Source: an uncultured delta proteobacterium
GTDB lineage: Bacteria; Desulfobacterota; BSN033; UBA1163
Direction of reading: 5' to 3'
Assembly: GCA_963708295.1 (NCBI GenBank)
Contig: CAVPSJ010000015.1
Span: 192,001 to 256,000 of the forward strand
Length of the DNA: 64,000 nt
Shown: positions 1-64,000 of the stretch, piece by piece
How positions within the stretch are numbered: position 1 is the stretch's first letter
How the letters are laid out: each line of letters starts with the position of its first letter
Made by a program: the position numbers and the translations under genes
The notes under the pieces: generated by a model
What the model was told of the DNA's origin: nothing
Database searches by the model: none
Seen by the model: the letters and a program-made list of their open reading frames with translations, nothing else

Positions 1-31
1 CAAAGTTCCCAGGCCGGGTCCACAGAGAATA

Positions 32-1031
32 GTGACAAGTAGGGAGAGGAAGGACAGAGCTGAAGCATTGAAAGAATCGAACCAAACCCATGTGTTAGTG
101 ACCGGAGGGGCCGGGTTCCTGGGCTCCCATCTCTGCGAGCGTCTCCTCAAGGATGGAAACGATGTCCTCTGTGTCGACAATTTCTATACGGGGACCAAGC
201 GAAATATCGCTCCTTTGATAGGGAATCCTTATTTTGAACTCGTTCGCCACGACATTACCTTTCCTCTTTATGTGGAGGTCGATGAGATCTACAACCTGGC
301 CTGTCCTGCTGCGCCGGTTCACTATCAGAACGATCCCGGTTCAGACCACCAAGGTGAACGTTCATGGCTCCATCAACATGCTGGGGCTGGCGAAACGGCT
401 GAAGGCCAGGATCCTTCAGGCCTCGACTTCGGAGGTGTACGGGGATCCCACGGTCCATCCCCAGCCGGAGACCTACTGGGGAAGTGTCAACCCCATCGGT
501 CCCAGGGCGTGTTACGATGAGGGGAAACGGTGCGCGGAAACCCTTTTCTTCGATTACCACCGCCAGAACGGGATTCAGATCAAAGTGGCCCGTATCTTCA
601 ATACCTACGGCCCCCGCATGCATCCCAACGACGGCCGCGTGGTCTCCAACTTCATTCTCCAGGCTCTCCGGGGAGACCCCATCACGCTCTATGGTGACGG
701 ATCTCAAACAAGGTCTTTCTGTTATGTGGATGACATGGTGGACGGCCTGATCAGACTGATGAATTCTCCGGATGATTTCACCGGTCCGGTCAATCTGGGC
801 AATCCTGATGAGGTCAGTATTCTGGAACTGGCAAAGAAAATCACTGAAATGACGGGCTCAAGTTCGAAGATCGTCTTTAAACCCCTTCCTGCGGACGACC
901 CCAGGCAGCGGCAACCGGTCATCACTCTGGCCAAAGAGAAATTGGGATGGGCCCCGAGGATTCCCCTCGAAGAAGGACTGTCGAAGACCATCGCCTATTT
1001 TGATGAATTGCTGAAGACCAACCAAGGATAG
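32..1031 (+). CDS. UDP-glucuronate decarboxylase (UXS-like SDR), one frameshift near 335
   Basis: [18 protein letters not shown] (ORF 32..520) continues in the 234..1031 frame with [16 protein letters not shown] and [10 protein letters not shown]. The start codon is uncertain. Confidence 0.9.
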
Positions 1032-1055
1032 AAGAGTTCCGGGAGGAAGAAGCTT

Positions 1056-2577
1056 ATGATCAACACCGAAAAGTCATTTGATATTCATGATTACACTGAA
1101 ATCTTCCTCAGGCGGATCTGGTACTTCGTCATCCCGTTCGTTCTCATCATGACAGGAGCGATCCTCTATGCATTTTCCCTTCCCAAAATGTATCGTGCCA
1201 CGACACTGATCCTGGTCACCCCACAAAAAGTTCCGGATACGTACGTCAGACCCACGGTGACTTCGAGAATCGAGGACCGGCTCCAATCGATCGGCCAGGA
1301 GATTATGAGTCGCACACGGTTGGAGCAGGTCATCGCGGAGTTCAAGCTTTATCCGGGGGAATCCAAATCTCTGAGCCCAGAAGAAATCGTCGAAAGCATG
1401 CGGAAGAATATCCGGGTGGAGATCAGAGGGAGAGAAGGTTACTTTACGATTTCTTACATCGGCAAAGATCCAAAAATTGTGACCATGGTGACCAATAAGC
1501 TGGCCTCCCTTTTTATCGAAGAAAATCTAAAATTGCGCGAGCAACAAGCCCAGGGGACGTCTGATTTCCTCTCGGTTGAATTGAATGCCATGAGGACAAA
1601 ACTTGAGGAGCAGGAAGGGACGATCAGCGATTTCAAGAAAAAGCATATGTCTGAGCTCCCCGAACAGCGCGATGCCAACCTGAAGATCTTAGAACAACTG
1701 CAACTTCAATCCCAGAAGGTCAATGACAACCTGAAGGCAGCCCAAGATCGAAAAGTGATCGTTCAAAAACAGCTCTCCGATATGAAAATCCAGATGGCTC
1801 TCGGACCTGTTTCAGAAAATCCAAAAGAGGAAGGGACGGCAACAACAATCCAACCCAATTTGCCCCAACCGCCCACCCCAAAACAGAAGTTGCAAAGCCT
1901 TGAAGCACAACTCAACCAAGGGAGGACCCTCTTGAATGAGCTTAAATCGAAATATACCGAGAAATATCCTGATATCGTGAGGGCCGAAAAGTATGTCGCC
2001 GATTTAGAAGAAAAGGTTCAAGAAGCGAAAGCCTATTATATTGCGATGTCAAACACGAGAGTGAGAGAAACGGCAATTTCGTATTCTCCCATTGCTGAAT
2101 CTGTTCAAGAGATGGAAAGTCAGTTAGTTGCCACGGAGTTGGAAATGAAGAGGCTGCGAGAGGAGGATTCAAGGATCAAAACCAGGATCGCCGGGTTTCA
2201 GGCGAGGGTTGAAAATACACCGATGCGAGAATTGGCCATGGCGAATCTGACGCGAGACTACCAGAACACCAAGGAGGCTTACCAATCTCTCCTGAAAAAG
2301 AGTCACGAGGCTCAACAGGCAGAAAATCTGGAACGGCGTCAAAAAGGTGAGCAATTTAAAGTGATCGATCCTGCCAGGACTCCTGGAATGCCGTTGCAAG
2401 CGATGATTCCCAAAATCCTCCTTTTTGGCCTCATGGTGGGAATGGGTTCCGGTTTTGGATTGGCCTTCTTCAGAGAGCAGATGGATCTTTCTTTCAGGGA
2501 TGCCGAGGATCTGGAGGCGACGATGGGGTTCAAAGTGATTGGCCAATATTCCAAAAATTGAGAAGAAAGCAGCGTAA
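1056..2577 (+). CDS. Polysaccharide chain-length determinant / co-polymerase (GumC/Wzc N-terminal part, PEP-CTERM locus type)
   Basis: N-terminal TM, long coiled coil, GEQFKVIDPA and a C-terminal TM. A probable frameshift near 2540 extends the ORF to NIPKIEKKAA-stop at 2577. Confidence 0.85.
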
Positions 2578-2583
2578 TCGATT

Positions 2584-2636
2584 CCCACGCACCCTGCCCT
2601 CTCCCAGCTGGGGAGAGGGGAAGGGTGCGGGGAGGT
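2584..2636. repeat. REP-like GC-rich palindrome
   Basis: CCCTCTCCCAGCTGGGGAGAGGG core, flanked by CGCACCCT and AGGGTGCG. Confidence 0.7.
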
Positions 2637-2649
2637 GAAAGGAAAGGCC

Positions 2650-4269
2650 ATGAGTAAGATTTTCGAAGCTTTGGAAAACGCGGAGAAACAGAGGTTAAGG
2701 AATGGATCTTCTCCTTTCGTGAAAGCAAGAGAAGAGAAGAAAACCGCCCCTCCTGTCCCGGAGCCTACAGTAGAGAAGAAGACCGCTCCCATCCCGGGGC
2801 CTAAGGAAGTGCGGATGGAAAGGCCCGCTCCCTCACTTGCTCCGGAACCCAGGGAAGAGAAGAAAACCGCCCCTATCATGGGCTCTCGGCCGACTCCTGT
2901 CCCGGAGCCTAGACCTAGGGTAGAGATAGAGAAGAAGACCGCTCCCATCCCGGGGCCTAAGGAAGTGCGGATAGAAAGGCCCGCTCCCTCATTTGCTCCT
3001 GAACCCAGGGAAGAGAAGAAAACCGCCCCTCCTGCCCCGGAGCCAAAGGTAGAGAAGAAGTCCGCCCCTGTCGTGGGCCCTGCATTTATTCCTCCCCCGG
3101 TACCTAGGGAAGAAAAGAAAACCTTACCCGTACTGGAACCTAAGAGTGGGTGGGTGATAGAAAGGCCCGCCGCCTCATTTGCCCCTGAACCCAGGGAAGA
3201 GAAGAGAACCGCCCCTGTCGTGGGCCCTAAACCGACCCCTGCCTTGGCACCTAGAGAAGAGAAGAAAATCTCGCCTGCCCTGGAACCTAAGATCGAAAAG
3301 ATGGAAAGGCCTGCTCCCTCATTTGCTCCGGACCTCAGGGAAGAGAAGAAGGAACCTACGGTAGAGAAGAAGACCGCTCCCGTTCCGGGACCAAAGGAAG
3401 TGCGTGTGGAAAGGCCCGCTCCCTCATTTGCCCCGGAACCTCCCAGGAAGGAGAGGGTAGAAAAGACGAACGTGGTCCGCAAGGCGGTCCTTCCGGAGAG
3501 ACCGGAGTCTTACCGTCCCCTGGTGTCAATCTCTGAGCCGGGGTCCCTCGGCGCCGAACAGTTTCGGAGACTGAGGACCCACGTTCTCAAACTGAACGTC
3601 TCGGACCCTCCGAAGACAATCATGGTCACCAGCGCCACCGAGGGTGAGGGGAAAACGTTTGTGGCTGCGAATCTTGCGGCTGGCATTGCTCATGACCTCC
3701 ATTTCCATGCCCTTCTGGTCGACTGTGACCTCCGCAGCCCCGCCCTTTCACACTGGTTTGGCGTCCAGAATGGACACGGTCTCTCCGATTATCTGGTGGG
3801 GAAGGGACAGTTGTCCGAGCTGATATTAAAGACCGAGATGGAAAAGCTCAGCATTCTCACAGGGGGAAGCGTTCAAGCAAAACCTGCTGAGCTCATTGGA
3901 TCGAAAAAAATGGAAGCCCTTGTCCATGAATTAAAATCGCGGTACACCGACCGGTATATCATCCTGGATGCCACGCCCCTCCTTGCGACAACCGAGCCTG
4001 AAGTCTTGGCAAGGCTGGTCGATGGGATCCTGATCGTTGTCCGGGCCGGCGTCACTCCCCGAGAAACCGTAAAACAGGCCGTCGCTTCGTTAGATCCAAA
4101 GAAGATCATGGGGTTCGTGCTGAACGAAGTGGAATTTAAATCTTCCGGTCTTTCCGCACGTTATTTTGGGTCGAGTGGATACTACACCAGATATGGCTAT
4201 GGGATCAGAGAGGCTGAGCCCCGGAGCCCGCTGAAAGACATATCCTCGTCTAAGAAAAAATCGGGTTAA
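2650..4269 (+). CDS. Polysaccharide biosynthesis tyrosine autokinase (CpsD/CapB) with long Pro/Glu/Lys repeat linker
   Basis: MSKIFEALE start, EQFRRLRT, Walker A TSATEGEGKT, LVDCDLR, IILDATP and a C-terminal Tyr cluster YFGSSGYYTRYGYG. Confidence 0.9.
   Translation: MSKIFEALENAEKQRLRNGSSPFVKAREEKKTAPPVPEPTVEKKTAPIPGPKEVRMERPAPSLAPEPREEKKTAPIMGSRPTPVPEPRPRVEIEKKTAPIPGPKEVRIERPAPSFAPEPREEKKTAPPAPEPKVEKKSAPVVGPAFIPPPVPREEKKTLPVLEPKSGWVIERPAASFAPEPREEKRTAPVVGPKPTPALAPREEKKISPALEPKIEKMERPAPSFAPDLREEKKEPTVEKKTAPVPGPKEVRVERPAPSFAPEPPRKERVEKTNVVRKAVLPERPESYRPLVSISEPGSLGAEQFRRLRTHVLKLNVSDPPKTIMVTSATEGEGKTFVAANLAAGIAHDLHFHALLVDCDLRSPALSHWFGVQNGHGLSDYLVGKGQLSELILKTEMEKLSILTGGSVQAKPAELIGSKKMEALVHELKSRYTDRYIILDATPLLATTEPEVLARLVDGILIVVRAGVTPRETVKQAVASLDPKKIMGFVLNEVEFKSSGLSARYFGSSGYYTRYGYGIREAEPRSPLKDISSSKKKSG
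2728..3460 (+). repeat. Intragenic modular repeats (REEKKTAP / VEKKTAPIPGPKEVRxERPAPSFAPEP)
   Basis: Near-identical ~105 bp blocks at ~2770-2875 and ~2926-3030, with partial copies up to ~3440. Confidence 0.9.
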
Positions 4270-4356
4270 ACCACAAGTCCCTAAACCAAATTCCTATCCC
4301 GGATATCCCTTTCCATTGGCGTCAAGCTTACCCGTTCACAGAGAGTTCACCTCGCC

Positions 4357-5766
4357 ATGATCCTTAGAATTTTTAACCAATATATACCCGCGCGCAAAAT
4401 TGCCTTCTTCTTCATGGAAAGTCTTTTCATCGGGGGGATGGTGATCCTTGGGGCCTACCTCCGTTTTATTGGCAACCCCGCAAGCTTCCATCAGTATGAA
4501 TATCTGATCCTGAAAGCCTTTTTGATTGTAGCCTGCGTTCAGTTTTCTCTCTATTACTTTGACCTCTATGACCTGAAAGCGTTTCGAAGCAATATCGAAC
4601 TGGGCATCCGTCTTCTCCAATCGCTCGGGCTCTCTTCCATTCTGTTAGCTTTTCTTTATTATCTGTTCCCCCTTTTGATCATCGGCCGGGGGATCTTTTT
4701 CATAAGCCTGGGCTTCATGGGTGTGGTGATTGTCTCGTGGAGAATGATCTACAACCATATTCTGAAAACAAGGCAATTTGACCAGAGGATTCTGATCATT
4801 GGTTCAGGGGCTTTGGCGAAGAGCATCTCAAAGGAGATCCTTGAAAGGGTGGATACGGGTTTCAAAATCATTGGATTTATCACCGATCATCCTGATGCAG
4901 CAGGGGCTGAGACGGTGGGGGAGAGATTGGTAAACCCAGCTATTATCGGTGATCCATCCCGGATCCTTGACATAGCCACGAAGGAGGGAGTGGACCGTAT
5001 TATTGTGGCCCTGGAGGAAAGAAGGGGAAAGTTCCCGGATGGCCAACTTTTAGAATGTAAGATGAGAGGGATTGCGATAGAGGAAGGAATCGGATTTTAT
5101 GAGCATCTCACGGGAAGGCTACAGGTGGAAAGCCTTCGTCCGAGTTTTCTCATCTTCTCCGATGGGTTTAAGAAATGGAAATTAACGATGTTGACAAAAA
5201 GAGTCACTGAATTCACTCTCTCCATGATCGGACTAACCCTCCTTTCCCCCTTCATTTTGGTCATCTCCATCTTGATCAAGATCGACTCCCGTGGCCCAGT
5301 TTTTTATAAACAAGAAAGGGTAGGGGAGAGGGGGAAGATATTCAAACTTCTAAAATTCAGGTCTATGATTGAAGGAGCCGAAGCCAATGGGCCGGTCTGG
5401 GCAGGAAAGAACGATGCTCGAGTTACCCGTGTCGGCCGATGGATCAGGAAATGGCGACTTGACGAAATCCCCCAGATGTTTAATGTGCTCAAAGGGGATA
5501 TGTCTTTTGTCGGCCCGAGGCCCGAGAGAGCCTATTTCATTGAAAAACTTCGAGAAGAGATTCCTTTTTACGATCAGCGCTTTTATGTAAAGCCGGGGAT
5601 CACGGGATTGGCACAGGTCAGATACCAGTATGGTGCATCTAAAGAAGATGCGTTGGAGAAACTCATGTATGATCTCTACTATATCAAAAACTTATCATCG
5701 CTATTTGATCTAGTCATCGTCTTCGAAACGATAAAAGTCGTGTTATCTGGGAAAGGGGCAAGGTAA
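4357..5766 (+). CDS. Priming sugar transferase, PEP-CTERM/XrtA-system type (TIGR03013-like)
   Basis: N-terminal TMs, KFRSM, RLDEIPQMFNVLKGDMSFVGPRPER, KPGITGLAQV, YDLYYIKN. Confidence 0.92.
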   Translation: MILRIFNQYIPARKIAFFFMESLFIGGMVILGAYLRFIGNPASFHQYEYLILKAFLIVACVQFSLYYFDLYDLKAFRSNIELGIRLLQSLGLSSILLAFLYYLFPLLIIGRGIFFISLGFMGVVIVSWRMIYNHILKTRQFDQRILIIGSGALAKSISKEILERVDTGFKIIGFITDHPDAAGAETVGERLVNPAIIGDPSRILDIATKEGVDRIIVALEERRGKFPDGQLLECKMRGIAIEEGIGFYEHLTGRLQVESLRPSFLIFSDGFKKWKLTMLTKRVTEFTLSMIGLTLLSPFILVISILIKIDSRGPVFYKQERVGERGKIFKLLKFRSMIEGAEANGPVWAGKNDARVTRVGRWIRKWRLDEIPQMFNVLKGDMSFVGPRPERAYFIEKLREEIPFYDQRFYVKPGITGLAQVRYQYGASKEDALEKLMYDLYYIKNLSSLFDLVIVFETIKVVLSGKGAR

Positions 5767-5770
5767 GTCA

Positions 5771-5957
5771 GGAGTTCATTGAGTTTGTTGTGTTCATTGT
5801 GTTCGTTGGGTTCAAGGAGCAGGTTTAAGGAGTTCATTGAGTTCATTGAGCTCGTTGGGTTAGCAGAGTCTTAAACCCAAGTAACTCAACTAACCCAAGC
5901 AACCCAATAAACCCAGGTAACCCAGTAACCCAATAAGCCCAACTAACCCAGCAACTT
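5771..5957. repeat. 9-mer repeat family A, G/T-rich block followed by its reverse complement
   Basis: GAGTTCATT/GTGTTCGTT units at 5771-5861, then AACCCAAGT/AACTCAACT units at 5874-5955. Confidence 0.9.
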
Positions 5958-6329
5958 ATGAAAATAACTCGGTTTGAAGATATCGATGCCTGGCAGGAGG
6001 CTCGAAAGCTGGTAAAGATGGTTTATGACGTGATTAAAACGAGTCCTAAATTCAGGAAAGATTTCCGATTGGTAAATCAGGTTCAAGACGCTGCGGTATC
6101 GGCTATGTCCAATATTGCTGAGGGATTTGCAAGGCGGAGTAATAGAGAGTTTGTCCAGTTTCTATTTATATCGAAAAGTTCAGCTGCCGAAGTTCAGAGT
6201 CAATTCTATGTGGCGTTAGATCAAGAATACGTCAACGAGGATGATTTTGAAAGGATTTATAATCAAGCTGAAATCGTTTCTAAACTGGATTCCGGTTTCA
6301 TCAAATATCTGAACTCGCAACCTAGATAA
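5958..6329 (+). CDS. Four helix bundle protein #1 (23S rRNA IVS protein / Avd-like family)
   Basis: [54 protein letters not shown]. Confidence 0.92.
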   Translation: MKITRFEDIDAWQEARKLVKMVYDVIKTSPKFRKDFRLVNQVQDAAVSAMSNIAEGFARRSNREFVQFLFISKSSAAEVQSQFYVALDQEYVNEDDFERIYNQAEIVSKLDSGFIKYLNSQPR

Positions 6330-6483
6330 CACGAGCGACTCAAGTAAAAGGGGTTCATTGGGTTCGTTGAGCCTGGTAGGTTTCTCGTGTTAAGTAACCC
6401 AAGTAACTCAATGAACTCAAGTAACCCAAGTAACCCAACAAACCCAAGTAACCCAACGAACCCAAGTAACTCAAGTAACGCAA
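6327..6483. repeat. Family A repeats downstream of FHB#1, running into the exosortase N-terminus
   Basis: GGGTTCATTGGGTTCGTTGA, then (AACCCAAGT)n. TAACACGAG/CTCGTGTTA inverted pair at 6327-6335 and 6384-6392. Confidence 0.9.
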
Positions 6484-7301
6484 TTCGAAGGGGGTTTTTG
6501 AAATCGGCTATTCTTGTTGCCTGTCTCCTCCTTCTCTATTTCCGTGTTTTGCAGGGATTGGTCTCTGATTGGCTCCATCTGCCGGATTTCTCCCATGGCT
6601 TTTTGATTCCGATTGTTTCCCTATATTTTGTTTATGAGAGGCGGAAACAACTCTCAGCCCTCAGCCGTTCCGGTAGCTGGACGGGCTTCGGGCTCTTACT
6701 CCTCGGGATCGTGCTCCTCCTATTTGGAAATCTTGCAAGCGAATACTTCACAATGAGATTTTCGATCTTAGTAGTCCTCGGGGGCATGGTTCTCTTTCTT
6801 TTAGGAAAGGAATGTTTTGGAAACCTTCTTTTCCCTATCGCCTTTTTGATTTTTATGATCCCCATCCCTTCCGTCCTCCTGGACCGGGTCACTTTTCCAA
6901 TGCAACTTTTCGCTTCCAAGGTGGCAGCGAAATCTCTTTACCTGATCGGCATCCCGGCACTGAGAGAGGGCAACGTTATTTTACTGGCAAACACTTCGTT
7001 AGAGGTGGCAGAGGCATGTTCGGGTATCCGGTCTTTGATCTCTTTGCTAGCGCTCTCCGTGGTGTTTGCTTATTTCAGCCAGAATTCAACGTGGAAGAGG
7101 ATTTTACTCGTTCTTTCAACGTTCCCCATCGCGATCATTGCCAATGCCGCACGTGTCACTGGGACCGGAATTCTTGCCCACCACTATGGCGATAAGGTCG
7201 CCCAGGGCTTCTTCCATGGCTTCTCGGGCTGGATTTTATTTGTGGTTGCGTTTATTTGTTTGTTTATTGTGGGAGGGTTGCTATCGAAAATGAAAAAGTG
7301 A
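6411..7301 (+). CDS. xrtA: Exosortase (EpsH/XrtA)
   Basis: DFSHGFLIP, FMIPIP, catalytic VAEACSGIRS, ANAARV, FFHGFSGW; multi-TM. Start is ATG 6411 or GTG 6387. Confidence 0.92.
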   Translation: MNSSNPSNPTNPSNPTNPSNSSNAIRRGFLKSAILVACLLLLYFRVLQGLVSDWLHLPDFSHGFLIPIVSLYFVYERRKQLSALSRSGSWTGFGLLLLGIVLLLFGNLASEYFTMRFSILVVLGGMVLFLLGKECFGNLLFPIAFLIFMIPIPSVLLDRVTFPMQLFASKVAAKSLYLIGIPALREGNVILLANTSLEVAEACSGIRSLISLLALSVVFAYFSQNSTWKRILLVLSTFPIAIIANAARVTGTGILAHHYGDKVAQGFFHGFSGWILFVVAFICLFIVGGLLSKMKK

Positions 7302-7502
7302 GCCAGTGCTGCAGTTCTGCAGTGCTGCTGTCAGGAGGTGCGAATGAAAATAGAGAGGTTCGAGGATATCCAAGGATGGCAAGAAGCACGATTGCTCACA
7401 AAGAAGATTTATGAACTTGCAAATAAGCTCCCCTTCAAGAGAGATAGGGGGCTTTGCAGCCAGATCCAACAAGCGTCGGTTTCCATCATGGCCAATATTG
7501 CT

Positions 7503-7792
7503 GGCTCCGCCCCGTAGGGAGTGGCTCTGAAATGTATTACGTTTACGCATTGCAAAGCGTTTTTAAGAAGCGAATCTATATAGGGCAAACAAAAGACCTG
7601 AATAAACGTTTGCAGTATCACAATAATGGGGCTGTAAAATCAACGTGTAAAGATAAGCCTTGGGAATTAATCGCTTTTCAAAAAGTTGAAAGCATAAGTG
7701 CAGCTAGGTGGATAGAAAGAGACCTAAAAAGGTCAAGAGGGAAAAGGATAAGATGGATTAAAGAAAAAAGTTTGTAGGCTACGCGCCGGAGG
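7503..7792 (+). mobile_element. GIY-YIG mini-element with 16 bp imperfect direct repeats
   Basis: GGCTCCGCCCCGTAGG (7503-7518) and GGCTACGCGCCGGAGG (7777-7792), each followed by GAG. Confidence 0.8.
7532..7777 (+). CDS. GIY-YIG nuclease family protein (81 aa)
   Basis: MYYVYALQS...IYIGQTKDLNKRLQYHNNG...ST...PWELI...E...AR.IERDLK. Confidence 0.9.
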   Translation: MYYVYALQSVFKKRIYIGQTKDLNKRLQYHNNGAVKSTCKDKPWELIAFQKVESISAARWIERDLKRSRGKRIRWIKEKSL

Positions 7793-7999
7793 GAGGGTTT
7801 TGATCGGCAATCCAAGAAGGAATTCAGTAGATTCTTATATTATGCGTCGGGGTCAGCCTCGGAAACTCAAAGTCATCTCTATGTAGCTTTGGATCAAAAG
7901 TATATCTCAGACGTGGATTTTCAGGAGACTTACAACCAGGCAAGGAAGACGAAGAGTCTGATCAACGGCTTTATTTTGTACTTAAAAGGTAAGAAGAAG

Positions 8000-8063
8000 T
8001 GACAGCAGCGCTGTAACACCGCAGTACTTTAAGAAACAGCAGCACCGCAGCACGGCAGCACAC
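8000..8063. repeat. 8-mer family B (CAGCACCG), inverted partner of 7305-7333
   Basis: TGACAGCAGCGCTGTA...CAGCAGCACCGCAGCACGGCAGCAC versus upstream GTGCTGCAGTTCTGCAGTGCTGCTGTCA. Confidence 0.85.
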
Positions 8064-8074
8064 TTAAACCTAAC

Positions 8075-8719
8075 ATGAATAGAAACTTAAAATTTGCCGC
8101 AGTCGTGATTATCCTTTTAGCTGCTGCGGCCCTGAATCACTATTTTTCCAAACCCGACATCTCGCTGCCTCGAAAGAGTCTGGCTGAATTTCCCATGGAG
8201 TTGGGCGATTGGACCACTCTAAGTGAGCAGAAAATAGAAGGCCGATCCATGGAGGTCCTTCAGGTTGACGACTACTTCATGAGATATTACAGCAATTCTG
8301 AAGGGAAGACCATCGGTCTCTATGTCGGTTATTTCAAATCCCAGAAGGAGGGGAAAGGAATCCACTCCCCAAGGCAGTGCCTGCCGGGTGCAGGTTGGGT
8401 TCCAGTCAATACTGAAGTCTATCAGATGAGCGCCCCCGGTCGTAATCTGAGGACAGTGCCGGTAAACAAGTTCGTCATGGGAAAAGGCCTGGACCGTCAG
8501 CTTTATCTCTTCTGGTATCAAGGCAGAGGTCGCGTCTATGCGAGCGAATACTGGAACAAGATTTACCTCATCTGGGATGGACTGACCAAGAAAAGGACCG
8601 ACGGCGCTCTGGTCAGAGTCAATAATCCCGTCATAGGAAATACCGAAGAAGCCCTCAAAACCCAATCCGACTTCATCCAGTTGTTTTTGCCGCTGCTTAA
8701 AGAGTATATTCCCGATTAA
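8075..8719 (+). CDS. epsI: Exosortase-associated EpsI family protein
   Basis: N-terminal TM, LYVGYFKSQ, IHSPRQCLPGAGW, FWYQGRGR, RTDGALVRV. Confidence 0.9.
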   Translation: MNRNLKFAAVVIILLAAAALNHYFSKPDISLPRKSLAEFPMELGDWTTLSEQKIEGRSMEVLQVDDYFMRYYSNSEGKTIGLYVGYFKSQKEGKGIHSPRQCLPGAGWVPVNTEVYQMSAPGRNLRTVPVNKFVMGKGLDRQLYLFWYQGRGRVYASEYWNKIYLIWDGLTKKRTDGALVRVNNPVIGNTEEALKTQSDFIQLFLPLLKEYIPD

Positions 8720-8740
8720 TAAATCAAACGATTGGGTATA

Positions 8741-9249
8741 GAGGACTGAGGGCCGCGGACTGAGGACTGAGTTAAAAATTATATGACTAATTAATGGGAG
8801 GGGTAAATTATGCCGACAGGGAGAATAGAGAAATTTGAGGATTTAATTGCTTGGCAAAAAGCCAGAGAACTGACCAAAAATGTTTACAGAGTTACTAAAA
8901 TTGGTGAATTCTTGAAGGATTTTGGACTTAGAGACCAGATTAGAAGAGCATCTGTTTCGATTATGTCAAATATCGCGGAAGGATTCGAACGAGGGGGACG
9001 CTCCGAATTTCATCAGTTCTTAGTGATCGCCAAGGGCTCCTGTGCAGAATTAAAATCTCAACTATATGTAGCGTTGGATGCTGAATTCATAGACATAGGA
9101 ACCTTCCAAAGTTTAGATGGCTTGGCAAGAGAAACAAGTCGACTTGTTGGTGGATTGCGTGCCGCAGTTTATAGGCAAAAGATGAAAACAAAATAGCTAT
9201 TAACCTCAGTCCTCATCGCTCAGTCCTCAGTACTCGGTCCACAGTCCTA
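8741..9249. repeat. 7-mer family C (GACTGAG upstream / CTCAGTC downstream) bracketing FHB#3
   Basis: TGAGGACTGAGTTAA at 8761-8775 versus TTAACCTCAGTCCTCA at 9200-9215, with further units out to 9249. Confidence 0.88.
8810..9196 (+). CDS. Four helix bundle protein #3
   Basis: [61 protein letters not shown]. Confidence 0.95.
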
Positions 9250-9259
9250 AGCAAAAAGG

Positions 9260-10456
9260 ATGTTCAGAACCCTACCCCCGACAGCGGCCCCTCTCCAATT
9301 CCAGGATCTTTTATCCGGGGTATTTTCGACTTTGGTCGACCACGGAGCCGAGTCCGGATTGAAGGGGCAAATCCAGGAATATTTCAAGGTGAAGCATGTA
9401 TTTCTCATTTCTTCCGGGAAGGCAGCGCTCTATCTCTCATTAAGAGCAATGCAGCAATCCTCTAAAAGGAAGGAGGTAATCATCCCGGCTTACTCGAGCT
9501 TTTGCCTGGCCTCTGCAGTCGCCCGCACAGGTCTGCCGGTTAAGTTATGTGATATTGATCCGGAAACGCTTGATTTTGATTTGGCTAAGCTGAAATCGAT
9601 GATCACTGAAGAAACCTTGGCCGTTATTCCGGTCCACAACTATGGTCTGGTCTGCAATATGAAGGAGATTCAGGAGATCGCCCTGGGAAAAGGCGCTTAT
9701 GTGCTTGAGGATGCAGCCCAGGCAGCAGGCGCCCAGCTCGGAAAGCGCAAGGCCGGTACGATCGGAGATATCGGCATCCTCAGCCTGGGACGGGGTAAGA
9801 ATATCTGTGCCCTGGGAGGAGGGGTTATTCTTACTGACCGAGAACCACTGGCGTTCCTGATCGACGAATTGCTGGACCTCTACCCGCGAGAACGTTCCTT
9901 CCCGGAATGTTCAAGTATGTTGACGGGCATGGGGCTGAGTCTTTTTCTTGATCCGGAAAGGTATGCTGTTCCTGCTCATCTGTCTTTTTTGAACCTTGGC
10001 GCCAACGTTTTCGACCCGGATTTTAGAATTGCCGGACTTTCGAACGTGAATGCGGAAGTAGGACGACGTGCCTTTTTATCCCTTGATCCATACAATGAAA
10101 TTCGCATACGGAATGCCCGCCTCCTCGACCATAACCTTTGCCAGAATGAGTCGCTGAGAATTCCGAAGCCCCTTGTTGGCGGACAGCCTGTTTACCTGAG
10201 GTTTCCGATTGTATTTCCGGAAAAAGAGGTGCGTCGCCGTGTGTTCTGGATACTAAGGCGGAGGCGGCTTGGAGCAAGCCGTAGCTACCCGGCCCCGCTA
10301 AACGAGATTCCCGCTTTTAGAAGATATCTTTGCGTTGAGGAGGATTATCCCGGAGCAAAGTTTGTCGCGGATAGAATCCTCACGCTGCCGACGCATCCTT
10401 ACGTGAACGAGGATGATCTCCAAAAAATAGTATCAAAAATTGACAGAATAACATGA
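9260..10456 (+). CDS. DegT/DnrJ/EryC1/StrS-family PLP aminotransferase
   Basis: SSGKAAL, VLEDAAQA, SLGRGKN, ILTLPTHP. Confidence 0.88.
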   Translation: MFRTLPPTAAPLQFQDLLSGVFSTLVDHGAESGLKGQIQEYFKVKHVFLISSGKAALYLSLRAMQQSSKRKEVIIPAYSSFCLASAVARTGLPVKLCDIDPETLDFDLAKLKSMITEETLAVIPVHNYGLVCNMKEIQEIALGKGAYVLEDAAQAAGAQLGKRKAGTIGDIGILSLGRGKNICALGGGVILTDREPLAFLIDELLDLYPRERSFPECSSMLTGMGLSLFLDPERYAVPAHLSFLNLGANVFDPDFRIAGLSNVNAEVGRRAFLSLDPYNEIRIRNARLLDHNLCQNESLRIPKPLVGGQPVYLRFPIVFPEKEVRRRVFWILRRRRLGASRSYPAPLNEIPAFRRYLCVEEDYPGAKFVADRILTLPTHPYVNEDDLQKIVSKIDRIT

Positions 10457-10679
10457 ACTGGGTTTATTGAGTTCCAAATAACAGCAGCACCGCAGCACTA
10501 TTAATGGGTTACTTGGGTTTGTTGAGTTCATTGAGTTTATCGGGTTCAAAACTCATAAGTCAAGACTTGAAGTTAGTAACTCATTAACTCACTTGCTTAT
10601 TTTCTTTTGCCTCATTCCAACAGCAGCACCGCAGCACTTTTAAACAACTCAAAACTCATAACTCACCATTCAAAATTCC
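10457..10679. repeat. Composite intergenic repeat tract (families A, B, F, G)
   Basis: GGGTTACTTGGGTTTGTTGAGTTCATTGAGTT, CAGCAGCACCGCAGCAC x2, AACTCAAAACTCATAACTC. Confidence 0.85.
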
Positions 10680-11798
10680 ATGTTAAATATATTAACCATC
10701 GACCTCGAAGATTACTTCCAGGTTCACGCTTTTTCAAGGGTCATCAGATATGAAGACTGGGACAAATTCGAATGCCGCATCGAACGCAACACCGACCGCC
10801 TCCTCGAAATTCTTAACGGTTCGCCAATAAATGACCGCAGCACAGCAGCACTTCATAACCCATTAACTCATTCACTCAATAACCCATCACGTGAGGTTTC
10901 AGAACCGCAGCGCTGCAGCACTTCATCACCCAATAACTCAATAACTCATTCACTCAATACCTCATTAACTCAAAGGGGCAAGGCGACTTTCTTTGTTTTG
11001 GGCTGGATCGCCGAACGATATCCTGATCTGGTTCGAAGGATTCAAAAAGAAGGTCATGAGATCGCCTGCCATGGTTACGCACACCAGCTTGTCTACACTC
11101 AATCCAGAGACGAATTCAGACAGGACGTCAGGAGAGCCAAATCTATTCTTGAAGATATCACAGGCAAAGAGGTCATCGGTTATCGTGCACCGACTTACTC
11201 CATAACAAATAAGTCAAAGTGGGCTTTTGACGTTCTGGTCGAAGAAGGATTCAAATATGACTCCAGCATCTTCCCGATTCGGCACGATTTCTACGGTATG
11301 CCTGAAGCCCCAAGGTTTCCTTTCGTCGTTTCCTTGAACGGAAACGACAATGTTGAGTTTTCAGTTTTGAATTTTGAATTTAATACTGCATCACTTAATA
11401 ACTCATTAACTCATTCACTTATTAACCCATCATCTGACATTTCAGCACCGCAGCACCGCAGCACCGCAGCACATTATTCAATTATTGAATTTCCCCTTTC
11501 CACCGTGAAACTCTTCGGCGGCAATTTCCCCGTCTCCGGAGGCGGCTACTTCAGGCTGTTCCCCTATTCACTGATAAGAAAGGGTCTCAAAAGCATTAAC
11601 GAGAAGGAAGGGAAGCCATTTATATTTTACATGCATCCCTGGGAGATTGATTTTGAGCAACCAAGAATCAAGGGTGTTTCTCCGAGATCAAAATTCCGTC
11701 ACTACGTCAACCTCAATAAAACTGGATTTAGGCTCAAGAGACTCCTATCCGATTTCCAATTCTCAAATATTCGGCAGCTCTTAACTCAAAATGCATAA
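10680..11798 (+). CDS. Polysaccharide deacetylase, PEP-CTERM locus type (TIGR03006-like), with two repeat-derived insertions
   Basis: [53 protein letters not shown]. Confidence 0.92.
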
Positions 11799-11799
11799 C

Positions 11800-11955
11800 C
11801 TCCTTAATAAAATTTGAATTTTAAGTGTTGAATGTTGAATTAACTCAAAACTCAAAATTGGTGGTTTATTTTGTTATTAAGAAACCGCAGCACCGCATCA
11901 CTGCTTCATCGGTCATTCAAAGCTGGCAACTCAAAATTCACACTTCATAACTTCT
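11800..11955. repeat. 7-mer family F (TTTTGAA/TTCAAAA) inverted tract plus family B
   Basis: TTTGAATTTTAAGTGTTGAATGTTGAATT followed by AACTCAAAACTCAAAATT; CCGCAGCACCGCATCAC. Confidence 0.8.
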
Positions 11956-11967
11956 TTTAAGCATAGG

Positions 11968-11996
11968 TTGACATTTCGTTTTAGGAAGTGTACACT
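11968..11996 (+). promoter_or_regulatory. sigma70 promoter of TA pair 1 with palindromic candidate operator
   Basis: TTGACA-N17-TACACT; the AAGTGTACACTT palindrome overlaps the -10. Confidence 0.75.
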
Positions 11997-12026
11997 TATT
12001 TGAAAAGCGTCATGTGAGGGCTGGCC

Positions 12027-12260
12027 ATGGAAATAAATGCAAAGCAGGCAAGAGCGAAACTGAGCTCCCTTCTCAAAAGGGTGGAAGAGGGCGGTGAGGT
12101 GGTAGTTCTTCGCCGCGGTAAAAGAATTGCTCGCCTGGTACCCGCCGGGAAGAAACAGGCAAGGCTACCCACCTTGAAGGAATTCCGGGCCTCGATCCGG
12201 ATCAAAGGGGAACCGTTGAGCACGGGTGTCATAAGGGGCAGACAGAGGGAGCGTTTCTAA
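12027..12260 (+). CDS. Phd/YefM-family antitoxin
   Basis: INAKQARAKLSSLLKRVEEGGEVVVLRRGKRIARLVP. Confidence 0.9.
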   Translation: MEINAKQARAKLSSLLKRVEEGGEVVVLRRGKRIARLVPAGKKQARLPTLKEFRASIRIKGEPLSTGVIRGRQRERF

Positions 12261-12682
12261 TGGTTTATGTCGATACAAGCGTGTTAGTCGCCTATTATTG
12301 CCCCGAACGCCTGAGCGAGAAAGCTGAGGAGCTGCTTACAAGTTATCTTAGGCCTGCGATCAGTTCTCTAACAGAGGTTGAATTATTCTCGGCTGTCTCA
12401 GGAAAAGTCCGAAGGAAGGAAATCAATCTAAAAGATGCCGGTCGGGTGACAGCGAGGTTTTTGGCCCATAGGGATGCTGATCACTATACGTATATTCCAG
12501 TTGAGGGACACCATTATCGTCTGGCAAGGGATTGGATTGGAATGTTTAAAATGGAGCTCCGAACTCTCGATGCAATTCATCTGGCAGTGGCCTCGTCAGA
12601 AGGACTGACTCTCCTAACATCGGATAAGGGACTCTTCAAATCAGCGAGCGCCCTGGCGCAGGACGCCATCCTGCTGGAATAG
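12260..12682 (+). CDS. vapC: VapC-family PIN toxin
   Basis: VYVDTSVLV, E.FSA, LRTLDAIHLA, LLTSDKGL; translationally coupled (TAATG). Confidence 0.9.
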   Translation: MVYVDTSVLVAYYCPERLSEKAEELLTSYLRPAISSLTEVELFSAVSGKVRRKEINLKDAGRVTARFLAHRDADHYTYIPVEGHHYRLARDWIGMFKMELRTLDAIHLAVASSEGLTLLTSDKGLFKSASALAQDAILLE

Positions 12683-12697
12683 ATTCTGGCCGCATCC

Positions 12698-12945
12698 ACA
12701 ATTCAAAATTCATAACTCAAAATTGATAAATTGTTAGCTCATTCACTCAATAGCTCAAGGAACCCAAGTTACCCAACGAACCCAATAACCCGATAAACTC
12801 AAAAACACAGCAACACAGCAGGACTCATTAACTCAATGACCTCATAACTCATTATCTCATTCAAAATTCAAACCTGGTAACTTAAAAACTCAATAACTTA
12901 TTCTTATAAGTACCGCAGCACATAGTAACTCATTCCCTCATCTCC
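12698..12945. repeat. C/A-rich composite repeat tract between the TA pairs (families F, G, A, B)
   Basis: TTCAAAATTCATAACTCAAAATT, AACCCAAGTTACCCAACGAACCCAATAACCCGATAAACTC, ACCGCAGCAC. Confidence 0.85.
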
Positions 12946-12968
12946 TTATGAACGATCTGAACATTCCC

Positions 12969-12997
12969 TTGACAATCTGCCTTGAGTGGTGTACACT
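12969..12997 (+). promoter_or_regulatory. sigma70 promoter of TA pair 2 (probably near-leaderless mRNA)
   Basis: TTGACA-N17-TACACT, GTGTACAC palindrome, ATG at 13007. Confidence 0.72.
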
Positions 12998-13006
12998 GTG
13001 ACTACA

Positions 13007-13306
13007 ATGAAGGTGAATATCAGAAAAGCCAGAGAGAACTTCTCGGAGATCATCAACCGAGTCACCGCAAAAGGGGAGAGAGTTATCCTGACCTCAAGAG
13101 ATAAGCCCAAGGCAGCCATCGTGAGTCTCAAAGATGCAGCGGCCATAGGAGACAAGTCCATGAGGAAGGCAAAAAGGCTCCATCAGCTGGAAAAAATCAG
13201 GAAGATGAGACAGAAACTGGCTCGAAAGAGATTAACGGACGATTCACTGGAGGCATTGGGAAAGATCAGAGAGGAAAGGGTTGAAGAACGATCAAGTGGC
13301 GGTTGA
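13007..13306 (+). CDS. Phd/YefM-family antitoxin
   Basis: VNIRKARENFSEIINRV...ERVILTSRDKPKAAIVS. Confidence 0.88.
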   Translation: MKVNIRKARENFSEIINRVTAKGERVILTSRDKPKAAIVSLKDAAAIGDKSMRKAKRLHQLEKIRKMRQKLARKRLTDDSLEALGKIREERVEERSSGG

Positions 13307-13706
13307 TGCCAGTTTTCTTTTGAAAATGTTTCTTCCCGAGAACAAGAGTGATCAAGCAGAAGAACTCTGGAGGGCTTGGGTTGGAGATCATGTAGAAATC
13401 GTTGCCCCTACCCTTATTATATTTGAAGTGTCTTCTGTCATAAGGAACAAGGTTTTTAGGGGTATGTTGACCGAGAGAGAGGGTAGAGAATTGATAAGTA
13501 TGCTGAGACAACTTGACATTTCATTAGTCTATGATGAGGAGCTCTTGGACATAGCATGGGAAATCGGGACCATCCTTAATAGCCCGAATCTATACGACTG
13601 TTTCTATCTTGCCCTGCCGAAACTGCTAAGGATACCTCTTTGGACAACGGATAAGAAACTATTCCAATCCGCCCAAAAAGAATTTGCATTTGTAAATCTA
13701 TTGTAG
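13281..13706 (+). CDS. vapC: VapC-family PIN toxin
   Basis: VAVDASFLLK, APTLIIFEV, LYDCFYLAL, LWTTDKKL. Confidence 0.88.
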   Translation: MKNDQVAVDASFLLKMFLPENKSDQAEELWRAWVGDHVEIVAPTLIIFEVSSVIRNKVFRGMLTEREGRELISMLRQLDISLVYDEELLDIAWEIGTILNSPNLYDCFYLALPKLLRIPLWTTDKKLFQSAQKEFAFVNLL

Positions 13707-13795
13707 GCCGACCTCACGCATTGCAACACCAATCACCCAAGTAACCCAATAAACTCAAATGACAGCATCACCGCAGTACTTATTAACTTAGGATT

Positions 13796-14896
13796 ATGGC
13801 CACAATCAGATTCTATCAAGATCTTGATAAAGAGCGATGGGATTCTTACGTTTTGAACCATCCCGACGGAACCTTTTTCCACCTCATCGGCTGGAAAGCA
13901 GTCATTGAAAAGACGTTTCGTCACAGATCCTATTATCTCATTGCTGAAAGCAGCGGCAGCTCAAACAACCCAAGTAACCCAAGTAACCCAAGCAACCCAA
14001 GTAACTCAAATAACCCAAGCAACCCGATTGTCGGGATCCTTCCACTTTTTTCCGTCAAGAGCTTTCTTTTCTGCAAATCTCTCGTTTCCGTTCCTTTCGC
14101 TGCCTATGGAGGGATCCTGGCTGATAACCCACAAGCTGCGGGTCAACTCTTCGATAAAGCCAAGGAAATAACCCGCTCCGAAGGGTTAGATTATCTTGAA
14201 CTCAGGAGTAAGGTCGGAGGGATTGATCTTCTACCCCAGAAAGAGCTCTATGTACTCTTCCGAAGAGAAATATTTGAAGACCTTGAATCCAATATGAATG
14301 CGATTCCGAGAAAGTCTCGAAGGATGATACGAGTCGGAGAGAAAGCGGGGTTGAGTTATACGTTCGGCCGTGAAGAATTACTTCCTGAATTTTATGATAT
14401 CCTTGCCAGAAGTTACCATCGACTCGGCAGCCCGGTCTTTTCAATTGAACTATTCGAAAACTTATTGGAACAATTGAAGGAGCAAGCCAACATTTTGCTT
14501 GTCAAGAATCGAGAAGGCAAGTCCATATCCAGCGTGTTGACTTTTTTTTACAAAGATCAAGTCCTTCCTTATTATGCCGGCTCCCTCCTTGAATACAGAG
14601 ATCTGGCTCCAAATGACTATATGTACTGGCAATTGATGCGATATGGATATGAAAATGGCTGCAAGTTATTTGACTTTGGAAGAAGCAAAGTGGATACAGG
14701 ATCGTACGACTTCAAGAGGCATTGGGGCTTTGAGCCAGAGCCTTTACCTTATCAATATTTCTTGAACCGGATGAATGAAATCCCAAACCTCAGCCCGGCA
14801 AACCCGAAATATCAGAAAAAGATCGAGATCTGGCGGAAACTGCCGTTTCTGGCTACTAGAATCATTGGACCTCATATTGTCAAATATATTCCGTAA
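13796..14896 (+). CDS. FemAB-related protein, PEP-CTERM system type (TIGR03019-like), with SNP-repeat insertion
   Basis: TFFHL.GW, LVSVPFAAYGG, PYYAG, FDFGRSK.DTG, FKRHWGF, NPKY. Confidence 0.92.
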   Translation: MATIRFYQDLDKERWDSYVLNHPDGTFFHLIGWKAVIEKTFRHRSYYLIAESSGSSNNPSNPSNPSNPSNSNNPSNPIVGILPLFSVKSFLFCKSLVSVPFAAYGGILADNPQAAGQLFDKAKEITRSEGLDYLELRSKVGGIDLLPQKELYVLFRREIFEDLESNMNAIPRKSRRMIRVGEKAGLSYTFGREELLPEFYDILARSYHRLGSPVFSIELFENLLEQLKEQANILLVKNREGKSISSVLTFFYKDQVLPYYAGSLLEYRDLAPNDYMYWQLMRYGYENGCKLFDFGRSKVDTGSYDFKRHWGFEPEPLPYQYFLNRMNEIPNLSPANPKYQKKIEIWRKLPFLATRIIGPHIVKYIP

Positions 14897-14912
14897 CAAT
14901 ACTTAAGGGAGG

Positions 14913-15437
14913 AGGTGTGAGGTTGGAGGCAAAAGATAATAATCATAAGGTTGCTGCAGGTTCCATGAGAATAAGCGATAAATTTGTATTCCCATTTGAG
15001 AAACTTGAGGTGTGGCAGATGTCAGTTGATTTAGCGGAGAAGGTTCTCGATCTTCTTGAAGGAGTACCTCAAAATAAGCACATTCGTTTAGTTGGTCAAA
15101 TTGAGTCGGCAGTAACTTCTTCAGCGCAGAACATAGCTGAGGGTAGAGGCAGACAATACAAGAAGGAGTTTATCCAATTCTTACATATAGCCCAAGGGTC
15201 CATCTTTGAGGTAGTAACATTGAATGAGATCTTTCGGAGAAGGGCAATCTTTGCAGCTGAGGATACGAATGAGGTCAGATTTCGCTGCGAGCAGATTGAT
15301 CGTAAGTTAAACGGTTTAATTAACTCTCTTCGTGGTAATAAGCGCAAAAAGCCTGTAGGATTCGCCTGATACGTTTCGAATTATGCCTCAGACGGGTATA
15401 GTTGCCTTCGGCCTCAAATGAAGTGGTCCTCACACCT
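14913..15437. repeat. Family D inverted repeats bracketing FHB#4
   Basis: AGGTGTGAGG (14913-14922) / CCTCACACCT (15428-15437); inner GAGGCA / TGCCTC pair. Confidence 0.7.
14965..15369 (+). CDS. Four helix bundle protein #4
   Basis: FPFEKLEVWQ, QIESAVTSSAQNIAEGRGR, KEFIQFLHIAQGSIFEVVT. Start is ATG 14965 or GTG 14917. Confidence 0.92.
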   Translation: MRISDKFVFPFEKLEVWQMSVDLAEKVLDLLEGVPQNKHIRLVGQIESAVTSSAQNIAEGRGRQYKKEFIQFLHIAQGSIFEVVTLNEIFRRRAIFAAEDTNEVRFRCEQIDRKLNGLINSLRGNKRKKPVGFA

Positions 15438-15447
15438 ACAACGGTGT

Positions 15448-15643
15448 GGCAGCAAGCAACCAGCACCCGGCAACCAGAATCGAGTATCCAGTTTCTTGCT
15501 TCTGGTTTCTGGTTTCTTGATCTCCGATTCTAACCAGTAACGAGCAACTAGAAACTAGCAACTAGAAACGAGCAGCAAGCAACCAGCATCCAGCAACCAG
15601 ACAGCCAGAAACCAGCAACCAGAACCAGCAACCAGCAACCAGA
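15448..15643. repeat. 7-mer family E (CAGCAAC/CAGAAAC) with an internal inverted block
   Basis: GTTTCTTGCTTCTGGTTTCTGGTTTC, then (CCAGCAA/CTAGAAA)n directly up to the ATG at 15644. Confidence 0.9.
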
Positions 15644-17111
15644 ATGAAGATTTTATACATCGCCCACCGTATTCCTTATCCTCCGAACAAGGGGGATAAG
15701 ATTCGGTCTTTTAATGAAATAAAGTACCTTTCCCAAAAGCATGAAATTCATCTTACCTGTTTAGCAGACGATCCCAAGGACCTAAAATATGAAGAGGAAT
15801 TAAAAAAATATTGTAAAGCGGTCAGGGTTGTTCTTATCAATCCCCAATTGGCGAAGTTGAAAAGTATCTTTTATCTATTGACCAAGCAACCATTGACCAT
15901 CCCTTATTTCTATTCATCAAAGCTCCAACAGACTGTTGACCAATTGCTATCGACCAATGACTACGATGCAATATTTTGCTTTTCATCTCCCATGGCTGAG
16001 TATGTCTTTAGATCCAGGTTGCTTGTTTCTAGTTTCTTGCAGCTTGATGAATACCGGCAACCAGCGACCAGCGGCCAGCAACCAAAAATCAGTAACTAGA
16101 AACGAGCGACTGGAAACAAGTGACCAGCAACCGGAAACCAGCAACCGGAAACCAGCATCCAGCAACCAGCAACCAAGATTAATCATGGACTTTGTCGACG
16201 TCGATTCAGACAAGTGGGCACAATACTCGAAATATGCACGGTTTCCAATGTCCTGGATCTATGCATTGGAAGGCCGAAGGTTGGCTGATTATGAAAGGAA
16301 CGTTGCGGAGACCTTTGATCATTCGATTTTTGTAACGGAAGCAGAGGTGAAAATATTTAAGGGTAAAAATCCCCATATCCAAAACGTTTCCGTTATCTCC
16401 AACGGCGTTGATCTTGACTACTTTTCCCCCAATTATCTTCACCAGGAATCAACTATCGACCAACGACCATCGGCAAATGAACGAGGTTCTTCGACTATCA
16501 ACCAACATCCAGCAACCATCAACCAGCCTCCGGAAACGAGCAACAAGCAACAAGCACCCAGCACCCAGCCTCCAGAATCAAGCAACCAGCAACCAGTTAT
16601 CGTTTTCACCGGCGCCATGGACTACTATGCCAACATAGACGGAGTGGTCTGGTTTGCAAAAGAAATTTTGCCTTTGATTAAGAAAGAAATCCCTGAAATA
16701 CAGTTTTTCATTGTTGGCAGCAACCCAACGAAAGAAGTTCTCTCTTTGTCTTCAAACAATGGTGTTACGGTAACAGGGTATGTCCCCGATACCAGGGAAT
16801 ATTTAAGTAAGGCGACGGTTGTCGTTGTCCCATTAAGAATAGCCAGAGGCATTCAGAACAAGATCCTTGAAGCCATGGCTATGGGTTTGCCTGTGGTCGC
16901 CACTCCGCAGGCATTTGAAGGAATTGATGCCCGGCCCAAGAGAGATCTGATCTTGGAAGAAAATACAGAGAAGTTTGGGGAGAGTGTAGTTCAACTCATA
17001 AGGAACATCTATCTGAGGAAATGCCTTGGTGATAATGCAAGAAAAGCTGTCGAAGACAACTACAGCTGGGTGAAGAACTTGGGCAAGTTAGACGAAGTCA
17101 TGTCACCTTAG
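15644..17111 (+). CDS. GT4 glycosyltransferase, PEP-CTERM/EpsH1-associated (TIGR03087-like); frameshift inside a repeat insertion
   Basis: AHRIPYPPNKGDKIRS, DFVDVDSDKW, FTGAMDYYANIDGV, ARGIQNKILEAMA. Confidence 0.9.
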
Positions 17112-17159
17112 GTTTCCTCTATTTGCAAGACTTGCACCTCCTCCTTTTAGGTTCTCCAG

Positions 17160-18323
17160 ATGATAGAGAATGGGCGACCGTTAATAGTGCATATCATTCG
17201 TCGGCTTAGCATGGGTGGTTTGGAAAATGGATTGGTCAATTTAATCAACCATATGGATCCGGCGCGCTATCGTCACGCTATCTTATGCCTGAAGGATTAC
17301 AACGAGTTTTCTGAGCGGATTATACGAGAGGACGTAGATGTCATCGCTCTGAACAAACGAGAGGGACAGGATTTAAGTGTCCATATCCGGTTGTGGAGAG
17401 TTCTTCGAAAATTGCAACCTGCCATTGTCCATACGCGTAATCTCCCGGGATTGGAATATCTGGTTCCCTCTACATTCGCCGGCGTACCAGCACGGATTCA
17501 TGGCGAACACGGACGTGATATCTACGACCTGGATGGTTTGAATAAAAGATATATCCTGCTTCGTAAGCTTGTAAACCCTTTTACTCATCAATACATTGCG
17601 GTAAGCGGGGAGCTTGCGAATTGGCTGATTCGGAGTGTGGGCATCCGTCCTGATCGGGTGACGCAAATTTATAATGGAGTTGACCTCAAACGGTTTCATC
17701 CCCGTGATGGCGCGCGACCTTCGTTGGGACCACCGGACTTTGCATCCGCAGAAAACCTGGTTATAGGGACGGTGGGTAGAATGGAAACGGTCAAGAACCA
17801 GCTTACATTGGTCCAGGCCTTCCTGCAGCTTCTTGATCAAGAACCGAAAGCCCGAGAAAGGTTAAGGTTAGTTATCATAGGTAATGGTCCATTGCGGTTG
17901 GAGGCTGAAAAGCTATTGAAGGATGCGAAAGCGGACCGTCTTGCATGGCTACCTGGAGAGCGAGATGATGTCCCTGCGATCATGCGATCTTTGGATCTAT
18001 TTGTCCTGCCCTCTCTTAGAGAGGGAATTTCTAATACGATTCTTGAGGCGATGGCTAGTGGCCTACCCGTCGTGGCTACCCGGGTAGGAGGAAACCCTGA
18101 ATTAGTCGAAGAGCGGAAAACTGGATTACTGAATCCCCCTGCAAATTCGATACCTTTGGCTGAAGCTATTCGATCCTATCTTCTACATCCGGAATTACTG
18201 TCTATCCATGGCCAAGCGGGCCGAAAACGAGCAGAAGAGTGCTTTAGTTTAGAGAAAATGGTAAGTGGATATACGGCTGTTTATGATAAATTGCTGGAGC
18301 GAAGGAAAAGGGCGGATAGATAA
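17160..18323 (+). CDS. GT4 glycosyltransferase (TIGR03088-like)
   Basis: GGLENGLVNLIN, HGEHGRD, EGISNTILEAMASGLPVVATRVGGNPELV. Confidence 0.92.
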   Translation: MIENGRPLIVHIIRRLSMGGLENGLVNLINHMDPARYRHAILCLKDYNEFSERIIREDVDVIALNKREGQDLSVHIRLWRVLRKLQPAIVHTRNLPGLEYLVPSTFAGVPARIHGEHGRDIYDLDGLNKRYILLRKLVNPFTHQYIAVSGELANWLIRSVGIRPDRVTQIYNGVDLKRFHPRDGARPSLGPPDFASAENLVIGTVGRMETVKNQLTLVQAFLQLLDQEPKARERLRLVIIGNGPLRLEAEKLLKDAKADRLAWLPGERDDVPAIMRSLDLFVLPSLREGISNTILEAMASGLPVVATRVGGNPELVEERKTGLLNPPANSIPLAEAIRSYLLHPELLSIHGQAGRKRAEECFSLEKMVSGYTAVYDKLLERRKRADR

Positions 18324-18391
18324 ATGGGTGAAGGAGCCGAATGGGTGAACAAATATTTGCTGGTTCACTACTTACCCATTCAGTTACCATG
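18322..18391. repeat. Small inverted ATGGGTGA / TACCCATT tract
   Basis: AATGGGTGAA x2 after the stop codon, then TTCACTACTTACCCATT before the next start. Confidence 0.6.
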
Positions 18392-18408
18392 GAAGGAAGA
18401 GCGTTGAT

Positions 18409-20284
18409 ATGTGCGGCATCTGCGGAATCTACAATTTCAAGACTAAAGAGCCGGTTCGTTCCACTCAGCTCAAAGACATGGCAGATACGATGGTCCACCG
18501 CGGACCGGATGACGAAGGCTTCTATATTTCGGGAGAAACGGGTCTCGGACATCGGAGGCTCTCTATCATTGATCTTGGAGGCGGGCATCAACCCATGTCC
18601 AATGAGGATGGGACCGTATGGGTCGTTTTTAATGGGGAAATTTATAATTTTACAGAGTTGTATGATGTCCTGGTAGGAAAAGGGCACATCTTTAAAACCC
18701 GGTCTGATACGGAAGTCATTATTCATCTGTACGAAGAAAAGGGTGAAGAGTGTTTTCAATATTTTCGTGGAATGTTTGCGATGGCCATCTGGGATGAGAA
18801 GCATAAAAAGCTTCTTCTCGCTCGCGATAGGGTTGGTAAGAAGCCGCTTTTCTACTTCTATGATGGAGATCGCATTGTCTTTGCCTCAGAATTAAAGGCG
18901 ATTCTAAAAGCACCGGATATTCCAAGAGAGATTGATCTTGAAGCCCTTTCGGATTACTTTTCTTTCTTTTACATTCCAGTGCCAAAATCCATCTACAAAA
19001 AGATCCGTAAGATTCGTCCTGGCCATTATGCTCTTATTGATGATAATGGAATTCGAGAATCGGAATACTGGGATATTAGCTTCGCTCATCCCGTTGAACT
19101 TTCCGAAGAGAAATGGTGTGAAAAGCTCCTTGAGGTTTATCAGGAGGCGGTTCGAATTCGTTTGAGTGAGTGACGTGCCTCTCGGAACTTTTCTCTCCGG
19201 AGGCGTGGATTCCTCATCGGTGGTTGCATTAATGAGCCAGATAAAGAAGGAACCTGTTCAGACCTCCTCCATTGGTTTTGATGAACAAGAGTTCAATGAG
19301 CTTATTTACGCAAGGGAGGTATCGTCTCTATTTAACACCGATCATCACGAAAGGATTGTGCGACCTGATGCAGTAGGAATTGTCGAGAAACTTGCCTGGC
19401 ATTATGATGAACCTTTTGCGGATTCTTCAGCGGTCCCCACCTACTATGTCTCGAAGGTTGCCCGCGAAAAGGTCACCGTCGCACTGTCTGGAGACGGAGG
19501 CGATGAGAATTTCGCAGGCTACCGGCGTTATTATTTTGATCGTCAAGAAAATAAATTGCGGTCCTTCTTACCATTGGGTATTCGGCGACCAATTTTCGGC
19601 ACATTAGCATCCCTTTATCCAAAGGCAGATTGGGCGCCAAGGATCTTTCGCGCGAAATCAACCTTCGAGTCTCTTTCGTGTTCACCCCTTGAGGGATATT
19701 TTCGATCGGTTTCGGTCTTTCGTCCCGAACAAAAGCAGAAATTACTGCATCCGGATGTTCATAAAGCATTAGCCGGGTATAATTCTTCGGATGTATTTAA
19801 ATTTTACTATGACAAGGCTGATACCGATGATCCGCTATCTCGCATTCAGTACCTGGATATCAAGACCTATCTTACGGATGATATCCTTGCAAAAGTGGAT
19901 CGGGCAAGCATGGCTAACTCATTGGAAGTTCGTGCACCTATTCTCGATCACAAATTCATGGAGCTCGCTGCTACGATTCCGTCTTCGCTTAAACTTCAGG
20001 GAAGAAATGGCAAGTACATTTTCAAAAAAACCCTTGAAGGAGTTCTTCCGAAGGAAATTTTATATCGAAACAAGATGGGATTCGGCGTGCCATTGGCACG
20101 GTGGTTCCGTAAAGAATTAAAAGACTTGGCCTACGAGACTATTTTCAATAATACCCGTGATGACTTTTTTCAAAAATCTACGATCGAACAGATTTGGAAG
20201 CAACATCAAAGTGGGCTCCGTGACCGTTCAACACCCTTGTGGACTCTTTTTATGTTTCGACTATGGCAAAGGATTTTTTCGTAA
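18409..20284 (+). CDS. asnB: Asparagine synthase (glutamine-hydrolysing)-like amidotransferase, XrtA-system type; frameshift ~19165
   Basis: MCGICG, HRGPD, HRRLSIID, FNGEIYN, LSGGVDSS, EPFADSS, SGDGGDE, KVDRASM. Confidence 0.92.
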
Positions 20285-20366
20285 GTACGAGACGATGGAA
20301 TGAGGGAATATTTTGAATGTTGTTTAGATATTTATTCTTATAACGCTTTGCGCGATGCTCAGGGTC

Positions 20367-21563
20367 ATGAAAGTACTTACCTTTACTACGTTATATCCTA
20401 ACAATATCTGGCCAAATAACGGTGTTTTCATTCAGGAACGAATGACTCATTTCGCCAGGTTGAACGGATGCAAAGTCATAGTGGTTGCGCCTGTTCCTTA
20501 TTTTCCGCCGATTAACCTCAGTCACAGATGGCTATTCTCTCAGGTAACGCAACAAGAAATTATAGAAGGGCTTGAAGTGTATCATCCTCGGTACTTTATG
20601 ACGCCTAAGGTGGGAATGGTTTTTTACGGTTTGATGATGTTTCTGTCGGCGCTTCCTGTTTTGAAAAAGATCCAGATGGATTTTGATTTAATAGACGCGC
20701 ATTATGTCTATCCGGACGGATTTGCGGCGACTTTATTGGGCAAGTTTTTCAAGAAGCCTGTGGTGGTGTCAGCAAGGGGCAGCGATATTAATCTCTATGG
20801 AGAATTTCCGATCATCCGAAGATTCCTTAGGCACACTCTTTTAAAGGCAAATAGGGTAGTAGCTGTATGCGAGGCTCTGAAAAGAGGAATCATCCAGTTA
20901 GGAGTGCCAGAAGAAAAAGTGTCAGTTATTCCGAATGGAGTGGATAGTTACAAATTTTTCCCGACTCCGAGAGAAGAAGTTCGAAGAAGGTTAAAACTCC
21001 CGGACAAGAAGATTATTCTTTCAGCTGGGCATCTGACACCCAATAAAGGATTTGATTATCTAATCAAGGCACTCAAAATCCTCCGAACAGACTTTGACGA
21101 GAAAAGTATCTATCTGGTAATCGTGGGGGAAGGAAAGTTTCGGAAAGAGCTCGAAAAAATTATTTCTATGCTTAATCTTGGGGAACACGTAAGATTAGCA
21201 GGTATCATCCCTCATAAGGAAATGGGTGATTGGTATAGCGCGGCGGATCTCTTCTGCCTCGCAAGTGGTCAAGAAGGCTGGCCGAATGTAATTCTTGAAT
21301 CCTTAGCCTGTGGAACACCAGTGGTCGCAACTTCTGCCGGAGGCATTCCTGAGATTATTAGCTCTAACGGGGTCGGAATCTTAGCTGAAAGGACGGAACA
21401 GGATATTGCCGGAAAGATTTCTATTGCGTTGAAACAATCATGGAATCGGGAAGAAATTGTGAAATTCGCCGAAAAATATACTTGGAATCAAGTTGCCCTG
21501 CGCGTTTACGATGTTTTCAAATCGGTATTGAATAAGAAATATTCCAGCTCATCCACGCATTAA
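20367..21563 (+). CDS. GT4 glycosyltransferase
   Basis: DAHYVYPDG, ARGSDIN, EGWPNVILESLACGTPVV. Confidence 0.9.
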   Translation: MKVLTFTTLYPNNIWPNNGVFIQERMTHFARLNGCKVIVVAPVPYFPPINLSHRWLFSQVTQQEIIEGLEVYHPRYFMTPKVGMVFYGLMMFLSALPVLKKIQMDFDLIDAHYVYPDGFAATLLGKFFKKPVVVSARGSDINLYGEFPIIRRFLRHTLLKANRVVAVCEALKRGIIQLGVPEEKVSVIPNGVDSYKFFPTPREEVRRRLKLPDKKIILSAGHLTPNKGFDYLIKALKILRTDFDEKSIYLVIVGEGKFRKELEKIISMLNLGEHVRLAGIIPHKEMGDWYSAADLFCLASGQEGWPNVILESLACGTPVVATSAGGIPEIISSNGVGILAERTEQDIAGKISIALKQSWNREEIVKFAEKYTWNQVALRVYDVFKSVLNKKYSSSSTH

Positions 21564-21592
21564 CTCATTCACATTTATAGGTCCATTCACCC

Positions 21593-22966
21593 ATGAAACT
21601 AATGCTCGTTGCCGGTGCTCGCCCCAACTTTATGAAAATCGCCTCCATCATCGATGCGATAAGAGAGCGCAACGATTCAATTGAAAACTCAAAACTCAAA
21701 ATTCAACATTTATTAGTGCATACCGGTCAGCATTACGATGATTCAATGTCAGAAGCTTTTTTCAGAGACTTAAATTTGCCTAAGCCGGATATTTACTTAG
21801 AAGTAGGGTCCGGGACCCATGCTGCCCAGACTGCCGAAATTATGAAGCGTTTTGAGCCAGTGCTGTTGGAGCATCAACCCGATGTTGTTATCGTCGTGGG
21901 TGATGTCAACTCAACCGTCGGTTGCGCCCTCGTCGCCTCTAAAATTACCTATCCAACATCCGGCAGCCGGAAACGAGCAACAAGCAACCGGAATCGACCT
22001 TTGGTCGCCCACGTTGAAGCCGGACTTCGATCTTTTGATCGCACCATGCCCGAGGAAATCAATCGACTTCTAACGGATGCCGTCTCAGATTTCCTTTTTA
22101 CGACTGAAGAAAGTGCCAATGAGAATTTAAGGCGTGAAGGTGTTCCTAAAGATAGGGTTTTCTTTGTCGGAAATACCATGATCGATACGCTCCTTAAACA
22201 CAAGGAAATGGCACAGAAATCGACTATTCTTAATAAGCTTGGCCTTTCAACCAGGAACCAGCAACCAGCGACCGGCAACCGGATACTTCCTTACGCTGTC
22301 CTCACCCTCCACCGTCCATCAAATGTTGACAATAAGGAGACGTTCCGGAATATATTGGAAGCTTTGAAGGAAGTAGCCAAAGATCTTCCTGTTATCTTCC
22401 CGGCCCATCCTCGAACATTAAACCGCATCAGGGAATTCGGCCTTGAAAACTATTTTCATTTTCCGTCTCAGCCTTTAACCCTCAGTTCACAGTCCAAAGC
22501 TGTGCGACCTAATTCCACCAAGCTTCAGCCTCAGAGCTCCAAGGGTGTTGGCTCACTTGCCTCCAACCTTCAACCTCTAGCCTGCGGTCTCCACTGCGTG
22601 GAGCCGCTTGGTTATCTCGATTTTCTCTGCCTGATGTCAAATTCAAAGCTTGTTTTAACTGATTCCGGTGGGATGCAAGAGGAAACCACGGTATTAGGCA
22701 TTCCTTGTATTACCTTAAGGGAGAATACGGAGCGCCCGGTGACCATCGCTTTCGGCACGAATACCCTTGCCGGAATTCAAAAAGACCAAATTATCAGCGC
22801 AGCTCTCTCGGCATTAAGGAAATATGATTCTATATCATCCAATACCGTGTTTAACACTCAGCACTCAACACTCGGCACTCAACACTCATTGTGTCCTCCT
22901 CTATGGGATGGAAAAGCAGGTCAACGAATTGTTAGTATTTTAGTCGATAGTCTATTAGATTCTTAG
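21593..22966 (+). CDS. wecB: UDP-N-acetylglucosamine 2-epimerase (non-hydrolysing) with five repeat-derived insertions
   Basis: GARPNFMK, HTGQHYD, GDVNST, HVEAGLRSFDR.MPEEINR, HRPSNVD, TDSGGMQEE, RENTERP, WDGKAG.RI. Confidence 0.95.
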   Translation: MKLMLVAGARPNFMKIASIIDAIRERNDSIENSKLKIQHLLVHTGQHYDDSMSEAFFRDLNLPKPDIYLEVGSGTHAAQTAEIMKRFEPVLLEHQPDVVIVVGDVNSTVGCALVASKITYPTSGSRKRATSNRNRPLVAHVEAGLRSFDRTMPEEINRLLTDAVSDFLFTTEESANENLRREGVPKDRVFFVGNTMIDTLLKHKEMAQKSTILNKLGLSTRNQQPATGNRILPYAVLTLHRPSNVDNKETFRNILEALKEVAKDLPVIFPAHPRTLNRIREFGLENYFHFPSQPLTLSSQSKAVRPNSTKLQPQSSKGVGSLASNLQPLACGLHCVEPLGYLDFLCLMSNSKLVLTDSGGMQEETTVLGIPCITLRENTERPVTIAFGTNTLAGIQKDQIISAALSALRKYDSISSNTVFNTQHSTLGTQHSLCPPLWDGKAGQRIVSILVDSLLDS

Positions 22967-23058
22967 TCAAGCAACTAACAACCAGCAACTAGCGACGGGC
23001 CGCCAGCATCCAGAAACTGGCAACCAGTAACTAGCATCCAGCAACCAGCAACCAAAAA
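22967..23058. repeat. Family E C/A-rich tract directly before the next ATG
   Basis: CCAGCAACTAGCGAC...CCAGCATCCAGAAACTGGCAACCAGTAACTAGCATCCAGCAACCAGCAACC. Confidence 0.88.
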
Positions 23059-24291
23059 ATGAAAATCCTTCATATTCTTGATCATAGTTTACCTCTCCAG
23101 AGTGGATATTCATTTCGAAGCCAGAATATTTTTAAAGCCCAACGCAAGAGAGGATGGGAGCCGGTTATCGTCACTTCTCCAAAACATGAAGAAAGCTGGC
23201 AAGGTCATTCTGAACGAGAGGAAATGATAGACGGATTTCGTTATTACCGGACTGGAACCGTTTCCCATGGTAGTTTTCCTATTGCCAATGAAGTTCATTT
23301 AATGAGGACTTTAACGAAACGTATTGAGGAAGTCATCAAAATAGAAAAACCGGATGTTTTGCATGCGCACTCGCCCATCCTGAACGGAATTCCCGCTCTT
23401 TGGGCAGGACATAAATTGGGTATTCCTGTGGTCTACGAGATAAGGGCCTTTTGGGAAGACGCAGCCGTGGATCACGGCACTTACAGTCAAAATTCGTGGA
23501 AATACAAACTTGTGAAAACTTTGGAAAAATGGGTCTGTCTTAAAGCTAAAAGTGTTGCAGTACTTTGTGAAGGATTGAAAGAAGATCTGATAAGAAGAGG
23601 AATCCCCTCCGAAAAACTCACAGTGGTTTTCAATGGAGTCAATGTGGAGGATTTTAATTCTTGTGAACCTGACCAAGAGTATAGAAAGGCCTGGGGGCTT
23701 TCAGGGAAAAAAGTTATTGGGTTTGTTGGGTCTTTCTATCGCTATGAGGGACTGGACCTGCTTCTTGATGCGTTCGCCAAACTTGCCGAATACGGATCTG
23801 ATTTAGTACTTTTGTTGGTAGGTGGAGGAGAGACGGATAAAGAATTACGGGTCAAAGTGAGGGAATTACGCTTGGAAGGCAGAGTATTAATGCCCGGTCG
23901 TATTCCCCACGAGCGTATACCCGGAGTTTACGCCCTGCTTGATGTCCTGGCTTACCCTCGTTACTCCATGCGCCTTACCGAGCTTGTAACCCCACTCAAA
24001 CCTCTTGAGGCTATGGCTATGGGAAAAGCTTTGGTAGCAAGCGACGTCGGAGGACACCGTGAACTCATTCGGCATGGGCATACGGGGCTTCTCTTTCCCG
24101 CAGGAAATGTTTCATCCTTAACCGATACACTAAAATGTCTTATAGAGGATGGGCGATTGCGACAGGATCTTGAGAGGCAAGGATTAGCTTGGGTTCAACA
24201 AGAGCATCATTGGGATAAAACCACGGCTGTTTATGAGGAGTTTTATACCCAAGCCCTAGGGAGAAAAACTTTTCCTGAATTGGTGCACTAA
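23059..24291 (+). CDS. GT4 glycosyltransferase, exosortase A-associated (TIGR04063-like)
   Basis: LDHSLPLQSGY, HAHSP, YEIRAFWEDAAVDHG, RLTELVTPLKPLEAMA. Confidence 0.92.
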   Translation: MKILHILDHSLPLQSGYSFRSQNIFKAQRKRGWEPVIVTSPKHEESWQGHSEREEMIDGFRYYRTGTVSHGSFPIANEVHLMRTLTKRIEEVIKIEKPDVLHAHSPILNGIPALWAGHKLGIPVVYEIRAFWEDAAVDHGTYSQNSWKYKLVKTLEKWVCLKAKSVAVLCEGLKEDLIRRGIPSEKLTVVFNGVNVEDFNSCEPDQEYRKAWGLSGKKVIGFVGSFYRYEGLDLLLDAFAKLAEYGSDLVLLLVGGGETDKELRVKVRELRLEGRVLMPGRIPHERIPGVYALLDVLAYPRYSMRLTELVTPLKPLEAMAMGKALVASDVGGHRELIRHGHTGLLFPAGNVSSLTDTLKCLIEDGRLRQDLERQGLAWVQQEHHWDKTTAVYEEFYTQALGRKTFPELVH

Positions 24292-24292
24292 A

Positions 24293-26118
24293 TTGGGAAA
24301 CTTTCTGGTCATCAGTTCGGAGAAAAAAGTTAACGATGAGGCCACCGGGCTCTTTCGTTCCGGGTTGGAGTTTGCTAAATATATCAAATCTCAGGTGCCA
24401 AGCAGGATGATAGAGATAGATTGGGCGCATGCCGCATCATTCCCCCGCCAGAATGGTTCTGGCACACCCATTGTCACCGACCAAACAACAGGAAGCTGGC
24501 TAGTCGCAATTGGAACCTGGTTTCACACCGAAGGCTACGGAGCTGGTGAGGAATCTCAGGCCCTGAACCGATACCTTGAAGTGGGCGCGAATCGACTCGC
24601 TCGGGAACTGGAGGGTTTTTTTGTCTTCGTCATTGGAGATGCAAGGACCCGCGAAACAATTGTCCTTACAGATCTCATAGGCAGTTGTCACTGTTTTGTC
24701 AGGTTGTGGAAAAATATGGTTGCTTTGTCCGGTTCTTCGCTGCTTCTGGCAGGCCTTGGGGACTTCAACTTGGATCCGGTTGGCTGCCAGGAATTCCTTT
24801 ACACTGGGGTCATCTACGAAGATCGGACCATTTACCGTGAGGTCCGCAAGCTGGGGCCAGCCAGTATTTTCACGATTTTCAGAAGGTGTTCTGAAATCTC
24901 GGCAGCGTTACTGGCAAATAACGGATATTGCCCCGGAATCACTGGATGGTAAACCTGCGGTAAAAGCATTGGCTGAGACACTCGTTCACGCCGCAAAGAG
25001 AGTGGGACACGTCTTCGAGCGTCCCGTTTGCGACTTGACCGGCGGCTACGATTCCAGGGCAGTCGTTGCTGCCTTCAAAATGGCAGAGGTGCCGTTTTCG
25101 ACGACTGTGTCCGGCCCTGTGGAAAGCCTCGATGTAATCGTTTCACGCAAACTGGCTGAGTCTTCTGGGCTTACCAAATTTGCATCTAACGTCGCAAGGG
25201 GACGTGACATTTGAAAAGGCAAAGAAGGCTTTATCATTAACTGATGGAGAATACGATATCGTCGAATATTCCCGCGTCTCAGAAACCCACCAAGCTCTTT
25301 CTGAACACTTTGACATAAGCGTTAACGGCTCGTTTGGTGAGGTTGCGCGTGGCTACTGGTGGGAACTGCTCTTCCCACAGATTGGAAAGCGTCGCAGACT
25401 GGATGCAGAGAAGCTTGCGAGACTACGTTATGCTGCCCAAAGTTTCGAGCCCTCGATATTTCCGCCGGATACGAGGTTAGACCTTATTCCACATTTTGCC
25501 AGTGTCATTGAACAGACCAATGCGGGACTCGCTAACCTTCCTAATACTATGCAAATGGATCATGCTTACCTCATGATGCGAATGCAACGGTGGCAAGGGA
25601 GAATCGCCAGCAGCACGAATCAGATTTGGCCATGTTTCTCATTGTTTATTTTCCGATCCGTGTTAGAAACAATATTGATGGTTAAAGCAAACCTCCGGCG
25701 GCGCAGCCTTCTGATCCGGCGGATGTTGGCGGAGTTCGAACCGAGATTAGCGGAATTTCCGCTTGAACATGGGTTTCCAGCGTTGCCATTAACGTGGAAA
25801 AATTTTTATCGTTTTTGGCCTATCGTCGGATACTACAGGAAGAGAATAATGGCTAAAGCCTTCCAGAAGGCTGGATGGAGACGAGCATCATCGCTGCCCG
25901 CTGCCAGAGCCAATTACCTCCGAGATTTAGATCTTTGGAAAGAGGAAGAAGTTCGAGATCTCTTGGATCCTGGGAAAATGAGGTTGGGTTGCCTGGGGGA
26001 CAAAAAGGCATTGGACAATTTCTTGTCGGATTCGAAGAAGCAAGATTTTAAATTTAATGACCAGTGGACCAGGATGCTGACGCTGGAATACACGCTTCAT
26101 GTCTTAACAGTTTGCTGA
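24293..26118 (+). CDS. Asparagine-synthase-related protein, about 2 frameshifts
   Basis: Ntn-like N-terminal part, CDLTGGYDSR and NGSFGEVARGY motifs across three ORFs. Confidence 0.7.
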
Positions 26119-26232
26119 AAAATGGCCATCTGCTGCGTTTGCCTCATCCTTCGTCGTTGCGGCGTACCGATAAGTACGCCTCACTTCTCAGGATTTCGGG
26201 AGCCTTGCATCTGGCCCTTTTTGAGCAAACTG
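26108..26232. mobile_element. ~125 bp MITE-like element with terminal inverted repeats
   Basis: CAGTTTGCTGAAAAA ... TTTTTGAGCAAACTG (14/15); internal GGCGTAC/GTACGCC hairpin. Confidence 0.7.
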
Positions 26233-26449
26233 GGGAGTATGACTTTTTCAACATACTTTTAGAGGAACTAAAAACGGATACGGAATCTACAAATCACTTG
26301 GTCAAGCAAAGGTCTGTAAGGTGACCATGAAAAATTTGATGGAATGGCAGGAAACTTCTACCGGGACGTGACTGGCTAGGTGAAGTTTTATGAGCAAGTT
26401 AGGGAGAACAAAAAAAGAGCACTTTTAACCAATAGGAGATTAAATCAAT

Positions 26450-27018
26450 ATGAGAAGGTTGATAGGAAAGAGCATAATAATATTGGCAATGATTGTGCTA
26501 TCACTTAGTTCAGGAAAATCTGATGCTCAGGAAGTGACCCCCAGGGATTATTTTGATCCAAGATATAAGGCAGCACTCGCTACAGTAGAGAAGTATCACC
26601 TTACCAAAGAGACTTTTTGGGCGGAATTTGAATCAAAACGGTACCATTACGCCCTTCTCGAGTTAGAGTTTGTTTTGCGTCATTTTCCAAACCATCCAAA
26701 AGCGCTGCAGTTAATGGAATTAGTTGCAAAAATGAGGAAGCAGCCGCATCTGGCCATTCCCTATTATGAAAAAGCAGTCAGATTATTTCCTCAGTATGCT
26801 TTCACCCACGCCCAATACGGGAATTACTTAGTGGACACCGGTCAGGCTGAGAAAGGAATAGAAAGACTGCAGAGGGCAATGAAATAGATCCAAAGTTGCC
26901 AGTAGCTTACTATTGGCTTTGGGATGCGTACACTAAAAATGGCAATGTGGAAATGGCGCGACAGATTGCTGAAAAAGCAAAAGAACTTGGCATCAACGTC
27001 CAGGAGAGGCCAAAGTAG
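26450..27018 (+). CDS. Exported TPR protein, frameshift ~26880
   Basis: Signal peptide, LRHFPNHPKAL, TPR-like helices (YYEKAVRLFP, YGNYL). Confidence 0.75.
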
Positions 27019-27056
27019 CGAAAGGTGAGGCTCCGCGGGGTCGAACGGGTGAATAA

Positions 27057-28945
27057 ATGAGTGGCATTTGCGGTATCGTTCTTAGTGATCGGAACAAACG
27101 GTTGAACCCAGGCGATCTGTCGCCAATGGTTCGAGCATTGGACTTCTCAGGGCAGGGCGAGGGTTTTTCAGTAATCCTGGGATCGGCAGCTATTGGGGCG
27201 CAGAGATTCCCGGGGCGACTGGCTGGGGCCGCTGAGATGGCTTTCAGATGAGAAATCTTTAGCCCTCGCCTTTCACGGGAATCTCTATAATCTGGAGGAA
27301 TTGTTCCCTTTAAAGGAACAAGATCTCAATCCCCTTATCAGGACTTCTTGAACTCTATGTGAAGGAGGGCACTGCGTTCTTACAGCGGCTTCGGGGAGAA
27401 TTTGTCCTTGGCGCTCTGGGATGGGCAAAGAGAGATTCTTTACTTGGCAACCGACCGGTTTCGTGTGCACCCGCTCTTCTATTATCACGACCCAGGAGAA
27501 AGCTGGTCTTTTCTTCCAGAATGAAAGGGATCTTGGCCTGCCCCTTTCCGGTAAGAAGGACGATCAATCCCGAGGCTATTGTGCATCTCGTGGCTTCTTC
27601 GATCATCCCCACGCCCAAGACGATATTTGAAGAAGTAAAAAAAATTCCAGCAGGACATCTTCTGACTTACGGAAGAGGAGAGGTCAGAACGGAGCCTTAT
27701 TGGGAGATCAGCTTTCTTGATCCCAGCAAGGAAAGCGAATCAACGCTTGCCCAAGAATTCAGAAAACACTTGACCGAAGCAATCTCCATTTGCTTACCAG
27801 TGGATAAAACCTCAAACCATATCGGAACATTCTTAAGTGGCGGAGTGGATAGCAGTACAGTGACGGGAATACTCACTCAGGTACTGAAACACCCCATAAA
27901 GGCATTCTCCATCGGTTTTGATGAGCAGAGGTTTAATGAAATCAATTATGCCAGGGTGGCAGCTCGATCCTTCGAATCGGAGCATTATGAGTATTTTGTT
28001 ACGCCCAAGGACACCTTAGATGCGATTCCCATATTAATCGATGCCTTTGACGAGCCATTTGCCAATGCTTCGGCGGTTCCAGCTTACTATTGCGCAAAAA
28101 TGGCGAAAGACCACGGGGTGAATATTCTTTATGCGGGAGATGGAGGAGATGAGCTTTTTGCAGGGAATGAACGGTATGGCACGCAGCATCTCTTTGAATA
28201 CTACCATAAGATTCCTCGATGGGTTCGGGAGCCGCTTGTGGAGCCGATGGTCTTTACACTGGCTGATGGATTGAAGTGGAAATTGTTCATAAAAGGCAAA
28301 AAATATATTCAGAGGGCATGCATTCCCTACCCTGAGCGTATTTGCTCCTACGACTTTTTTAACATCGTGCCGATGGCAGAGTTTCTTGATGACCGCATGC
28401 TTGATGTCGTGGGAAAGGAGTTCAATCCTTACGGAATATTCACTGATTATTATTTTGAGGCGCCCGCAAAAAACAATCTGGACAGACATCTTTACATCGA
28501 CTGGAGGCTGACACTCTCCGACAATGATTTAATTAAGGTTACTCGGATGACAGAAACAGCCGGTATCACAGCACGTTATCCCTTTCTCGACACCCCATTA
28601 GTGGAGTTTTCCGTCAGGGTGCCAGCTCATATTAAAATGCGAGGTACGAAACTTCGGACTTTCCAAAAGAAAGCTTACGCCGATTTGCTTCCTTTAGAAA
28701 TTCGAAGAAAGAAAAAGCATGGATTCGGATTGCCCATACCGGTCTGGTTGAGAACAGATAAAAGGCTTAACGAGATGATGCATGACCTTGTGCTAAGTCC
28801 CGGGAGTATTCAACGAGGTTATTTTAAAAGAAAAGCCCTCGAAAACCTTGTAAAAGAACACAGCGTTGAGGAAACTTCTTTTTACGGGACGATCCTTTGG
28901 AATCTGATGGTCTTGGAGCTGTGGCAGCGCAAGTATCGGCAATAA
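27057..28945 (+). CDS. Asparagine synthase-like amidotransferase (starts MSGICG, lacks the catalytic Cys1), several frameshifts
   Basis: FLSGGVDSS, EPFANAS, AGDGGDELFAG, KKHGFGLP. Confidence 0.85.
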
Positions 28946-28962
28946 GATACGATATCAGAGAA

Positions 28963-30077
28963 ATGTTAGCCATTGAGGAGATCACGTCTGGAGCACAACT
29001 AATGGCCCTTCAAGCCGGTTGGGATACCTTGCTAAAGCAGAGCGGGGAGCATTCCCCATTTTTGACACATGAATGGTTTCGTTGCTGCTTTGCGGCCTAT
29101 TCTCGTGGAAAAGACATATTCATCCTTGCCGTAAGAGATGGGTTCGAATTTAATTGGGATTGTTCCATTGTGGCGACAGCAGGATGTTTTCCGTAGGATC
29201 CCGATAAGAAAAATCGGATTTATGACCTGTCCTGACACTCAGGTCGTCAGACTTCATTGTTGAAGACAGCAGACGTTCAGAGGTTCTGATGGCTTTTCTC
29301 GACTACATGTTTCAAAAGAGAAAAGGCGCGTGGGATATGTTGACTCTTGAACAATGGCCAGTCGAATCAATCAACTTTAAGACCTTACAGGCAATCCTTC
29401 AGGGACAAAGAAGAAAATTCTTTACGGGCATTTGGTCTGTGACCCCGTACATCCGGATAAAGGGAGAGTGGGAGCCTTTTTTGCAGAGTCTTTCTGTTCG
29501 CTTCAGAAAGACTCGCCGGAATATCACCAACCGCATCGCGAAACTGAACAAAGTTGAGATTCAATGCTCCCGTGAGGATCCGACCGGATCAGTCTTTAAG
29601 GATGTCGTTGCTGTGTCCGGAAAAAGCTGGAAGCAGGAAGAGGGCATTGCAATCACGAGCCGAGAAGAAACAAACCGGTTTTTTGCGGCGTTGACCGACG
29701 CTGCAGGCCCTAATGGTTTACTGCTGATCTGGATCTTGAAAGTGGACGGAACTCCGATCGCCATGGAGTATGATCTGGAGGCCGATGGAAAGGTGTACGC
29801 CCTGAGGGCAGACTTTGACGAGGCTTACAAAGAATACTCCCCGGGTGCTTATCTAGAATACCAAATTGTAAAAAGCCTGTTTGAGGAGGGATATCAGGAA
29901 TATAATAGTGGCCCTGGCCTCAACGCCTATAAACTTCAGTGGACCGATCAGTTTCGGGAAAATAAGGCGTTGCATATATGCAATGACAACCTCAAGGGGT
30001 GGATCATTTGGGGGTTGCAAAATAAATTGATCCCTTTCTTGCGGCGGATAAGAAACCTAAGTATGCGAACCAGCTGA
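28963..30077 (+). CDS. GNAT-family (CelD/BcsL-like) acyltransferase, frameshifted
   Basis: PFLTHEW, SPGAYL, YKLQWT. Confidence 0.75.
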
Positions 30078-30110
30078 AATAAATCAAGTCCGGAACCTGG
30101 CTGGCACTTT

Positions 30111-31158
30111 TTGAAACAAAGATTGCTAAAATTCATTCTCAGATTTCTGGTCGGTGTAGGTTTTCTGCGGGCTCTTCTATCCGTTGTTGAAAGATGGGAG
30201 CTGAAAACAGGGGCAAATCGGCGGCCAATCTTTCCCTTTGTAAAAAGACAGAGGAACCGCAAATTCGAAATTCTACGATACCATCGGGTGAATGATGAGA
30301 ACGATCCTATCTTCGGTGCTGTTCCCGTGAAGATGTTTCAAAAGCAAATGGAGATCTTAGCTGAGCATTTCAATGTGCTGCCATTGGAAGAATTAGTGGA
30401 GCGAACCCTCCATCGTGATATCCCGCCTGCGGCAATTGCAATTACATTTGACGATGGCTACCGGGATAATTATGAGAATTCCTTTCCCATCCTCAAACGG
30501 CTTGGCTTGCCAGCCACAATCTTTCTTGCCACAGGACCTTTGGAATCCGGCGTGTCCGCTTTGGCATGATTTGGTCTTTGAAGCCTTCCGAATTACCAAT
30601 GCTGAATTTGTTTCTGTTGATGGAAGGAACTATCCCTTAAGAACGGCTGTCCAAAAGGGTACTGCCTTGTTCGCTTTTCGGGAATATCTTCGGATGTATG
30701 ATTACCGGAGCTGGGGAAACCTTATTGAACAATTGATAGCCAGGTTAGGAGTACTTCCAGCTTCGATGAGCAACCGGGCGCAGAAATTGAGTTGGGATGA
30801 AATAAAGGAGATGTCGAAGAACGACATAACCTTCGGTGCCCATACGGTGACCCACCCTATTTTAACCCGAATGTCGTTGGCGGAGGCAGCGGAGGAGATT
30901 AAGGCTTCCAAGGAGGCAATCGAAGAGAAACTGAAATCTCCGGTCAGGGTTTTTGCATATCCGAACGGGAGGCAGGATGATTTTAATGAGTCGATAAAAC
31001 AAGTCCTTAAGGAGGCTGGTTTTCTGTGCGCCACGACCATCCTTTGGGGAACCAACAGTATCGATACGGATCCTTTCGAATTGCGACGGATAGGGATTTG
31101 GGATACGGATACGAACAGATACGCCTTAAAGCTGGGATGGTATAAGTTCGTTTCGTAG
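30111..31158 (+). CDS. Polysaccharide deacetylase, frameshift ~30555
   Basis: ILRYHRV, ITFDDGYRDN, FGAHTVTHPIL, FAYPNG. Confidence 0.88.
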
Positions 31159-31213
31159 GCCTGCTATTGTTACACTGCCAAATACATAGGGTAAACGATC
31201 CGAATTAACTGGT

Positions 31214-32679
31214 ATGGACCTTAATACTCAAGTCATCAAATCTACCGTATGGTACGTCGCGACACGGCTCTGGACACAGTTGCTCTCGTGGGCGGTAACT
31301 CTCGTTCTGGCACGACTTCTCACTCCAAAGGATTATGGTCTGTTTGCCATGTCATTGGCAGTTGTCGCATTTTTAGAGCTTTTTCAGGAGTTTGGATTGG
31401 GTGTTGCAATTATCCAGCGTCCAAGCATGACCAAACAACAGCTTAACACCATGTTCTGGATTGTTTCTACTGCAAGCCTCGCAATCGTAGTAGTGGCATT
31501 CCTTGGTGCCGGACTTGTTGCTACGTTTTACCGGGAGCCTCGCCTCGTTTGGATGGTCCGGATCCTCAGTTTGACTTTTCTGCTGAATTCCCTTGGAATG
31601 GTTCCTTATAATCTCCTTACGAAGGAGATTGATTTCAAGCACCGTTCTCTTGCAGAGGGCTTTGGCGTCGTCACATCAGCGGGTGTCGCCATTATTCTTG
31701 CTTATCTAAGCTACGGTGTTTGGGCTCTGGTATTGGGCCAGCTCGCCAAAGCGGTTGTCCGGAACATCTCAATGACCATCTTTTGCGGATGGTTTCCCGG
31801 CTTTGAGATTTCCCTTTCAGGGATGAAGGGAATTATGAAATTCGGCCTCCAAATTGCAGGAGCAAGTGGGATCTCAACGCTTTCTGAAGTGGCGAATACA
31901 TCGATCATCGGGCGATTCTTAGGAGGATCTAACCTGGGCTTTTATTCAATGGCTGAAAGTCTGGGAAAGAGCAATCCACTCCATAGGCTTTCAACAGCCG
32001 TGATCAACCAGCTATCTCTCCCCATCTTCTCCAGGCTTCAACACGATAGCCGAGCAGTTGCAGGAAATACTTCCTGAGAATAACGAAATACCTTGCAGTT
32101 ATTTCCCTTCCTTTGCAGATTGGAATGGCACTTGTCGCCAAAGACCTGATCCATGTGCTGCTTTCAGAGAAATGGCTTCCAATGGCGGGAATCCTTCAAA
32201 TCTTCTCCCTTGGCGGCGTTCTTTATATTCTCCCTCTTCCTTCAGCTCCGGTGTTAACCGCAAGGGGTAAGTCGGATACTCTGTTAAAGATTTTCAGGTA
32301 TATCAGCTTTTGTGATAATTATTGCCTTTTTCATAGGAAGTCAATTCGGGCTGAACGGAGTAGCCGTTAGTTGGATTATCGCTTTACCCAATACTTCAGA
32401 CTCTATTTGCTGTCACTGAGCCTGAGGGAATTAGGTCTCACAATGCGGGAATATGTAGAGAACATATCCTCCCCATTAATGGCGACTGTAGCAATGACCG
32501 TTATCGTCCTCCTATTGGGAATTGTCACTCCTGCGCATACCGGAGCTCTAGGCCGGTTGATTCTTGACGTGAGTGCGGGGGCTGCATCATACTTCATGGT
32601 TCTCTTTTTGATCGACAGGGAATTCGGTTCTGACGTAAAGTATATTACTCGGGAGCTGCTTTCAGTTTCTCGGTCGTAG
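31214..32679 (+). CDS. wzx: Wzx flippase (PST family), frameshifted
   Basis: LARLLTPKDYGLFA, multi-TM, YGVWALV.GQL. Confidence 0.85.
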
Positions 32680-32915
32680 CAGGATTTCGAGCACATGTTG
32701 CTGCTGATGCTCGATAGGATATTCATTTCAATGACACTGCGAGCCGGTTTAAAGGGAAGATGGTTGTCATAACGCTCGCGTGGATGGGCGCAGGAATAAT
32801 AATGGCCACACAAGAACATTGTTGTGGATTACCCATAGCAAGGTAAAGTTTGCTGGCCACTACGAAGAGATCTACATTAGCCCTGAGGCGGAAGTGACTA
32901 TTCAGAGGAATTTAG

Positions 32916-33963
32916 ATGATCTGTGATTTTGAAACCTACCATGGATCGCCCCCGAATAATTGGGACGAAATAGTACATCGATTAGGGGGATCCGTTTTCC
33001 ACAGTACGTTTTGGGCGGAATATCAGAGAAAGATCCAAAATGTTCAACCGATATTTATCCTGTCGCGTGATGAAAAGGGTGAAGAGTGTGCGGCAGCGGT
33101 GGCTCTTTTCAGGCAATCCCGGAGAAAAGTTGTTTCGTGGATTCTCCGAGATATTTCACTGACTGCCCATCCCTGCGTTCGGGATCAAGCAGGGGACACA
33201 GCTATCGAATTTATGCAAAGGTGCGAAGGGTTGGCGCAGGGCACTTAGATGTTCCCGTATGACCATTGAATCGTTCATGAGTGGCAGAAGCTCTTTTGTT
33301 CCATCCGAGTGTGGGTATTTGGAAACTGGGCGATTGGAGTTTTCTGTAAATCTCTCGGAAGATATAGATAGCCTTTGGGGGAATCTCGGCAAGGACCAGC
33401 GTGAGAAGATCAAACGCCTTAAACGAGAGGGTGTTGCAATTGAGATTGGAAATACATTGGAGGATCTTCAGGGGCTTCGGTCTGCTCGAGAAGCTACTCA
33501 AGCTAAGAGGTTCCTTCACGGACAGGGATATCAACTTTCCGGGGATGATAAATTCTATGAATCAATTCATGAATATCTTATTAAAAGAGGAGTTGCTACC
33601 CTTTTTGTAGCGAGACATAAAAGCGAGATAATTGCAGCACTCTTTTTCATGACTTTCAATAAAAAGGCATGTTCTGTCTTCAGTGGCAGCACGGATCTTG
33701 GTTATAAATTCGGCGCCCAGAGTGGACTTTTCTGGACAGCAGTGGAAACATTTAAATCTCAAGGATTTGAGGAATTGAATCGTGGCGGGGTTCCAGCTTC
33801 AGCTGTAAGTGAATCCGATCCCCTTCATGGCATTTATCTCTTTAAGCTACGTCTTGGAACCACAGCTCTACTGTGTCGATCTGGAGAAAAGGTTCTGAGC
33901 CCATTTGCGGACCGGTTGACCAGGCTTCGGAACAAGTTGCGAACTTTGAGAAAAACCACATAG
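32916..33963 (+). CDS. FemAB/GNAT-family protein, frameshift ~33240
   Basis: GSVFHSTFW, LNRGGVP, GIYLFKLRLG. Confidence 0.7.
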
Positions 33964-34017
33964 ACAGTTGTTTTAATGAAATCTCGGTAGGCGCTCGCAG
34001 AGTAATATATTTTCGAA

Positions 34018-35280
34018 ATGGGTTTCAATCTTCAGATCGAAATGACCCCTACGGAAAATTCGCTCATACTCATACCGTGTGCCCTTATTGCGTGCCGTAC
34101 TGGAACCGCGTCCACTTACCGGGCAATGATCAGGTGTTTTCTGAGGATGGAGGTTATTGATGGCCCGGATGTAGACCACTTAATGGAGCGCCTTAGGCAG
34201 ATTTTTCTCTGTGCCGGCCGTGATACCCTGTAGAAGTGGTAGAGTTGCAATCGAATTAGCACTTCGTGCTTCTGGCGTTTCCAAAGGGGACGAGGTTGCT
34301 GTTCCGACATTCTGCTGTACGAGCGTAATTCCTCCTATTTTACGATCTGTCGGAGCCATACCCGATTCTGACTGATCGTGGGCGAGGAATTAAGTCTGAC
34401 GTCCTGAGACGTTGACTGCTGCTCTTTCTTCTAAGACCAAGGCAGTGATTGTCCCTCATCTATTTGGAAACCTCCATAGAAATTAAGAAATTACGAAATT
34501 GTGGAGAGGTGTCGCTCACGATCGAGGGACATCGTCATAGGAAACGACGCGGCACGGAGCCTTTGGCGCGACGCTCGATGCGACGGCCGCTCGGCACTTT
34601 CGGAGATGCGGGCGTGGTGAGCTTCGGCAATGGTAAAGTCTGTTTCGGAACCGGAGGCGGAGTACTGGCTGTCCGGAAGACCCGATATCCTGGAGCGGGC
34701 TAGGCAGGTGAAGCTCAGTCCCGGGGTACTCCTTCTTACGAGGGGCACTCGACGGTTTGGTCGACACTTATCTGGAGGAGGTGGCGTCAATGGTCACTCC
34801 CATTGCAGGCTGTTATCTCGCGGGGTAACACGGCCCAGAAGTAAGGAGAGCCAACCATATCTCAAGGAGACAATGAGAAATCTGGATGCTGCTATTGCCC
34901 TAACACTTCTGGATACTCTGGAGAATAACATACACGCCAGACGCGAGGGTGTTTCCGGATACCGAGAGTTTTTGAAGGAGAACCCTCGATTGGCATTAGC
35001 ATCCCGCATAGCGTTGGATCCGCATGTTTGAGACAAGTGATTCGTCGTGACCATTCATAGCGCAGAGAGATGTCATTAAGACTTTACGGGGCAGGGGTTA
35101 TGAGGTTAGTGATAGCTATACGCCGCTTCAATCTGTTACCGGAGTATCGTAAAGTTGCTCGCTCTCCCTTGAAGGAATGCTGAGCGGACTTGGAATCAGC
35201 AATTTGTTCGAAGTTCCATGCGAGCCATCGGTTTCTTTGGATGAGGTGGCCAACATTTCTTCGATAGCTTCGTGAATGCA
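34018..35280 (+). pseudogene. DegT-family aminotransferase, heavily frameshifted (error-rich region); ends approximate
   Basis: Fragments DEVAVPTFCC, TKAVIVPHLFG and RPLGTFGDAGVVSFGNGKVCFGTGGGVL in different frames. Confidence 0.65.
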
Positions 35281-35297
35281 TTACGGTAGGAAAGAGT

Positions 35298-35950
35298 ATG
35301 ATAGCTAATGAAGAGCTGCTTCACACCGCCCGTGAAGTGTTCCGAAAAGAGGGCCTCTCTGCTGTCCTGAGAGAGGTGATGTGGAAGGTCATAGTTGTGG
35401 AGACCTATGTGGCTTATCGATTCGATCTCCGTAATCCTCTGCCAGATCTCATGGAGGAATCTCCTCTTTCTGGTCCGCCAAGTAACGGAGGATGAATTTA
35501 AGCGGTTCCGGTGATGCCGCCTCCTTTCCCGCGCCAGGCAGAGGTTCGTGAACAAGTTCGGACTTGATCAGTGTTACGTGGGGATTGTGGGGAGGTGAGA
35601 TTGCGTTTGTGGTCTGGATCTACTACCCACATGAAAGGGATCGAACTCCAACACGGTTTTGTCGACTGCGTAATGAGATGAGGTGGCTATCGCCAATGGT
35701 ATAACTCTCCCGCAGTTTAGAGGGAAGGGTGTGTACCCTCGAGTGATGCGGGCGCTTCTCGAAAAGGTTCGAAACGAGAGGTTACCGCTATTGCTATGGA
35801 TACATCGAAGTGGAAAAACTTGGCAGCACAAAGGGCAATTTCGAAAGTTAAGTTTGTAAAGGTTGGCAGGAGTTGGCGAATTCGATTGTTTTATCACTAT
35901 CGTAAAGATCCGGGCGCAGGAATTTATATCCAGGGTCGTCTGTCGCATCC
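35298..35950 (+). pseudogene. Probable GNAT-like protein, heavily frameshifted
   Basis: Fragments such as TLPQFRGKGVYPRV (acetyl-CoA-binding-like motif). Confidence 0.4.
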
Positions 35951-35960
35951 CTAAAATTAT

Positions 35961-37112
35961 ATGCGAAAACTTCGATTGGCTTTACATGATGCGCTGAATC
36001 TTTCCTATGGCCTGTTGTTTAGGCACTGAAAACTCACCTTGAAGGAGCAATGACCTGGCTGTGTCAGGCTCAGGACGCTACTGGCGGGCGCGGTGTTGCG
36101 CGGAGTTACTCGCTGCGATGGCAGAAAGATGCACAACCGGAGAGGTTGGCTCGGCGCATACCCGGAAACAACCGGATACATTATTCCGACCTTCTTCACT
36201 TTATGCGAATTTTGGTGGTGAGGAAATATACCGGGACCGGGCGATTCGAATGGCAGAATGGGAGGTCGAGGTACAGATGTCAAACGGTGCAGTGCAAGGA
36301 GGGACGATTGAATTTCCGCCCACCCCTGCCGTATTTAACACGGGACAAGTGCTCTTTGGTTGGTGCAGTGCTTACCAGGAGACTAAAGATGAGAAGTTTA
36401 TCACCGCGATACAAAAAGCGGCGGACTTCCTGCTGAAGGCCCAGGATTCCGATGGTGCCTGGCGCAATCATGGCTCCGAGTACGCTCGGAAGGGAGTAAA
36501 CTTATATGACGCTCGAACAGCCTGGGGATTGCTCGAAGCTTTTAAGATTACATGTGACGCACGTTATAGGGATTCTGCAAGCCATAACCTTGAGTTCGTA
36601 CTTTCACGACAGTAACGCGAATGGTTGGTTCCCGGACTGTTGCCTTGACGACAACAATAACCCGCTGCTTCACACCATTGCCTATACCATGGAAGGCTTA
36701 TTAGAAGCCGGAGTGATTCTAGAGGAATCCCGATACATAGAGGCTGCCCGTCGGGCTGCTGATGCTTTGCTTGGCAATCAGAAATCGGACGGGAGCTTAG
36801 CTGGGAGATTCAATGCCCAGTGGGCGCCGATCGGATATTGGAGTTGCCTCACAGGAGATGCTCAAACAGCTTTGGTGTGGTTTCGGCTTTTTCAATTGAC
36901 CGGGGATAGTAAATACCTGAACGCAGCTCGCCGCATGAATAGATATCTGATGGGTACCCAAAACCTTGCCGCAATGGATTCGGGTATACGCGGGGGGATA
37001 AAAGGATCTCACCCCATCTGGGGCGAGTATGCCCCCTATGAGTTCCCTGAATTGGGCTTCTAAATTCTTTGCCGACGCTCTCTTGCTGGAGTTGAAGGTT
37101 TCAAGTGGATAA
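35961..37112 (+). CDS. Prenyltransferase/squalene-oxidase-repeat (alpha/alpha barrel) protein of EPS loci, frameshifted
   Basis: FNTGQVLFG, QDSDGAW, LHTIAY, QKSDGSLAG, CLTGDAQ, GGIKGSHP. Confidence 0.65.
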
Positions 37113-38361
37113 TGGAACTGTGAAGCGAGTGCTCATGGTCGCATACCACTTTCCTCCTGAGGGAGGTGGCAGCGGGGTCTTACGAACGCTCAAATTCACC
37201 AAATACCTGCCTCGCCACGGCTGGATACCCCACGTTCTTACCCTCAAGCAGTCTTTTTACGTTGACAAGGACAATGGACTTCTGAGTGATGTTCCACCGG
37301 AGGCTGTTGTTCACAGGACTTTTGCCCTGGATAGCTCTCGGCATCTGGCCATAAGAGGGCGCTACCTGAGTCTTTTTTCCGTTCCTGATAGATTCGTTAG
37401 CTGGCTTCCCTTCGGTGTCCTGCGAGGGATGCGGTTGATCAGGAACGCAGGTATTGATGTTCTTTACTCTACAAGCCCACCGGCGACCGCCCACCTTATC
37501 GGCGGTGCGCTGAAAAGACTCACCGGCCTTCCATGGGTGGTTGATTTCAGGGATCCCTGGATTGAAGAGGGTTTCTTTCCAATCCGGGGAACGCTTCGTT
37601 ATCGAGTTGAGTCCTTTTTGGAACGCCATGTCGTCCACCGTGCTGATCGCTTGATTTTTACGACTCCATACCTCCGGAAAGATTTTCTGTCTCGGTATCC
37701 AAATCTTTCACCAGATAAGGCAGCGGTCATCTATAATGGCTACGACGAAGCTGATTTTCAGCATTTGGATGGCCAGGTTCAAAATGACCGATTCGAGATA
37801 ATCCACGCTGGCCTCGTAACTCCGGAGTTCCGTTCTCCATTCCCTCTGCTCAAGGCGATTGCCACCCTGGTGGCCGAAGGAAATTTACAGCCTGAAAAAA
37901 TCAGGATAACTTTCCTGGGTGGGGGACCTTATTTAGTCTCTAAGAGGTTTACTGATACCATAAAAGATCTCAGGCTTAACGGGGCCGTTGAGGTGGCTGA
38001 CCGAGTTTCTCATCGTCAAGCACTTCAGCGCCTGAGAAAGGCTGCTGTTCTTCTTCTCCTCCAGGCATCTGAGGATACCAGGTTCCTAATCCCTGCCAAG
38101 GCTTTTGAGTACCTCCGTATTGGGAGGCCGATCCTCGCTTTGACGCTCGAAGGTGCTACGGCAGATCTCTTCAAGGGAATGGACTACTGCTACGTTGTAA
38201 ATCCGATCGACGAGTCGCGCTTACGAAATGCTATAATGTCATTGTACAAGTCGTGGTGTGAATCACCCGATAGGATTCAAGTGTCTCCTTCGATTCAACG
38301 ATATGAGCGTAGCCTTCTTACTGCAGAACTGGCTCAACTCTTGGAGGAGGTTGTAGTCTGA
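37105..38361 (+). CDS. GT4 glycosyltransferase
   Basis: AYHFPP.GG.GVLR, STSPP, PWVVDFRDPW, PAKAFEYL. Confidence 0.88.
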   Translation: MDNGTVKRVLMVAYHFPPEGGGSGVLRTLKFTKYLPRHGWIPHVLTLKQSFYVDKDNGLLSDVPPEAVVHRTFALDSSRHLAIRGRYLSLFSVPDRFVSWLPFGVLRGMRLIRNAGIDVLYSTSPPATAHLIGGALKRLTGLPWVVDFRDPWIEEGFFPIRGTLRYRVESFLERHVVHRADRLIFTTPYLRKDFLSRYPNLSPDKAAVIYNGYDEADFQHLDGQVQNDRFEIIHAGLVTPEFRSPFPLLKAIATLVAEGNLQPEKIRITFLGGGPYLVSKRFTDTIKDLRLNGAVEVADRVSHRQALQRLRKAAVLLLLQASEDTRFLIPAKAFEYLRIGRPILALTLEGATADLFKGMDYCYVVNPIDESRLRNAIMSLYKSWCESPDRIQVSPSIQRYERSLLTAELAQLLEEVVV

Positions 38362-38453
38362 TTCACTGCTGTCCAAATTAGGCGGAATTTCTTGAAGGCT
38401 GGGTTGATTTCATTGGGCTTTGGGATTGATATGAGCCCCTTTTCAAGGCCAGG

Positions 38454-38715
38454 TTTCACCGCAGAGCCGCAGAGACCGCTGAGGAAGATTTCTTCTGCTC
38501 CAATCGGCCACCGGCTCAGAGAGCCTATGGCTCGGAGAGGAGACGGCGATTGGAGCAGAAACTCCATCCCGCGGGGAATAAGATGGGACTCTGTTTGCGG
38601 CTATGGCACATGATATAAGCCTTGTACTGAAGGGACAGAAACCTTTTTGTTTGGCGGCCTCTCACCGCCAAACAAAAAATATCTACTCTGCGTCCTCTGC
38701 GCCTTTGCGGTGAAA
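38454..38715. mobile_element. ~260 bp non-coding MITE-like element, copy 1
   Basis: TTTCACCGCAGAG ... CTTTGCGGTGAAA TIRs; internal hairpin TTTTTGTTTGGCGG/CCGCCAAACAAAAA; a degenerate second copy lies at 61743. Confidence 0.75.
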
Positions 38716-38808
38716 ATTCTATTTTGGACAAGAATGAGTCTGATTACACAATTTTCTTACAAAGGGATTTGTTTACCCAATACCACAAAATCTTAACCAC
38801 GTAGACTT

Positions 38809-40130
38809 ATGCCCATACGAGACATTCTCCTCACAGTTGTTGTTTTCGGCTTGCTTCCTATCTGTTTATTAAGGCCATGGATCGGCGTACTGGTATGGTC
38901 GTGGATTGGCTATATGAACCCACACCGCTTGGCCTGGGGTTTTGCCCGTAATATCCCCTTCGCCTTTATGGTGGCGATTGCAGTAATGTTTGGTTTTCTC
39001 TTTACGAAAGACCGGTACTCGTTACCTCGAACAAGGGAAGTATTCCTCCTCTTACTCCTCTGGGCAACGTTCTTTCTCTCAACGCTATTTGCTGTCTATC
39101 CTGAAGATGCTTGGGAGCAACTGAACAAAGTTTCGAAAATCTTGCTCATGACATTTATGACGCTTCTGTTGTTCCAAGACCAGAAGAAAGTCACAATGCT
39201 TCTCTGGGTCATCGCTCTCTCTATCGGATTCTTTGGCCTGAAGGGAGGGATTTGGGGTGTACTTACCGGTGGTCAAAATATGGTCCTCGGTCCACCGGAT
39301 TCGTTTATTGCAGGCAATACAGAGATTGGTCTTGCTCTGAATATGGTGTTGCCTATCCTTCTTTTCCTTAGACGTGAAACAAGCCGACGATGGCTGAGAC
39401 ATGTCTTGTTGGCGATGTTTGTGTTTTCCATCATTGCTATCCTGATTACTTATTCCCGGGGAGCACTTCTCGGGTTAGCTGCTGTTCTTTCTGTTCTTTT
39501 TTTAAAGAGCAGAGGTAAAGTGATTGTCTTGCTGATTCTATGTATGGGTTTTCTTCTTGCCACAATCAGTCTCTTCCGGAAAAATGGTTTGGAAGGATGG
39601 AGACTATAAAGACTTACGAACAAGATCGATCAGCGATGGGACGCTTGAGAGCATGGGAGATGGCATGGAATCTGGCCTTAGACCGGCCTCTCCTGGGCGC
39701 AGGGTTCCGAGCGTTCCAACCGGAAATGTATAAACAGTACCTTCCGGAATTTCCAGAATCGAGCAGAGATGCGCACAGTATCTTCTTTCAGGTTTTAGCT
39801 GAACATGGGTTTACAGGAATCATACTCTACATCATGCTCATATTGTCCACCTTTCTGAGCTTGAGACAGTTGATTCGAAAGTCTCGCAGGAAACCGTCAC
39901 TTCAATGGATTTCCAGCTATGCACAGATGCTGGAGGCGAGTCTAATAGGATTCGTGGTAAGTGGAATGTTTCTTAGTCTGTCGTACTTTGACCTCTTTTT
40001 TCACCTCATCGCAATTGTGATTATCCTCAAACAACTTACCCGGGCTGAGGAACAAAAGCTCAATCTCGGGTTATTAAAAAACCGGGCTACCCGTGTTTCC
40101 GAGAGTTTGGCACAGAATGCTACAAGTTGA
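38809..40130 (+). CDS. Putative O-glycosylation ligase, exosortase A-associated (O-antigen ligase family), frameshift ~39560
   Basis: WIGYMNPHRLAWG, TYSRGALLG, SAMGRLRAW, AHSIFFQVLAEHG. Confidence 0.88.
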
Positions 40131-40148
40131 TCTTTGGCTTGGAGAAGA

Positions 40149-40894
40149 ATGAAAACTTTTGAAGAAGAGTGGAAAAGAAGGTTCGAGAGCTTTGCCCGAG
40201 ACTACGAGGTTGACCACCTCATCTCCGGATGGTCAGACAATGGACTTAAGCAACGGCTTGCCTATGTTTAAACAGCTAATGAGAGGGCAAAAACTCCCTG
40301 TTCCAGCACAAATTTTAGACCTCGGCTGTGGAGCCGGAAACTATGTCCGCTTCCTCGCTGATATTGGACACAGGGTCGTTGGCCTTGACTACTCGCTCCC
40401 GAGCCTGCGTCGGGCGTCTGGCTGCGGACTCGAGAACAGATCTGGGCATTATGTCGGAGGAGATGCCTATCGCTTACCGTTTTGCAGTGAATATTTTGAT
40501 TTAGTGATCTCAATCGGTGTTCTTCAGGCTTTAGGGAGCCCTGAGCGAGCCTTGGATGAGATGGTTCGAGTCCTCCGCCCGAAGGGGCTTCTTGTGATCG
40601 AGTTTCTCAATGCTTTTGAAGTTCGCTGCATTGGTGAGATCTGCGGTTGAAAAGCTGAGTGATAGGTTACCCAGAATCCACACTTATTCGTCTTTCGATG
40701 TTCAGCGTTGGCTCCTTAAGCGGGGCGTAAGATTCATTCAACGAACAGGAATCTATCTTCCCCCGCGGAGGATTCCATGGTTAGGTTGGATATTCAACGT
40801 GAAAGGTCTTGTTCGTTTATTGGAGGGTATTCCGGGCGTCTCCCTTGTGAGTGCTCATGCTTTTTTGTTTATCGGAAAGAAAGAAGGTGAGTGA
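40149..40894 (+). CDS. Class I SAM-dependent methyltransferase, frameshifted
   Basis: ILDLGCGAG, GDAYRLPF, EMVRVLRPKG. Confidence 0.82.
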
Positions 40895-40942
40895 CCGCAC
40901 GTCGGGCTGCAAGTTGTTCGTAAAACAGTTCATTTTCGTGCC

Positions 40943-42289
40943 TTATTGAATTGGGAGATTTCGTGGTGCGGCGGATGGAGCCGTATCAATTGAAATCCTT
41001 GGAGGTCTTGCATACCCGCCACCGACCAAATGGTCAAGGGTTTGCAAAGTTCTTTCAAACGCCCCTACGTCTGCCGGGCTGTCTCTTTGTACCCCCATAA
41101 AATCATCCGGGGGACGCCATGGCTCGATACCGTAACCCGAAGCATTGAGCAAGAGACTATCGGACGAGGGCCAGAGATCATAAGGAGGAGTTACCGCATT
41201 TACGAAGCAGGATGCACCGGTGCTGCAGGTAATATTGCGAACCATAGTTCCTGGGGGTAGGGAAGGGCGCAGCGCAGGAGTTCCAGTCTTGGGAAGAAAT
41301 GCATTGAAAGCGATAACATTGCCACTTCCTGCTTGCCAGGCGGAGACATTGATCCCCGAATCATCATTGTTGATAAGGGTATTATGGACGATCCAGACAT
41401 TTTTCTGCAGGTTACGTTCACCGTAATTCTGGACGCTGATCCCGCCATAGGCATTGCCAATGAGCGCATTGTTACGCACAATAGCCGGACCGCCGCCGAT
41501 CACAATACCTCCTTCCGTCTTAGAACCTTCGACATAGTTTCCCTCTAAGATGCTGGGTGGATCCTTTCGATTCGACCCGTAGACCATTATGCCAGGACCT
41601 TTGGTACGGTAAATAGTATTGTCTCGTACAGTTCCATGGGAATTGAGTTTGATCTCAATACCGTAGCCGATGGCAGAGGGGGCAAAAGGTGTTGTGATGC
41701 CATCGATAAGGTTTCCATCGATTAAGAGATCAGTTGCGCGACAGGTGTTTCCATCATGACAACCAAAATAGAGGCCGGTGTATTTGAGATCCTTGAAAGT
41801 GTTTTGGCGAACGGTAATGCGATGGGTGTCGCCATCGTTGGCGGAAATCGAGACACCTCCAATGCCTTTGAAAAGATTTTTCTCAATGATAATGTCATTG
41901 GCTTTCCGAATCCTTATTGCGTCAACCCCGTCTTGAGTTGGGGCAAACGAGAACCCTCGTATTGTAAGATAAGCAGCATCTCGAAGTTCAAGGACATTGG
42001 AGGTCGAGCCCGGATACGCAAAAGTTGCGCGCCGATCGGGTTCTTCGCTTTGAGAGCGCACCATGATCGGAGAGCCGGGAAGGCCTTTTGCAGTTATCCA
42101 GCAGGGTGTAGAATAGAAGCCTGGAGTAAATACGATTTCGTCTCCAGGAGCGGCATTGTTAATTATATCACACCAGGGATTAGATGGGTTAACTGAAAGG
42201 GATGCCGCTGGAATAGCCTTCGTGAAGGTGCAAGCAGCAAGGAAACAACAAAAAAGAAAGCTAATACCAAATCTCTGTAAACGTGTCAT
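40943..42289 (-). CDS. Exported right-handed parallel beta-helix protein
   Basis: Signal peptide, APGDEIVF, repeated I..N.I strands, DVGAFE. Confidence 0.8.
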   Translation of the reverse strand: MTRLQRFGISFLFCCFLAACTFTKAIPAASLSVNPSNPWCDIINNAAPGDEIVFTPGFYSTPCWITAKGLPGSPIMVRSQSEEPDRRATFAYPGSTSNVLELRDAAYLTIRGFSFAPTQDGVDAIRIRKANDIIIEKNLFKGIGGVSISANDGDTHRITVRQNTFKDLKYTGLYFGCHDGNTCRATDLLIDGNLIDGITTPFAPSAIGYGIEIKLNSHGTVRDNTIYRTKGPGIMVYGSNRKDPPSILEGNYVEGSKTEGGIVIGGGPAIVRNNALIGNAYGGISVQNYGERNLQKNVWIVHNTLINNDDSGINVSAWQAGSGNVIAFNAFLPKTGTPALRPSLPPGTMVRNITCSTGASCFVNAVTPPYDLWPSSDSLLLNASGYGIEPWRPPDDFMGVQRDSPADVGAFERTLQTLDHLVGGGYARPPRISIDTAPSAAPRNLPIQ

Positions 42290-42323
42290 ATTTGGACCGC
42301 TAAAACCTTGGCACCCACCAACC

Positions 42324-44619
42324 TTATGGAGTTTTCCGGGGTTCTTTTAGAGTTGAAGGAGGAGTTGTATCGGTACTCGGTTTCGTTCTTGCCCCCCCAC
42401 CGTATCTGTAAAACCATATTTGATTTGTTCCGTAAGTACTTCCTACATATCCCAGTAAAATATATAAATTATGAACAGCATCATAAAAAGATTCTCTTCC
42501 CCAAGGATACTTTCCATTCCAACTATTATATGGTAAATTTTTCTGCCAAGTATTTGTACTTGGCTTATATGTATGAAAAACCATCGGGAATGTTTGGTTT
42601 TCGAAACATTCATTCATAAAGATAATATTATTTGTGCTATCCCACTCATAAGGCCACTGACCAACAAAATATCTATCGCGTTCAGGAAAAGGCGCATCGG
42701 AACTAATCAAACTCATCCTGTCAGTCGCTATATTATAGCTAAATATCTTTCCAAAATAAGAATCCCAGAGATAAACCACTCTAGCTGATTTATCATATGC
42801 CCAATGCCCTCTACTTAGATTATTACGATTGGCTCTTATAGCTCCTGGTATCTTATCCGATTTACTCCAAACATTATTACTTATATCATAGGTATAAACT
42901 CTTATTGAATCCGAATTTCCAACTCCAAATTCAAACGCCTTATTTAGAGTCTGATCATGTATAGCCCAATGGTCGTAGCCAGCTTGAGGTGAATTAGCCA
43001 TCAAGTGCGTTCCATCCCACGTATTGCTAATAGGATCGTACCTCAAATTTACCATACTCATCATAGCGGAGTTGCGGCAGCTTCCGTGGGTGCAATTAGG
43101 ATCATAAACAGTATTTGGATACTGGCATCCGTTCTGAGGAGTGGTCAAGAGTCTGCACTCCTGACAATAATTACCAGAAAAGAAATAATAGAATCGTCCA
43201 TCATTGGAATTGTAAAAAAGCCCTCCTTCATCCATACCATCTAGCTGAACAGTTCCCTGGGTCGCACAGTTAGGAATTTTCGTTGTCCACGTATTTGTGT
43301 CCACATTATAGGTATGGACATCAGAATTAGCCGAACCAGCTCCGTGATCACCACCAAAAAAGTAGATGAGATTATCGCTTGGCCCCATGCCCATCCGGAT
43401 ATGCTTACACTGGCCGTTTTCACAAGCATTGGACCCTCTTGGACCTGCAAGGCTTCTACTAAACCATAGATCTGTAGGGTAGTCATCAGGACAGTAAAGG
43501 ACTGCATCTACGTTGTAGTCAGAAACCGCCACATAGCAATCCATTTTGGATGAATAGGCGAACCTTCCCCAAGTTCCGTTGTCAGGACCACTATAGGTTG
43601 GAGCATTTGCAGTGACGGTAGTTTTTGTCCAGACAAGAGTTGAAAGATTCAGGGTATAAATTGATTGTAGGTCAGAAGGAGTTCTACTTGATCCATACCA
43701 AGCGACGAGTAAATTACGTTTGGAGTCGTAGGTTATACCTGGGGCATTTGCACTTTCTATCTCTGTAGCGCCAGTTGTTGAAACTACTTGATATTGATAA
43801 CTCGGAACTCCATTTACGTTGATCTTCCATAACCCTCCACCACCTATGAAGTAATAATAATCTCCAGCAATCGTCGCATTCCTATGGCCTGTCTGACCTT
43901 TGATGAGCCAAGGTTTGAAAGCGTAAAGTCTACTCCAATTATTTGTAGCTGGGATCGTAAGAGTAAAAATACGCATTTGAGGCACTTATTTCCGAACCCG
44001 TCATATAAATCTTATTATTACCAGGATGATAGGCTGCAAACAGAATGATCCCCCCAGGTTTGGTACCGGTGGGAGTCATCTTTGTCCAAGTCTTTGTCGT
44101 TAAGATCGAACATCCAATCGTCAGTTCCGAATCCCACCACTTCCACAAGCTCATTGAACCACCATGAATCCATATTTTATCGTGGTCTAATCCAGAAGAT
44201 GTAGCAGGAAGAAAAGCCATATTTCCATAAGTATGTCGTGAAACAGGATTATTCGTTCCAGGCACTTCATCAACACATGGTCCAAAAGTACTAGGGGGCC
44301 ATATGTCTGGGTCGGTGATTCGAGTCATCGTGACACCGGTAGTTAAGGAAATGTCTAGTTTATAAACCTCATTTCCTATATAGTCTCCATGTCCACCACC
44401 CCAGAGATACATTGTCCTGTTGGCATCATCCCAGACAGCTCCGCTCCATGCCTTTACAACATTACCGCAATTGCTTGCATAAGAGTAGCTACTCCCTTTG
44501 AAATTATTCGGTGGGCACTTCGATTTAATGTCTGTGGCGGGCAGAGGCAACCATTTGGCTGCAAACGAATTCCCACATAACATTAAAAGAGCGCAAACAA
44601 TTAGTATGGATTTTTTCAT
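42324..44619 (-). CDS. Secreted Kelch-like beta-propeller protein, frameshifted, lower GC
   Basis: Signal peptide MKKSILIV...SFA, WGGGHGDY, SRHTY, FGG and W-repeat blades across ORFs 43939..44619 and 42324..43985. Confidence 0.7.
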
Positions 44620-44964
44620 TTTGGTTCTCCAGCTTTCCCATTTTCTCGGCCAGTAACTTGTTTAACATGATTTTTTAGGTTGAGGGCTTGCTTGTTTATG
44701 CCTCGGATTCCGTTTTAAAGCTCAGGCTCAGCGGTAACCCTACAAAACAACGATTTATTAATCTCGGACCTGATTGCCCGGATGACTTTTGAATTAGACC
44801 ATCATTTAAGACCCAATTTATCAGAATCTGAAAAGAAGCGCAATCATTGATCCTGAATAATTCTTGGACATACGCTTAACAAAATTAGGAATTCAAAACA
44901 CCCATGGCAAGTTTTCAGTGAAGAAATGATGGGGGTTGCTCCAGAAAAGTTAAGGGAATAAATT

Positions 44965-45903
44965 GTGAACATATATGTTACCATCGATGTAGAAGTCTGG
45001 TGCGACAGCTGGTCCAATATAGACCATAGCTTTCCTGAAGCATTTCGGCGCTACATTTACTCCGGGCTCGTAAGGAACATTGCCATTCTTAGGGACTTTG
45101 GTATAAAGGCTTCCTTTTTTGTAGAACCGTTGTTTTCGTTGCGGCTTGGTTTGCAACCTCTTGTTGAGATAGTCGGTCTTATAAAGGAAGCTGGGCAAGA
45201 GATTCAGCTGCATTTACATCCGGAGTGGGCCGATGAGGCGAGACCCAGTATCTTTCCACAAGGGACACCAAAGCGACGGTATCTTCGACAGTTTTCGGCC
45301 GATGAACAGATTGCCCTGGTTGGCATTGGCTTACAGCAGCTTTACGCTGCTGGAGCCAATGGGGTAATAGCGCTCCGGGCTGGCAACTACGGAGCCAATT
45401 TGGATACTTTGCGAGCCGCATCATTCCATGGCTTAAGTGTTGACACAAGCTATAATCCCACCATGGGCTGGAATGAGTTTGGTCTCGGCTCCGGTTCGAG
45501 GTTGTTTCAACCGGTTCTCATTGAAGGTGTATACGAATACCCTGTCAGCTGTTTTGAAGATTGGCCAGGGCATTTGCGAAATACCCAAATCGGCGCATGC
45601 ACCTTTGGCGAACTCGCAGGTGCGCTCGACCAGGCTGAGAAGTCCGGCTGGAATTCATTTGTAATAGTATCCCACAATTTTGAATTAATGAATCGCACCC
45701 AGACGCGCCGCGATCCAATCGTCGAAAAGCGTTTCATATCGTTTTGTCGATTTCTGTCCAGAAATCGCGAGAGGTTCCTTTCGTCTGGCTTTGTGGGAGG
45801 CGAGTTTCAGGCATGTCCTCAACAGCCAGTGCCATTGCGTTCGCCAATATGGCGTACCATTTCACGTATGATGGTTCAATCTTTCAGGAGTATCTACGGA
45901 TGA
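44965..45903 (+). CDS. Polysaccharide deacetylase family protein
   Basis: TIDVE, ASFFVEP, EIQLHLHPEW, LRAGNYG. Confidence 0.8.
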   Translation: MNIYVTIDVEVWCDSWSNIDHSFPEAFRRYIYSGLVRNIAILRDFGIKASFFVEPLFSLRLGLQPLVEIVGLIKEAGQEIQLHLHPEWADEARPSIFPQGTPKRRYLRQFSADEQIALVGIGLQQLYAAGANGVIALRAGNYGANLDTLRAASFHGLSVDTSYNPTMGWNEFGLGSGSRLFQPVLIEGVYEYPVSCFEDWPGHLRNTQIGACTFGELAGALDQAEKSGWNSFVIVSHNFELMNRTQTRRDPIVEKRFISFCRFLSRNRERFLSSGFVGGEFQACPQQPVPLRSPIWRTISRMMVQSFRSIYG

Positions 45904-46842
45904 TGACCTCCGGAATGAGGCGAGTTCCGATGAAGTTTTACCTCGGGGAGTTGCCGCTCGCTCAGATATGGTTCACGGTGGATGTGTTTCTGATGGGTCT
46001 GCAGGAGCTTTTATCAGAGGACCCGGATAGATTGCGGGTGCCGTCGCCGAAAAATGGCGACGGAATATTGCTCAGAAGTTTTCCGATCTCGCGTTCCGCT
46101 AAGAGGGTTAGGCTGCAAAAGAACGGCATTTACTATATCTCTCAGACGTATCGAAGGTATTACACTGACCTATCCATAGGCTACACGAAGTATCTGGAAA
46201 ACTTTTCATCAAAATCCAGGGCGACCGTTAAGAGAAAGGTCAGGAGGTTTCAGGAACATTGTCACGGACAGATGTTTTTTCGGCGATTCAGCCGGGTTGA
46301 CGAAATGAAGGAATTCTACGACCTTGCCCGAAGAGGTTTCAAAGAGCAGCTATCAGGAAAAGCTCCTGGATGCAGGCTTGCCCGGCGACGAGGCGTTCTA
46401 TTCGAAGATGGTGGAGGATAGCCTGTCCGGTCGAGTGCGAGCATACTTGCTCCTTCATGCGGAACGTCCTGTTGCCTATCTTTATTGCGACAGCATCGAT
46501 GGAGTTCTGCTTTACTCGTATCTGGGCTACGACCCGGAGTATCGAGAATGGTCCGTCGGCACAATACTGCAATGGTTAGTGATGGAGGACTTGCTGCAAA
46601 GGGATAGGGCCTTTAAATATTTCGATTTTACTGAAGGGGAGGGAACCCATAAGGAGTTCTTTTCTACAGGCAGTGTTTATTGTGGCAACATGTTTGTGTT
46701 GAAGTTGAGTCTCAAATGCGTTGTTGTGGTTTTGCTACACATGATTTGGGAAAGAATCCTTTGGGGGATCAAGGTGATGCTGGATGCATCCGGCCTCAAA
46801 TCTAAGATAAAGAACCTGGTGCGTTTTGGAAGGATGAAGTGA
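45900..46842 (+). CDS. GNAT-family (CelD/BcsL-like) protein, frameshift ~46335
   Basis: FSSKSRAT, LGYDPEYREWSVGTILQ, FDFTEGEG.HK. Confidence 0.8.
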
Positions 46843-46878
46843 TTAAGAAGATCCTGTCATCAGTGGGGCTTCACGCTC

Positions 46879-47996
46879 TTACTTTTTCTTCTTCAGCTGT
46901 TGCACGAAGGCTTGCAAATTCTCATTCATGAAGCCGCGCGAGGACGCGTACTGCTGGATGTCGAGACCGCCATAAGTGTTGAGTTCGAGCGCAACCGGGC
47001 CGGTCTCAGTGAAGGCGATATCCCAGTGCTGGACCTTGCAGCCCCGGAAAGCAGCGTGCCGCAGCCAGGCAATACTCGATTGTTCGCGGCCAGTTGGGTA
47101 AAGTGATACCAATAACCGGTTTGCCGGTGTTAGGGTGGAGCTTCGATTTCTTTCAGATCGAAGCCGACTCCGCCGCACACGCGCAGTACGCGCCCCGTCT
47201 CTGGATCGACGAAACCGGCCAGATTGCCGGTGGTCCCAAGGTGAAAGTTGTCGACCACGTTACTGCCGGTCGGCAGCTTCCAGGTTACCCAATGGATCTT
47301 GGGGCCGTCTGGCGTGATCAAGATGTTGACGCGGGCGCTCGACAGCCGGCCACCTAACATTTCGTCGATCAATGAATCGGACCGTAGCCACGCCTGCACC
47401 AGGTAGCCGGCGCTGCCTTCTTCCTCCACCACGCGGATGAACTCGCTTACCTTGACCGTGTCGTCACCGCCCAGCATGAAGGCATCCAGGTCGCGGTCAT
47501 AACCTTTGATCGCATACGTGCCAATGCCGTAGTGGCCGCGGCACGGTTTGGCGAAAAAGGGGAACGGCGCCTCGTTCTTGAGGTAATCGACAAAGCGCTC
47601 AATCGTGTTGAATTGCGGAAGTCCCTGAACCCCGCGCCCGCCACGGTCGAACACCGCGTAGGTCTCAGGGGTCGCCAGGTTCAGACCGCGCATGACGCTG
47701 TAGAAGACGAACTTGTCATTGGCGACGGAACGCCACGATGCGTCGTTGACGGTCTCTTCAAGATGTATCCACATTCGCCAGCCTGCGAATTCCTTCTTCT
47801 GCTTGAGATTGGTAAGCTGATCGTTGAAAAGCGCGAACTCGTAATACTCGGTTGGCCCCAGCAGACCTGGCCCGAAACGGAGCTGCATGATTTCGATCAG
47901 TTGAGATAGCAAGGATTTGCCGTACTCACGCCGGGCGCGCAGTGCGGACTTAAACAGCGGAGCGGCATAGTGCAGTCTTCTGACTAAGCTGGTCAT
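46879..47996 (-). CDS. Sugar-transfer-associated ATP-grasp protein, frameshift ~47135
   Basis: NDKFVFY, FAKPCRGHYG.G, VDNFH.G..G, WDIAFTETGPVALELN; higher GC. Confidence 0.82.
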
Positions 47997-48040
47997 AGGG
48001 TGAGTGATGTAAGTGATCAGAACTTGCTTGGGGTGGGTTG

Positions 48041-48069
48041 AATATACGAAAAAGAGGGTATTCTGTCAA
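48041..48069 (-). promoter_or_regulatory. sigma70 promoter of the ATP-grasp gene
   Basis: Minus strand TTGACA-N17-TATATT. Confidence 0.6.
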
Positions 48070-48237
48070 GAAAAATCAACTACAAAGAAATTGACCACAA
48101 GATAGATGAAAGATGGAATTGTATCACCGGTGCGGGAGACTATCAGGTTGCATATGACTTCCGCCTTTGCACCGATGATATTAGGATGATATTATTATGT
48201 TCGACTTTCGAGGGGAACAAAGGGGCGGGAACCTGAA

Positions 48238-49377
48238 GTGACCAAGCAAGACGCTTTCGAACAGCGATGGCAGATACAATTGCTGCGACCGGACAAGCAA
48301 TGTAAGCCCGGGTCTCGGACAGGCTTGATGGAGCATGATCCAGACTGGCTGCTATCGCAATGCGACCAACCCGATAAATCGGTACTGCTTTTCTCGGATA
48401 CTGAGGAGGGGGATATTCCGATATTCGTTCATCGGGTGCGCCTGGATTACAATCTCGGGGAATGGTCCATCGGTGGATTTTATGTCACGCGATACGTAAT
48501 TGCCGGGGGACTCAGTTATGTGAGCGAGCAATCGCTCAACAGAATGTTCAATCTGCTTGCAGGGTATATCAAACCAGACGGTGTGATATTCCTTCAGGGT
48601 TTGGTTTCCGGAGAGCCACTTTGGCGATTTCTTTGTGATCCTGTTCTGAAAAAGCACTTTCTTGTCCTACCCCATGGCCCGACCTATTCCCGTCGCCTCA
48701 TCCATCTCGAAGATTGTTTGGAGACCTATCTCAAGAGTATTGGCGCGAAGAATCGCAAGTCCTTGCGACAAACACGCCGAAAATTCGAAGAGGCTTACCG
48801 AGGACGTTTTTCGTATGAGGTTTACACCAGCTCCGAGGATATTCTAAACTTAGTAGAGGCAATTGAACCAGTTTCAAGACGCACTTACCAATCGAGGTTG
48901 ATCGGTCTTGGAATCAAAAAGGGAGGCTATGTTGTTAATCAACTGGCGGAGGGTGCCCGACGAGGATATGCCCGCTGTTATCTATTAAGAGTAGATTCTT
49001 CACCCGTGTCCTGGAGGCTTGGCTATGTTTACGGAGCGACATACTATTCCCATCATGTTGGCTACGATCCCGACTGGCGACATTGGCAACCTGGAATTCT
49101 AACGCATATGGCTGCAATAGAAGACCTCCTGAGCCATTGTCGGCATGTTCGGACATTTGACTTTCTCTATGGCGATAGTCTGCTAAAACGGCGTCTCAGC
49201 AATCAATCACGTGAGGAACGTCATTTCTACCTGTTCCCACGCCATACCAGGGGCACTCTTTCTTATGGATCCCTTCGGGTTGTCAACAGTATTTCAGGGG
49301 GGGTGGGTGGTCTTTTTAGAGCAATAAATAAATCTGAGCAAGTCAAGCAATGGCTGCGTCGCCGTACGGAGAAGTAA
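48238..49377 (+). CDS. GNAT-family (CelD/BcsL-like) protein
   Basis: GYDPDWRHWQPG, FDFLYGD..LKRRL. Confidence 0.8.
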   Translation: MTKQDAFEQRWQIQLLRPDKQCKPGSRTGLMEHDPDWLLSQCDQPDKSVLLFSDTEEGDIPIFVHRVRLDYNLGEWSIGGFYVTRYVIAGGLSYVSEQSLNRMFNLLAGYIKPDGVIFLQGLVSGEPLWRFLCDPVLKKHFLVLPHGPTYSRRLIHLEDCLETYLKSIGAKNRKSLRQTRRKFEEAYRGRFSYEVYTSSEDILNLVEAIEPVSRRTYQSRLIGLGIKKGGYVVNQLAEGARRGYARCYLLRVDSSPVSWRLGYVYGATYYSHHVGYDPDWRHWQPGILTHMAAIEDLLSHCRHVRTFDFLYGDSLLKRRLSNQSREERHFYLFPRHTRGTLSYGSLRVVNSISGGVGGLFRAINKSEQVKQWLRRRTEK

Positions 49378-49539
49378 CCAGCGATGTGCCTCTACGGGAT
49401 TTTCGCCCATAAATCACGCTGGGGCGCGTCATGCGGCGCCAAAGGCTTCTAAAAAGTGATGCTTCCGGCCCGAATTGCTCAGTAAATTCTTAGCCTGTCT
49501 TGCCAGCCAACGGTTTCCCGTCGGCAAAGGGGTGTAACG

Positions 49540-50284
49540 ATGCTTGATTCTCAGATGGCCGAGCGACTCAGTCTATTACGTGCAAGAGGCGGCAAGATAG
49601 CAGCTGCTTACTGGGTCCTGCGCGCAATCCTGCGCATTGATACCTACCGTTTCTATGCGATTGATCTGGCGGACTACGCCCTTGATGGTGAGGCCAACCT
49701 GCCCGAGGGTTATCGGTTTCTTAGGTTTGAGAACGCAGAGGGGATTGCGGGGTGTGATCCGACCATTTTAGAGAAAATCGGTAACAAATCCGGAAGGGGT
49801 GTGTCAAGCATCGTGGCCGATGGCGGCCGGGTATACGCCATCGTTTGTGATACGGAAGTCATTTGCCAGCTCAATATCAACTTCCAGCGCGGTCGGGCGG
49901 ACAGGCCGCTTAGAATGACGCTTGAGTTCGGGGAAAAGGACGCATTCCTGAGCTTTCGGGTACACCAATCCGGCTTCGCGACGGGGTCAATGGGCATTTC
50001 GACTGATCTCGCAAGTTTGCTCTCAGCTAAGCCAGGAGGGATGGTTGCGTTGCATATGTCACGTGCAGGCAACCAATGTGCAAGAAATCCTCCAGTACCT
50101 TCAGGCGTTGCGGTTGGAAGCCAGTTGCTTTTTTGTTTGCCACAACCGGTGGTCGGCTGCTAGGGGTGGTTCATCGCGCCGCAGCCCGGGACAAAGGGAT
50201 ATGCGTTCATGCCAAGCCGCAGCGGGAAAGAATTTAGGAGACTTGGCATATCGCCAGTCAAGAATGTCAAACGCTAAGGGATAA
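49540..50284 (+). CDS. Probable GNAT-like protein, frameshifted
   Basis: DAFLSF..T.P..RRG.W and CICHVQATN fragments. Confidence 0.45.
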
Positions 50285-50579
50285 AGGGAGTCAGGTCTGG
50301 TGCAAGATGATGCTCGAAAAAGGAGCAGCTGCCACGTTGGGTCCTGTTGCTGAACCATATGTTCAGGGATTTCCAATACCAGATGTTTTCTTCGGCCTCT
50401 TGATCGATGGCCGCCTGAGCCTCGCCGAATGTTATGCTCTTTCCAATCCATTCTGGCATGGCAAATGGTCTTAATCGGAAATCCGCTTTATCGCCCATTT
50501 AAGAATGGAAACGGAAAAACATCCGCCCATGATGGCAGACGAGTAGTAATGGGTTATATCATTTGGATCCTCTTGAACG

Positions 50580-51450
50580 ATGTATCCTAATATTGTCAGT
50601 CAGCGTGAAGATGCTTGGTATGCAGAGAGGTTTTGCGTGAGAAGTTGTAGAAACCAGAGCGTCGCACCAAAGTCCGGAGCGTGGGTGCCGTATGTTGTAC
50701 CGATGGCAATCTACATGGCCTTTTTGCTGGCACAGTCAGAGTGGCCGGAGGGTCTGGTGTGGGTATATCCACTGAAGACCATCGCCGTGGCCGCTGCGTT
50801 GTTCGGATTTAGGAAGAAGTACGAGGAGTTGAGGGTACCATGGTCCAGCGCTTCTGCGGTGGGCACCGGGCGGAATGTGCTCATGAGTTATACGTTGGCA
50901 GTGACGGTTGGGCTGGTAGCGATTATCGTTTGGATCGGGGCGGATCCTTTTTACCCGGGGACGACCAGGTTGATGGGGGGCAAGCCGTCCGTGCCGTTTG
51001 ATCCCACCTCGATTAAGCTGGTGGCATGGCGGTACATCTTCATCGGGTTCATCGCGTGATTTCGGTGCGCGGTTGTGGTGGTGGCGTTGATGGAGGATGA
51101 TTTGATCTGGCGCGGTTTTTTGATTCGGTGGCTTGAGAGGAAAGGAAGTCATGCTTGCCCATTCAAAGGGATTCCAGTGCGGGACATCAAACTGTTCGTG
51201 GAAGTCATTGCGGAATGCACGGTGGTGTTCGATTCGGCTTGGAACGCGCGAGCTTGAGTGCTTTGCTACCACGGCTTTGCGCTGGGATGAAACCGATTTT
51301 GACTGAGTGCTCATCTAACTAGAGCTGGTTGATAGCGGCAGGCGCAAGGACGCTACGGTTTCCGTGCGTTGCCTTAAGCGAGCGATCCACCAGCAATGCG
51401 GCGCTGGCGGCATGGGTCTGTGGCGGGGGGATGGAAGTTTTGGTGAGTTT
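50580..51450 (+). pseudogene. CAAX prenyl protease-related (Abi/CPBP) protein, PEP-CTERM locus type, degraded or frameshifted
   Basis: PYVVPMAIY, WVYPLKT, and VV.LMED.LIWRGFLIRWL resembling EELFWRGFL. Confidence 0.6.
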
Positions 51451-51462
51451 GCACCAAGAGAT

Positions 51463-53002
51463 ATGAAAAAAATAGTCATGTCCTTAATCCTAGTCATTCT
51501 GGGATATTCAGTGACGGTCAGTGTATGGCAGTGTCTCTCTAGTCCCCTGATCCACGACGAACATCAATTTATGGCAAGCGCTTTCATGGTAGCGCAATAC
51601 GGCCTCCATCCGTATCAGGATTTCGCGTATTTCCATATGCCGAATCTTGTTTACTTGTATGCGCCGTTCTTCTTCATTCCTTACCCATTCATGGCGGCAA
51701 GATTATTCGGCGTTATCTGCGCACTTGGAATCTGCTTGACGATTTTTCTAACTGCACGCTCCCTCTTTGCAGGACACGGAAAACTTAACAGCCTGATTAT
51801 TCCAGTATGCAGTGCCGCCTTACTCATTCATTCTCCACTGTTTCAGTATGCATCATCCCACGTGTGGAATCATACACCGTCCACCCTTTGCGCTGTCCTA
51901 GCGTTCCTTTTTCACTGCCAAGCTATCCGGGGCAACAAGCCATTTCTGTCCTTCTTTATGAGCGGCGTGAGCCTTGGAATGGCTATTGGGATCCGTCTGT
52001 CATTTGTTCCTTTGGTTGTTCCTTTCCTTCTTGCGGTTGTGGTTTTTCGTGCGGGTACAGTTAGAGACAAGGGACTGTATACGACTTGCGTTCGCGGTTG
52101 GGGGATTGCTCTCCAATCTACCCGCAATCTACTTCTTTTTCACTAGTTACCATAACTTCTTATTTGGGAATCTCGGATACGCCAATCTGAACACAATTTA
52201 CAGACAAGTGACGTCGTTTCCAGGACCGATGACGTTCACGGGAAAAGTGACAGACCTGATCAAGTCTGTTTTCGCAAAACCAGGTGAATTGCTTATCTTG
52301 GTGGTCACCTTATACAGTCTTGTCCTCTTCGGAATCGATACATTAAGGAACGCCGCGCGACCAAGGTTCGAGATTGTGTTTCTTCTGATATTGTTACCCT
52401 TTGCCTACGTTGGGTCTATGGTGCCCACGCCCACATGGTACTGGTACTATTTTGCCCCAGTCCCCTTTCTCATCTTGCTCAGCCTTTATGCTGTCTCGAC
52501 CCTTCGATGTTCGGCATTCTCAGAAGCGGCAAGTCTGTTTCTTGTGGTTGCGGTTCTCATTTCATTCGTCTATAGTTCTCCCCTCAGAATCGATTCTCCC
52601 ATCCGTGGACTCATGAGGCCAGAGTCATGGACTCCTATTAGTCTTCAAAAGGAGGCGGAAAGAATTAGAGCCTACATCGAATCACGGGGTGGGGAGGGTG
52701 AAGTTCTAACGCTTTCTCCACTTTACGCCATCGAGTCCGGATTGCCGATTTACAAAGAATTTGTTACGGGGCCGTTTGCTTGGCGTGTGGGTTACCTGCT
52801 CTCTGATGATGAGGCTGTAAACAGGGGCCTGCCGGTACGTTCACGAATCAATTCGTTCTTAAAAGAGAAGCATCCCCGTGCCATTTTGACAGGCAAAGAA
52901 GAGGAGCAGTTAGAGATACCCTTAATCAAGGGGGCTCAGCAGATCGGATATGAACCAGCGGTGACATCAATGGGTGTTGTTATATGGCTCTCTCCAAAAT
53001 AA
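51463..53002 (+). CDS. GT-C (PMT/ArnT-like) membrane glycosyltransferase, frameshift ~52080
   Basis: HDEHQFMA, PYQDFAYFHMP, many TMs. Confidence 0.7.
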
Positions 53003-53024
53003 CTCATCTTCAAGAACGCGGATA

Positions 53025-53262
53025 ATGAGTGAATAAGCTAAGTGAAAGTGCTGCGGTAATGCAGTGCTGCCGTCAAAAATTCAAGTTAAGAAGTTATTAG
53101 GTTACTGAGTGAATAAGTGCTGCCGTGTTGCGGTGCTGCTGTTGATGTTAAATTGTGAAATTTAAATTATAAGGTTTGGGTGTTAAGTTTTAAGTCAATT
53201 CAACATTCAAAATTTAGAACTTAGAATTTGCGGAGCATGAGTGTTGAGTTCTGAGTTAATTT
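53025..53262. repeat. G/T-rich composite tract after a stop codon (families G, B, F)
   Basis: TGAGTGAATAAG, GTGCTGCGGT/GTGCTGCCGT, TTAAGTTTTAAG then TTCAACATTCAAAA. Confidence 0.85.
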
Positions 53263-53625
53263 GTTGAGGTCGGGATTTGACTTTGCAGACATTGTCAAAT
53301 GTGATGGTGACCTCTTCCTGAAAAGAGTGATTTTTGAGTTTTGTCCTTCGATACGCTCTTCCAAATGGTAATCAATTGTTGTTGAAGTTTCCATTCAATG
53401 CTAATATACTCTTCTTAAATAAGGGCTGATTATGAGGCATTTGTGAAAGCCGATTTCTATAAACCGCCTATTATCTGTTTGAATTCTATCTATGATTTTC
53501 CCTTCAACAAAAGACGCTGAGTCTATTTTTGTTTTGATTGGACTCATCGGAAGGGTTTGGATGTTTGAGAAAAGCCAGATGAGAAGGGTTTGAGGACAGG
53601 ATAAGCTTGGCTTAAGAGGTGCCCT

Positions 53626-54462
53626 GTGCAGAACAAAAAGTTCATTCTCAATTTCACGCCAACTGGTATGATCCCAACCAAACAAATGACTCCCCATGTA
53701 CCTATAACCCCTGAAGAAATTGTAAATCAGGTGTCTGAAGTAGCGACTTTAGGGATCAGTATGGTTCATCTACATGCTCGAGATCCTTTCACTGGTGAGC
53801 CAACATACAAAAGGGAGATTTATGCAGAAATCATTCATGGAATTAGAAATAGGCACAGCGATTTGATCTTGTGTGTTTCGACTAGTGGCCGGACATTTAG
53901 TGAATTTGAACAACGTTCTGATTGCCTCAATCTTGATAACGAATTAAAACCAGATTTAGGGAGCCTGACGTTGAGTTCCCTCAATTTTAACGAACAGGCT
54001 AGTATCAGTACACCGCAAATGATCCAGGACCTTGCCGGAAAGATGTTAGAGAGGGAAATCAGACCCGAACTGGAGGCGTTTGATATTGGCATGATCAATT
54101 ATGCCAAGTATCTCATCAAGAAGGGGTTGATTAATCCGCCCTATTACTTCAACCTGATATTAGGCAACATTGCTTGCGCCCAGGCAGATATGTTGCATCT
54201 AGGGATGATGATCAGAGAATTGCCAGATGGATCGATCTGGTCAGTTGGGGGCGTTGGCAATTTTCAGCTTAAATTGAATGTGATGGGTATCGTCTCTGGC
54301 GGTGGCGTGAGAGTCGGATTGGAAGACAATATTTGGTATGATGCAGAGAGAACAAGACTTGCTACTAACCGTGAATTGGTTGAGAGAATAGTGTCTATCG
54401 CTGAGAATCTTGGATGCAAGCCGTATACGCCTCATGAAGTCAGAGGGCTTTTGAGACTTTGA
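53626..54462 (+). CDS. Beta-keto acid cleavage enzyme (BKACE / Kce, DUF849)
   Basis: PHVPITPEEI, MVHLHARD, STSG, RPELEAFD, VRVGLEDNIW. Confidence 0.9.
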   Translation: MQNKKFILNFTPTGMIPTKQMTPHVPITPEEIVNQVSEVATLGISMVHLHARDPFTGEPTYKREIYAEIIHGIRNRHSDLILCVSTSGRTFSEFEQRSDCLNLDNELKPDLGSLTLSSLNFNEQASISTPQMIQDLAGKMLEREIRPELEAFDIGMINYAKYLIKKGLINPPYYFNLILGNIACAQADMLHLGMMIRELPDGSIWSVGGVGNFQLKLNVMGIVSGGGVRVGLEDNIWYDAERTRLATNRELVERIVSIAENLGCKPYTPHEVRGLLRL

Positions 54463-54479
54463 ATATTGTGGAGGTACCA

Positions 54480-54640
54480 ATGATTATCGGGGAGATCATT
54501 AGGCAAAATCCCATTGTGCGATATATTTACGGAAAGTTATCGTCGATCGTGCTAATAAGACCTTACTATCTCCAGCAGGAAGTTTTACGCTGAAAGAGGA
54601 TGAAGCTTATTTGTTCGACGCCCGAACCTTTAAAGCTCCG
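54480..54640 (+). pseudogene. Internally deleted paralog of the downstream GNAT
   Basis: IRPYYLQQE joined to LKEDEAYLFDARTFKA, compared with INPYYVFQE...LKENEAYLFDAYVLKA. Confidence 0.6.
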
Positions 54641-54670
54641 CAATTAGAGATAGGGTGGAAAGGTTAAATC

Positions 54671-55339
54671 ATGGAAGGACTGATTAGCATTTTCCAAAAA
54701 ATAAGGCAAAAATACCAGTACGGTCTGGTTATGGAAGTCATCCTTAGCAACATCGCAGAGTGGGGGCTGTTTATCAATCCTTACTACGTCTTCCAGGAGG
54801 GTTTTTTCGGCGAGAAACACAAGGAATTTAGACTTGAATTTGAAAAGTGCGAAGCCACTTATCTCGGGCCAGAAGACATGAGGGAGATTGATTGCATCGA
54901 CGGTCGAGACATTTCTGAGACGACCCTTTGTGAGCGGTTAAAGAAGGGGAATAAATGCTTTGCAATCAAGATCGACGGTAAGATTGTAGGCTTCACCTGG
55001 TGTAATCTTGACTTATTTGACCACCCGCCTAATGAAATCAAACTTAAAGAAAATGAAGCGTATTTATTTGACGCTTATGTCCTTAAGGCTTATCGGGGCC
55101 TTAATATAGCTCCTTTCATGAGGTACAGTCTCTATCAGGAGCTTGACAAAATGGGGCGCAGCGTTTTGTACAGCACTTCGGGTTACTTCAACACCTCGGC
55201 GATTCGGTTTAAGAATAAGCTCGGCGCTCGGGTAGTTAAACTCTTAATTTATATCAAACTGGGGAAAAGATTTCATTGGCATTGGAAACTAAAGTCCTAC
55301 GAAAAAGTGTGTCCACAGCAGACACCTAACAATGGCTAA
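54671..55339 (+). CDS. GNAT-family protein
   Basis: EAYLFDAYVLKAYRGLNIA, N.SAIRFK.KLG. Confidence 0.75.
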   Translation: MEGLISIFQKIRQKYQYGLVMEVILSNIAEWGLFINPYYVFQEGFFGEKHKEFRLEFEKCEATYLGPEDMREIDCIDGRDISETTLCERLKKGNKCFAIKIDGKIVGFTWCNLDLFDHPPNEIKLKENEAYLFDAYVLKAYRGLNIAPFMRYSLYQELDKMGRSVLYSTSGYFNTSAIRFKNKLGARVVKLLIYIKLGKRFHWHWKLKSYEKVCPQQTPNNG

Positions 55340-55650
55340 AAGATTGACATCCAAATGCTCCTGCAATTCTTTGAGCCGTGAGCGTTATGCTCGCTTTTTA
55401 GTGGTAATTCTTGGTTCCCGATATTCGAAAAAAATGAAGACTTGTTGATGCTATGCTAGATTGCTAGCCCCCTTTATACTGTCTCCATTAGCCCAGCAAC
55501 TCGACAAACCCAGTTAACCTAATGAACCCAAATGACTCAATTTATGCAGTGGTCTTCCACTGCCCGATTTTTGTGCGGATAAAAACAGGTTGACAATACA
55601 TATTATTTGTGATAATTTGGATGTATAATTAGGTAATATTTGGAGGTATC

Positions 55651-55845
55651 ATGAAGACGACTTTAAACATACCTGACGAGATCATTAAAGAAGCTATGTC
55701 ATTATCAAAGCACCGTACAAAAACGGAGACTGTTATTATTGCCCTCCATGAGTACATACGCCTTAAGAAGGTAGAGAAGATCCTGGGGCACGAAGGAAAG
55801 CTTGAGTTTAACGACACGTGGGAGAAAAGTCGCCATGCCCGATAA
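55651..55845 (+). CDS. vapB: VapB-type antitoxin
   Basis: MKTTLNIPDEIIKEAM...TKTETV..AL.EYIR. Confidence 0.85.
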   Translation: MKTTLNIPDEIIKEAMSLSKHRTKTETVIIALHEYIRLKKVEKILGHEGKLEFNDTWEKSRHAR

Positions 55846-56233
55846 AGTTCTTATCGACACATCCGTTTGGGTTGATTTTTTTAGAAAAAAGGAATCCCTT
55901 GTTTCCGTAAAGGTCCGAGAATATCTAAAATTGAACCAGGTGTACTATGCAGGGCCCATACTGGTCGAACTTTATCAGGGTGCGAAGACCCAGCGCGAAA
56001 TTGAGATCATCGATCAGCTCTTCGATACGACTGTCTACATCGACATTACACGGGAACACTATCATCATGCGGGGATGATCGGCCAGAGGGCAGCCCGAGA
56101 AGGAAGGGTTTTCAGCGCGATCGATATGATCCTTGCCGTATTAGCTCACGATAGTGGTCTCTCACTCTTTTCACTGGATCGCCATTTTCAGGATATTTCC
56201 AGATACTGCGCGCTGTCGTTAATAACCTCATGA
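55835..56233 (+). CDS. vapC: VapC PIN toxin
   Basis: VLIDTSVWVDF, ELYQG, IDMILA, SLDRHF. Confidence 0.9.
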   Translation: MPDKVLIDTSVWVDFFRKKESLVSVKVREYLKLNQVYYAGPILVELYQGAKTQREIEIIDQLFDTTVYIDITREHYHHAGMIGQRAAREGRVFSAIDMILAVLAHDSGLSLFSLDRHFQDISRYCALSLITS

Positions 56234-56272
56234 GTGAAGATTTAGAGCTACTAAGTTAATAAGTAAGTGAGG

Positions 56273-56310
56273 AGAGCCCATTGGCCGAAGGCTGACGGGC
56301 TCTTGTTTTT
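56273..56310 (+). terminator. Repeated hairpin/terminator, copy 1
   Basis: AGAGCCCATTGGCCGAAGGCTGACGGGCTCT followed by a T-run. Confidence 0.7.
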
Positions 56311-56454
56311 AGCCCATGGTTAATTTGGTAAATTAATTATCGTAGGATTTATTTATACCCACCAGAGGAGCTTTTACGACAGTGTTAGTGAGTTGACCCC
56401 AGTTTGACGGACACTTTAAAAAGGAATATACAATAAACCTGAAAGGAGTGTCCA

Positions 56455-56757
56455 ATGAGAAGGAGGCAGGTATTTTCACGGGAGTTTAAGCTAGAAGCGA
56501 TCCGACTACTGGAAGAAGGAAAGAAACCTGGAGCGGATATAGCCCGTGAGTTGGGGATTAGAAGGAACCAGCTTTATAAGTGGAAAGAGCAAAGAGATAA
56601 ACAAGGCGTAGCGGTATTTCCCGGGACGGGGAAACGTTCAAACAAGGGTTCTGATTCAGAAGAGATCGGCCGACTGAGAAGCGAGCTGGCGAAGGTCAAA
56701 GAGGAGAACGAGATTTTAAAAAAAGCCGCAGCGTTCTTTGCGCGGGAGCTGAAGTGA
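56455..56757 (+). CDS. IS3 transposase OrfA
   Basis: FSREFKLEAI, HTH, EENEILKKAAAFFA; A-AAA-AAG slippery site near 56718-56725. Confidence 0.92.
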   Translation: MRRRQVFSREFKLEAIRLLEEGKKPGADIARELGIRRNQLYKWKEQRDKQGVAVFPGTGKRSNKGSDSEEIGRLRSELAKVKEENEILKKAAAFFARELK

Positions 56758-57617
56758 AATATCAGTTTATAAGGTCGCAGAGAACGCATTTTAAGGTGGC
56801 AGTGATGTGTCGGGTGTTGGAGGTTTCCCGAAGTGGTTACTACGATTGGGTGGATAGACCGGAGAGCGAGCGGGCCAGACGACACAGATATTTGCTTACA
56901 AAGATCCGGCAAGCGCATATTGAGAGCCGGGAGATATATGGAGCACCGCGGATCCACGCTGAGTTGGTGGATCAGGGAGAGCGGGTTGGAAAGAACACGG
57001 TAGCCCATTTGATGCGCAGAGCGCAGATCCAATCCAGGGTGCATAAGCGATTTGTTGTAACCACGGCCTCAAACCATACCAGGAAGCCGGCTGCAAACGT
57101 TCTCAGTGGCGATTTTAGGGCAGCCAGAGCTAATGAAAAATGGGTTTCGGATGTTACTTTTATACCGACCAGGAGAGGATGGCTGTATCTGGCAGTGATC
57201 ATGGATCTTCACTCCCGGATGATTGTTGGCTGGTCCATGGGAGAGAGAAACAGCGCAGAACTCATAGAAGATGCTCTGAGGATGGCCGCCACTCATCGGA
57301 GAGATATCAAAGGCGTGCTTTTGCACTCTGATCAGAGCGTGCAATACGCTTCAGGGTCCTATCAGCGGGCATTAAACGAGTTAGGTATCATGTGCAGCAT
57401 GAGCAGGAAAGGCAATTGTTGGGATAATGCTCCGATGGAGAGCTTTTTCCATTCACTCAAAACAGAGTGCGTTGGTTTTGAAGATTACAAAACACGCTCT
57501 GAAGCCAGAGCCAGCATTTTCAGTTATATAGAATTGTTTTACAACCGAAAGCGTCGACATTCTGCTATTGGCTATCAAAGTCCAATGGCATATGAAAAAA
57601 CCATGATTGACCCTTAA
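56754..57617 (+). CDS. IS3 transposase OrfB (DDE)
   Basis: WVSDVT, LHSDQ..QY, GNCWDNAPMESFF, FYNRKRRHS. Confidence 0.95.
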   Translation: MKYQFIRSQRTHFKVAVMCRVLEVSRSGYYDWVDRPESERARRHRYLLTKIRQAHIESREIYGAPRIHAELVDQGERVGKNTVAHLMRRAQIQSRVHKRFVVTTASNHTRKPAANVLSGDFRAARANEKWVSDVTFIPTRRGWLYLAVIMDLHSRMIVGWSMGERNSAELIEDALRMAATHRRDIKGVLLHSDQSVQYASGSYQRALNELGIMCSMSRKGNCWDNAPMESFFHSLKTECVGFEDYKTRSEARASIFSYIELFYNRKRRHSAIGYQSPMAYEKTMIDP

Positions 57618-57714
57618 CCAAGGTGTCCGTTTTTCTGGGGGAAGAATAGGTGTTAAGAAGGTTTGAGTAAATCCGAAGGTTCAAAATTCGGCTGATTGTA
57701 GCAGAAAGAATGCC

Positions 57715-58748
57715 ATGATCAAAAAGAAGATCACTCGAAGAGAGCTTTTATTGAGGCCGCTGCAATGGCAACCATGGGGGTAGGTTACACCTCTCATCAT
57801 GATCCGCGGCTTGAACGTACTGTTTCAGAAGCTGGGATCCCGTCGAGGATTTTAGGAAAAGCCGGATTAAGTTTATCCATATTGGCATTTGGGTGTGGAG
57901 GCAGATTTATAAAAGGATACCCTACGGAGGAGAAGGCCTTGGAAGTGCTGAACTGGGTATTCAGCAAGGGAATTAATTATTTTGATACGGCTCACGACTA
58001 TGGAAATGGGGAAAGTGAACGCCGATTGGGCTTGTTCCTCAAAGGTCAACGAAAGAAACTGTTTGTTGCTACTAAACTGGGGTCGCGTATTAGGAACAAA
58101 TTTTTGAGCCAGTTTGAGATAAGCTTGAAGCGGTTGCAGACAGATTATGTGGATTTGTTGAACATTCACGGTTTGAGTACCATGGAGGACGTTGCTCAGA
58201 TAGGAAGCAAAGGAGGAATATACGAAAGTTTGGTCAAATTAAGGGAACAGAAAGGGACCAAGTTCATTGGGTTCAGTTGCCACAGTAATGGCCAAGTGGC
58301 AAAGGCAGCTATAGAGCAGTATGACTTTGATTGTTGCACGCTTCAACTCAATGCAGCTAAGATTGGCGGATTTGAAGACATCGCCCTTCCTGCTGCTTTA
58401 AGAAAAAATATGGGAGTGGTAGCGATAAAAGCCACTGGCCAAGATAGACTTTTGGAAAAGGTCCCTGGGAAGGGAAGGATTGAAGAGTTGCTGCGTTACG
58501 TTTGGAATCTGCCAGTAGTTTCCGTTATTCTTGGGATGCCGAGCTTGAAAATGGCCAAACAGGACATTGAATTGGCTCGAGATTTTAAGCGCATGACTCG
58601 CACTGAAGCGGAGGCTCTACGGGACCGGATGGCTCATTTCAGGCCAACTTTAGAACGATTCTTTCACATCACTCCGATTTCGAGACGATATGAACTCAAT
58701 AGATGGAGTTTCTTCTTTTTGTTTCCGAAAAGTTTGAAGATTCAGTGA
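57715..58748 (+). CDS. Aldo/keto reductase with probable Tat leader (frameshift near the start; end uncertain)
   Basis: KITRRE, GINYFDTAHDYG, SLKRLQTDYVDL. Confidence 0.82.
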
Positions 58749-58796
58749 ATAAGGTCAGGTGGAGTTGCCCGATACCGAAAACCGCAGGAGGGGACA

Positions 58797-59966
58797 ATGA
58801 GAATCGATAACTTGTCGCTAATTCCGGAAGATAGTCACTTGTGTCTTGCAGGTCGAATCGACGACTTCGCACTCTGGTATCGATTCCCGCTCTCCTGCCA
58901 TGTCCGGCTGAGTTCGGAACCGTTCGTCGCCGCAAGCCTGTTGCCTGCGATGCTCAAAGGCGAGCCAGTTCAAGTCGCTCCAGGATTTCCCATCTCGACC
59001 GAGTTTTTGGAAAATATTACCGAACTACAAAGGATTTTTCATTGCTGGAACAGGCTACTAAGGATTGTGGAGGTTCAATGTGAGACGGCCCCGGCCCAGC
59101 CCGGAAATGGTCGTGTCGGCTGCTTCTATTCCGGGGGGGTCGATTCAAACCACACCCTGATCCGCAACCTGCAGAGCATCACCGACATGGTTTTGATCAA
59201 TGGCTTCGATTTCATGATCGAACCTGAAGTGTTCGACGGGATCACGGCTAGAAATGCGAAGGTGGCAAACCAGCTGAATAAGAACCTGTTGCCGGTGAAA
59301 ACCAATTTTTTCCTGTTTGAGCAGGCAAGCCGGCTCCAGCGTACCTTGTCGCACGGAAGTTGTCTGGCAAGCATCGCGCTGGCGTTAGGTTTCGACACAT
59401 TCTATGTGCCTTCCAGCCACACATACGATTTACTGGATCCACATGGGTCGCATCCGTTAACCGACAGGTTGTTCTCGAATGGAACAACACAGATCATTCA
59501 TTACGGTTCGGGTTGGCATCGCAGCGAAAAGCTCGAGGAAATCGCCGGCTTTCCCGCAATACTGGAAAATCTGGTGGTTTGCTGGATCAAGCCGAACCAA
59601 AACTGCGGCAACTGCGGGAAATGCCTGCGCACCATGACCACCTTACGGCTCCTGGGAGTGTCCTCACCGGCCTTCCCTCCGCTGACTTCGGCAAAACAGC
59701 TCAGAAGAATCCAAATAGACAGGCCCTCGGATCTTGCTTTTGCTAAGGAAAATCTCGAGATGGCTGTAGCCCGGGGAGATCGCGAGATTCAGAAGGAGTT
59801 GAAGAGCCTCATCCGCCGCTACGAGATGCGCGAAGCCATTAGCAATCTCGACCGCGCCGTGTTGGGTTCATTCTTACGTAAGACTTATCGCCTATTTCGT
59901 CCGTTCGTTGTGGAGCGCTTTGCTTTTAACTCCCGGAGCGTGCCTGACCGTCAAAAGTCAAGTTAA
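58797..59966 (+). CDS. Hypothetical protein with PP-loop-like SGGVDS and C-x3-Q-N-C-x2-C-x2-C motifs
   Basis: CFYSGGVDS, GSHPLTD, VCW.KPNQNCGNCGKCLRT. Confidence 0.7.
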   Translation: MRIDNLSLIPEDSHLCLAGRIDDFALWYRFPLSCHVRLSSEPFVAASLLPAMLKGEPVQVAPGFPISTEFLENITELQRIFHCWNRLLRIVEVQCETAPAQPGNGRVGCFYSGGVDSNHTLIRNLQSITDMVLINGFDFMIEPEVFDGITARNAKVANQLNKNLLPVKTNFFLFEQASRLQRTLSHGSCLASIALALGFDTFYVPSSHTYDLLDPHGSHPLTDRLFSNGTTQIIHYGSGWHRSEKLEEIAGFPAILENLVVCWIKPNQNCGNCGKCLRTMTTLRLLGVSSPAFPPLTSAKQLRRIQIDRPSDLAFAKENLEMAVARGDREIQKELKSLIRRYEMREAISNLDRAVLGSFLRKTYRLFRPFVVERFAFNSRSVPDRQKSS

Positions 59967-60174
59967 AGAGTTATTAAGTGGATTAGTGCTTTCTTTAATG
60001 TTGAATTGTGAATGTTGAGTTTTAAGTTAATTTAACGTTCTTTGAAGAGTTAATGAGGTAATAAGTTATTAAGTGAATAAGTGCTGCGGTGCTGCGGTTT
60101 TAAGCCGGCGTAAGGTTTAAGGATGGACGTTTTAAATCTGAGTTTTGAGTCAGTTCAACACTAGGAATTCAAAA
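59967..60174. repeat. G/T-rich composite tract after a stop codon (families G, F, B)
   Basis: GAGTTATTAAGTGG, TGTTGAATTGTGAATGTTGAGTTTTAAG, GTGCTGCGGTGCTGCGG. Confidence 0.85.
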
Positions 60175-60286
60175 GCGAAGCCCCCCGCCCACGGGGGCAG
60201 GGCTTCCCGGCAAGGTATTATCATTCATATTGTGCCCCTTCACAACGCCTATCCCTGCTTTGGCGGGGCGGGGCGCGTTCCGGTCA
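60175..60286. mobile_element. ~110 bp palindromic REP/MITE-like insertion inside the repeat tract
   Basis: GC-rich hairpins at both ends; interrupts the TTCAAAA|ATTC context that is uninterrupted at 61520. Confidence 0.55.
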
Positions 60287-60318
60287 AGATTCCTTCAAAA
60301 GTTATTAAGTAAATGAGA

Positions 60319-60354
60319 AGAGCCCGCTGGCTGAAAAGCTGACGGGCTCTCTTC
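60319..60354 (+). terminator. Repeated hairpin, copy 2
   Basis: AGAGCCCGCTGGCTGAAAAGCTGACGGGCTCT. Confidence 0.65.
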
Positions 60355-60485
60355 ATCAAATCGTAAAGATCAGAATTTGACTTTACGCACGTTATCAAGC
60401 CGTACGATAGTTTCCACCCGCCGGAAGAGTGGTTCAGACCACTCGCTTCTGATTTCAAAATCTCATCAATTGAATAAAGAAATGT

Positions 60486-60546
60486 GCGGAAGAGCTTTAC
60501 ATACATGAGGGAACCGATTCGAGAATTTTGTGAAAATCATTTCCAC
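60486..60546 (+). promoter_or_regulatory. Candidate enhancer (PrsR-type bEBP sites) for PEP-CTERM gene 1
   Basis: GCGGAAGAGCTTTACA ... TTTTGTGAAAATCATTTCCAC, conserved with 63861-63922. Confidence 0.65.
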
Positions 60547-60642
60547 TTTTCAATTTCAATGAAATAATGAGTATTTGAGAAACATTTTGAATTATGTCTA
60601 CTTTACAGCAACTTAGAATGAATTAACAGCATTTGAGACTTT

Positions 60643-60659
60643 CTGGCATCAAAATTGCT
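60643..60659 (+). promoter_or_regulatory. sigma54 -24/-12 promoter
   Basis: CTGGCATCAAAATTGCT (GG-N10-GC). Confidence 0.8.
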
Positions 60660-60740
60660 TAATTTTTATTTCGGTTTGTTATACATTTATTTCTGATTTC
60701 ATCGGATCCCGCAGCCAAAAACTGAAGGAGGTAAGAAGGT

Positions 60741-61473
60741 ATGAGGGGAAAATTAGGTGTACTCTTAGTTGTCTTAGTGCTTTTCGGGATGATTGGCATT
60801 GCAAGCGCTAGTAACATTCTTTATTTCAACGATCTTGTCGTTGGTACTGATAGAATGGGGGGAGCCCTCGCAGCATTAAGTGGCACACATTCCGTGACAA
60901 CAGTGCTTAGCTCGTCAGCTTTTGCTACTCAAATTGCTTCAGGCAGTTACCAACTGGGAATTTTAATGGTGCAGAATTCATTCGGCAGGTACTTATGCTG
61001 ATGGAATCAATGCATTAGGGACCTTCGTGGCAGCGGGTGGACGCTCAATCTATACCGATTGGAGCAGGGATAGCAATTATGCTCCCCTATTTGGCGCACA
61101 ATGGACAGGCGGCATTAATCAAAATACCATGACCGTGTTAGACCCCGCTCTGGCTGCCGGCATCACCAATCCCATCTCTCTTATCAATCCGGGATGGGGT
61201 GTCTACTCGATGGATGTAAACGGAGATTCCATTGGAGCTACATTTGGAGATGGCAATGGAGCGATTGCATTCGGCATTTCCGGACGCAGTATCACAAACG
61301 GTTTCCTTACGGACACATTTTCGGACGGCGCTCAGGGCGTTAGGCTTTATGAAAATGAAGTAGGCTACCTTTTAGGAGCTGCGCCCATTCCCGAACCCGC
61401 TACCATGCTTCTTTTAGGGTCTGGGCTGATCGGATTGGTAGGATATGGGAGGAGAAAGTTCTCTAAAAGATAA
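60741..61473 (+). CDS. PEP-CTERM protein, frameshift ~60990
   Basis: Signal peptide; C-terminal PIPEPATMLLLGSGLIGLVGYGRRKFSKR. Confidence 0.92.
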
Positions 61474-61546
61474 TTATGAGTTATGAGTCTTGAGTTTTGA
61501 GTTAATTCAAGGCTGAGAATTCAAAATTCTTTAGGAAGTAAACAAA

Positions 61547-61586
61547 AAGAGCCCGTTGGCCGAAAAGCTGACGGGCTCTTGGTTTT
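61547..61586 (+). terminator. Repeated hairpin/terminator, copy 3
   Basis: AAGAGCCCGTTGGCCGAAAAGCTGACGGGCTCTT + GGTTTT. Confidence 0.75.
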
Positions 61587-61742
61587 ATTATATATTGTTT
61601 TTCAGAGGCAACCTTCACACGATTGGAAACGATGGACTCAGACCCTAGAAGGTCTGGACAATGGCTAGTATATTAAATCACAGCTGTCCAATTCATGAAT
61701 AATCGGGAAGTAATCGTAATTTCATTCAGTGGTATGATTCCC

Positions 61743-61982
61743 TTTACACCAGGACCCAGAGCGAGGCGTGAGGAGATTTCACTGCTTCAAACGGCCACCG
61801 CTCAGTGAGCATATGGCTAGGAGAGGAGATGGCGATGGAGCAGAAACTACATTCTTCGGGAGACTGAACCTTTGATGGCTGTGGATTATCAGATTTAGGA
61901 TGACAGAGTTTTAAGGCGGGATCTCTCGCCGAATAAAAACCTGTCGCGTTACCTGCGACTCTGCAGTGAAAATTCTATTTTG
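61743..61982. mobile_element. Degenerate copy 2 of the 38454 element
   Basis: Shares CGGCCACCG(G)CTCAG.GAGC.TATGGCT.GGAGAGGAGA.GGCGAT(T)GGAGCAGAAACT and the GTGAAAATTCTATTTTG end. Confidence 0.7.
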
Positions 61983-62856
61983 CAGCTCGGTATTAATCAA
62001 TCCAGGAGCATATCCTCTTGAAGATTGTTGACGAGACCAAGTGGTATATTTTCACTCCGATAGAGGAGTGTTGCTGAACTGACGCTTGTGCAAAAGCCCA
62101 TATCATACCGAGAATTGGCGGGAAGCTCAGAGATGGCTGAAAGGGAGTGCTTCGAGGCTCTGAAGCGTTTCAAGCGAGGACGCCGACCACGAAAGGAATT
62201 GTTTCAAATCCGGATCTAGTTCGAAGAAAAGACTGATAGGGCTCCGAGGAAGAAGAACAAGTGGTACTCTGAATCTCTGGAAAATGAGTTTGCATATCAA
62301 ATCTGATGGCGGTCCATCACAATTCGTGTGGAAATGTGAATCAGGAGTCATGAGGGTTCTCCTAATCAAGGGGCATCCGTTCCCGTTCAGAGGTGCTAAG
62401 TCACCGGCCTTAGCACGTGGAGTTGATATTCATTTGCTGTTCGAATTATGCCGTGAAGAGCACGTTCCAGCGGATGACCTCAACAGCCAGAAATGGAGTC
62501 TGCCTCTGACGGGATACTAGGTCAATGTCTTTTACAACCAACTGAGGCTCTTCTCATAGCCTAAAACAAACGCATTAAATATTTTAACGTCGCACGAGTG
62601 TATTGCGAGCCCGAGAGGACCGGCAATCCCATTTTACGTTGGATGCTTAGTCGCTCAGCTTCTTGCAATGACCCGCCACAAAATTCCTTATCTCTTTGCC
62701 TGGCTTCCAAAGGCATAAAGTGTAAGCACTCTATACTGTTCACAAATCTGCTTTAAACCCTGATGAAAGCTTTTCATAATCTTAATGGTGACGTGTTAAT
62801 TAGTTATGCCGGGTAATTTCTTAACTAAAATACCACTGTTTTTCATTCTTGTCCAT

Positions 62857-62892
62857 AAACAAAAAGCCCACCAGCCTTTCGGCCGATGGGCC
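62857..62892 (-). terminator. Repeated hairpin/terminator, copy 4
   Basis: Minus strand GGCCCATCGGCCGAAAGGCTGGTGGGCTTTTTGTTT. Confidence 0.72.
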
Positions 62893-62898
62893 CTCCTC

Positions 62899-63006
62899 AT
62901 TCCAATAACTTAATTAACTTCCTAACCTAAACTCTTAACTGCAACACCTTAATTTAATAACTGATTAACTTATTAACTCAATTACTTAATTACTTAATAA
63001 CTTAAG
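62899..63006. repeat. Family G 8-mer tract after the stop of a minus-strand gene
   Basis: Minus strand TTAAGTTATTAAGTAATTAAGTAATTGAGTTAATAAGTTAA. Confidence 0.8.
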
Positions 63007-63603
63007 TTATTTCCTAAATTTTCTCCTCGCAAACCCAGCCAATCCAATTAGTCCAGACCCAAGAAGTAACATGGTGGCGGGCTCCGGGACGGCAGCGGGT
63101 GCGCTCACGTAAGTGAGTTTTGCTTCGATTACGTCACAGCCCTGCATGCGGAATGCGCCGTCCTCTAGGGCAAGGTTGAACTGGCCACCGTTACCGAAAT
63201 TGAAGACGGCAGGATTGTCAGTCCAGTGAACTATGCCAACTTGGATAAGCCATATGCCATATGTCTCACCGTTCACAGTATCGGGCACTGTGCCGGACGG
63301 AGCTGTCCAATTGAAACTCACGGTGATCGGGTAGTGAGTCCTGTCACCCGGAGTATTGAAATCCACAGAGTTTTCTGTTGTACCGACTCTGAAAAGATTG
63401 AACTCGGGAGTAGATTGACCCACATTCAAATTCCACGTCGTCGGGGGCAGGATCGGAGTCGAGTAGAGGACAAGACCCGGGTCAATCGTTCTCAGTGAGA
63501 CGTTGTAGCTGTTAAGTGTGAACGTATCCGCACCTGCCATTCCTCCCATACCAAAAATTAGAGTTGCCGTGAAGATAAATAGAATACTTTTTGCTATCTT
63601 CAT
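63007..63603 (-). CDS. PEP-CTERM protein
   Basis: MKIAKSILFIF signal peptide with GGGGAG RBS; AVPEPATMLLLGSGLIGLAGFARRKFRK. Confidence 0.93.
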   Translation of the reverse strand: MKIAKSILFIFTATLIFGMGGMAGADTFTLNSYNVSLRTIDPGLVLYSTPILPPTTWNLNVGQSTPEFNLFRVGTTENSVDFNTPGDRTHYPITVSFNWTAPSGTVPDTVNGETYGIWLIQVGIVHWTDNPAVFNFGNGGQFNLALEDGAFRMQGCDVIEAKLTYVSAPAAVPEPATMLLLGSGLIGLAGFARRKFRK

Positions 63604-63770
63604 CTTTAGCTCCCCTTTCTCTATAATATTTTTGTTATCTCTGTTAGTCTCTATATTTTGGATCTTCTCCTTATATCCACTGTCAGCCCCCTTGGGAATG
63701 GGAACCAATTTTCTCTCGGTTTCCGAACCATTTGTCGCCACTTGGATACAGAAACTTCGATGTATTTTAA

Positions 63771-63787
63771 AGCAATTTACGTACCAA
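63771..63787 (-). promoter_or_regulatory. sigma54 -24/-12 promoter
   Basis: Minus strand TTGGTACGTAAATTGCT (GG-N10-GC). Confidence 0.78.
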
Positions 63788-63860
63788 ATATGTAAAATGC
63801 TGTAAAGCCACGGAAAGGTTTAACTTTTTTGGTTGGAGACTCCTGACGGGACTGGAATCC

Positions 63861-63922
63861 GTGGAAGAGCTTTTCACAAAAAACCGAAATGACTTCCTCG
63901 AAAAGTTGTAATTCTCTTCTAC
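63861..63922 (-). promoter_or_regulatory. Candidate enhancer sites for PEP-CTERM gene 2
   Basis: Minus strand GTAGAAGAGAATTACA ... TTTTGTGAAAAGCTCTTCCAC. Confidence 0.65.
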
Positions 63923-64000
63923 TTTCACGGGCAGGACTGCAAGAAAGAAGGTGTACTAATTAACCGAGAGTCAATCTGACATGGTCTGTCAAATTAGATA

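Follow-up and report, generated by a model that had tools for sequence, protein, structure and literature searches.

Short-word arrays in a polysaccharide locus

We analyzed a 64,000-nt stretch of DNA (the window) from an uncultured wetland bacterium, in which a slime-synthesis gene cluster is dense in short tandem word repeats. The repeats are arrays of 7-9-nt words that fall into at least six families in the window, with word sequences varying from gap to gap. Genome-wide, these families have 42 longer arrays, 27 of them in this XrtA/PEP-CTERM polysaccharide locus. Sequence inspection and a tandem-repeat search located arrays where an initial annotation of the window had placed them. Tandem Repeats Finder returned 37 rows for the window, 23 of them with a period of 7, 8 or 9 in the regions singled out by that annotation, and 1271 rows for the whole genome, where 7 is the commonest period (223 rows). 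Unit copies run head-to-tail, as in tandem arrays of the STRR or TAACTGA kind. An Rfam search of the window matched no rRNA and no other family.

C/A-form arrays contain 32% C and 13% G over 1754 nt, and G/T-form tracts after stops contain 26% A, 11% C, 26% G and 36% T; "G-poor" and "C-poor", respectively, are apter labels. Per 100 nt, the C/A form holds 1.0 potential start codons and 0.3 SD-like motifs, compared with 5.0 and 2.4 in the whole window. The arrays are not themselves intrinsic terminators: in 52900-63800, terminator-like sites are separate hairpins downstream of G/T arrays, and inspection of the operon's word-array hairpins found no T run.

Table 1 Arrays, four-helix-bundle cassettes and intragenic inserts of the window.
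Position	Strand	Feature	Remarks
5767..5865	+	G/T-form arrays, 9-nt family (complement of AACCCAAGT)	Begin 1 nt past TIGR03013 glycosyltransferase stop
5874..5957	+	C/A-form array, AACCCAAGT type	Ends at ATG of four-helix-bundle gene 1; no SD
5958..6329	+	Four-helix-bundle gene 1 (TIGR02436)	E 9.5e-30
6345..6483	+	Short G/T arm (6345-6378), then long C/A array (6392-6483)	Toward xrtA
7302..7332	+	Cassette 2 5' arm, complement of CAGCACCG words	Begins 1 nt past xrtA stop; arms z -3.6
7344..8002	+	Four-helix-bundle gene 2	Split by GIY-YIG ORF 7535-7777
8003..8063	+	Cassette 2 3' C/A arm, CAGCACCG words	Ends 11 nt before epsI ATG; no SD
8741..8775	+	Cassette 3 5' G-rich arm, GAGGACT words	Arms z -6.4
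8810..9196	+	Four-helix-bundle gene 3	E 3.9e-31
9204..9248	+	Cassette 3 3' arm, CCTCAGT words	Ends 11 nt before aminotransferase ATG
10457..10679	+	Mosaic gap: G/T words, embedded C/A word, C/A words up to deacetylase ATG	Fold z -0.9
10827..10976	+	In-frame C/A-word insert 1, XrtA-system polysaccharide deacetylase	
11340..11480	+	In-frame insert 2, deacetylase	Short G/T arm, then C/A words
11799..12026	+	Gap after deacetylase: G/T words, then C/A words	5' of Phd/PIN pair 1
12683..12985	+	Lone C/A tract, 303 nt, several families' words	Between two toxin-antitoxin pairs; unstructured (MFE -28.9 kcal/mol over 303 nt, z 0.1)
13707..13795	+	C/A tract	Leads to FemAB-family gene
13952..14029	+	In-frame AACCCAAGT insert, FemAB-family gene	Encodes SNPSNPSNP...
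14897..15369	+	Cassette 4: G-rich 5' arm (14897-14966), four-helix-bundle gene 4 (14968-15369)	Arms z -2.1
15370..15643	+	Gap after gene 4: 5'-arm partner ~15427-15438, G/T arm 15488-15522, long AACCAGC array	Array ends at stp1 ATG
16016..16184	+	Hairpin insert, stp1 glycosyltransferase: G/T arm, then AACCAGC array	z -2.4; reading frame breaks here
16464..16601	+	In-frame C/A insert 2, stp1	
18324..18408	+	Small G-rich / C-rich hairpin, stp2-amidotransferase gap	Fold z -0.4, not significant
21564..21592	+	Lone C/A words	Fill gap before wecB
21671..22897	+	Five in-frame WecB inserts	21671-21718, 21953-22006, 22244-22288, 22463-22600, 22838-22897
22967..23058	+	Lone AACCAGC tract	Fills wecB-stp3 gap; fold z -1.2
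53010..53290	+	Long lone G/T-form tract, several families' words	After gene stop
55490..55545	+	C/A words ~105 nt upstream of VapB start	Ahead of promoter-like sequence picked by eye (absent from scan listing)
56234..56270	+	G/T words directly 3' of PIN gene stop	Then terminator-like hairpin
59967..60175	+	Lone G/T tract	3' of gene stop
61474..61530	+	G/T words 3' of PEP-CTERM gene stop	Then terminator at 61547-61580
62899..63006	-	G/T-form words (minus-strand reading) 3' of minus-strand PEP-CTERM gene stop	Then terminator-like hairpin

Four window genes match TIGR02436/PF05635, the 23S-rRNA-intervening-sequence type (E 1e-26 to 3.9e-31). All four are enclosed by complementary arrays (duplex z -2.1 to -6.9), and inverted repeats were detected at three of the four cassettes. 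At the first, the region 6345..6483 pairs at long range with 5767-5865 through the inverted repeat 5778-5812 / 6450-6484 (outer arms z -6.9), and the gene-less gap made up of 5767-5865 and 5874-5957 folds with -57.8 kcal/mol (z -4.5). The whole genome has 15 TIGR02436/PF05635 matches, representing 13 genes; we inspected the flanks of all 13. Each gene is co-directional with both neighbors. ORF-carrying 23S rRNA intervening sequences of Coxiella burnetii (S23p/PF05635), which are regarded as a selfish element, likewise place a small four-helix-bundle gene of this family within complementary arms that form a long stem (PMC4990558). Unlike the elements described there, the four cassettes occupy gaps between protein-coding genes in the polysaccharide operon, not a 23S rRNA helix, and their arms are tandem word arrays.

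Five genes carry read-through inserts, opposite which 8-10 of the 11 aligned homologues have gaps; WecB reaches 457 aa against a 366-position model. Both arms, G/T then C/A, occur in only two of the 11 insert segments (11340-11480 and 16016-16184). The WecB orthologue of the congener G012 carries inserts at the same loops, but mostly of other words. Rickettsia palindromic elements and similar repeat DNA lie in frame within conserved enzymes and are read through as surface-loop peptides. The inserts described here share this in-frame, read-through placement in conserved genes; unlike those elements, they are runs of differing short words and lack a conserved dispersed palindromic consensus of 100-150 bp.

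Array orientation at gene ends and within genes

The initial annotation described C/A-rich repeats running up to start codons and G/T-rich repeats beginning just after stop codons. The first half of this pattern is strong: the 40 nt upstream are C/A-rich at all eight starts it named (keto skew -0.15 to -0.65), and at seven of these the skew is no higher than the 4th percentile for 3559 genes from the rest of the genome. The second half holds only in part. Over the 40 nt downstream of the 12 named stops, keto skew averages +0.20 and is above zero at 11 of them, but just five reach the 92nd percentile; at 10457, where the tract is broken by a C/A word, the value is for that reason negative.

We then counted orientation in the window against curated genes, keeping 37 arrays and setting two aside. 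Within 60 nt of a start, 10 arrays are C/A-sense and one is G/T-sense, the latter being a cassette 5' arm. At stops, the same distance yields seven arrays of each sense, so the rule for stops holds only at hairpins or operon ends. As had been claimed, the C/A form dominates inside genes (11 arrays versus one in G/T-sense); folding and inspection by eye revealed a second intragenic G/T arm at 16018-16050. Six genes are directly preceded by G-poor arrays, and an SD core is present in none of them, compared with ~60% of confident genes genome-wide, a figure inflated by the SD bonus of the crude purpose-made caller used outside the window. Translation of these six must therefore start on G-poor leaders, and there are hints that such leaders are used, not merely tolerated.

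The pattern does flip at the minus-strand PEP-CTERM gene (62899-63006). Elsewhere in the genome, window families obey the orientation rule at all eight informative minus-strand sites (a ninth, C5:138977, is too distant from any called gene to score), and in a congener they obey it at three of five. No window-family array lies beside a start in G/T-sense unless a stop is nearer. Fixed-orientation, SD-less arrays upstream of starts are found for window word families only. When all short-period arrays outside the window are pooled, those within 25 nt of gene ends show no bias between G/T and C/A (72:64 at stops, 41:53 at starts), and at 26-60 nt the trend is reversed (15:35 and 38:20). The orientation rule is not general to the genome's repeats.

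We also considered a general filter against G/T arrays beside start codons, which did not stand up: genome-wide, 20 G/T-sense versus 23 C/A-sense arrays lie within 25 nt, and the density of start codons shows no sense-antisense difference.

Hairpin symmetry and arm polarity

Among the strongly skewed inverted repeats of the genome (n = 34), 29 are C/A-first, all outside the window, and five are G/T-first, one of them in the window. The larger hairpin class has its C/A arm after stops and its G/T arm before starts. Paired arms of the window families are G/T-first in 11 cases versus one elsewhere in this genome, and in 11 versus none in the congener G003. Arm polarity follows cassette lineage in a test of 10 four-helix-bundle proteins, only two of them from the opposite-polarity class: the proteins of the two A/C-first cassettes share 36% identity, compared with 15-25% to those of eight G- or G/T-first cassettes, which show 18-56% identity among themselves.

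We lean towards the explanation that the transcription-following look of the arrays comes mostly from the mirror symmetry of hairpins, together with coding-frame tolerance, and not from a dedicated RNA function. The arrays would belong to hairpin-forming elements, comprising four-helix-bundle cassette arms, gene-less hairpins alike in build, and single arms or fragments. The families concentrated in this locus have a common polarity, their G/T-rich arm lying on the 5' side and their C/A-rich arm on the 3' side. Because reverse complementation leaves this layout unchanged, the G/T form lies by the upstream stop and the C/A form by the downstream start in every copy, whatever its strand and the arrangement of genes around it. 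The flip at minus-strand genes is then automatic, and uninformative on transcription or replication. The initial annotation had argued from this flip that the repeats act as RNA, an argument that fails for paired arms, since a G/T-first inverted repeat is alike on either strand. Its view that orientation tracks transcription and not the replichore fares better: window-family orientation is non-random at gene ends on both strands and therefore unlike a replichore effect, although the automatic flip of paired arms lends this no weight.

Inserted DNA fills operon gaps from stop to start because these gaps are short, and a surviving single arm would keep its original position. Lone arrays would accordingly be remnants or local copies of arms, and a dedicated RNA function would be unneeded. 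Polarity goes with the cassette or repeat lineage. The cell does not require one polarity, since this genome also contains lineages of the reverse kind, and this opposite class argues against a general RNA need such as Rho-site masking. Two observations fit hairpin symmetry less well. Lone arrays follow the rule more cleanly than random one-arm deletion predicts, and uniform multi-family tracts (C/A at 12683-12985, G/T at 53010-53290) are awkward to explain as independent arm losses.

Within genes, a second filter operates, in which only the G-poor form yields stop-free hydrophilic loop peptides. As read, the 11 insert segments encode peptides with a mean hydropathy of -0.26 to -1.93; when they are inverted, 21 of 33 frames contain stops and most of the others are hydrophobic (up to +1.94). 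The C/A sense of intragenic copies is explained by this capacity to encode hydrophilic, stop-free loops.

STRR and long heptanucleotide simple-sequence repeats of cyanobacteria, Xanthomonas and Geobacter are likewise abundant 7-nt-period arrays, intergenic with some intragenic (PMC4692102; PMC2700814). Those of Geobacter are often paired and of unknown function (PMC2700814). The arrays described here keep one polarity per family, in step with cassette lineage; the account of heptanucleotide repeats in PMC2700814, as far as it describes their arrangement, states no link to gene direction or cassettes.

RNA-level and replication-level alternatives

A first alternative, which we regard as unlikely, is that the arms act as RNA brackets. 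The post-stop G/U-rich arm would pair with the pre-start C/A-rich arm in the polycistronic mRNA and loop out the cassette or spacer, bringing stop and start together for translational coupling or providing RNase III with a cleavage site, as 23S rRNA intervening sequences do. The arms lie close against the genes, starting 1 nt past stops (5767, 7302) and stopping 0-11 nt short of start codons, their duplexes are far more stable than shuffled controls, and the co-directional genes they enclose are of the family found in rRNA intervening sequences that RNase III excises (PMC4990558). However, any DNA inserted into a short operon gap would abut stop and start, pairing is indifferent to polarity, and the larger hairpin class has the opposite one. 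Many arrays are also partnerless and unstructured (12683-12985 and 22967-23058), and the wecB-stp3 array is wholly absent in the congener G012.

It is decidedly unlikely that the C/A arrays serve as SD-independent leaders or as tracks for single-strand RNA-binding proteins of the S1, Csp or CsrA type, with the G/T forms as by-products. The arrays leave 0-14 nt to the start codon, replace the SD in the six genes above, and are unstructured and poor in start codons and SD-like motifs. TAACTGA heptamer direct repeats of marine Beggiatoaceae, cyanobacteria and Bacteroidetes are placed in the same way; MacGregor (2015; PMC4679880) described for them a comparable orientation rule and a coding-frame filter on heptamer orientation, and an RNA-binding-protein or SD-independent role has been proposed for those of Beggiatoaceae. 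As in that account, tandem short words lie mostly between genes in a fixed "forward" orientation, stopping a few nt or less from start codons and taking the place of the SD, ORF-internal orientation is set by the encodable frame, and arrays combine related words; one word of the present set, TAACTCAT, resembles TAACTGA. Here, by contrast, there are periods of 7, 8 and 9 nt, the ORF-internal form is the one preceding starts and not the reverse as in Beggiatoaceae, and many arrays are inverted arms or hairpins around four-helix-bundle genes, a link that the description of TAACTGA placement in PMC4679880 does not include. At least six word families, differing by gap, are moreover a poor fit to one specific binding protein; G/T-sense arrays of other families abut starts in this genome, array presence changes between congeners, and one C/A array lies upstream of the promoter-like sequence (55490..55545).

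Rho loading (rut) sites for operon polarity control, masked by the G/U-rich partner or by translation, are very improbable. The arrays do have the C-rich, G-poor composition of such sites, with C-containing words every 7-9 nt, and lone tracts of 90-300 nt, such as 12683-12985, are unstructured over the ~80 nt or more that a rut site takes; in a congener, the polysaccharide locus encodes a NusG paralogue with such a hairpin directly 3'. Yet no NusG paralogue was found on this contig, most C/A arrays lie within translated sequence or touch start codons, and the opposite-polarity class has its C/A-rich arm directly after stops with no preceding mask.

We give almost no credence to orientation by replication, through a slippage bias between leading and lagging strands with gene-replication co-orientation producing the match to transcription: nearly all window genes are on one strand, but replication cannot orient paired arms, because these are strand-symmetric, and minus-strand sites follow the gene. 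GC skew in the draft assembly tracks local gene strand and does not delimit replichores; at C1:117631, a minus-strand gene in a region of positive GC skew and plus-strand gene majority, the array still follows the gene.

Word arrays and cassettes in an exopolysaccharide locus

The source genome, G000, is a 4.95-Mb draft of 20 contigs (C1, C2 and so on); the window covers positions 192001-256000 of contig C15, and at window positions 1-32000 it carries a canonical XrtA/PEP-CTERM exopolysaccharide locus with all genes on the plus strand. Between the locus genes lie four genes of TIGR02436, the four-helix-bundle family that 23S rRNA intervening sequences (IVS) carry. We call such a gene, together with the complementary word-array arms on its two sides, a cassette. 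The repeat load of the locus is extreme: four cassettes and three toxin-antitoxin pairs, plus 11 or more translated inserts across five conserved enzymes. This makes it well suited to the study of processing, coupling and phase variation.

Features of the window and example hairpins elsewhere in the source genome
Feature	Position	Strand	Remark
Chain-length determinant, tyrosine kinase	XrtA/PEP-CTERM locus	+	
TIGR03013 priming transferase	XrtA/PEP-CTERM locus	+	
Exosortase A, EpsI	XrtA/PEP-CTERM locus	+	
Aminotransferase; TIGR03006 deacetylase; FemAB-family protein	XrtA/PEP-CTERM locus	+	
stp1, stp2, stp3 glycosyltransferases	XrtA/PEP-CTERM locus	+	
TIGR03108 amidotransferase; WecB	XrtA/PEP-CTERM locus	+	
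Four TIGR02436 four-helix-bundle genes	5958-6329, 7344-8002, 8810-9196, 14968-15369		between locus genes
Two Phd/PIN pairs	12027-13706		embedded among arrays
Third toxin-antitoxin pair, VapB/PIN	55651-56233		embedded among arrays
IS3-type transposase and two PEP-CTERM protein genes	55-64 kb		
Recurrent terminator-like hairpin	56275-56310, 60318-60355, 61547-61580; 62860-62895	+ (first three); - (last)	terminator scan listed one copy
A-rich C/A-first hairpins, examples	C14:10737-10852, C4:671135-671309, C8:250772-250894		

In the C/A orientation, the repeated words are AACCCAAGT (9 nt), CAGCACCG and TAACTCAT (8 nt), and CCTCAGT, AACCAGC and AACACTC (7 nt). BLAST with tandem probes placed 27 of the 42 arrays of at least 20 nt from these families in the window, a 1.3% share of the genome, and the bin C15:200-220 kb ranked first among 20-kb bins with 14 strongly skewed arrays. 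A count of 12-nt word clusters was dominated by chance matches in ordinary sequence and was discarded in favor of clusters of at least 20-24 nt; strict regular expressions for the families gave only 29 arrays, too few for use. At the gathering threshold, no Rfam family was found in the window.

The 5′ arm is complementary to the 3′ arm in each of the four window cassettes, with duplexes of far lower energy than shuffled arms give (z = -3.6, -6.4, -6.9 and -2.1). The gap at 5767-5957, which contains no gene, folds at z = -4.5, and the stp1 insert at z = -2.4. Other arrays are partnerless and essentially unstructured, including 12683-12985 (303 nt, z = 0.1), 22967-23058 and the first deacetylase insert. 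Between 53 and 63 kb, lone G/T-form tracts follow stop codons, upstream of separate terminator-like hairpins. Four near-identical copies of one such hairpin, GAGCCC...GGCCGAAA...GGGCTC, each stand just 3′ of a G/T-form array. The first Phd/PIN pair is bordered by complementary TTGAATTTT and AAAATTCAA words.

Contigs from four metagenome runs match the window in short pieces, 88-99% alike, with depth inflated across arrays. Joints that omit the cassette at 5958-6329 (5794 to 6431 and similar) were discounted, their sides being just 21-32 nt long and within repeats. An 80-aa GIY-YIG ORF (7535-7777) interrupts the second four-helix-bundle gene at a conserved ANIAEGF-type motif (7518-7793), and contigs of all four runs join 7501 to 7793, so GIY-YIG-free forms seem to exist in related strains. 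Two further genes are split: the amidotransferase (TIGR03108, 628 positions; 18409-20284) falls into two parts, 18409-19173 and 19166-20284, the split lying outside any word array, and the plus-strand PEP-CTERM gene at 60741-61473 consists of two ORFs, 60741-61001 and 61027-61473.

Array orientation at gene ends

The initial annotation had proposed that the G/T form follows stop codons and the C/A form precedes start codons, according to the transcribed strand. The 40 nt upstream of all eight starts it cited are C/A-rich, and seven of them rank no higher than the 4th percentile among 3559 genes from the rest of the genome. Within 60 nt of the starts of curated window genes, we found ten arrays that are C/A-sense (relative to the adjacent gene) and one that is G/T-sense; inside window genes the counts are 11 and one, with an extra short G/T arm at 16018-16050. 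The C/A half of the proposal, before starts and inside genes, is thus strong. Of the 12 cited stops, 11 are followed by 40 nt with G/T enrichment and one (10457) by a stretch of negative G/T skew; the effect is modest (mean +0.20), and five sites reach the 92nd percentile or above. Within 60 nt of curated stops, seven arrays of either sense were counted, an even split that arises because several C/A tracts occupy whole gaps. The G/T half therefore holds only at hairpins or operon ends. At the minus-strand PEP-CTERM gene (62899-63006), where the pattern had been said to flip, the array orientation is real.

A larger sample limits the rule to particular families. The genome-wide strand-bias check on all short-period arrays of G000 outside the window found neither the G/T nor the C/A orientation favored within 25 nt of gene ends (G/T:C/A 72:64 at stops, 41:53 at starts), and at 26-60 nt the trend is opposite to the rule (15:35 at stops, 38:20 at starts). 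Among 34 strongly skewed inverted repeats in G000, 29 are C/A-first and five G/T-first. About 19 of the 29 have A-rich heptamer arms (AAACTCT, AAATCCG and AAATGTC types) and loops of 36-130 nt, several of which have a common conserved core, and about eight are C-run/G-run palindromes. At one of these palindromes, C4:557985, a C/A arm begins 1 nt past a stop, and its G/T partner ends 32 nt upstream of the next start. The class of C/A-first hairpins with A-rich arms, whose loops are about 70-130 nt, outnumbers the window's families.

Across G000, the window's own families form 11 G/T-first pairs and one C/A-first pair. Elsewhere in the genome they agree with the rule at all eight informative minus-strand sites: four lone arrays have the G/T form just past the stop (C1:117631, C5:82678, C7:217399, C17:438509), and at four genes the C/A form lies 10-34 nt before the start (C11:229679, C14:112265, C8:154749, C4:266716). 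A ninth site, C5:138977, was left out as too distant from any called gene. Outside the window 33 arrays were retained; 12 of them are C/A-sense within 60 nt of a start and four are G/T-sense at that distance, each of the four nearer to the upstream stop (-2 to 9 vs 19-56 nt).

The congener G003 is rich in the 9-nt family (85 forward and 46 reverse pattern matches). Its 11 fetched regions contain 11 adjacent G/T-then-C/A pairs, with the reverse order seen only at spacings of 134 nt or more, and nine arrays 10-34 nt upstream of a start, all C/A-sense. Of five lone arrays at minus-strand genes in G003, three fit the rule, one is ambiguous and one, a short intragenic match, does not fit. Another congener, the nearly closed G010, has two matches of the 9-nt family. 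For the replichore test, GC skew in the draft follows local gene strand and yielded no origin or terminus. These larger-sample results assign the rule to particular repeat families, not to transcription in the organism: the orientation observation is real but family-specific.

Symmetry, reading frame and cassette lineage

A hairpin composed of G/T arm, loop and C/A arm reverse-complements to the same order of G/T arm, loop and C/A arm. This invariance places the G/T form by the upstream stop and the C/A form by the downstream start on either strand, and also in convergent and divergent gaps. The minus-strand flip is then a mathematical consequence, unable to separate transcription from replication or from nothing. 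A single arm whose partner has decayed stays on its own side of the gap and obeys the same rule, and in a tightly packed operon any stop-to-start insertion will adjoin both.

Copies inside genes are subject to coding constraints. In the deacetylase, FemAB, stp1 and WecB, 11 insert segments encode N/P/S/T/Q-rich peptides (mean hydropathy -0.26 to -1.93); when inverted, they have stops in 21 of 33 frames, and most open frames are hydrophobic (up to +1.94). Passages of a report on TAACTGA repeats (MacGregor, 2015) make a coding argument on orientation too. The WecB inserts sit at homologues' gaps or variable loops, and the nearest WecB orthologue, in the same-genus genome G012, has inserts at the same sites as G000. 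The first (21671-21718, IENSKLKIQH) is kept in both protein and DNA words, the remaining inserts at common sites have different words in the two genomes, and the wecB-stp3 array is absent in G012. Inserts at such tolerant loops are thus subject to turnover. In stp1 (15644-17111), the reading frame is split into 15644-16099 and 15936-17111, broken within an array of AACCAGC heptamers; a +1 shift separates the two frames, as a change of one 7-nt unit would produce, and the break could reflect phase variation, a pseudogene or an assembly error.

In many uncultured bacteria, short-period repeats take up the space between genes, and what they are for is a long-standing question. A transcription-linked orientation rule would have argued strongly for RNA function. 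The proposal that orientation tracks transcription instead largely reduces to symmetry and coding constraints, and this case shows how an apparent rule can arise without RNA function, from invariant polarity and a reading-frame filter on intragenic copies. Future claims of transcription-linked repeat orientation will need evidence both from unpaired arrays and from families of either polarity. What our analysis adds is the invariance of polarity under reverse complementation, the coexistence of two classes with opposite polarity in a single genome, and a link between polarity and cassette lineage.

G000 encodes 13 four-helix-bundle genes with flanks of both polarities. Most of the cassettes are G- or G/T-first, the exceptions being the A/C-first ones at C12:13011, C13:219452 and C14:209986. 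When 10 of the proteins were compared in an identity matrix, the two A/C-first members were mutual nearest relatives (36%); their identity to the other eight is 15-25%, and those eight are 18-56% identical among themselves. Judged from these protein sequences, polarity goes with cassette lineage in this small sample (10 proteins, two of them A/C-first). All 13 genes run in the same direction as both flanking genes, an orientation rule that is genuine and lies beyond the symmetry argument. Such co-direction would follow from selection for being transcribed or from a transcript-mediated insertion mechanism.

RNA-level readings

Six genes that stand right after G-poor arrays have no SD core (four-helix-bundle gene 1, epsI, the deacetylase gene, stp1, wecB and stp3); the core is found in about 60% of confident genes, a figure inflated by the gene caller's SD bonus. 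Potential start codons number 1.0 per 100 nt in the C/A form and SD-like motifs 0.3, compared with 11.0 and 1.0 when inverted. Two several-family tracts of single orientation, 12683-12985 and 53010-53290, are hard to explain by arms having been lost one by one. The SD-less leaders, the start-codon contrast and these uniform long tracts keep RNA-level readings alive, the candidate roles being stems that act as brackets, leaders that work without an SD as proposed for the TAACTGA repeats, and rut-like sites.

In one specific version of the bracket reading, which we consider improbable, the arms would be IVS-like mRNA brackets whose long-range G/U-C/A stems loop out selfish cassettes (four-helix-bundle genes and toxin-antitoxin pairs), leaving host genes coupled or RNase III-processed, and the four-helix-bundle (Avd-like) protein may aid cassette spread via the transcript. 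If true, transcript-borne spreading would explain why all 13 copies are sense-oriented in host operons. Parallels to the arrays and cassettes as such appear in four publications: the TAACTGA repeats (MacGregor, 2015; PMC4679880), paired heptanucleotide arrays in Geobacter (PMC2700814), heptameric repeats in Xanthomonas and Nostoc (PMC4692102), and a Coxiella 23S rRNA intervening sequence carrying S23p (PMC4990558).

The rut-like reading draws on composition, the C/A form being G-poor (G 13%, C 32%) and the G/T form C-poor (C 11%). A search of the window's contig for a NusG paralogue possibly countering Rho (PF02357) found none. A general translation-initiation filter behind the C/A form before starts, suggested by the leaders, was rejected on family-agnostic tests: with every family included, arrays that lie 25 nt or less from a start are not depleted in start codons on the sense strand (36 fewer, 41 more), and the strongly skewed ones divide into 20 G/T-sense and 23 C/A-sense.

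In G003, the 9-nt-family G/T-then-C/A hairpin recurs in many intergenic gaps of C4:775001-815000 (fetched regions L016-L017), a segment with Mu GemA, amidase and phage capsid genes. The polysaccharide locus of the same congener encodes a 165-aa NusG paralogue (L013:11407-11997, a fetched region of G003:C2), with a G/T-then-C/A hairpin 33 nt past its stop.

Follow-up and report, generated by a model that had tools for sequence, protein, structure and literature searches.

The window, which is the whole stretch of 64,000 nucleotides that was analysed, comes from a Thermodesulfobacteriota MAG (4.95 Mb, 91% complete, 5.6% contamination) and contains an exosortase-type EPS operon in which four PF05635 genes, FHB1 to FHB4, are found, all on the + strand. 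According to Pfam, the EPS genes around them encode Bac_transf, EpsH exosortase, EpsI/DUF3485, DegT, a DUF3473 deacetylase, a FemAB-like protein and glycosyltransferases. The presence of four four-helix-bundle (FHB) genes between EPS genes, proposed in a first-pass annotation, was borne out, as FHB1, FHB3, FHB4 and both pieces of the split FHB2 score above the curated cut-off of the PF05635/23S_rRNA_IVP family (33.8 bits). The FHBs carry the conserved RxxxSxxxNxxE, one part of the motif given in PMC3936711: in an alignment of 16 FHBs, S50 and E57 (FHB3 numbering) are invariant, and SNIAEG can be read in FHB sequences.

Each of the four genes lies within its own flanking repeats. FHB1 (5958-6329, 123 aa, 109 bits) is preceded by 5' arrays at 5774-5955, seen in the sequence and by Tandem Repeats Finder (TRF), in which GTTCATTGA-type units (5774-5861) give way to AACCCAAGT units (5874-5955); its 3' arrays (6351-6483; TRF) comprise GGGTTCATT (6351-6369) and then ten copies of AAGTAACCC (6392-6483), the latter within the stretch by which the EpsH ORF is extended at its 5' end. 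FHB2 (7344-8002; start, stop and frame read from the sequence) is interrupted by a GIY-YIG element, with the N-half of PF05635 reaching ~7502 and the C-half starting at 7793; the respective matches cover 7362-7505 (profile 1-48, 47.8 bits) and 7790-7969 (profile 47-106, 56.7 bits). Its 5' arm of CAGTGCTG units (7304-7331; TRF and inverted-repeat scan) and its 3' arm of GCAGCACC units (8003-8061; TRF) are 710 bp apart, or ~420 bp when the GIY-YIG element is subtracted. FHB3 (8810-9196, 128 aa, 119.9 bits) has a Shine-Dalgarno site, GGGAGGGG, that belongs to the gene itself and lies between 4.4 copies of GAGGACT (8741-8771) and 6.4 copies of the reverse complement CCTCAGT (9204-9248; both TRF), the start codon of DegT following 12 nt past the end of this 3' arm. 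The protein resembles PDB 2gsc_A (E 5.8e-15), the solved pentameric four-helix-bundle protein XCC0516, and the FHB3 orthologue at the related locus L003 bears the same arms. Finally, the FHB4 cassette (14913-15437) has no tandem arms: the only inverted repeat around its ORF (14917-15369, likely ATG at 14965, 92.6 bits for 14965-15369) measures 10 bp, with AGGTGTGAGG occupying 14913-14922 and CCTCACACCT occupying 15428-15437. Among the repeat families previously assigned to this operon, A, B, C, E, F and G were recovered by TRF, whereas family D proved to be this inverted repeat rather than a tandem one and family H (AACTATC) gave no array at a TRF score of at least 30.

The description of arrays in intergenic spaces, around toxin-antitoxin cassettes and within enzymes also held, as judged from TRF and orthologue comparison. 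Family A (AACCCAAGT) occurs at 5874-5955, 6392-6483 and 13962-14025, family B (CAGCACCG) at 7304-7328, 8039-8061 and 11443-11472, family C (CCTCAGT) in the two arms of FHB3, and family E (AACCAGC) at 15532-15642, 16053-16175, 16499-16596, 22248-22280 and 22970-23054. Families F (AACTCAA/AATTCAA) and G (TAACTCAT) are mixed with A and B in the intergenic arrays at 10457-10679. Two Phd/PIN toxin-antitoxin cassettes identified by Pfam (12027-12682 and 12986-13706) have array-filled spacers over 11799-13795, and the first of them lies between the inverted arrays TTGAATG (11814-11840) and AATTCAA (12700-12724), with a gap of 859. An ORF-less array hairpin (15451-15642), made of GTTTCTG units (15491-15517) and then 16 AACCAGC units (15532-15642), stops at the start of a glycosyltransferase gene (15644-17111), which itself contains an array hairpin (16021-16175), within which its reading frame shifts, and a further array (16499-16596). 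All these features are on the + strand, as are three genes in which the arrays are in-frame insertions. The DUF3473 deacetylase has two such patches within 10826-11491 (~10830-10982 and ~11349-11491) relative to its orthologues in L006 and L001; the FemAB-like gene has a AACCCAAGT array (13962-14025) adding 22 aa; and the UDP-GlcNAc 2-epimerase-like gene has four to six low-complexity and array patches, the protein being 457 aa long against 361 aa in the orthologue. An AGCAACC array (22970-23054) precedes the next glycosyltransferase, and with it the patches span 21684-23054. On the sense strand almost all arrays are oriented C/A-rich (14/16, 10/11, 21/22 and 9/9 on the + strand per family). 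By eye, arrays adjoin several start codons that have no Shine-Dalgarno site.

That the arrays of this operon exceed chance expectation was confirmed at the genome level. With array copy numbers taken as assembled, arrays of period 6-9 amount to 933 bp in the bin G000:C15:200000-210000 (8000-18000 of the window), the genome maximum, while the other 10-kb bins have a median of 59 bp and a second-highest value of 467 bp. The repeats were also supposed not to be equally dense away from FHB genes, which is only partly so: short arrays make up 0.78% of the genome, and those of period 6-9 number 1338, compared with 12 FHB loci (four in the EPS operon and eight outside the window). Most short arrays are far from any FHB; the EPS bin is the densest. 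The array families of the operon recur in other genomes of the genus, and the stretches with family-A arrays are covered by piled-up contigs from four metagenome runs.

The upstream and downstream arrays of an FHB are mutual reverse complements, and the unit varies among cassettes; this mirror-image arrangement was absent from the first-pass annotation. The typical cassette, of ~0.46-0.5 kb, consists of a 5' arm of tandem 6-9-nt units, a Shine-Dalgarno site, a PF05635 ORF of ~125 aa and a reverse-complement 3' arm, so that the ORF lies in the loop of a stem formed by terminal inverted repeats, as in IVSs, this feature being weak in FHB4 (10 bp). As read by us from the TRF results, reverse-complement arrays flank 8/12 FHB loci of the genome, each with its own unit, FHB1 being alike with compound arrays. 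Among the 99 inverted array pairs found within 3 kb in the genome, 58 are plain hairpins (gap <200 bp), and all six spaced 385-432 bp contain an FHB. A genome-wide scan similarly retrieved 62 segments bracketed by inverted repeats, of which eight contain an ORF matching the FHB profile (inner length 398-532 bp) and a ninth brackets the split FHB2. When arm complementarity was scored with a threshold of at least 14, 22/28 FHBs from 20 related genomes reached it and six did not, compared with 0.2% of 1495 random and 0.3% of 685 array-anchored control sites; under a laxer scoring, 41/46 FHBs reached at least 13 and five did not, FHB4 scoring 10, the control rates referring to the stricter scoring. 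In metagenomes, 52 of 69 loci scored at least 14 and 17 fell below (80 fetched, 11 dropped for short flanks). On plasmids, 7/8 FHBs scored at least 19 (two from Nostoc and one each from Calothrix, Pseudanabaena, Geminocystis, Riemerella and Azospirillum) and the eighth has no arms; the Azospirillum copy, which has tandem-unit arms, is located within 23S rRNA. No arrays were found at L059, a locus of a genome with 12 FHBs. The G-rich arm comes first in 42/48 cassettes; since this polarity reads identically on both strands, it is no pointer to the sense transcript.

The proposal that FHBs and their repeats form a mobile cassette is supported by these reverse-complement arms, by their joint movement with sharp ends and by sites that are empty or differently occupied in relatives. 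The cassettes G000:C7:63623 and L108 (G009) share 91% identity across exactly 460 bp, the whole span between the outer ends of their arms, and have unrelated flanks; flanks were also unrelated in 29/33 compared same-clade cassette pairs. FHB1 is missing from L003, L002 and the genus genomes G009 and G006, while at the FHB2 site L003 has a different cassette and L001 has none. The empty FHB1 sites of L003 and G009 carry ORF-less array hairpins, and the resident array at the EpsH start of G009 belongs to the family of the FHB1 arms. Moreover, the repeat unit follows the FHB clade (Mantel p = 0.002): arm 7-mers are shared by 19/19 non-syntenic pairs with at least 70% protein identity compared with 59/1044 pairs below 50%, and arm units are conserved where four-fold sites are saturated (identity 0.12-0.40). 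For example, a Nostoc punctiforme plasmid cassette has its unit in common with the AAGTCAG clade of Desulfobacterota, the proteins being 71-76% identical. Arms and ORF are thus passed on, and change location, as a single block whose outer ends are sharp. Recognition of each repeat by its own FHB stays conjectural, and identical units also occur with unrelated FHB proteins: GGGAAAA is found in two cyanobacterial cassettes whose proteins share 36% identity, and the GGTTCAAG unit occurs in Riemerella, where the protein shares 29-33% identity with proteins of the AAGGATTC clade. No obvious target-site duplication was seen in the base-level alignment of one boundary pair (G000:C7:63623/L108), and neither a transposase nor another mobility enzyme adjoins the cassettes among the window ORFs and the FHB loci of the genome. 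Of the features that define terminal-inverted-repeat transposons and MITEs, a target-site duplication is not obvious at that pair, and ends common to all copies of a family are not seen, as arm units vary among cassettes.

Several known systems resemble these cassettes in part. Cyanobacterial STRR heptamers are tandem 7-nt units in intergenic DNA, with many families per genome. Such tandem arrays flank the FHBs of cyanobacterial plasmids, whereas the present host is a Thermodesulfobacteriota MAG and the units have 6-9 nt; the papers listed by full-text searches included none linking STRR-type repeats with IVS/S23p genes. Rickettsia palindromic elements and MITEs are likewise small repeats, which either enter protein-coding genes in frame or have inverted ends but no transposase. 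In contrast, the in-gene patches described here are direct tandem arrays, mostly non-palindromic, and the ORF conserved in the FHB cassette is no known transposase. The Avd protein of diversity-generating retroelements has a homologous four-helix-bundle fold, as set out in a section of PMC10053308, but no reverse transcriptase (RVT_1) was matched in the 91%-complete genome or among the window ORFs scanned. The closest likeness is with the 23S rRNA IVSs. The IVS described in the pertinent part of PMC4990558 has 428 nt; its terminal inverted repeats form a stem of 28 bp, the loop contains an S23p ORF preceded by heptamers repeated in tandem a strain-dependent number of times, and the element was cleaved by RNase III in vitro; work on the IVSs of Leptospira, Salmonella and Xanthomonas is cited in the same part. 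As far as that description goes, protein family (PF05635; PDB 2gsc), size class (~430-500 nt), position of the ORF inside a loop closed by a terminal-inverted-repeat stem and variable-number tandem heptamers in the arm are shared, and the arms of the Azospirillum copy within 23S rRNA are like those of the EPS-operon cassettes. The present elements differ in lying between protein-coding genes of operons, four of them in one operon, and their arms, putative RNase III substrates by analogy, consist wholly of tandem units that vary by cassette.

The suggestion that the system is specific to long polysaccharide operons did not withstand the comparison. Of the eight FHB loci beyond the window, one is in another sugar-nucleotide operon and one is a QueH fusion, while the others occupy MTHFR, acyl-CoA, thiamine, two-component and liv transporter operons. 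FHBs elsewhere are found in 23S rRNA and between cas genes, the latter as also noted in a passage of PMC3936711. The upstream gene is co-oriented with the FHB in 44/45 cases and the downstream gene in 41/45; cassettes thus co-oriented in many kinds of operon would not be EPS-specific regulators. We therefore lean, with some reserve, towards the view that the four FHB genes are cassettes of the same kind as ORF-bearing 23S rRNA IVSs and selfish passengers of the EPS operon. Since FHB1-FHB4 lie between protein-coding genes and not within a 23S rRNA helix, they would be IVS-like in working and not rRNA IVSs. The cassette would have no promoter of its own and be transcribed by read-through from the host operon; the arms would pair in the RNA into a stem cut by RNase III, as published for rRNA IVSs, and the cut would free the FHB mRNA and sever the operon transcript there. 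Read-through combined with such cutting would make the cassettes selfish passengers and not dedicated EPS regulators. More speculatively, the FHB pentamer, being related to Avd, which binds nucleic acids, could bind its own tandem units for spread or processing. Predicted RNA folds pair the arms around the ORF in the FHB3 cassette (MFE -157.6 kcal/mol, z -3.94) and the 5' and 3' arrays around the ORF in the FHB1 cassette (z -3.29), and the genome has an RNase III gene; among sequencing runs containing this stretch, none is of RNA. Because families E, F and G are FHB-cassette arms in other genomes (AACCAGC, for instance, in L111 and L114 of another genome), we infer that ORF-less hairpins, solo arms and in-frame enzyme patches may be derivatives, footprints or landing pads of cassettes; the descent of all arrays of the genome from cassettes is unproven.

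The arm mismatches show no RNA signature, as the sense strand has 68 G.U-type and 55 A.C-type among 303, and in terms of sequence a purely DNA-level role of the arms seems equally possible. A full account on these lines, in which the arms belong to a non-autonomous transposon or a hairpin/cruciform element, with the enzyme encoded elsewhere and the RNA stem as a by-product, is in our opinion unlikely, though not negligible. The sharp arm-to-arm ends within unrelated flanks, the lack of a G.U excess, the strand-symmetric polarity and the existence in the genome of other small cassettes (DUF559, GIY-YIG) bracketed by inverted repeats would all fit it; the absence of an obvious target-site duplication at the aligned boundary pair and of an adjoining transposase would not, nor would the variation of units among clades, where a single transposon family would keep its ends, the near-universal co-orientation, unexpected of a DNA transposon, and the rRNA copies of the family that the cited part of PMC4990558 gives as RNase III substrates. 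Rather improbable is an arrangement in which the arms are part of the target and an armless FHB gene enters the loops of REP- or terminator-like array hairpins, as it would an rRNA helix. It would explain why more than half of the inverted array pairs are plain hairpins, and why the empty FHB1 sites of L003 and G009 hold ORF-less hairpins, the G009 array even being of the FHB1-arm family, but ORF and arms move jointly into unrelated flanks, similarity ends at the outer arm ends, and the unit follows the FHB clade across genomes and phyla.

Two further readings concern the operon itself. The concentration there of four of the 12 FHB loci and of the densest repeat bin, the near-uniform C/A-rich sense orientation of the arrays and their abutting of start codons without a Shine-Dalgarno site (by eye) could point to RNA-level regulators of long polysaccharide operons, with the C-rich, G-poor arrays as Rho entry sites or translation leaders and the FHB as their binder. 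Nevertheless, we give this little credence, given that cassettes also occur in operons of other kinds, within rRNA and among cas genes, their gain and loss among close relatives with the same EPS genes and the breakage of FHB2 by the GIY-YIG element. It is hardly credible that the arrays are mis-assembled low-complexity sequence, which the contamination of the MAG and two frame-broken genes of the operon might suggest, as the architecture recurs in complete plasmids of cultured strains, in 20 other genomes and in 69 metagenome contigs, and the array families recur across the genus.

Beyond the IVS-like, selfish cassettes that we favour, a bolder proposal can be offered as a tentative idea with the chances against it: PF05635 proteins could be the trans-acting factor of undescribed transposase-less mobile elements whose cis sites are inverted tandem-unit arrays, the pentameric ring reading one unit per protomer. 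If this were true, the ORF-less hairpins, solo arrays and in-frame enzyme patches would be non-autonomous derivatives or footprints, as would, by extension, cyanobacterial STRR-type repeats, and the 23S rRNA IVS would be one niche of a wider element colonising operons across bacterial phyla.

FHB2 is itself split by a GIY-YIG ORF, which the first-pass annotation did not contain. The nested element (7503-7792, ends +/-1-2 nt, + strand, ~290 bp) lies between the codons for ANIA and EGF; its ORF extends over 7454-7777, with an 81-aa reading at 7532-7777 that matches Pfam GIY-YIG (E 1.2e-13). In each of the runs X1-X4, one contig joins 7501 to 7793 and thus represents the uninterrupted FHB2. In G011:C172, an FHB1-like gene carries a GIY-YIG element 87% identical to this one at the same motif, and from these two insertions the element appears to target the NIAEGF motif of FHB genes. 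A GIY-YIG domain inserted site-specifically in a conserved target is what characterises homing elements, and the small ORF, which occupies the same conserved coding motif in both genomes and both FHB paralogues, resembles GIY-YIG homing endonuclease genes; it differs from them in that the nested ORF, a putative nuclease, has only 81 aa and no recognisable intron or intein context.

The EPS operon of the window lies on the + strand throughout and encodes, by Pfam matches, a P-loop protein (2635-4269), a Bac_transf sugar transferase (4357-5766), the exosortase EpsH (6387-7301), EpsI/DUF3485 (8075-8719), a DegT aminotransferase (9260-10456) and a DUF3473 polysaccharide deacetylase (10680-11798), together with two Phd/PIN pairs, a FemAB-like protein, four GT4 glycosyltransferases, an asparagine-synthase-like protein and a UDP-GlcNAc 2-epimerase-like protein. 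The source genome (G000, with the window at C15:192001-256000) comprises 4.95 Mb in 20 contigs (91% complete, 5.6% contamination), and the nearest EpsH loci, at 83%, 80% and 70% identity, come from MAGs labelled Thermodesulfobacteriota or delta proteobacterium. The four four-helix-bundle (FHB) genes that the first-pass annotation placed in this operon are confirmed as three intact PF05635 ORFs and one split gene, all on the + strand. FHB1 (5958-6329), FHB3 (8810-9196) and FHB4 (ORF 14917-15369) score far over the PF05635 cut-off, and FHB2 consists of two pieces, 7362-7505 (profile positions 1-48) and 7790-7969 (profile positions 47-106). On these profile matches, the FHB proteins of the window are assigned to PF05635. 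To our knowledge, the large family PF05635/TIGR02436 has been given a function only in diversity-generating retroelements (DGRs). Elsewhere in the operon, the P-loop gene contains an internal 147-nt tandem repeat (3033-3350, 2.2 copies, 74% matches) upstream of its AAA_31-matching part, and the asparagine-synthase-like gene (18409-20284) is divided in two, one ORF for GATase and the other for Asn_synthase; the break, near 19155-19166, shows by eye a 4-nt tandem duplication (AGTGAGTGA) with a frameshift just before the SDVPLG motif.

A feature absent from the first-pass annotation is that each FHB lies between two arrays, the upstream one being the reverse complement of the downstream one. The two arms of FHB3 are GAGGACT (8741-8771) and CCTCAGT (9204-9248), and those of FHB2 are CAGTGCTG (7304-7328) and GCAGCACC (8039-8061), while the inner arms of FHB1, AACCCAAGT (5874-5955) and GGGTTCATT (6351-6369), are enclosed by outer arrays of GTTCATTGA (5774-5861) and AAGTAACCC (6392-6483). 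Other FHBs of the genome also have inverted arms, with separate units (AAGGTT, GACACGGA, CGTGTC, GTAATCA, CGCAGAG and AGTCAAGT). In RNA folds, the arms are paired around the ORF in the FHB3 (z -3.94) and FHB1 (z -3.29) cassettes, and each cassette inspected has a Shine-Dalgarno site of its own. Among the 99 inverted pairs of TRF arrays at most 3 kb apart, 58 have a gap below 200 bp and are plain hairpins, and all six pairs spaced 385-432 bp contain an FHB. The 710 bp between the FHB2 arms correspond to approximately 420 bp plus a GIY-YIG element; other wider pairs have ordinary genes inside and are made of common genome units. A seed-based scan of the whole genome for any inverted repeat around 250-1700 bp yielded 62 segments, eight of them with an FHB-profile ORF (inner length 398-532 bp) and a ninth around the split FHB2. 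The remaining segments, judged by arm sequence and ORF size, include IS-like elements, ordinary genes, and DUF559/GIY-YIG minicassettes whose ends are palindromic. Minicassettes other than those of FHB (95-136 aa), with their own inverted repeats, were seen at G000:C15:117362-117842, C16:131238-131689, C14:41702-42397, C13:194806-195186 and C19:36019-36373; by eye, these five are DUF559-like and GIY-YIG, some with palindromic ends of the CCTCCCC...GGGGAGG type, and the one at C14:41702 has tandem CCAAATT/ATTTGGA arrays at its ends.

Comparison among related genomes shows that these non-rRNA cassettes are discrete relocating units. Cassettes with 60-97% identical proteins have the arm unit in common, and 29 of the 33 compared cassette pairs present no detectable flank similarity (the four syntenic pairs were left out of later counts). 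For instance, the cassette at G000:C7:63623 and its counterpart in the related genome G009 (locus L108) are 91% identical over exactly 460 bp, from outer arm end to outer arm end, and their flanks beyond these 460 bp are unrelated. The sites of FHB1 and FHB2 are empty or differently filled in close relatives. FHB1 is missing in loci L003 and L002 and in the genomes G009 and G006, where ORF-less array hairpins occupy the site, and in the spacer between EpsH and EpsI L003 carries another FHB cassette, whose arms are TTAATAAG, and L001 has a plain 110 nt; L003 keeps FHB3 with GAGGACT arms. Contig joints skipping FHB1 (5794 to 6431 and similar) were considered as empty sites and rejected, their sides being 21-32 nt within repeats. 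The idea that an FHB gene and its repeats form a mobile cassette is thus supported by arms and ORF relocating as one unit.

FHB2 is itself split by a GIY-YIG element of approximately 290 bp (7503-7792, + strand; ORF 7532-7777, 81 aa) with short imperfect inverted ends, the open frame between the FHB2 pieces spanning 7454-7777. The insertion lies between the ANIA and EGF codons, within the conserved NIAEGF motif. In four metagenome runs, one contig each connects 7501 directly with 7793, with 30-74 nt on either side, which corresponds to the uninterrupted gene, and the FHB2 homologue of the related genome G004 is also uninterrupted. The same element, 87% identical, is found in G011 (L134, G011:C172), where it occupies this motif in another gene, one that is FHB1-like. 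Breaks near profile position 44-47 are also seen in several FHB matches from relatives.

PF05635 matches occur in all 21 related genomes (2-18 per genome). As arm score we took the best local alignment between the 200 nt upstream and the reverse complement of approximately 260 nt downstream. A value of at least 14 is attained by 22 of the 28 FHBs in relatives, against 0.2% of the 1495 random and 0.3% of the 685 array-anchored sites. FHBs adjoining EpsH in five other MAG loci have the same arm layout. Of the metagenome contigs with FHB3-clade genes, retrieved with a 5-sequence FHB alignment, 52 of 69 score at least 14 (80 were fetched and 11 dropped for short flanks or N). Four genomes of other phyla reached via EpsH loci (Nitrospirales, Zixibacteria, Bryobacterales and Ignavibacteriales) gave no FHB match, and a fifth, deltaproteobacterial, gave 12; plasmids were therefore used to cover further phyla. 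On these plasmids, seven of eight FHBs score at least 19 (Nostoc sp. ATCC 53789, N. punctiforme, Calothrix, Pseudanabaena, Geminocystis, Riemerella and Azospirillum), including the cassette with AGGAGTCAG arms on plasmid pNPUN02 of N. punctiforme PCC 73102 (L126), and the FHB of the PCC 7120 gamma plasmid scores 7.5. The Azospirillum copy sits within a 23S rRNA gene (Rfam LSU_rRNA_bacteria), its arms are also tandem units, and it is a classical intervening sequence (IVS). Our results show that the non-rRNA copies of PF05635 retain this IVS architecture, with the ORF in the loop and inverted tandem-repeat arms.

The co-phylogeny proposed between repeat unit and FHB clade also finds support, as cassettes with more identical proteins tend to have more similar arms (Spearman 0.18, Mantel p = 0.002). 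Arm 7-mers are in common in 19/19 non-syntenic pairs that are at least 70% identical, in 8/23 pairs at 60-70% and in 59/1044 pairs below 50%. In many arm-sharing pairs the four-fold degenerate sites are saturated (identity 0.12-0.40), as between the N. punctiforme plasmid cassette and the Desulfobacterota AAGTCAG clade, with protein identity of 71-76%. Since the arm unit is common while these sites are saturated, it is conserved beyond neutral decay, showing that the repeat unit remains coupled to the protein clade past synonymous saturation. From the sequences, this conservation is compatible with a candidate role of each cassette protein in recognising its own unit, and a multi-register stem that evolves slowly through compensatory changes is another possible explanation; one arm unit can accompany unrelated FHB proteins. 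These repeats represent an unexplained class of short tandem repeats tied to a gene family.

An rRNA IVS of the PF05635 family is described in PMC4990558 as 428 nt long, with a terminal stem of 28 bp and a loop that contains the ORF, with heptamers in tandem upstream of the ORF in strain-variable number, and as cleaved by RNase III in vitro. By analogy, an operon cassette would be transcribed via read-through and RNase III, whose gene is present in the genome, would cut the arm stem; the cut would release the FHB mRNA and sever the operon transcript at the cassette. Cassettes have the orientation of the upstream gene in 44/45 cases and of the downstream gene in 41/45. In this model the window cassettes would work like an IVS but are located outside rRNA, and for that reason they are not 23S rRNA IVS. 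The reading as a DGR with its accessory protein Avd was rejected, no reverse transcriptase being found in the 91% complete genome. Regarding the arms, which may act at the RNA or at the DNA level, mismatches are of the G.U type in 68 and of the A.C type in 55 of 303 cases, and the G-rich arm comes first in 42 of 48 cassettes, with 62 SD-like 4-mers vs 0; in ORF-less hairpins this polarity is weaker (32 vs 19). A sense-strand signal made of the G-rich 5' arm and the SD-like 4-mers was rejected because the G-first polarity is identical on both strands. The cassettes supply a testable object, both for RNase III cutting and for protein binding to defined 7-9-nt repeats. Judged by titles and the start of abstracts, a full-text literature search returned no paper in which non-rRNA PF05635 genes are flanked by inverted tandem-repeat arms, in which such cassettes relocate as discrete units or in which a GIY-YIG element targets FHB genes; a 1993 Leptospira IVS paper may bear on this.

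The suggestion that FHBs regulate EPS operons is not borne out, as the eight other FHB loci of the genome occur in varied contexts. Four lie between neighbouring genes, namely two MTHFR subunit genes, thiD/thiN and a permease, a histidine kinase and its sigma-54 regulator, and two liv ABC ATPase genes; of the other four, one adjoins an acyl-CoA dehydrogenase, one lies in a liv operon, one in another sugar-nucleotide operon, and one is fused to QueH. A passenger status would give a simple reason for the occurrence of FHB genes in cas, EPS and metabolic operons. In PMC3936711 and a figure legend of PMC10910872, PF05635 members are interpreted as ribosomal proteins or possible Cas-associated proteins, and 23S_rRNA_IVP genes are linked with cas loci. 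On plasmid pPg_01 of Pseudanabaena galeata (L125), we found an FHB between cas6 and cas4 with long GCTTTTA/AAAAGCC-type arrays on both sides. Passengers settling between co-transcribed genes would yield the reported association, and copies of this type may be the reason why 23S_rRNA_IVP genes have been reported alongside cas loci and CRISPR-like arrays. In the second sugar-nucleotide operon (L144, G000:C7:60600-66900), with an FHB cassette inside, several genes look fragmentary: a GDP-mannose-dehydratase-like gene is divided between ORFs of 135 and 201 aa, and DegT is represented by a 138-aa piece. The QueH fusion (L148:2456-3379 = G000:C13:218855-219778) is a 307-aa ORF combining epoxyqueuosine reductase QueH with a PF05635 domain, with arrays inside the ORF upstream of the FHB part; a 314-aa open frame in G012 matches PF05635 over profile positions 11-101, as in this fusion.

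Arrays of period 6-9 represent 0.78% of the genome DNA (TRF); at period 7-9 there are 717 different canonical units. Of the repeat families named in the first-pass annotation, A, B, C, E, F and G were recovered by TRF, D is a 10-bp inverted repeat only and H was not recovered. The densest 10-kb bin of the genome is window 8000-18000, with 933 bp of arrays vs a median of 59 and 467 in the runner-up. Counting 14-mers with at most 2 mismatches, families A, B, E and G are concentrated in the operon, which holds 16/53, 11/41, 22/37 and 9/33 of their genome matches, respectively, and the commonest genome units, AAATCCG (243 matches) and AAATTCG (304), have 0 and 1 in the operon (window 5700-23100). 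This composition could reflect a foreign origin of the operon or local array spread. Families E, F and G lack an FHB in the window but form the arms of FHB cassettes in other loci (L111 and L114 for E, L097 for F, L091 and the second L003 cassette for G). All five FHB-bearing loci are among the 8 densest in arrays of 79 loci; this locus-level association is weak evidence, because arms count as arrays and 8/74 loci lacking an FHB still reach at least 10 bp/kb.

Arrays within enzymes are in-frame insertions when set against orthologues: the epimerase has 457 aa vs 361 aa, with 4-6 patches, the deacetylase 372 aa vs 306 aa, and the FemAB-like protein 22 residues more. For annotation, such patches and split FHB genes should be regarded as probable products of mobile DNA. 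The PEP-CTERM-type glycosyltransferase (15644-17111) is in two frames (ORFs 15644-16099 and 15936-17111) that switch within a heptamer array hairpin (16021-16175), and may represent a pseudogene, an enzyme made in two pieces or a misassembly. Several EPS genes start right after C/A-rich, G-poor arrays (8062-8074, 9249-9259, 10666-10679, 15632-15643 and 23045-23058), which might be unstructured leaders or Rho entry sites; at these starts no Shine-Dalgarno is visible by eye, whereas FHB ORFs have strong ones.

Follow-up and report, generated by a model that had tools for sequence, protein, structure and literature searches.

In REPIN-RAYT systems, short repeats in inverted orientation lie on both sides of a small gene, each gene lineage has a repeat of its own, and the repeat is also scattered through spacers as hairpin doublets. 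Tandem heptamer repeats are known in cyanobacteria as STRR. In the available part of one report, Xanthomonas tandem heptamers (GGGAATC) are mostly intergenic, with 70 to 75 convergent pairs that could form stem-loops (PMC4692102), and the available part of another describes TAACTGA direct repeats upstream of genes (PMC4679880). The 428-nt Coxiella intervening sequence (IVS) has a 28-bp stem within which RNase III cuts; the same source, in its accessible part, cites the idea of a mobile element with an ORF aiding its mobility and states that Coxiella S23p is seemingly not made in vivo (PMC4990558).

We analysed four genes of the four helix bundle family (FHB1 to FHB4) in a window that comprises the whole stretch of 64,000 nucleotides from an uncultured delta proteobacterium. 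Family membership is given by profile matches above the curated cut-offs: against PF05635 (cut-off 33.8 bits), FHB1, FHB3 and FHB4 score 92-120 bits and the N half of FHB2 scores 50 bits, and TIGR02436 (cut-off 24) gives scores of 94-108 bits. As in ORF-bearing 23S IVSs (Coxiella and Leptospira, with the S23p ORF, so far as the accessible text describes them), the PF05635 gene lies in the loop of a helix of terminal inverted repeats; complementary ends close a stem around the ORF in FHB1-3 and not in FHB4. The initial annotation had likened the loci to 23S rRNA IVSs, but in mRNA; the likeness is one of shape only. None of the 162 fetched loci lies in rRNA (blastn against the genome's own rRNA operon), the genome's own 23S gene (C8:287926-290970) has no PF05635 match, and assignment to the rRNA-inserted IVS elements was rejected, as the window loci sit between protein-coding genes. 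Unlike 23S IVSs, the window cassettes occupy intercistronic spacers of protein-coding gene strings and their arms are polar, clade-specific tandem arrays of 6-9 nt units; unlike Coxiella S23p, as described in the accessible text, the FHB protein appears to be under purifying selection.

With REPIN-RAYT (REPtron) systems, the loci share a small gene between inverted short repeats and a lineage-specific repeat, and the repeat may likewise be dispersed as hairpins. Unlike in those systems, the flanked gene encodes a four-helix bundle (PF05635) that has neither a nuclease nor a transposase fold, the arms are built as tandem arrays, and for most arrays the genome contains no partner gene. Membership was rejected because the flanked gene is not Y1 and the genome's 9 Y1_Tnp matches bear other terminal repeats, unlinked to the arrays. 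Avd of diversity-generating retroelements is homologous in fold and family, according to the available part of PMC10053308. Unlike in such retroelements, template or variable repeats are not seen here, and a retroelement was rejected because the genome, 91% complete, contains no match to the reverse transcriptase family RVT_1. The arrays resemble the repeats of Xanthomonas, Nostoc and Beggiatoaceae, as partially accessible sources describe them, in being tandem heptamers that are mostly intergenic. The main texts of PMC4692102 and PMC4679880 contain no mention of the PF05635 family, and a gene between some of the pairs is possible. The main texts of the open literature yielded nothing linking the family to flanking tandem-repeat arms, and PADLOC gave no match to defence families.

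Arms and genes in the window

FHB1-3 each have a tandem array of 7-9 nt units upstream and its reverse complement downstream. The features are as follows.

5774-5861, + strand: FHB1 outer 5' arm, 9-nt units (GTTCATTGn) in a G/T-rich tandem array, from TRF rows
5874-5955, + strand: C-rich 9-nt array (AACCCAAGT) immediately 5' of FHB1, forming a local hairpin with 5774-5816
5958-6329, + strand: FHB1, PF05635/TIGR02436 gene (Pfam E 1.8e-31; NCBIfam TIGR02436)
6351-6369, + strand: short GGGTTCATT array 3' of FHB1
6392-6483, + strand: FHB1 outer 3' arm, AAGTAACCC array, overlapping codons 1-32 of the longest xrtA ORF
7304-7333, + strand: FHB2 5' arm, CAGTGCTG units, ending 10 nt 5' of the ATG at 7344
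7338-8002, + strand: FHB2, split PF05635 gene, N half to 7501 and C half from 7793
7502-7792, + strand: GIY-YIG mini-element in the NIAEG motif of FHB2 (ORF 7535-7777; PF01541 E 1.2e-13)
8000-8061, + strand: FHB2 3' arm, GCAGCACC units in two blocks (8000-8028 and 8036-8061), with the stop codon at its start
8741-8776, + strand: FHB3 5' arm, GAGGACT units
8810-9196, + strand: FHB3, PF05635/TIGR02436 gene (Pfam E 7e-35; TIGR02436)
9200-9248, + strand: FHB3 3' arm, CCTCAGT units, starting 4 nt past the stop codon
14913-14922, + strand: 5' half of the FHB4 stem, 10-bp perfect, non-tandem, not above chance
14965-15369, + strand: FHB4, PF05635 gene (ORF open from 14917; the ATG at 14965 suits the domain start)
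15428-15437, + strand: 3' half of the FHB4 stem, 10-bp
15491-15642, + strand: next spacer, gene-less hairpin formed by inverted heptamer arrays (GTTTCTG, then AACCAGC)

The three stems listed in the initial annotation are present as described. At FHB2, all 16 positions of 7318-7333 are paired to 8000-8015, 14 of them by Watson-Crick pairs and 2 by G-U on the + strand, and the TGA stop codon opens the 3' half. At FHB3, 8761-8775 pairs with 9200-9215, both halves being one word apart from one added G, which forms a bulge, and at FHB4 14913-14922 pairs with 15428-15437 at 10 of 10 positions. The stems first noted for FHB2 and FHB3 are cores only, and the full arms of FHB1-3 are longer: 5774-5819 pairs with 6407-6452 at FHB1 (46 nt, 74%, the outer 5' arm also pairing locally with 5870-5912), 7306-7331 with 8036-8061 and 7305-7333 with 8000-8028 at FHB2, and 8730-8776 with 9200-9246 at FHB3.

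In a control set of 600 ORFs (90-200 aa, same genome), 0.67% have a 16-bp run of Watson-Crick and G-U pairs between their flanks, 2.5% a Watson-Crick run of at least 10 and 0.8% one of at least 12; the Watson-Crick run is 13 at both FHB1 and FHB3. Gapped local complementarity, scored with correct gene boundaries, reaches 46 at FHB1, 38.5 at FHB2 and 46 at FHB3, against a 99th percentile of 33 among 3962 control ORFs. The stems of FHB1-3, including that of FHB1, which was absent from the earlier list, are far beyond chance. The FHB4 stem is real, yet not distinguishable from chance, and has no tandem units. Placing each FHB gene in a stem of its own, as initially proposed, is right for FHB1-3 and too strong as a general statement because FHB4 has no significant stem. 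Chance complementarity in low-complexity spacers would suit FHB4 only, whose score of 25.5 is equalled or passed by 8.8% of the 3962 controls; as an explanation of the stems its probability is negligible, the control comparisons having already refuted it for FHB1-3 and the family-wide loci also standing against it.

The Pfam match of FHB2 falls on the N half, and both halves are matched at C15:199362-199505 and 199790-199969. Contigs from 4 metagenome runs link 7501 to 7793 with one letter between. The closest solved structure to FHB3 is 2gsc_A (XCC0516). In the longest xrtA ORF, the exosortase domain does not begin until residue 45. Annotators should be aware that "NPSNPS" N-termini and linkers encoded by arrays may belong to the element. 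Contig joints that skip FHB1 (5794 to 6431, 5803 to 6422 and 5814 to 6414) were considered as empty FHB1 sites and rejected, as their sides measure 21-32 nt and fall within repeat arrays. For the xrtA-epsI site there is no orthologue for comparison; just 3 of 40 relatives gave a match to the EpsI-like protein, with 28-37% identity. Rfam returned nothing relevant for 5000-17000 of the window, the only match being one sub-threshold CRISPR-DR6, and no transposase was found in or beside the window cassettes.

Arms, protein clades and sites among genomes

Ten of the 12 PF05635 loci of this genome exceed the 99th percentile of the 3962 control ORFs (FHB4 does not), and at 11 of the 12 the locus's own upstream/downstream pair tops its row. 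The same anatomy, above the 95th percentile of mismatched pairs, is found at 53 of 79 loci of relatives and at 56 of 74 loci of many phyla, a sample drawn with a 5-row alignment and biased to FHB3-like proteins; 26 of the 79 and 18 of the 74 score within the null. Two Nostoc plasmid genes also have arm-gene-arm anatomy. The upstream arm contains more G than C in 91 stems versus 9 (45 versus 3 and 46 versus 6). Neighbouring genes are co-oriented upstream at 55 of 64 loci and downstream at 51 of 63, the genome baseline being 70.9%.

Arm units follow protein clades. On the protein tree, unit labels change 21 times, against a shuffled mean of 33.5 and with none of 200 shuffles as low, the labels having been assigned by hand from the very arms, with 52 of 91 loci left unlabelled. 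The units are 85-100% identical over 15-39 nt while their proteins are 61-93% identical, and the FHB3 arms recur nearly unchanged next to a 62%-identical gene on a contig labelled Burkholderiales. One clade with one unit occupies non-homologous sites (sites per unit: GTGTCCG, 5; GCGCAnAG, 5; AAGGrTTC, 6; GGAGTCA, 5), including paralogues in one genome.

In congeners, an orthologous spacer is either empty, occupied by a gene-less hairpin built of another unit, or occupied by the gene. Among the genomes fetched, the C12 site carries the gene in G000 only, and none of 8 relatives carries the unit that flanks it there; the C4 site carries the gene in 3 genomes, a bare 64-nt spacer in 4 and gene-less hairpins in the others. 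At two orthologous sites the entire spacer differs, and no target-site duplication is readable there. Joint inheritance and relocation of gene and arms are shown by comparison. The initial suggestion that the stems are the ends of an inserted unit is supported by the clade-tied unit, the non-homologous sites and the presence or absence of the gene at orthologous spacers. No transposase, target-site duplication or near-identical copies were found for the cassettes, and a MITE or TIR transposon with several near-identical copies was rejected, the 12 own-genome genes all belonging to separate clades. In all 8 computable orthologous pairs, dN/dS is 0.05-0.20, which indicates that the FHB protein is under purifying selection; it is therefore presumably made and matters.

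Probable origin of the cassettes and likely fate of their transcripts

We consider it rather probable that FHB1-3 are IVS-like cassettes moving as arm-gene-arm, with an RNase III step that we infer. Each cassette consists of a G-rich tandem array of 7-9 nt units, a PF05635 gene and a reverse-complement C-rich array, the arms hugging the start codon and overlapping or abutting the stop codon. Comparison shows that gene and arms have been passed on, and have changed place between intercistronic spacers in the course of evolution, as a single unit, and gene-less hairpins with arms of this kind fill slots of the same type. The cassette could be moved by recombination or horizontal transfer; movement would be old or rare, since the 12 own genes fall in different clades.

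The window cassettes appear co-oriented within an exosortase/polysaccharide gene string. At FHB2 and FHB3 the gap from arm to start codon is too short for a separate promoter, so that these genes would be transcribed with their arms; no promoter-like site was found on the + strand upstream of FHB1-3. Once transcribed, the arms would pair into a helix of 16 to ~40 bp enclosing the cistron. Folding predicts such closure for FHB2, whose MFE and centroid structures are closed by 7306-7331/8036-8061, and for FHB3, whose closing helix is in both MFE and centroid (z = -4.36). The topology is that of the RNase III-excised ORF-bearing 23S IVS, so the host RNase III, whose gene is present in the genome, would probably cleave the polycistronic mRNA there; looping out or cleavage was one of the two alternatives of the initial annotation. 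Two signs of a maintained RNA helix named in that annotation, whose absence makes up half of its refuting condition, were not seen: sense-strand wobbles number 104 versus 90 antisense-type mismatches, without excess, and within unit families a locus's own arms are best in 5 of 24 rows, no better than the arms of other loci. With neither a G-U excess nor locus-specific compensation, nothing therefore shows selection on the RNA helix itself.

The hairpins might instead have come first, as ordinary REP-like intercistronic stem-loops (mRNA stabilisers or terminators) growing by slippage, with FHB genes landing or surviving in their loops. Arrays with at least 3 copies number 349 of period 7 and 120 of period 8 in this genome, which has 94 inverted array pairs within 3 kb and 57 gene-less pairs with loops <200 nt; inverted arrays bracket ordinary ORFs too. 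The tandem ~7-nt units and convergent pairs in spacers are of the Xanthomonas type, for which convergent heptamer arrays are reported in the available part of PMC4692102. Unit families without an FHB here account for 650 of the 785 arrays; the other 135 share their unit family with arrays flanking an FHB, and 22 of the 135 themselves adjoin one. Orthologous spacers retain a hairpin while the unit changes, and FHB-free genomes still carry arrays (4.3, 2.1 and 0 per 100 kb, compared with 20.9, 0, 8.0, 5.3 and 9.3 in FHB genomes, density not clearly tracking FHB number over small samples of 46-140 kb from 8 genomes). We nevertheless think this origin unlikely: it explains neither the tie of unit to protein clade in different phyla and at sites that are not homologous, nor the arms' polarity about the gene (91 versus 9), and at the C12 site all 8 relatives lack the unit flanking the G000 gene.

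If the tandem units were clade-specific putative operators of the FHB protein, serving autoregulation or element propagation, the helix would be secondary. Units conserved at least as well as the protein, strict arm polarity, purifying selection on the protein and its homology to Avd, a retroelement accessory protein (PMC10053308, available part), all fit; binding would not require the two arms to be complementary, however, and array density does not clearly track FHB number in the 8 genomes sampled. We hold this reading to be improbable. Movement as a DNA-level hairpin element by a tyrosine (Y1) transposase acting in trans, in the REPIN-RAYT manner, is less probable still and would surprise us. 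It would suit arms acting as DNA inverted repeats with no wobble bias, nested hairpins (in a G001 spacer, and as an ORF-less hairpin with similar arms that interrupts a gene on a Nostoc plasmid) and the 9 Y1_Tnp matches. The Y1 genes, however, all have non-heptamer terminal repeats of their own and are not found beside the arrays, bar one unrelated array near one gene, and no unit family has a single-copy master gene.

The IVS-like cassette reading of FHB1-3 can be extended, doubtfully, to the whole family. Polar PF05635 cassettes with clade-specific arms would then be phylum-spanning autonomous hairpin elements, of which 23S IVSs would be the rRNA-lodged minority; the FHB protein would be the element's own factor for sequence-specific binding of the arms, much as Avd serves retroelements, and the abundant gene-less heptamer hairpins of many bacteria would be non-autonomous offspring.

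The PF05635 family is large and widespread, and it is named after an rRNA context shown by 0 of the 162 loci examined. Its constant anatomy (G-rich tandem arm, gene, C-rich mirror arm, clade-tied unit) gives the family testable biology, raising the questions of what moves the unit, whether the protein reads its own arms and whether RNase III cuts operon transcripts at the helices. ORF-bearing intervening sequences of rRNA may have arisen from such cassettes, and so may some of the heptamer repeats seen in cyanobacteria, xanthomonads and sulfur bacteria.

FHB genes of the window and their inverted arms

The + strand of the window carries four PF05635/TIGR02436 four-helix-bundle genes (FHB1-FHB4), recognized by ORF listing and Pfam/NCBIfam scans and lying among the following neighbours:

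5958-6329, +, FHB1 (Pfam/NCBIfam)
6387-7301, exosortase gene
7338-8002, +, FHB2, split (Pfam/NCBIfam)
8075-8719, DUF3485/EpsI-like gene
8810-9196, +, FHB3 (Pfam/NCBIfam)
9260-10456, DegT-type aminotransferase gene
13796-14896, FemAB-like gene
14965-15369, +, FHB4 (Pfam/NCBIfam)

The initial annotation had placed each FHB gene in the loop of its own stem, and the three stems it named are all present at the positions it assigned to them: the FHB2 stem spans 16 positions including two G-U pairs on the + strand, the FHB3 stem consists of the same word on both sides with one G bulged, and the FHB4 stem is paired at 10/10 positions. Repeat search and TRF reveal that tandem arrays of 7-9 nt units bracket FHB1-3, with the reverse-complement unit on the opposite side, so that the stems of FHB2 and FHB3 are real but are mere cores of longer tandem-array arms. 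At FHB2, the stop codon opens the 3' arm, and 10 nt separate the end of the 5' arm from the ATG.

Repeat units of the arms flanking FHB1-3
FHB1: upstream unit GTTCATTGn; downstream unit AAGTAACCC
FHB2: upstream unit CAGTGCTG; downstream unit GCAGCACC
FHB3: upstream unit GAGGACT; downstream unit CCTCAGT

For comparison with chance, local complementarity was scored between 135 nt around the start and 135 nt around the stop of each ORF in a crude set of 5777 non-overlapping ORFs from the source genome (4.95 Mb, 20 contigs), in which the window occupies C15:192001-256000. Controls of 60-300 aa (n = 3962) score 19.5 at the median and 33 at the 99th percentile. The 13 PF05635 matches of this genome represent 12 loci, of which, with correct boundaries, ten score 38.5-61 and one 30.5; FHB4 scores 25.5, a value equalled or passed by 8.8% of controls. 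In an RNAduplex matrix, the own upstream/downstream pair tops its row at 11 of the 12 loci. Among 600 controls, exact Watson-Crick plus G-U runs of 16 occur in 0.67% and Watson-Crick runs of 10 in 2.5%. The arms of FHB1-3 are real and the FHB4 stem is indistinguishable from chance; a stem for every FHB gene therefore holds in three cases out of four.

FHB2 is split within NIAEG, its most conserved motif, by a GIY-YIG mini-element of ~290 nt (7502-7792; ORF 7535-7777). In contigs of four wetland metagenome runs, a single letter separates 7501 from 7793, and an uninterrupted in-frame FHB2 allele therefore exists in nature. Elsewhere in the window, C/A-rich tandem arrays lie in frame within long ORFs (6392-6483, 10856-10973, 11399-11491, 13967-14025, 16053-16175 and 16499-16596) and translate into NPSNPS- or QQPATSN-like low complexity; in the longest xrtA ORF, the array at 6392-6483 overlies the start, and the domain does not begin until residue 45. 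Amid the polysaccharide genes, with arrays on both sides, lie two pairs of short neighbouring ORFs (12027-12682 and 12986-13706), which were taken, by eye only, for antitoxin/PIN-type toxin pairs.

Distribution of the architecture within and beyond the source genome

Across the source genome, TRF reports arrays of ≥3 copies with periods of 7 (349 arrays), 8 (120), 6 (81) and 9 nt (46); merging leaves 785 arrays, 447 of them mostly outside crude ORFs, and array density peaks in the region of the window. Among 736 array pairs no more than 3 kb apart, 94 are inverted and 43 direct. Loops are shorter than 200 nt in 57 inverted pairs, which are plain hairpins, and measure 350-700 nt in 12. Where the loop measures at least 200 nt (37 inverted pairs), 8 rows (7 loci) contain a PF05635 gene; the others enclose ordinary ORFs of 60-819 aa, and the architecture is therefore not exclusive to PF05635. 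Judged by eye from translations, two of the enclosed ORFs resemble triose-phosphate isomerase and RNase HII. The PF05635 family is enormously enriched in this architecture, though not its sole bearer.

Related genomes contain PF05635 matches in 38 of 41 cases. From 150 listed of 271 matches, we took 80 loci with 500-nt flanks, away from contig ends and spread over genomes, and scored 79, one being left out for a short flank. Against a null of 400 mismatched upstream/downstream pairs, whose tail is heavy because several loci have a unit in common, 53/79 exceed the 95th percentile, 19 the 99th and 2 the maximum; alignments display tandem units that differ at each locus. A wide set was assembled from one genome per species by a pattern scan derived from a five-row alignment, in which the best 80 of at least 591 relatives were kept, so that the sample is biased to FHB3-like proteins. 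Its records are labelled Nitrospirota, Chloroflexota, Planctomycetota, Acidobacteriota, Bacteroidota, Cyanobacteria, Gemmatimonadota, Brocadia and others. With six loci left out because of N or short flanks, 74 were scored in this FHB3-leaning set: 56 lie above the null's 95th percentile, 30 above the 99th and 14 above the maximum. One locus, on a contig labelled Burkholderiales, encodes a protein 62% identical to FHB3 between arms that hardly differ from FHB3's own. Plasmid tblastn returns 29 records, mostly cyanobacterial, and both of the two plasmid loci inspected have GGGGAAA/TTTCCCC arms; one of them is the gene at 96451-96828 of NZ_CP046706.1, Nostoc sp. ATCC 53789 plasmid pNsp_c. The finding generalises far beyond the window.

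RNA helix versus inverted DNA repeat

A precedent for the window cassettes is the 23S rRNA intervening sequence (IVS) of Warrier et al. 2016 (PMC4990558), a 428-nt insertion that lies in helix 45, carries an S23p ORF and is closed by a 28-bp terminal stem, within which RNase III cuts; the same paper cites earlier suggestions that IVSs are remnants of transposition, or mobile elements with a mobility-aiding ORF. No PF05635 gene was found in the source genome's own 23S, and none of 162 fetched loci matches its rRNA operon. Related array types have been described in Xanthomonas, where GGGAATC arrays include 70-75 convergent pairs (Rehm et al. 2015, PMC4692102, whose available text does not mention the PF05635 family), and in the form of TAACTGA direct repeats (MacGregor 2015, PMC4679880). 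Homology to Avd is stated in PMC10053308, and the passages naming the family there and in one other paper do not treat the flanks of its genes. A search of openly accessible main texts found no paper that names both rRNA intervening sequences and heptamers.

The initial annotation proposed IVS-like loops in the mRNA. Folded as RNA, the FHB3 cassette forms a closing helix of ~30-40 bp in both MFE and centroid structures (z = –4.36). The FHB2 cassette, with the GIY-YIG insert inside, has an overall z of –1.06 and is indeed closed in the RNA fold, but by 7306-7331/8036-8061 and not by the 3' half originally assigned. If the arms are transcribed together, the helix would have to form. No sigma-70-like sites were found on the + strand upstream of FHB1-3, and the source genome has one RNase III gene. 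Flanking coding strands agree with the gene's strand in 55/64 upstream and 51/63 downstream cases among relatives, and in 40/61 and 38/62 in the wide set, compared with a baseline of 70.9% for adjacent crude genes. Sense-type wobbles (GT+TG) number 44 versus 47 antisense-type (AC+CA) in relatives and 60 versus 43 in the wide set. Within five unit families, own-arm and other-locus pairing means are alike, and the own arm is best or joint best in 5/24 rows; the expected own-locus compensation between arms did not materialize, as arms pair no better with their partners than with those of other loci. The wobble counts and own-arm pairing speak against the RNA reading, and nothing here shows that pairing adds anything, in terms of selection for an RNA helix, beyond inverted DNA repeats. 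As a consequence of the cassette, the host transcript would likely be processed by RNase III.

Gene and arms as a probable unit in intercistronic spacers

Arm labels from hand-made motif lists cover 39/91 loci, leaving 52/91 unlabelled. On a tree of 80 proteins (11 left out for internal stops or length), these labels require 21 changes versus a shuffled mean of 33.5, with 0/200 shuffles as low. Outer-flank tblastx places each clade-plus-unit combination at several non-homologous sites (GTGTCCG, 5; GCGCAnAG, 5; AAGGrTTC, 6; GGAGTCA, 5); two or three paralogues in a single related genome (G004) are among them. Compared between non-homologous sites, arm units share 85-100% identity over 15-39 nt and the proteins 61-93%; the local alignments used flatter the arms. 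The arms are polar: of the relatives' stems scoring at least 24, G exceeds C in the upstream arm of 45, C exceeds G in 3 and the two are equal in 5, and the wide set gives 46, 6 and 4. In several families, the 3' array opens with the stop codon as its initial triplet and the 5' array reaches the ribosome-binding region.

The protein is under purifying selection at orthologous sites, with dN/dS of 0.05-0.20 in 8/8 pairs with unsaturated dS (saturated in 4/12). Its closest solved structure is XCC0516 of Xanthomonas campestris (2gsc), PADLOC returns no match, and a search of the source genome for reverse transcriptases found none. Nine Y1-transposase matches occur there, each with its own non-heptamer terminal repeats. 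Of the 785 arrays, 135 share their unit family with the arms of an FHB in this genome and 650 do not; array densities per 100 kb (≥3.5 copies; small samples) are 4.3, 2.1 and 0 in three FHB-free genomes and 20.9, 0, 8.0, 5.3 and 9.3 in five FHB-bearing ones, with overlapping ranges. These results do not support a REPIN-RAYT-like system with one repeat per gene.

Other repeat-associated ORFs were also observed in the source genome (G000; C, contig). Seven Y1_Tnp ORFs of ~315-336 aa (C4:1008237, C20:73743, C14:290260, C12:89045, C6:70371, C16:103276 and C5:149287) form three groups with group-specific terminal inverted repeats, e.g. GGGGACGTTGGTT...AACCAACGTCCCC. Two free-standing GIY-YIG-like ORFs of 97-98 aa, recognized by eye from translations (C19:36035-36325(-) and C13:194861-195154(+)), each lie between their own non-tandem inverted repeat, and two small ORFs (C15:117408-117776(-) and C16:131286-131675(+)) have CCCCTT..AAGGGGAGG palindromes on their flanks that recur nearby. 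Two fetched PF05635 loci (L087 on C12, 462-594; L086 on C4, 177-390) contain MITE-like dispersed repeats of ~130-200 nt, with dozens of matches in the source genome and its congeners at 75-98% identity.

Two source-genome loci were searched as DNA in 14 congeners and the spacers inspected. At site 1 (C12), which has an upstream gene on one side and an acyl-CoA-dehydrogenase-like gene on the other, only the source genome has the PF05635 gene; in 8/8 relatives fetched, the spacer is 60-144 nt long and holds inverted arrays that form a hairpin without a gene. Four distinct units make up these hairpins, and the one flanking the source-genome gene is not among them. Homology ends right after the upstream stop codon and restarts at the ribosome-binding site. 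Site 2 (C4) lies between two ABC-ATPase-like genes:

States of site 2 in the source genome (G000) and its relatives
Hairpin-gene-hairpin: G000, G006, G009
Hairpin without gene: G013, G014
Single arm: G012
Two nested hairpins, different units: G001
Other units: G008, G011
Bare 64-nt spacer: G010, G003, G004, G005

Nested hairpins in one spacer are seen at L099 (G001:C52:6110-6540), with outer arms GCATAG/CTATGC and inner arms GGGTT/AACCC. On Nostoc sp. ATCC 53789 plasmid pNsp_b (L236, 843-1125), an ORF-less hairpin element of ~280 nt interrupts a PF05635 gene, annotated as two four-helix-bundle CDSs; the gene has GGGGAAA/TTTCCCC arms and those of the interrupting element are of the same kind. 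Such hairpins are therefore able to insert into DNA. The filled and unfilled states of both sites show that the intercistronic spacer acts as a slot, behaving as a place where hairpin elements, with or without a gene, come and go. The best-supported reading is that the arm-gene-arm cassette is an IVS-like element residing in operon spacers.
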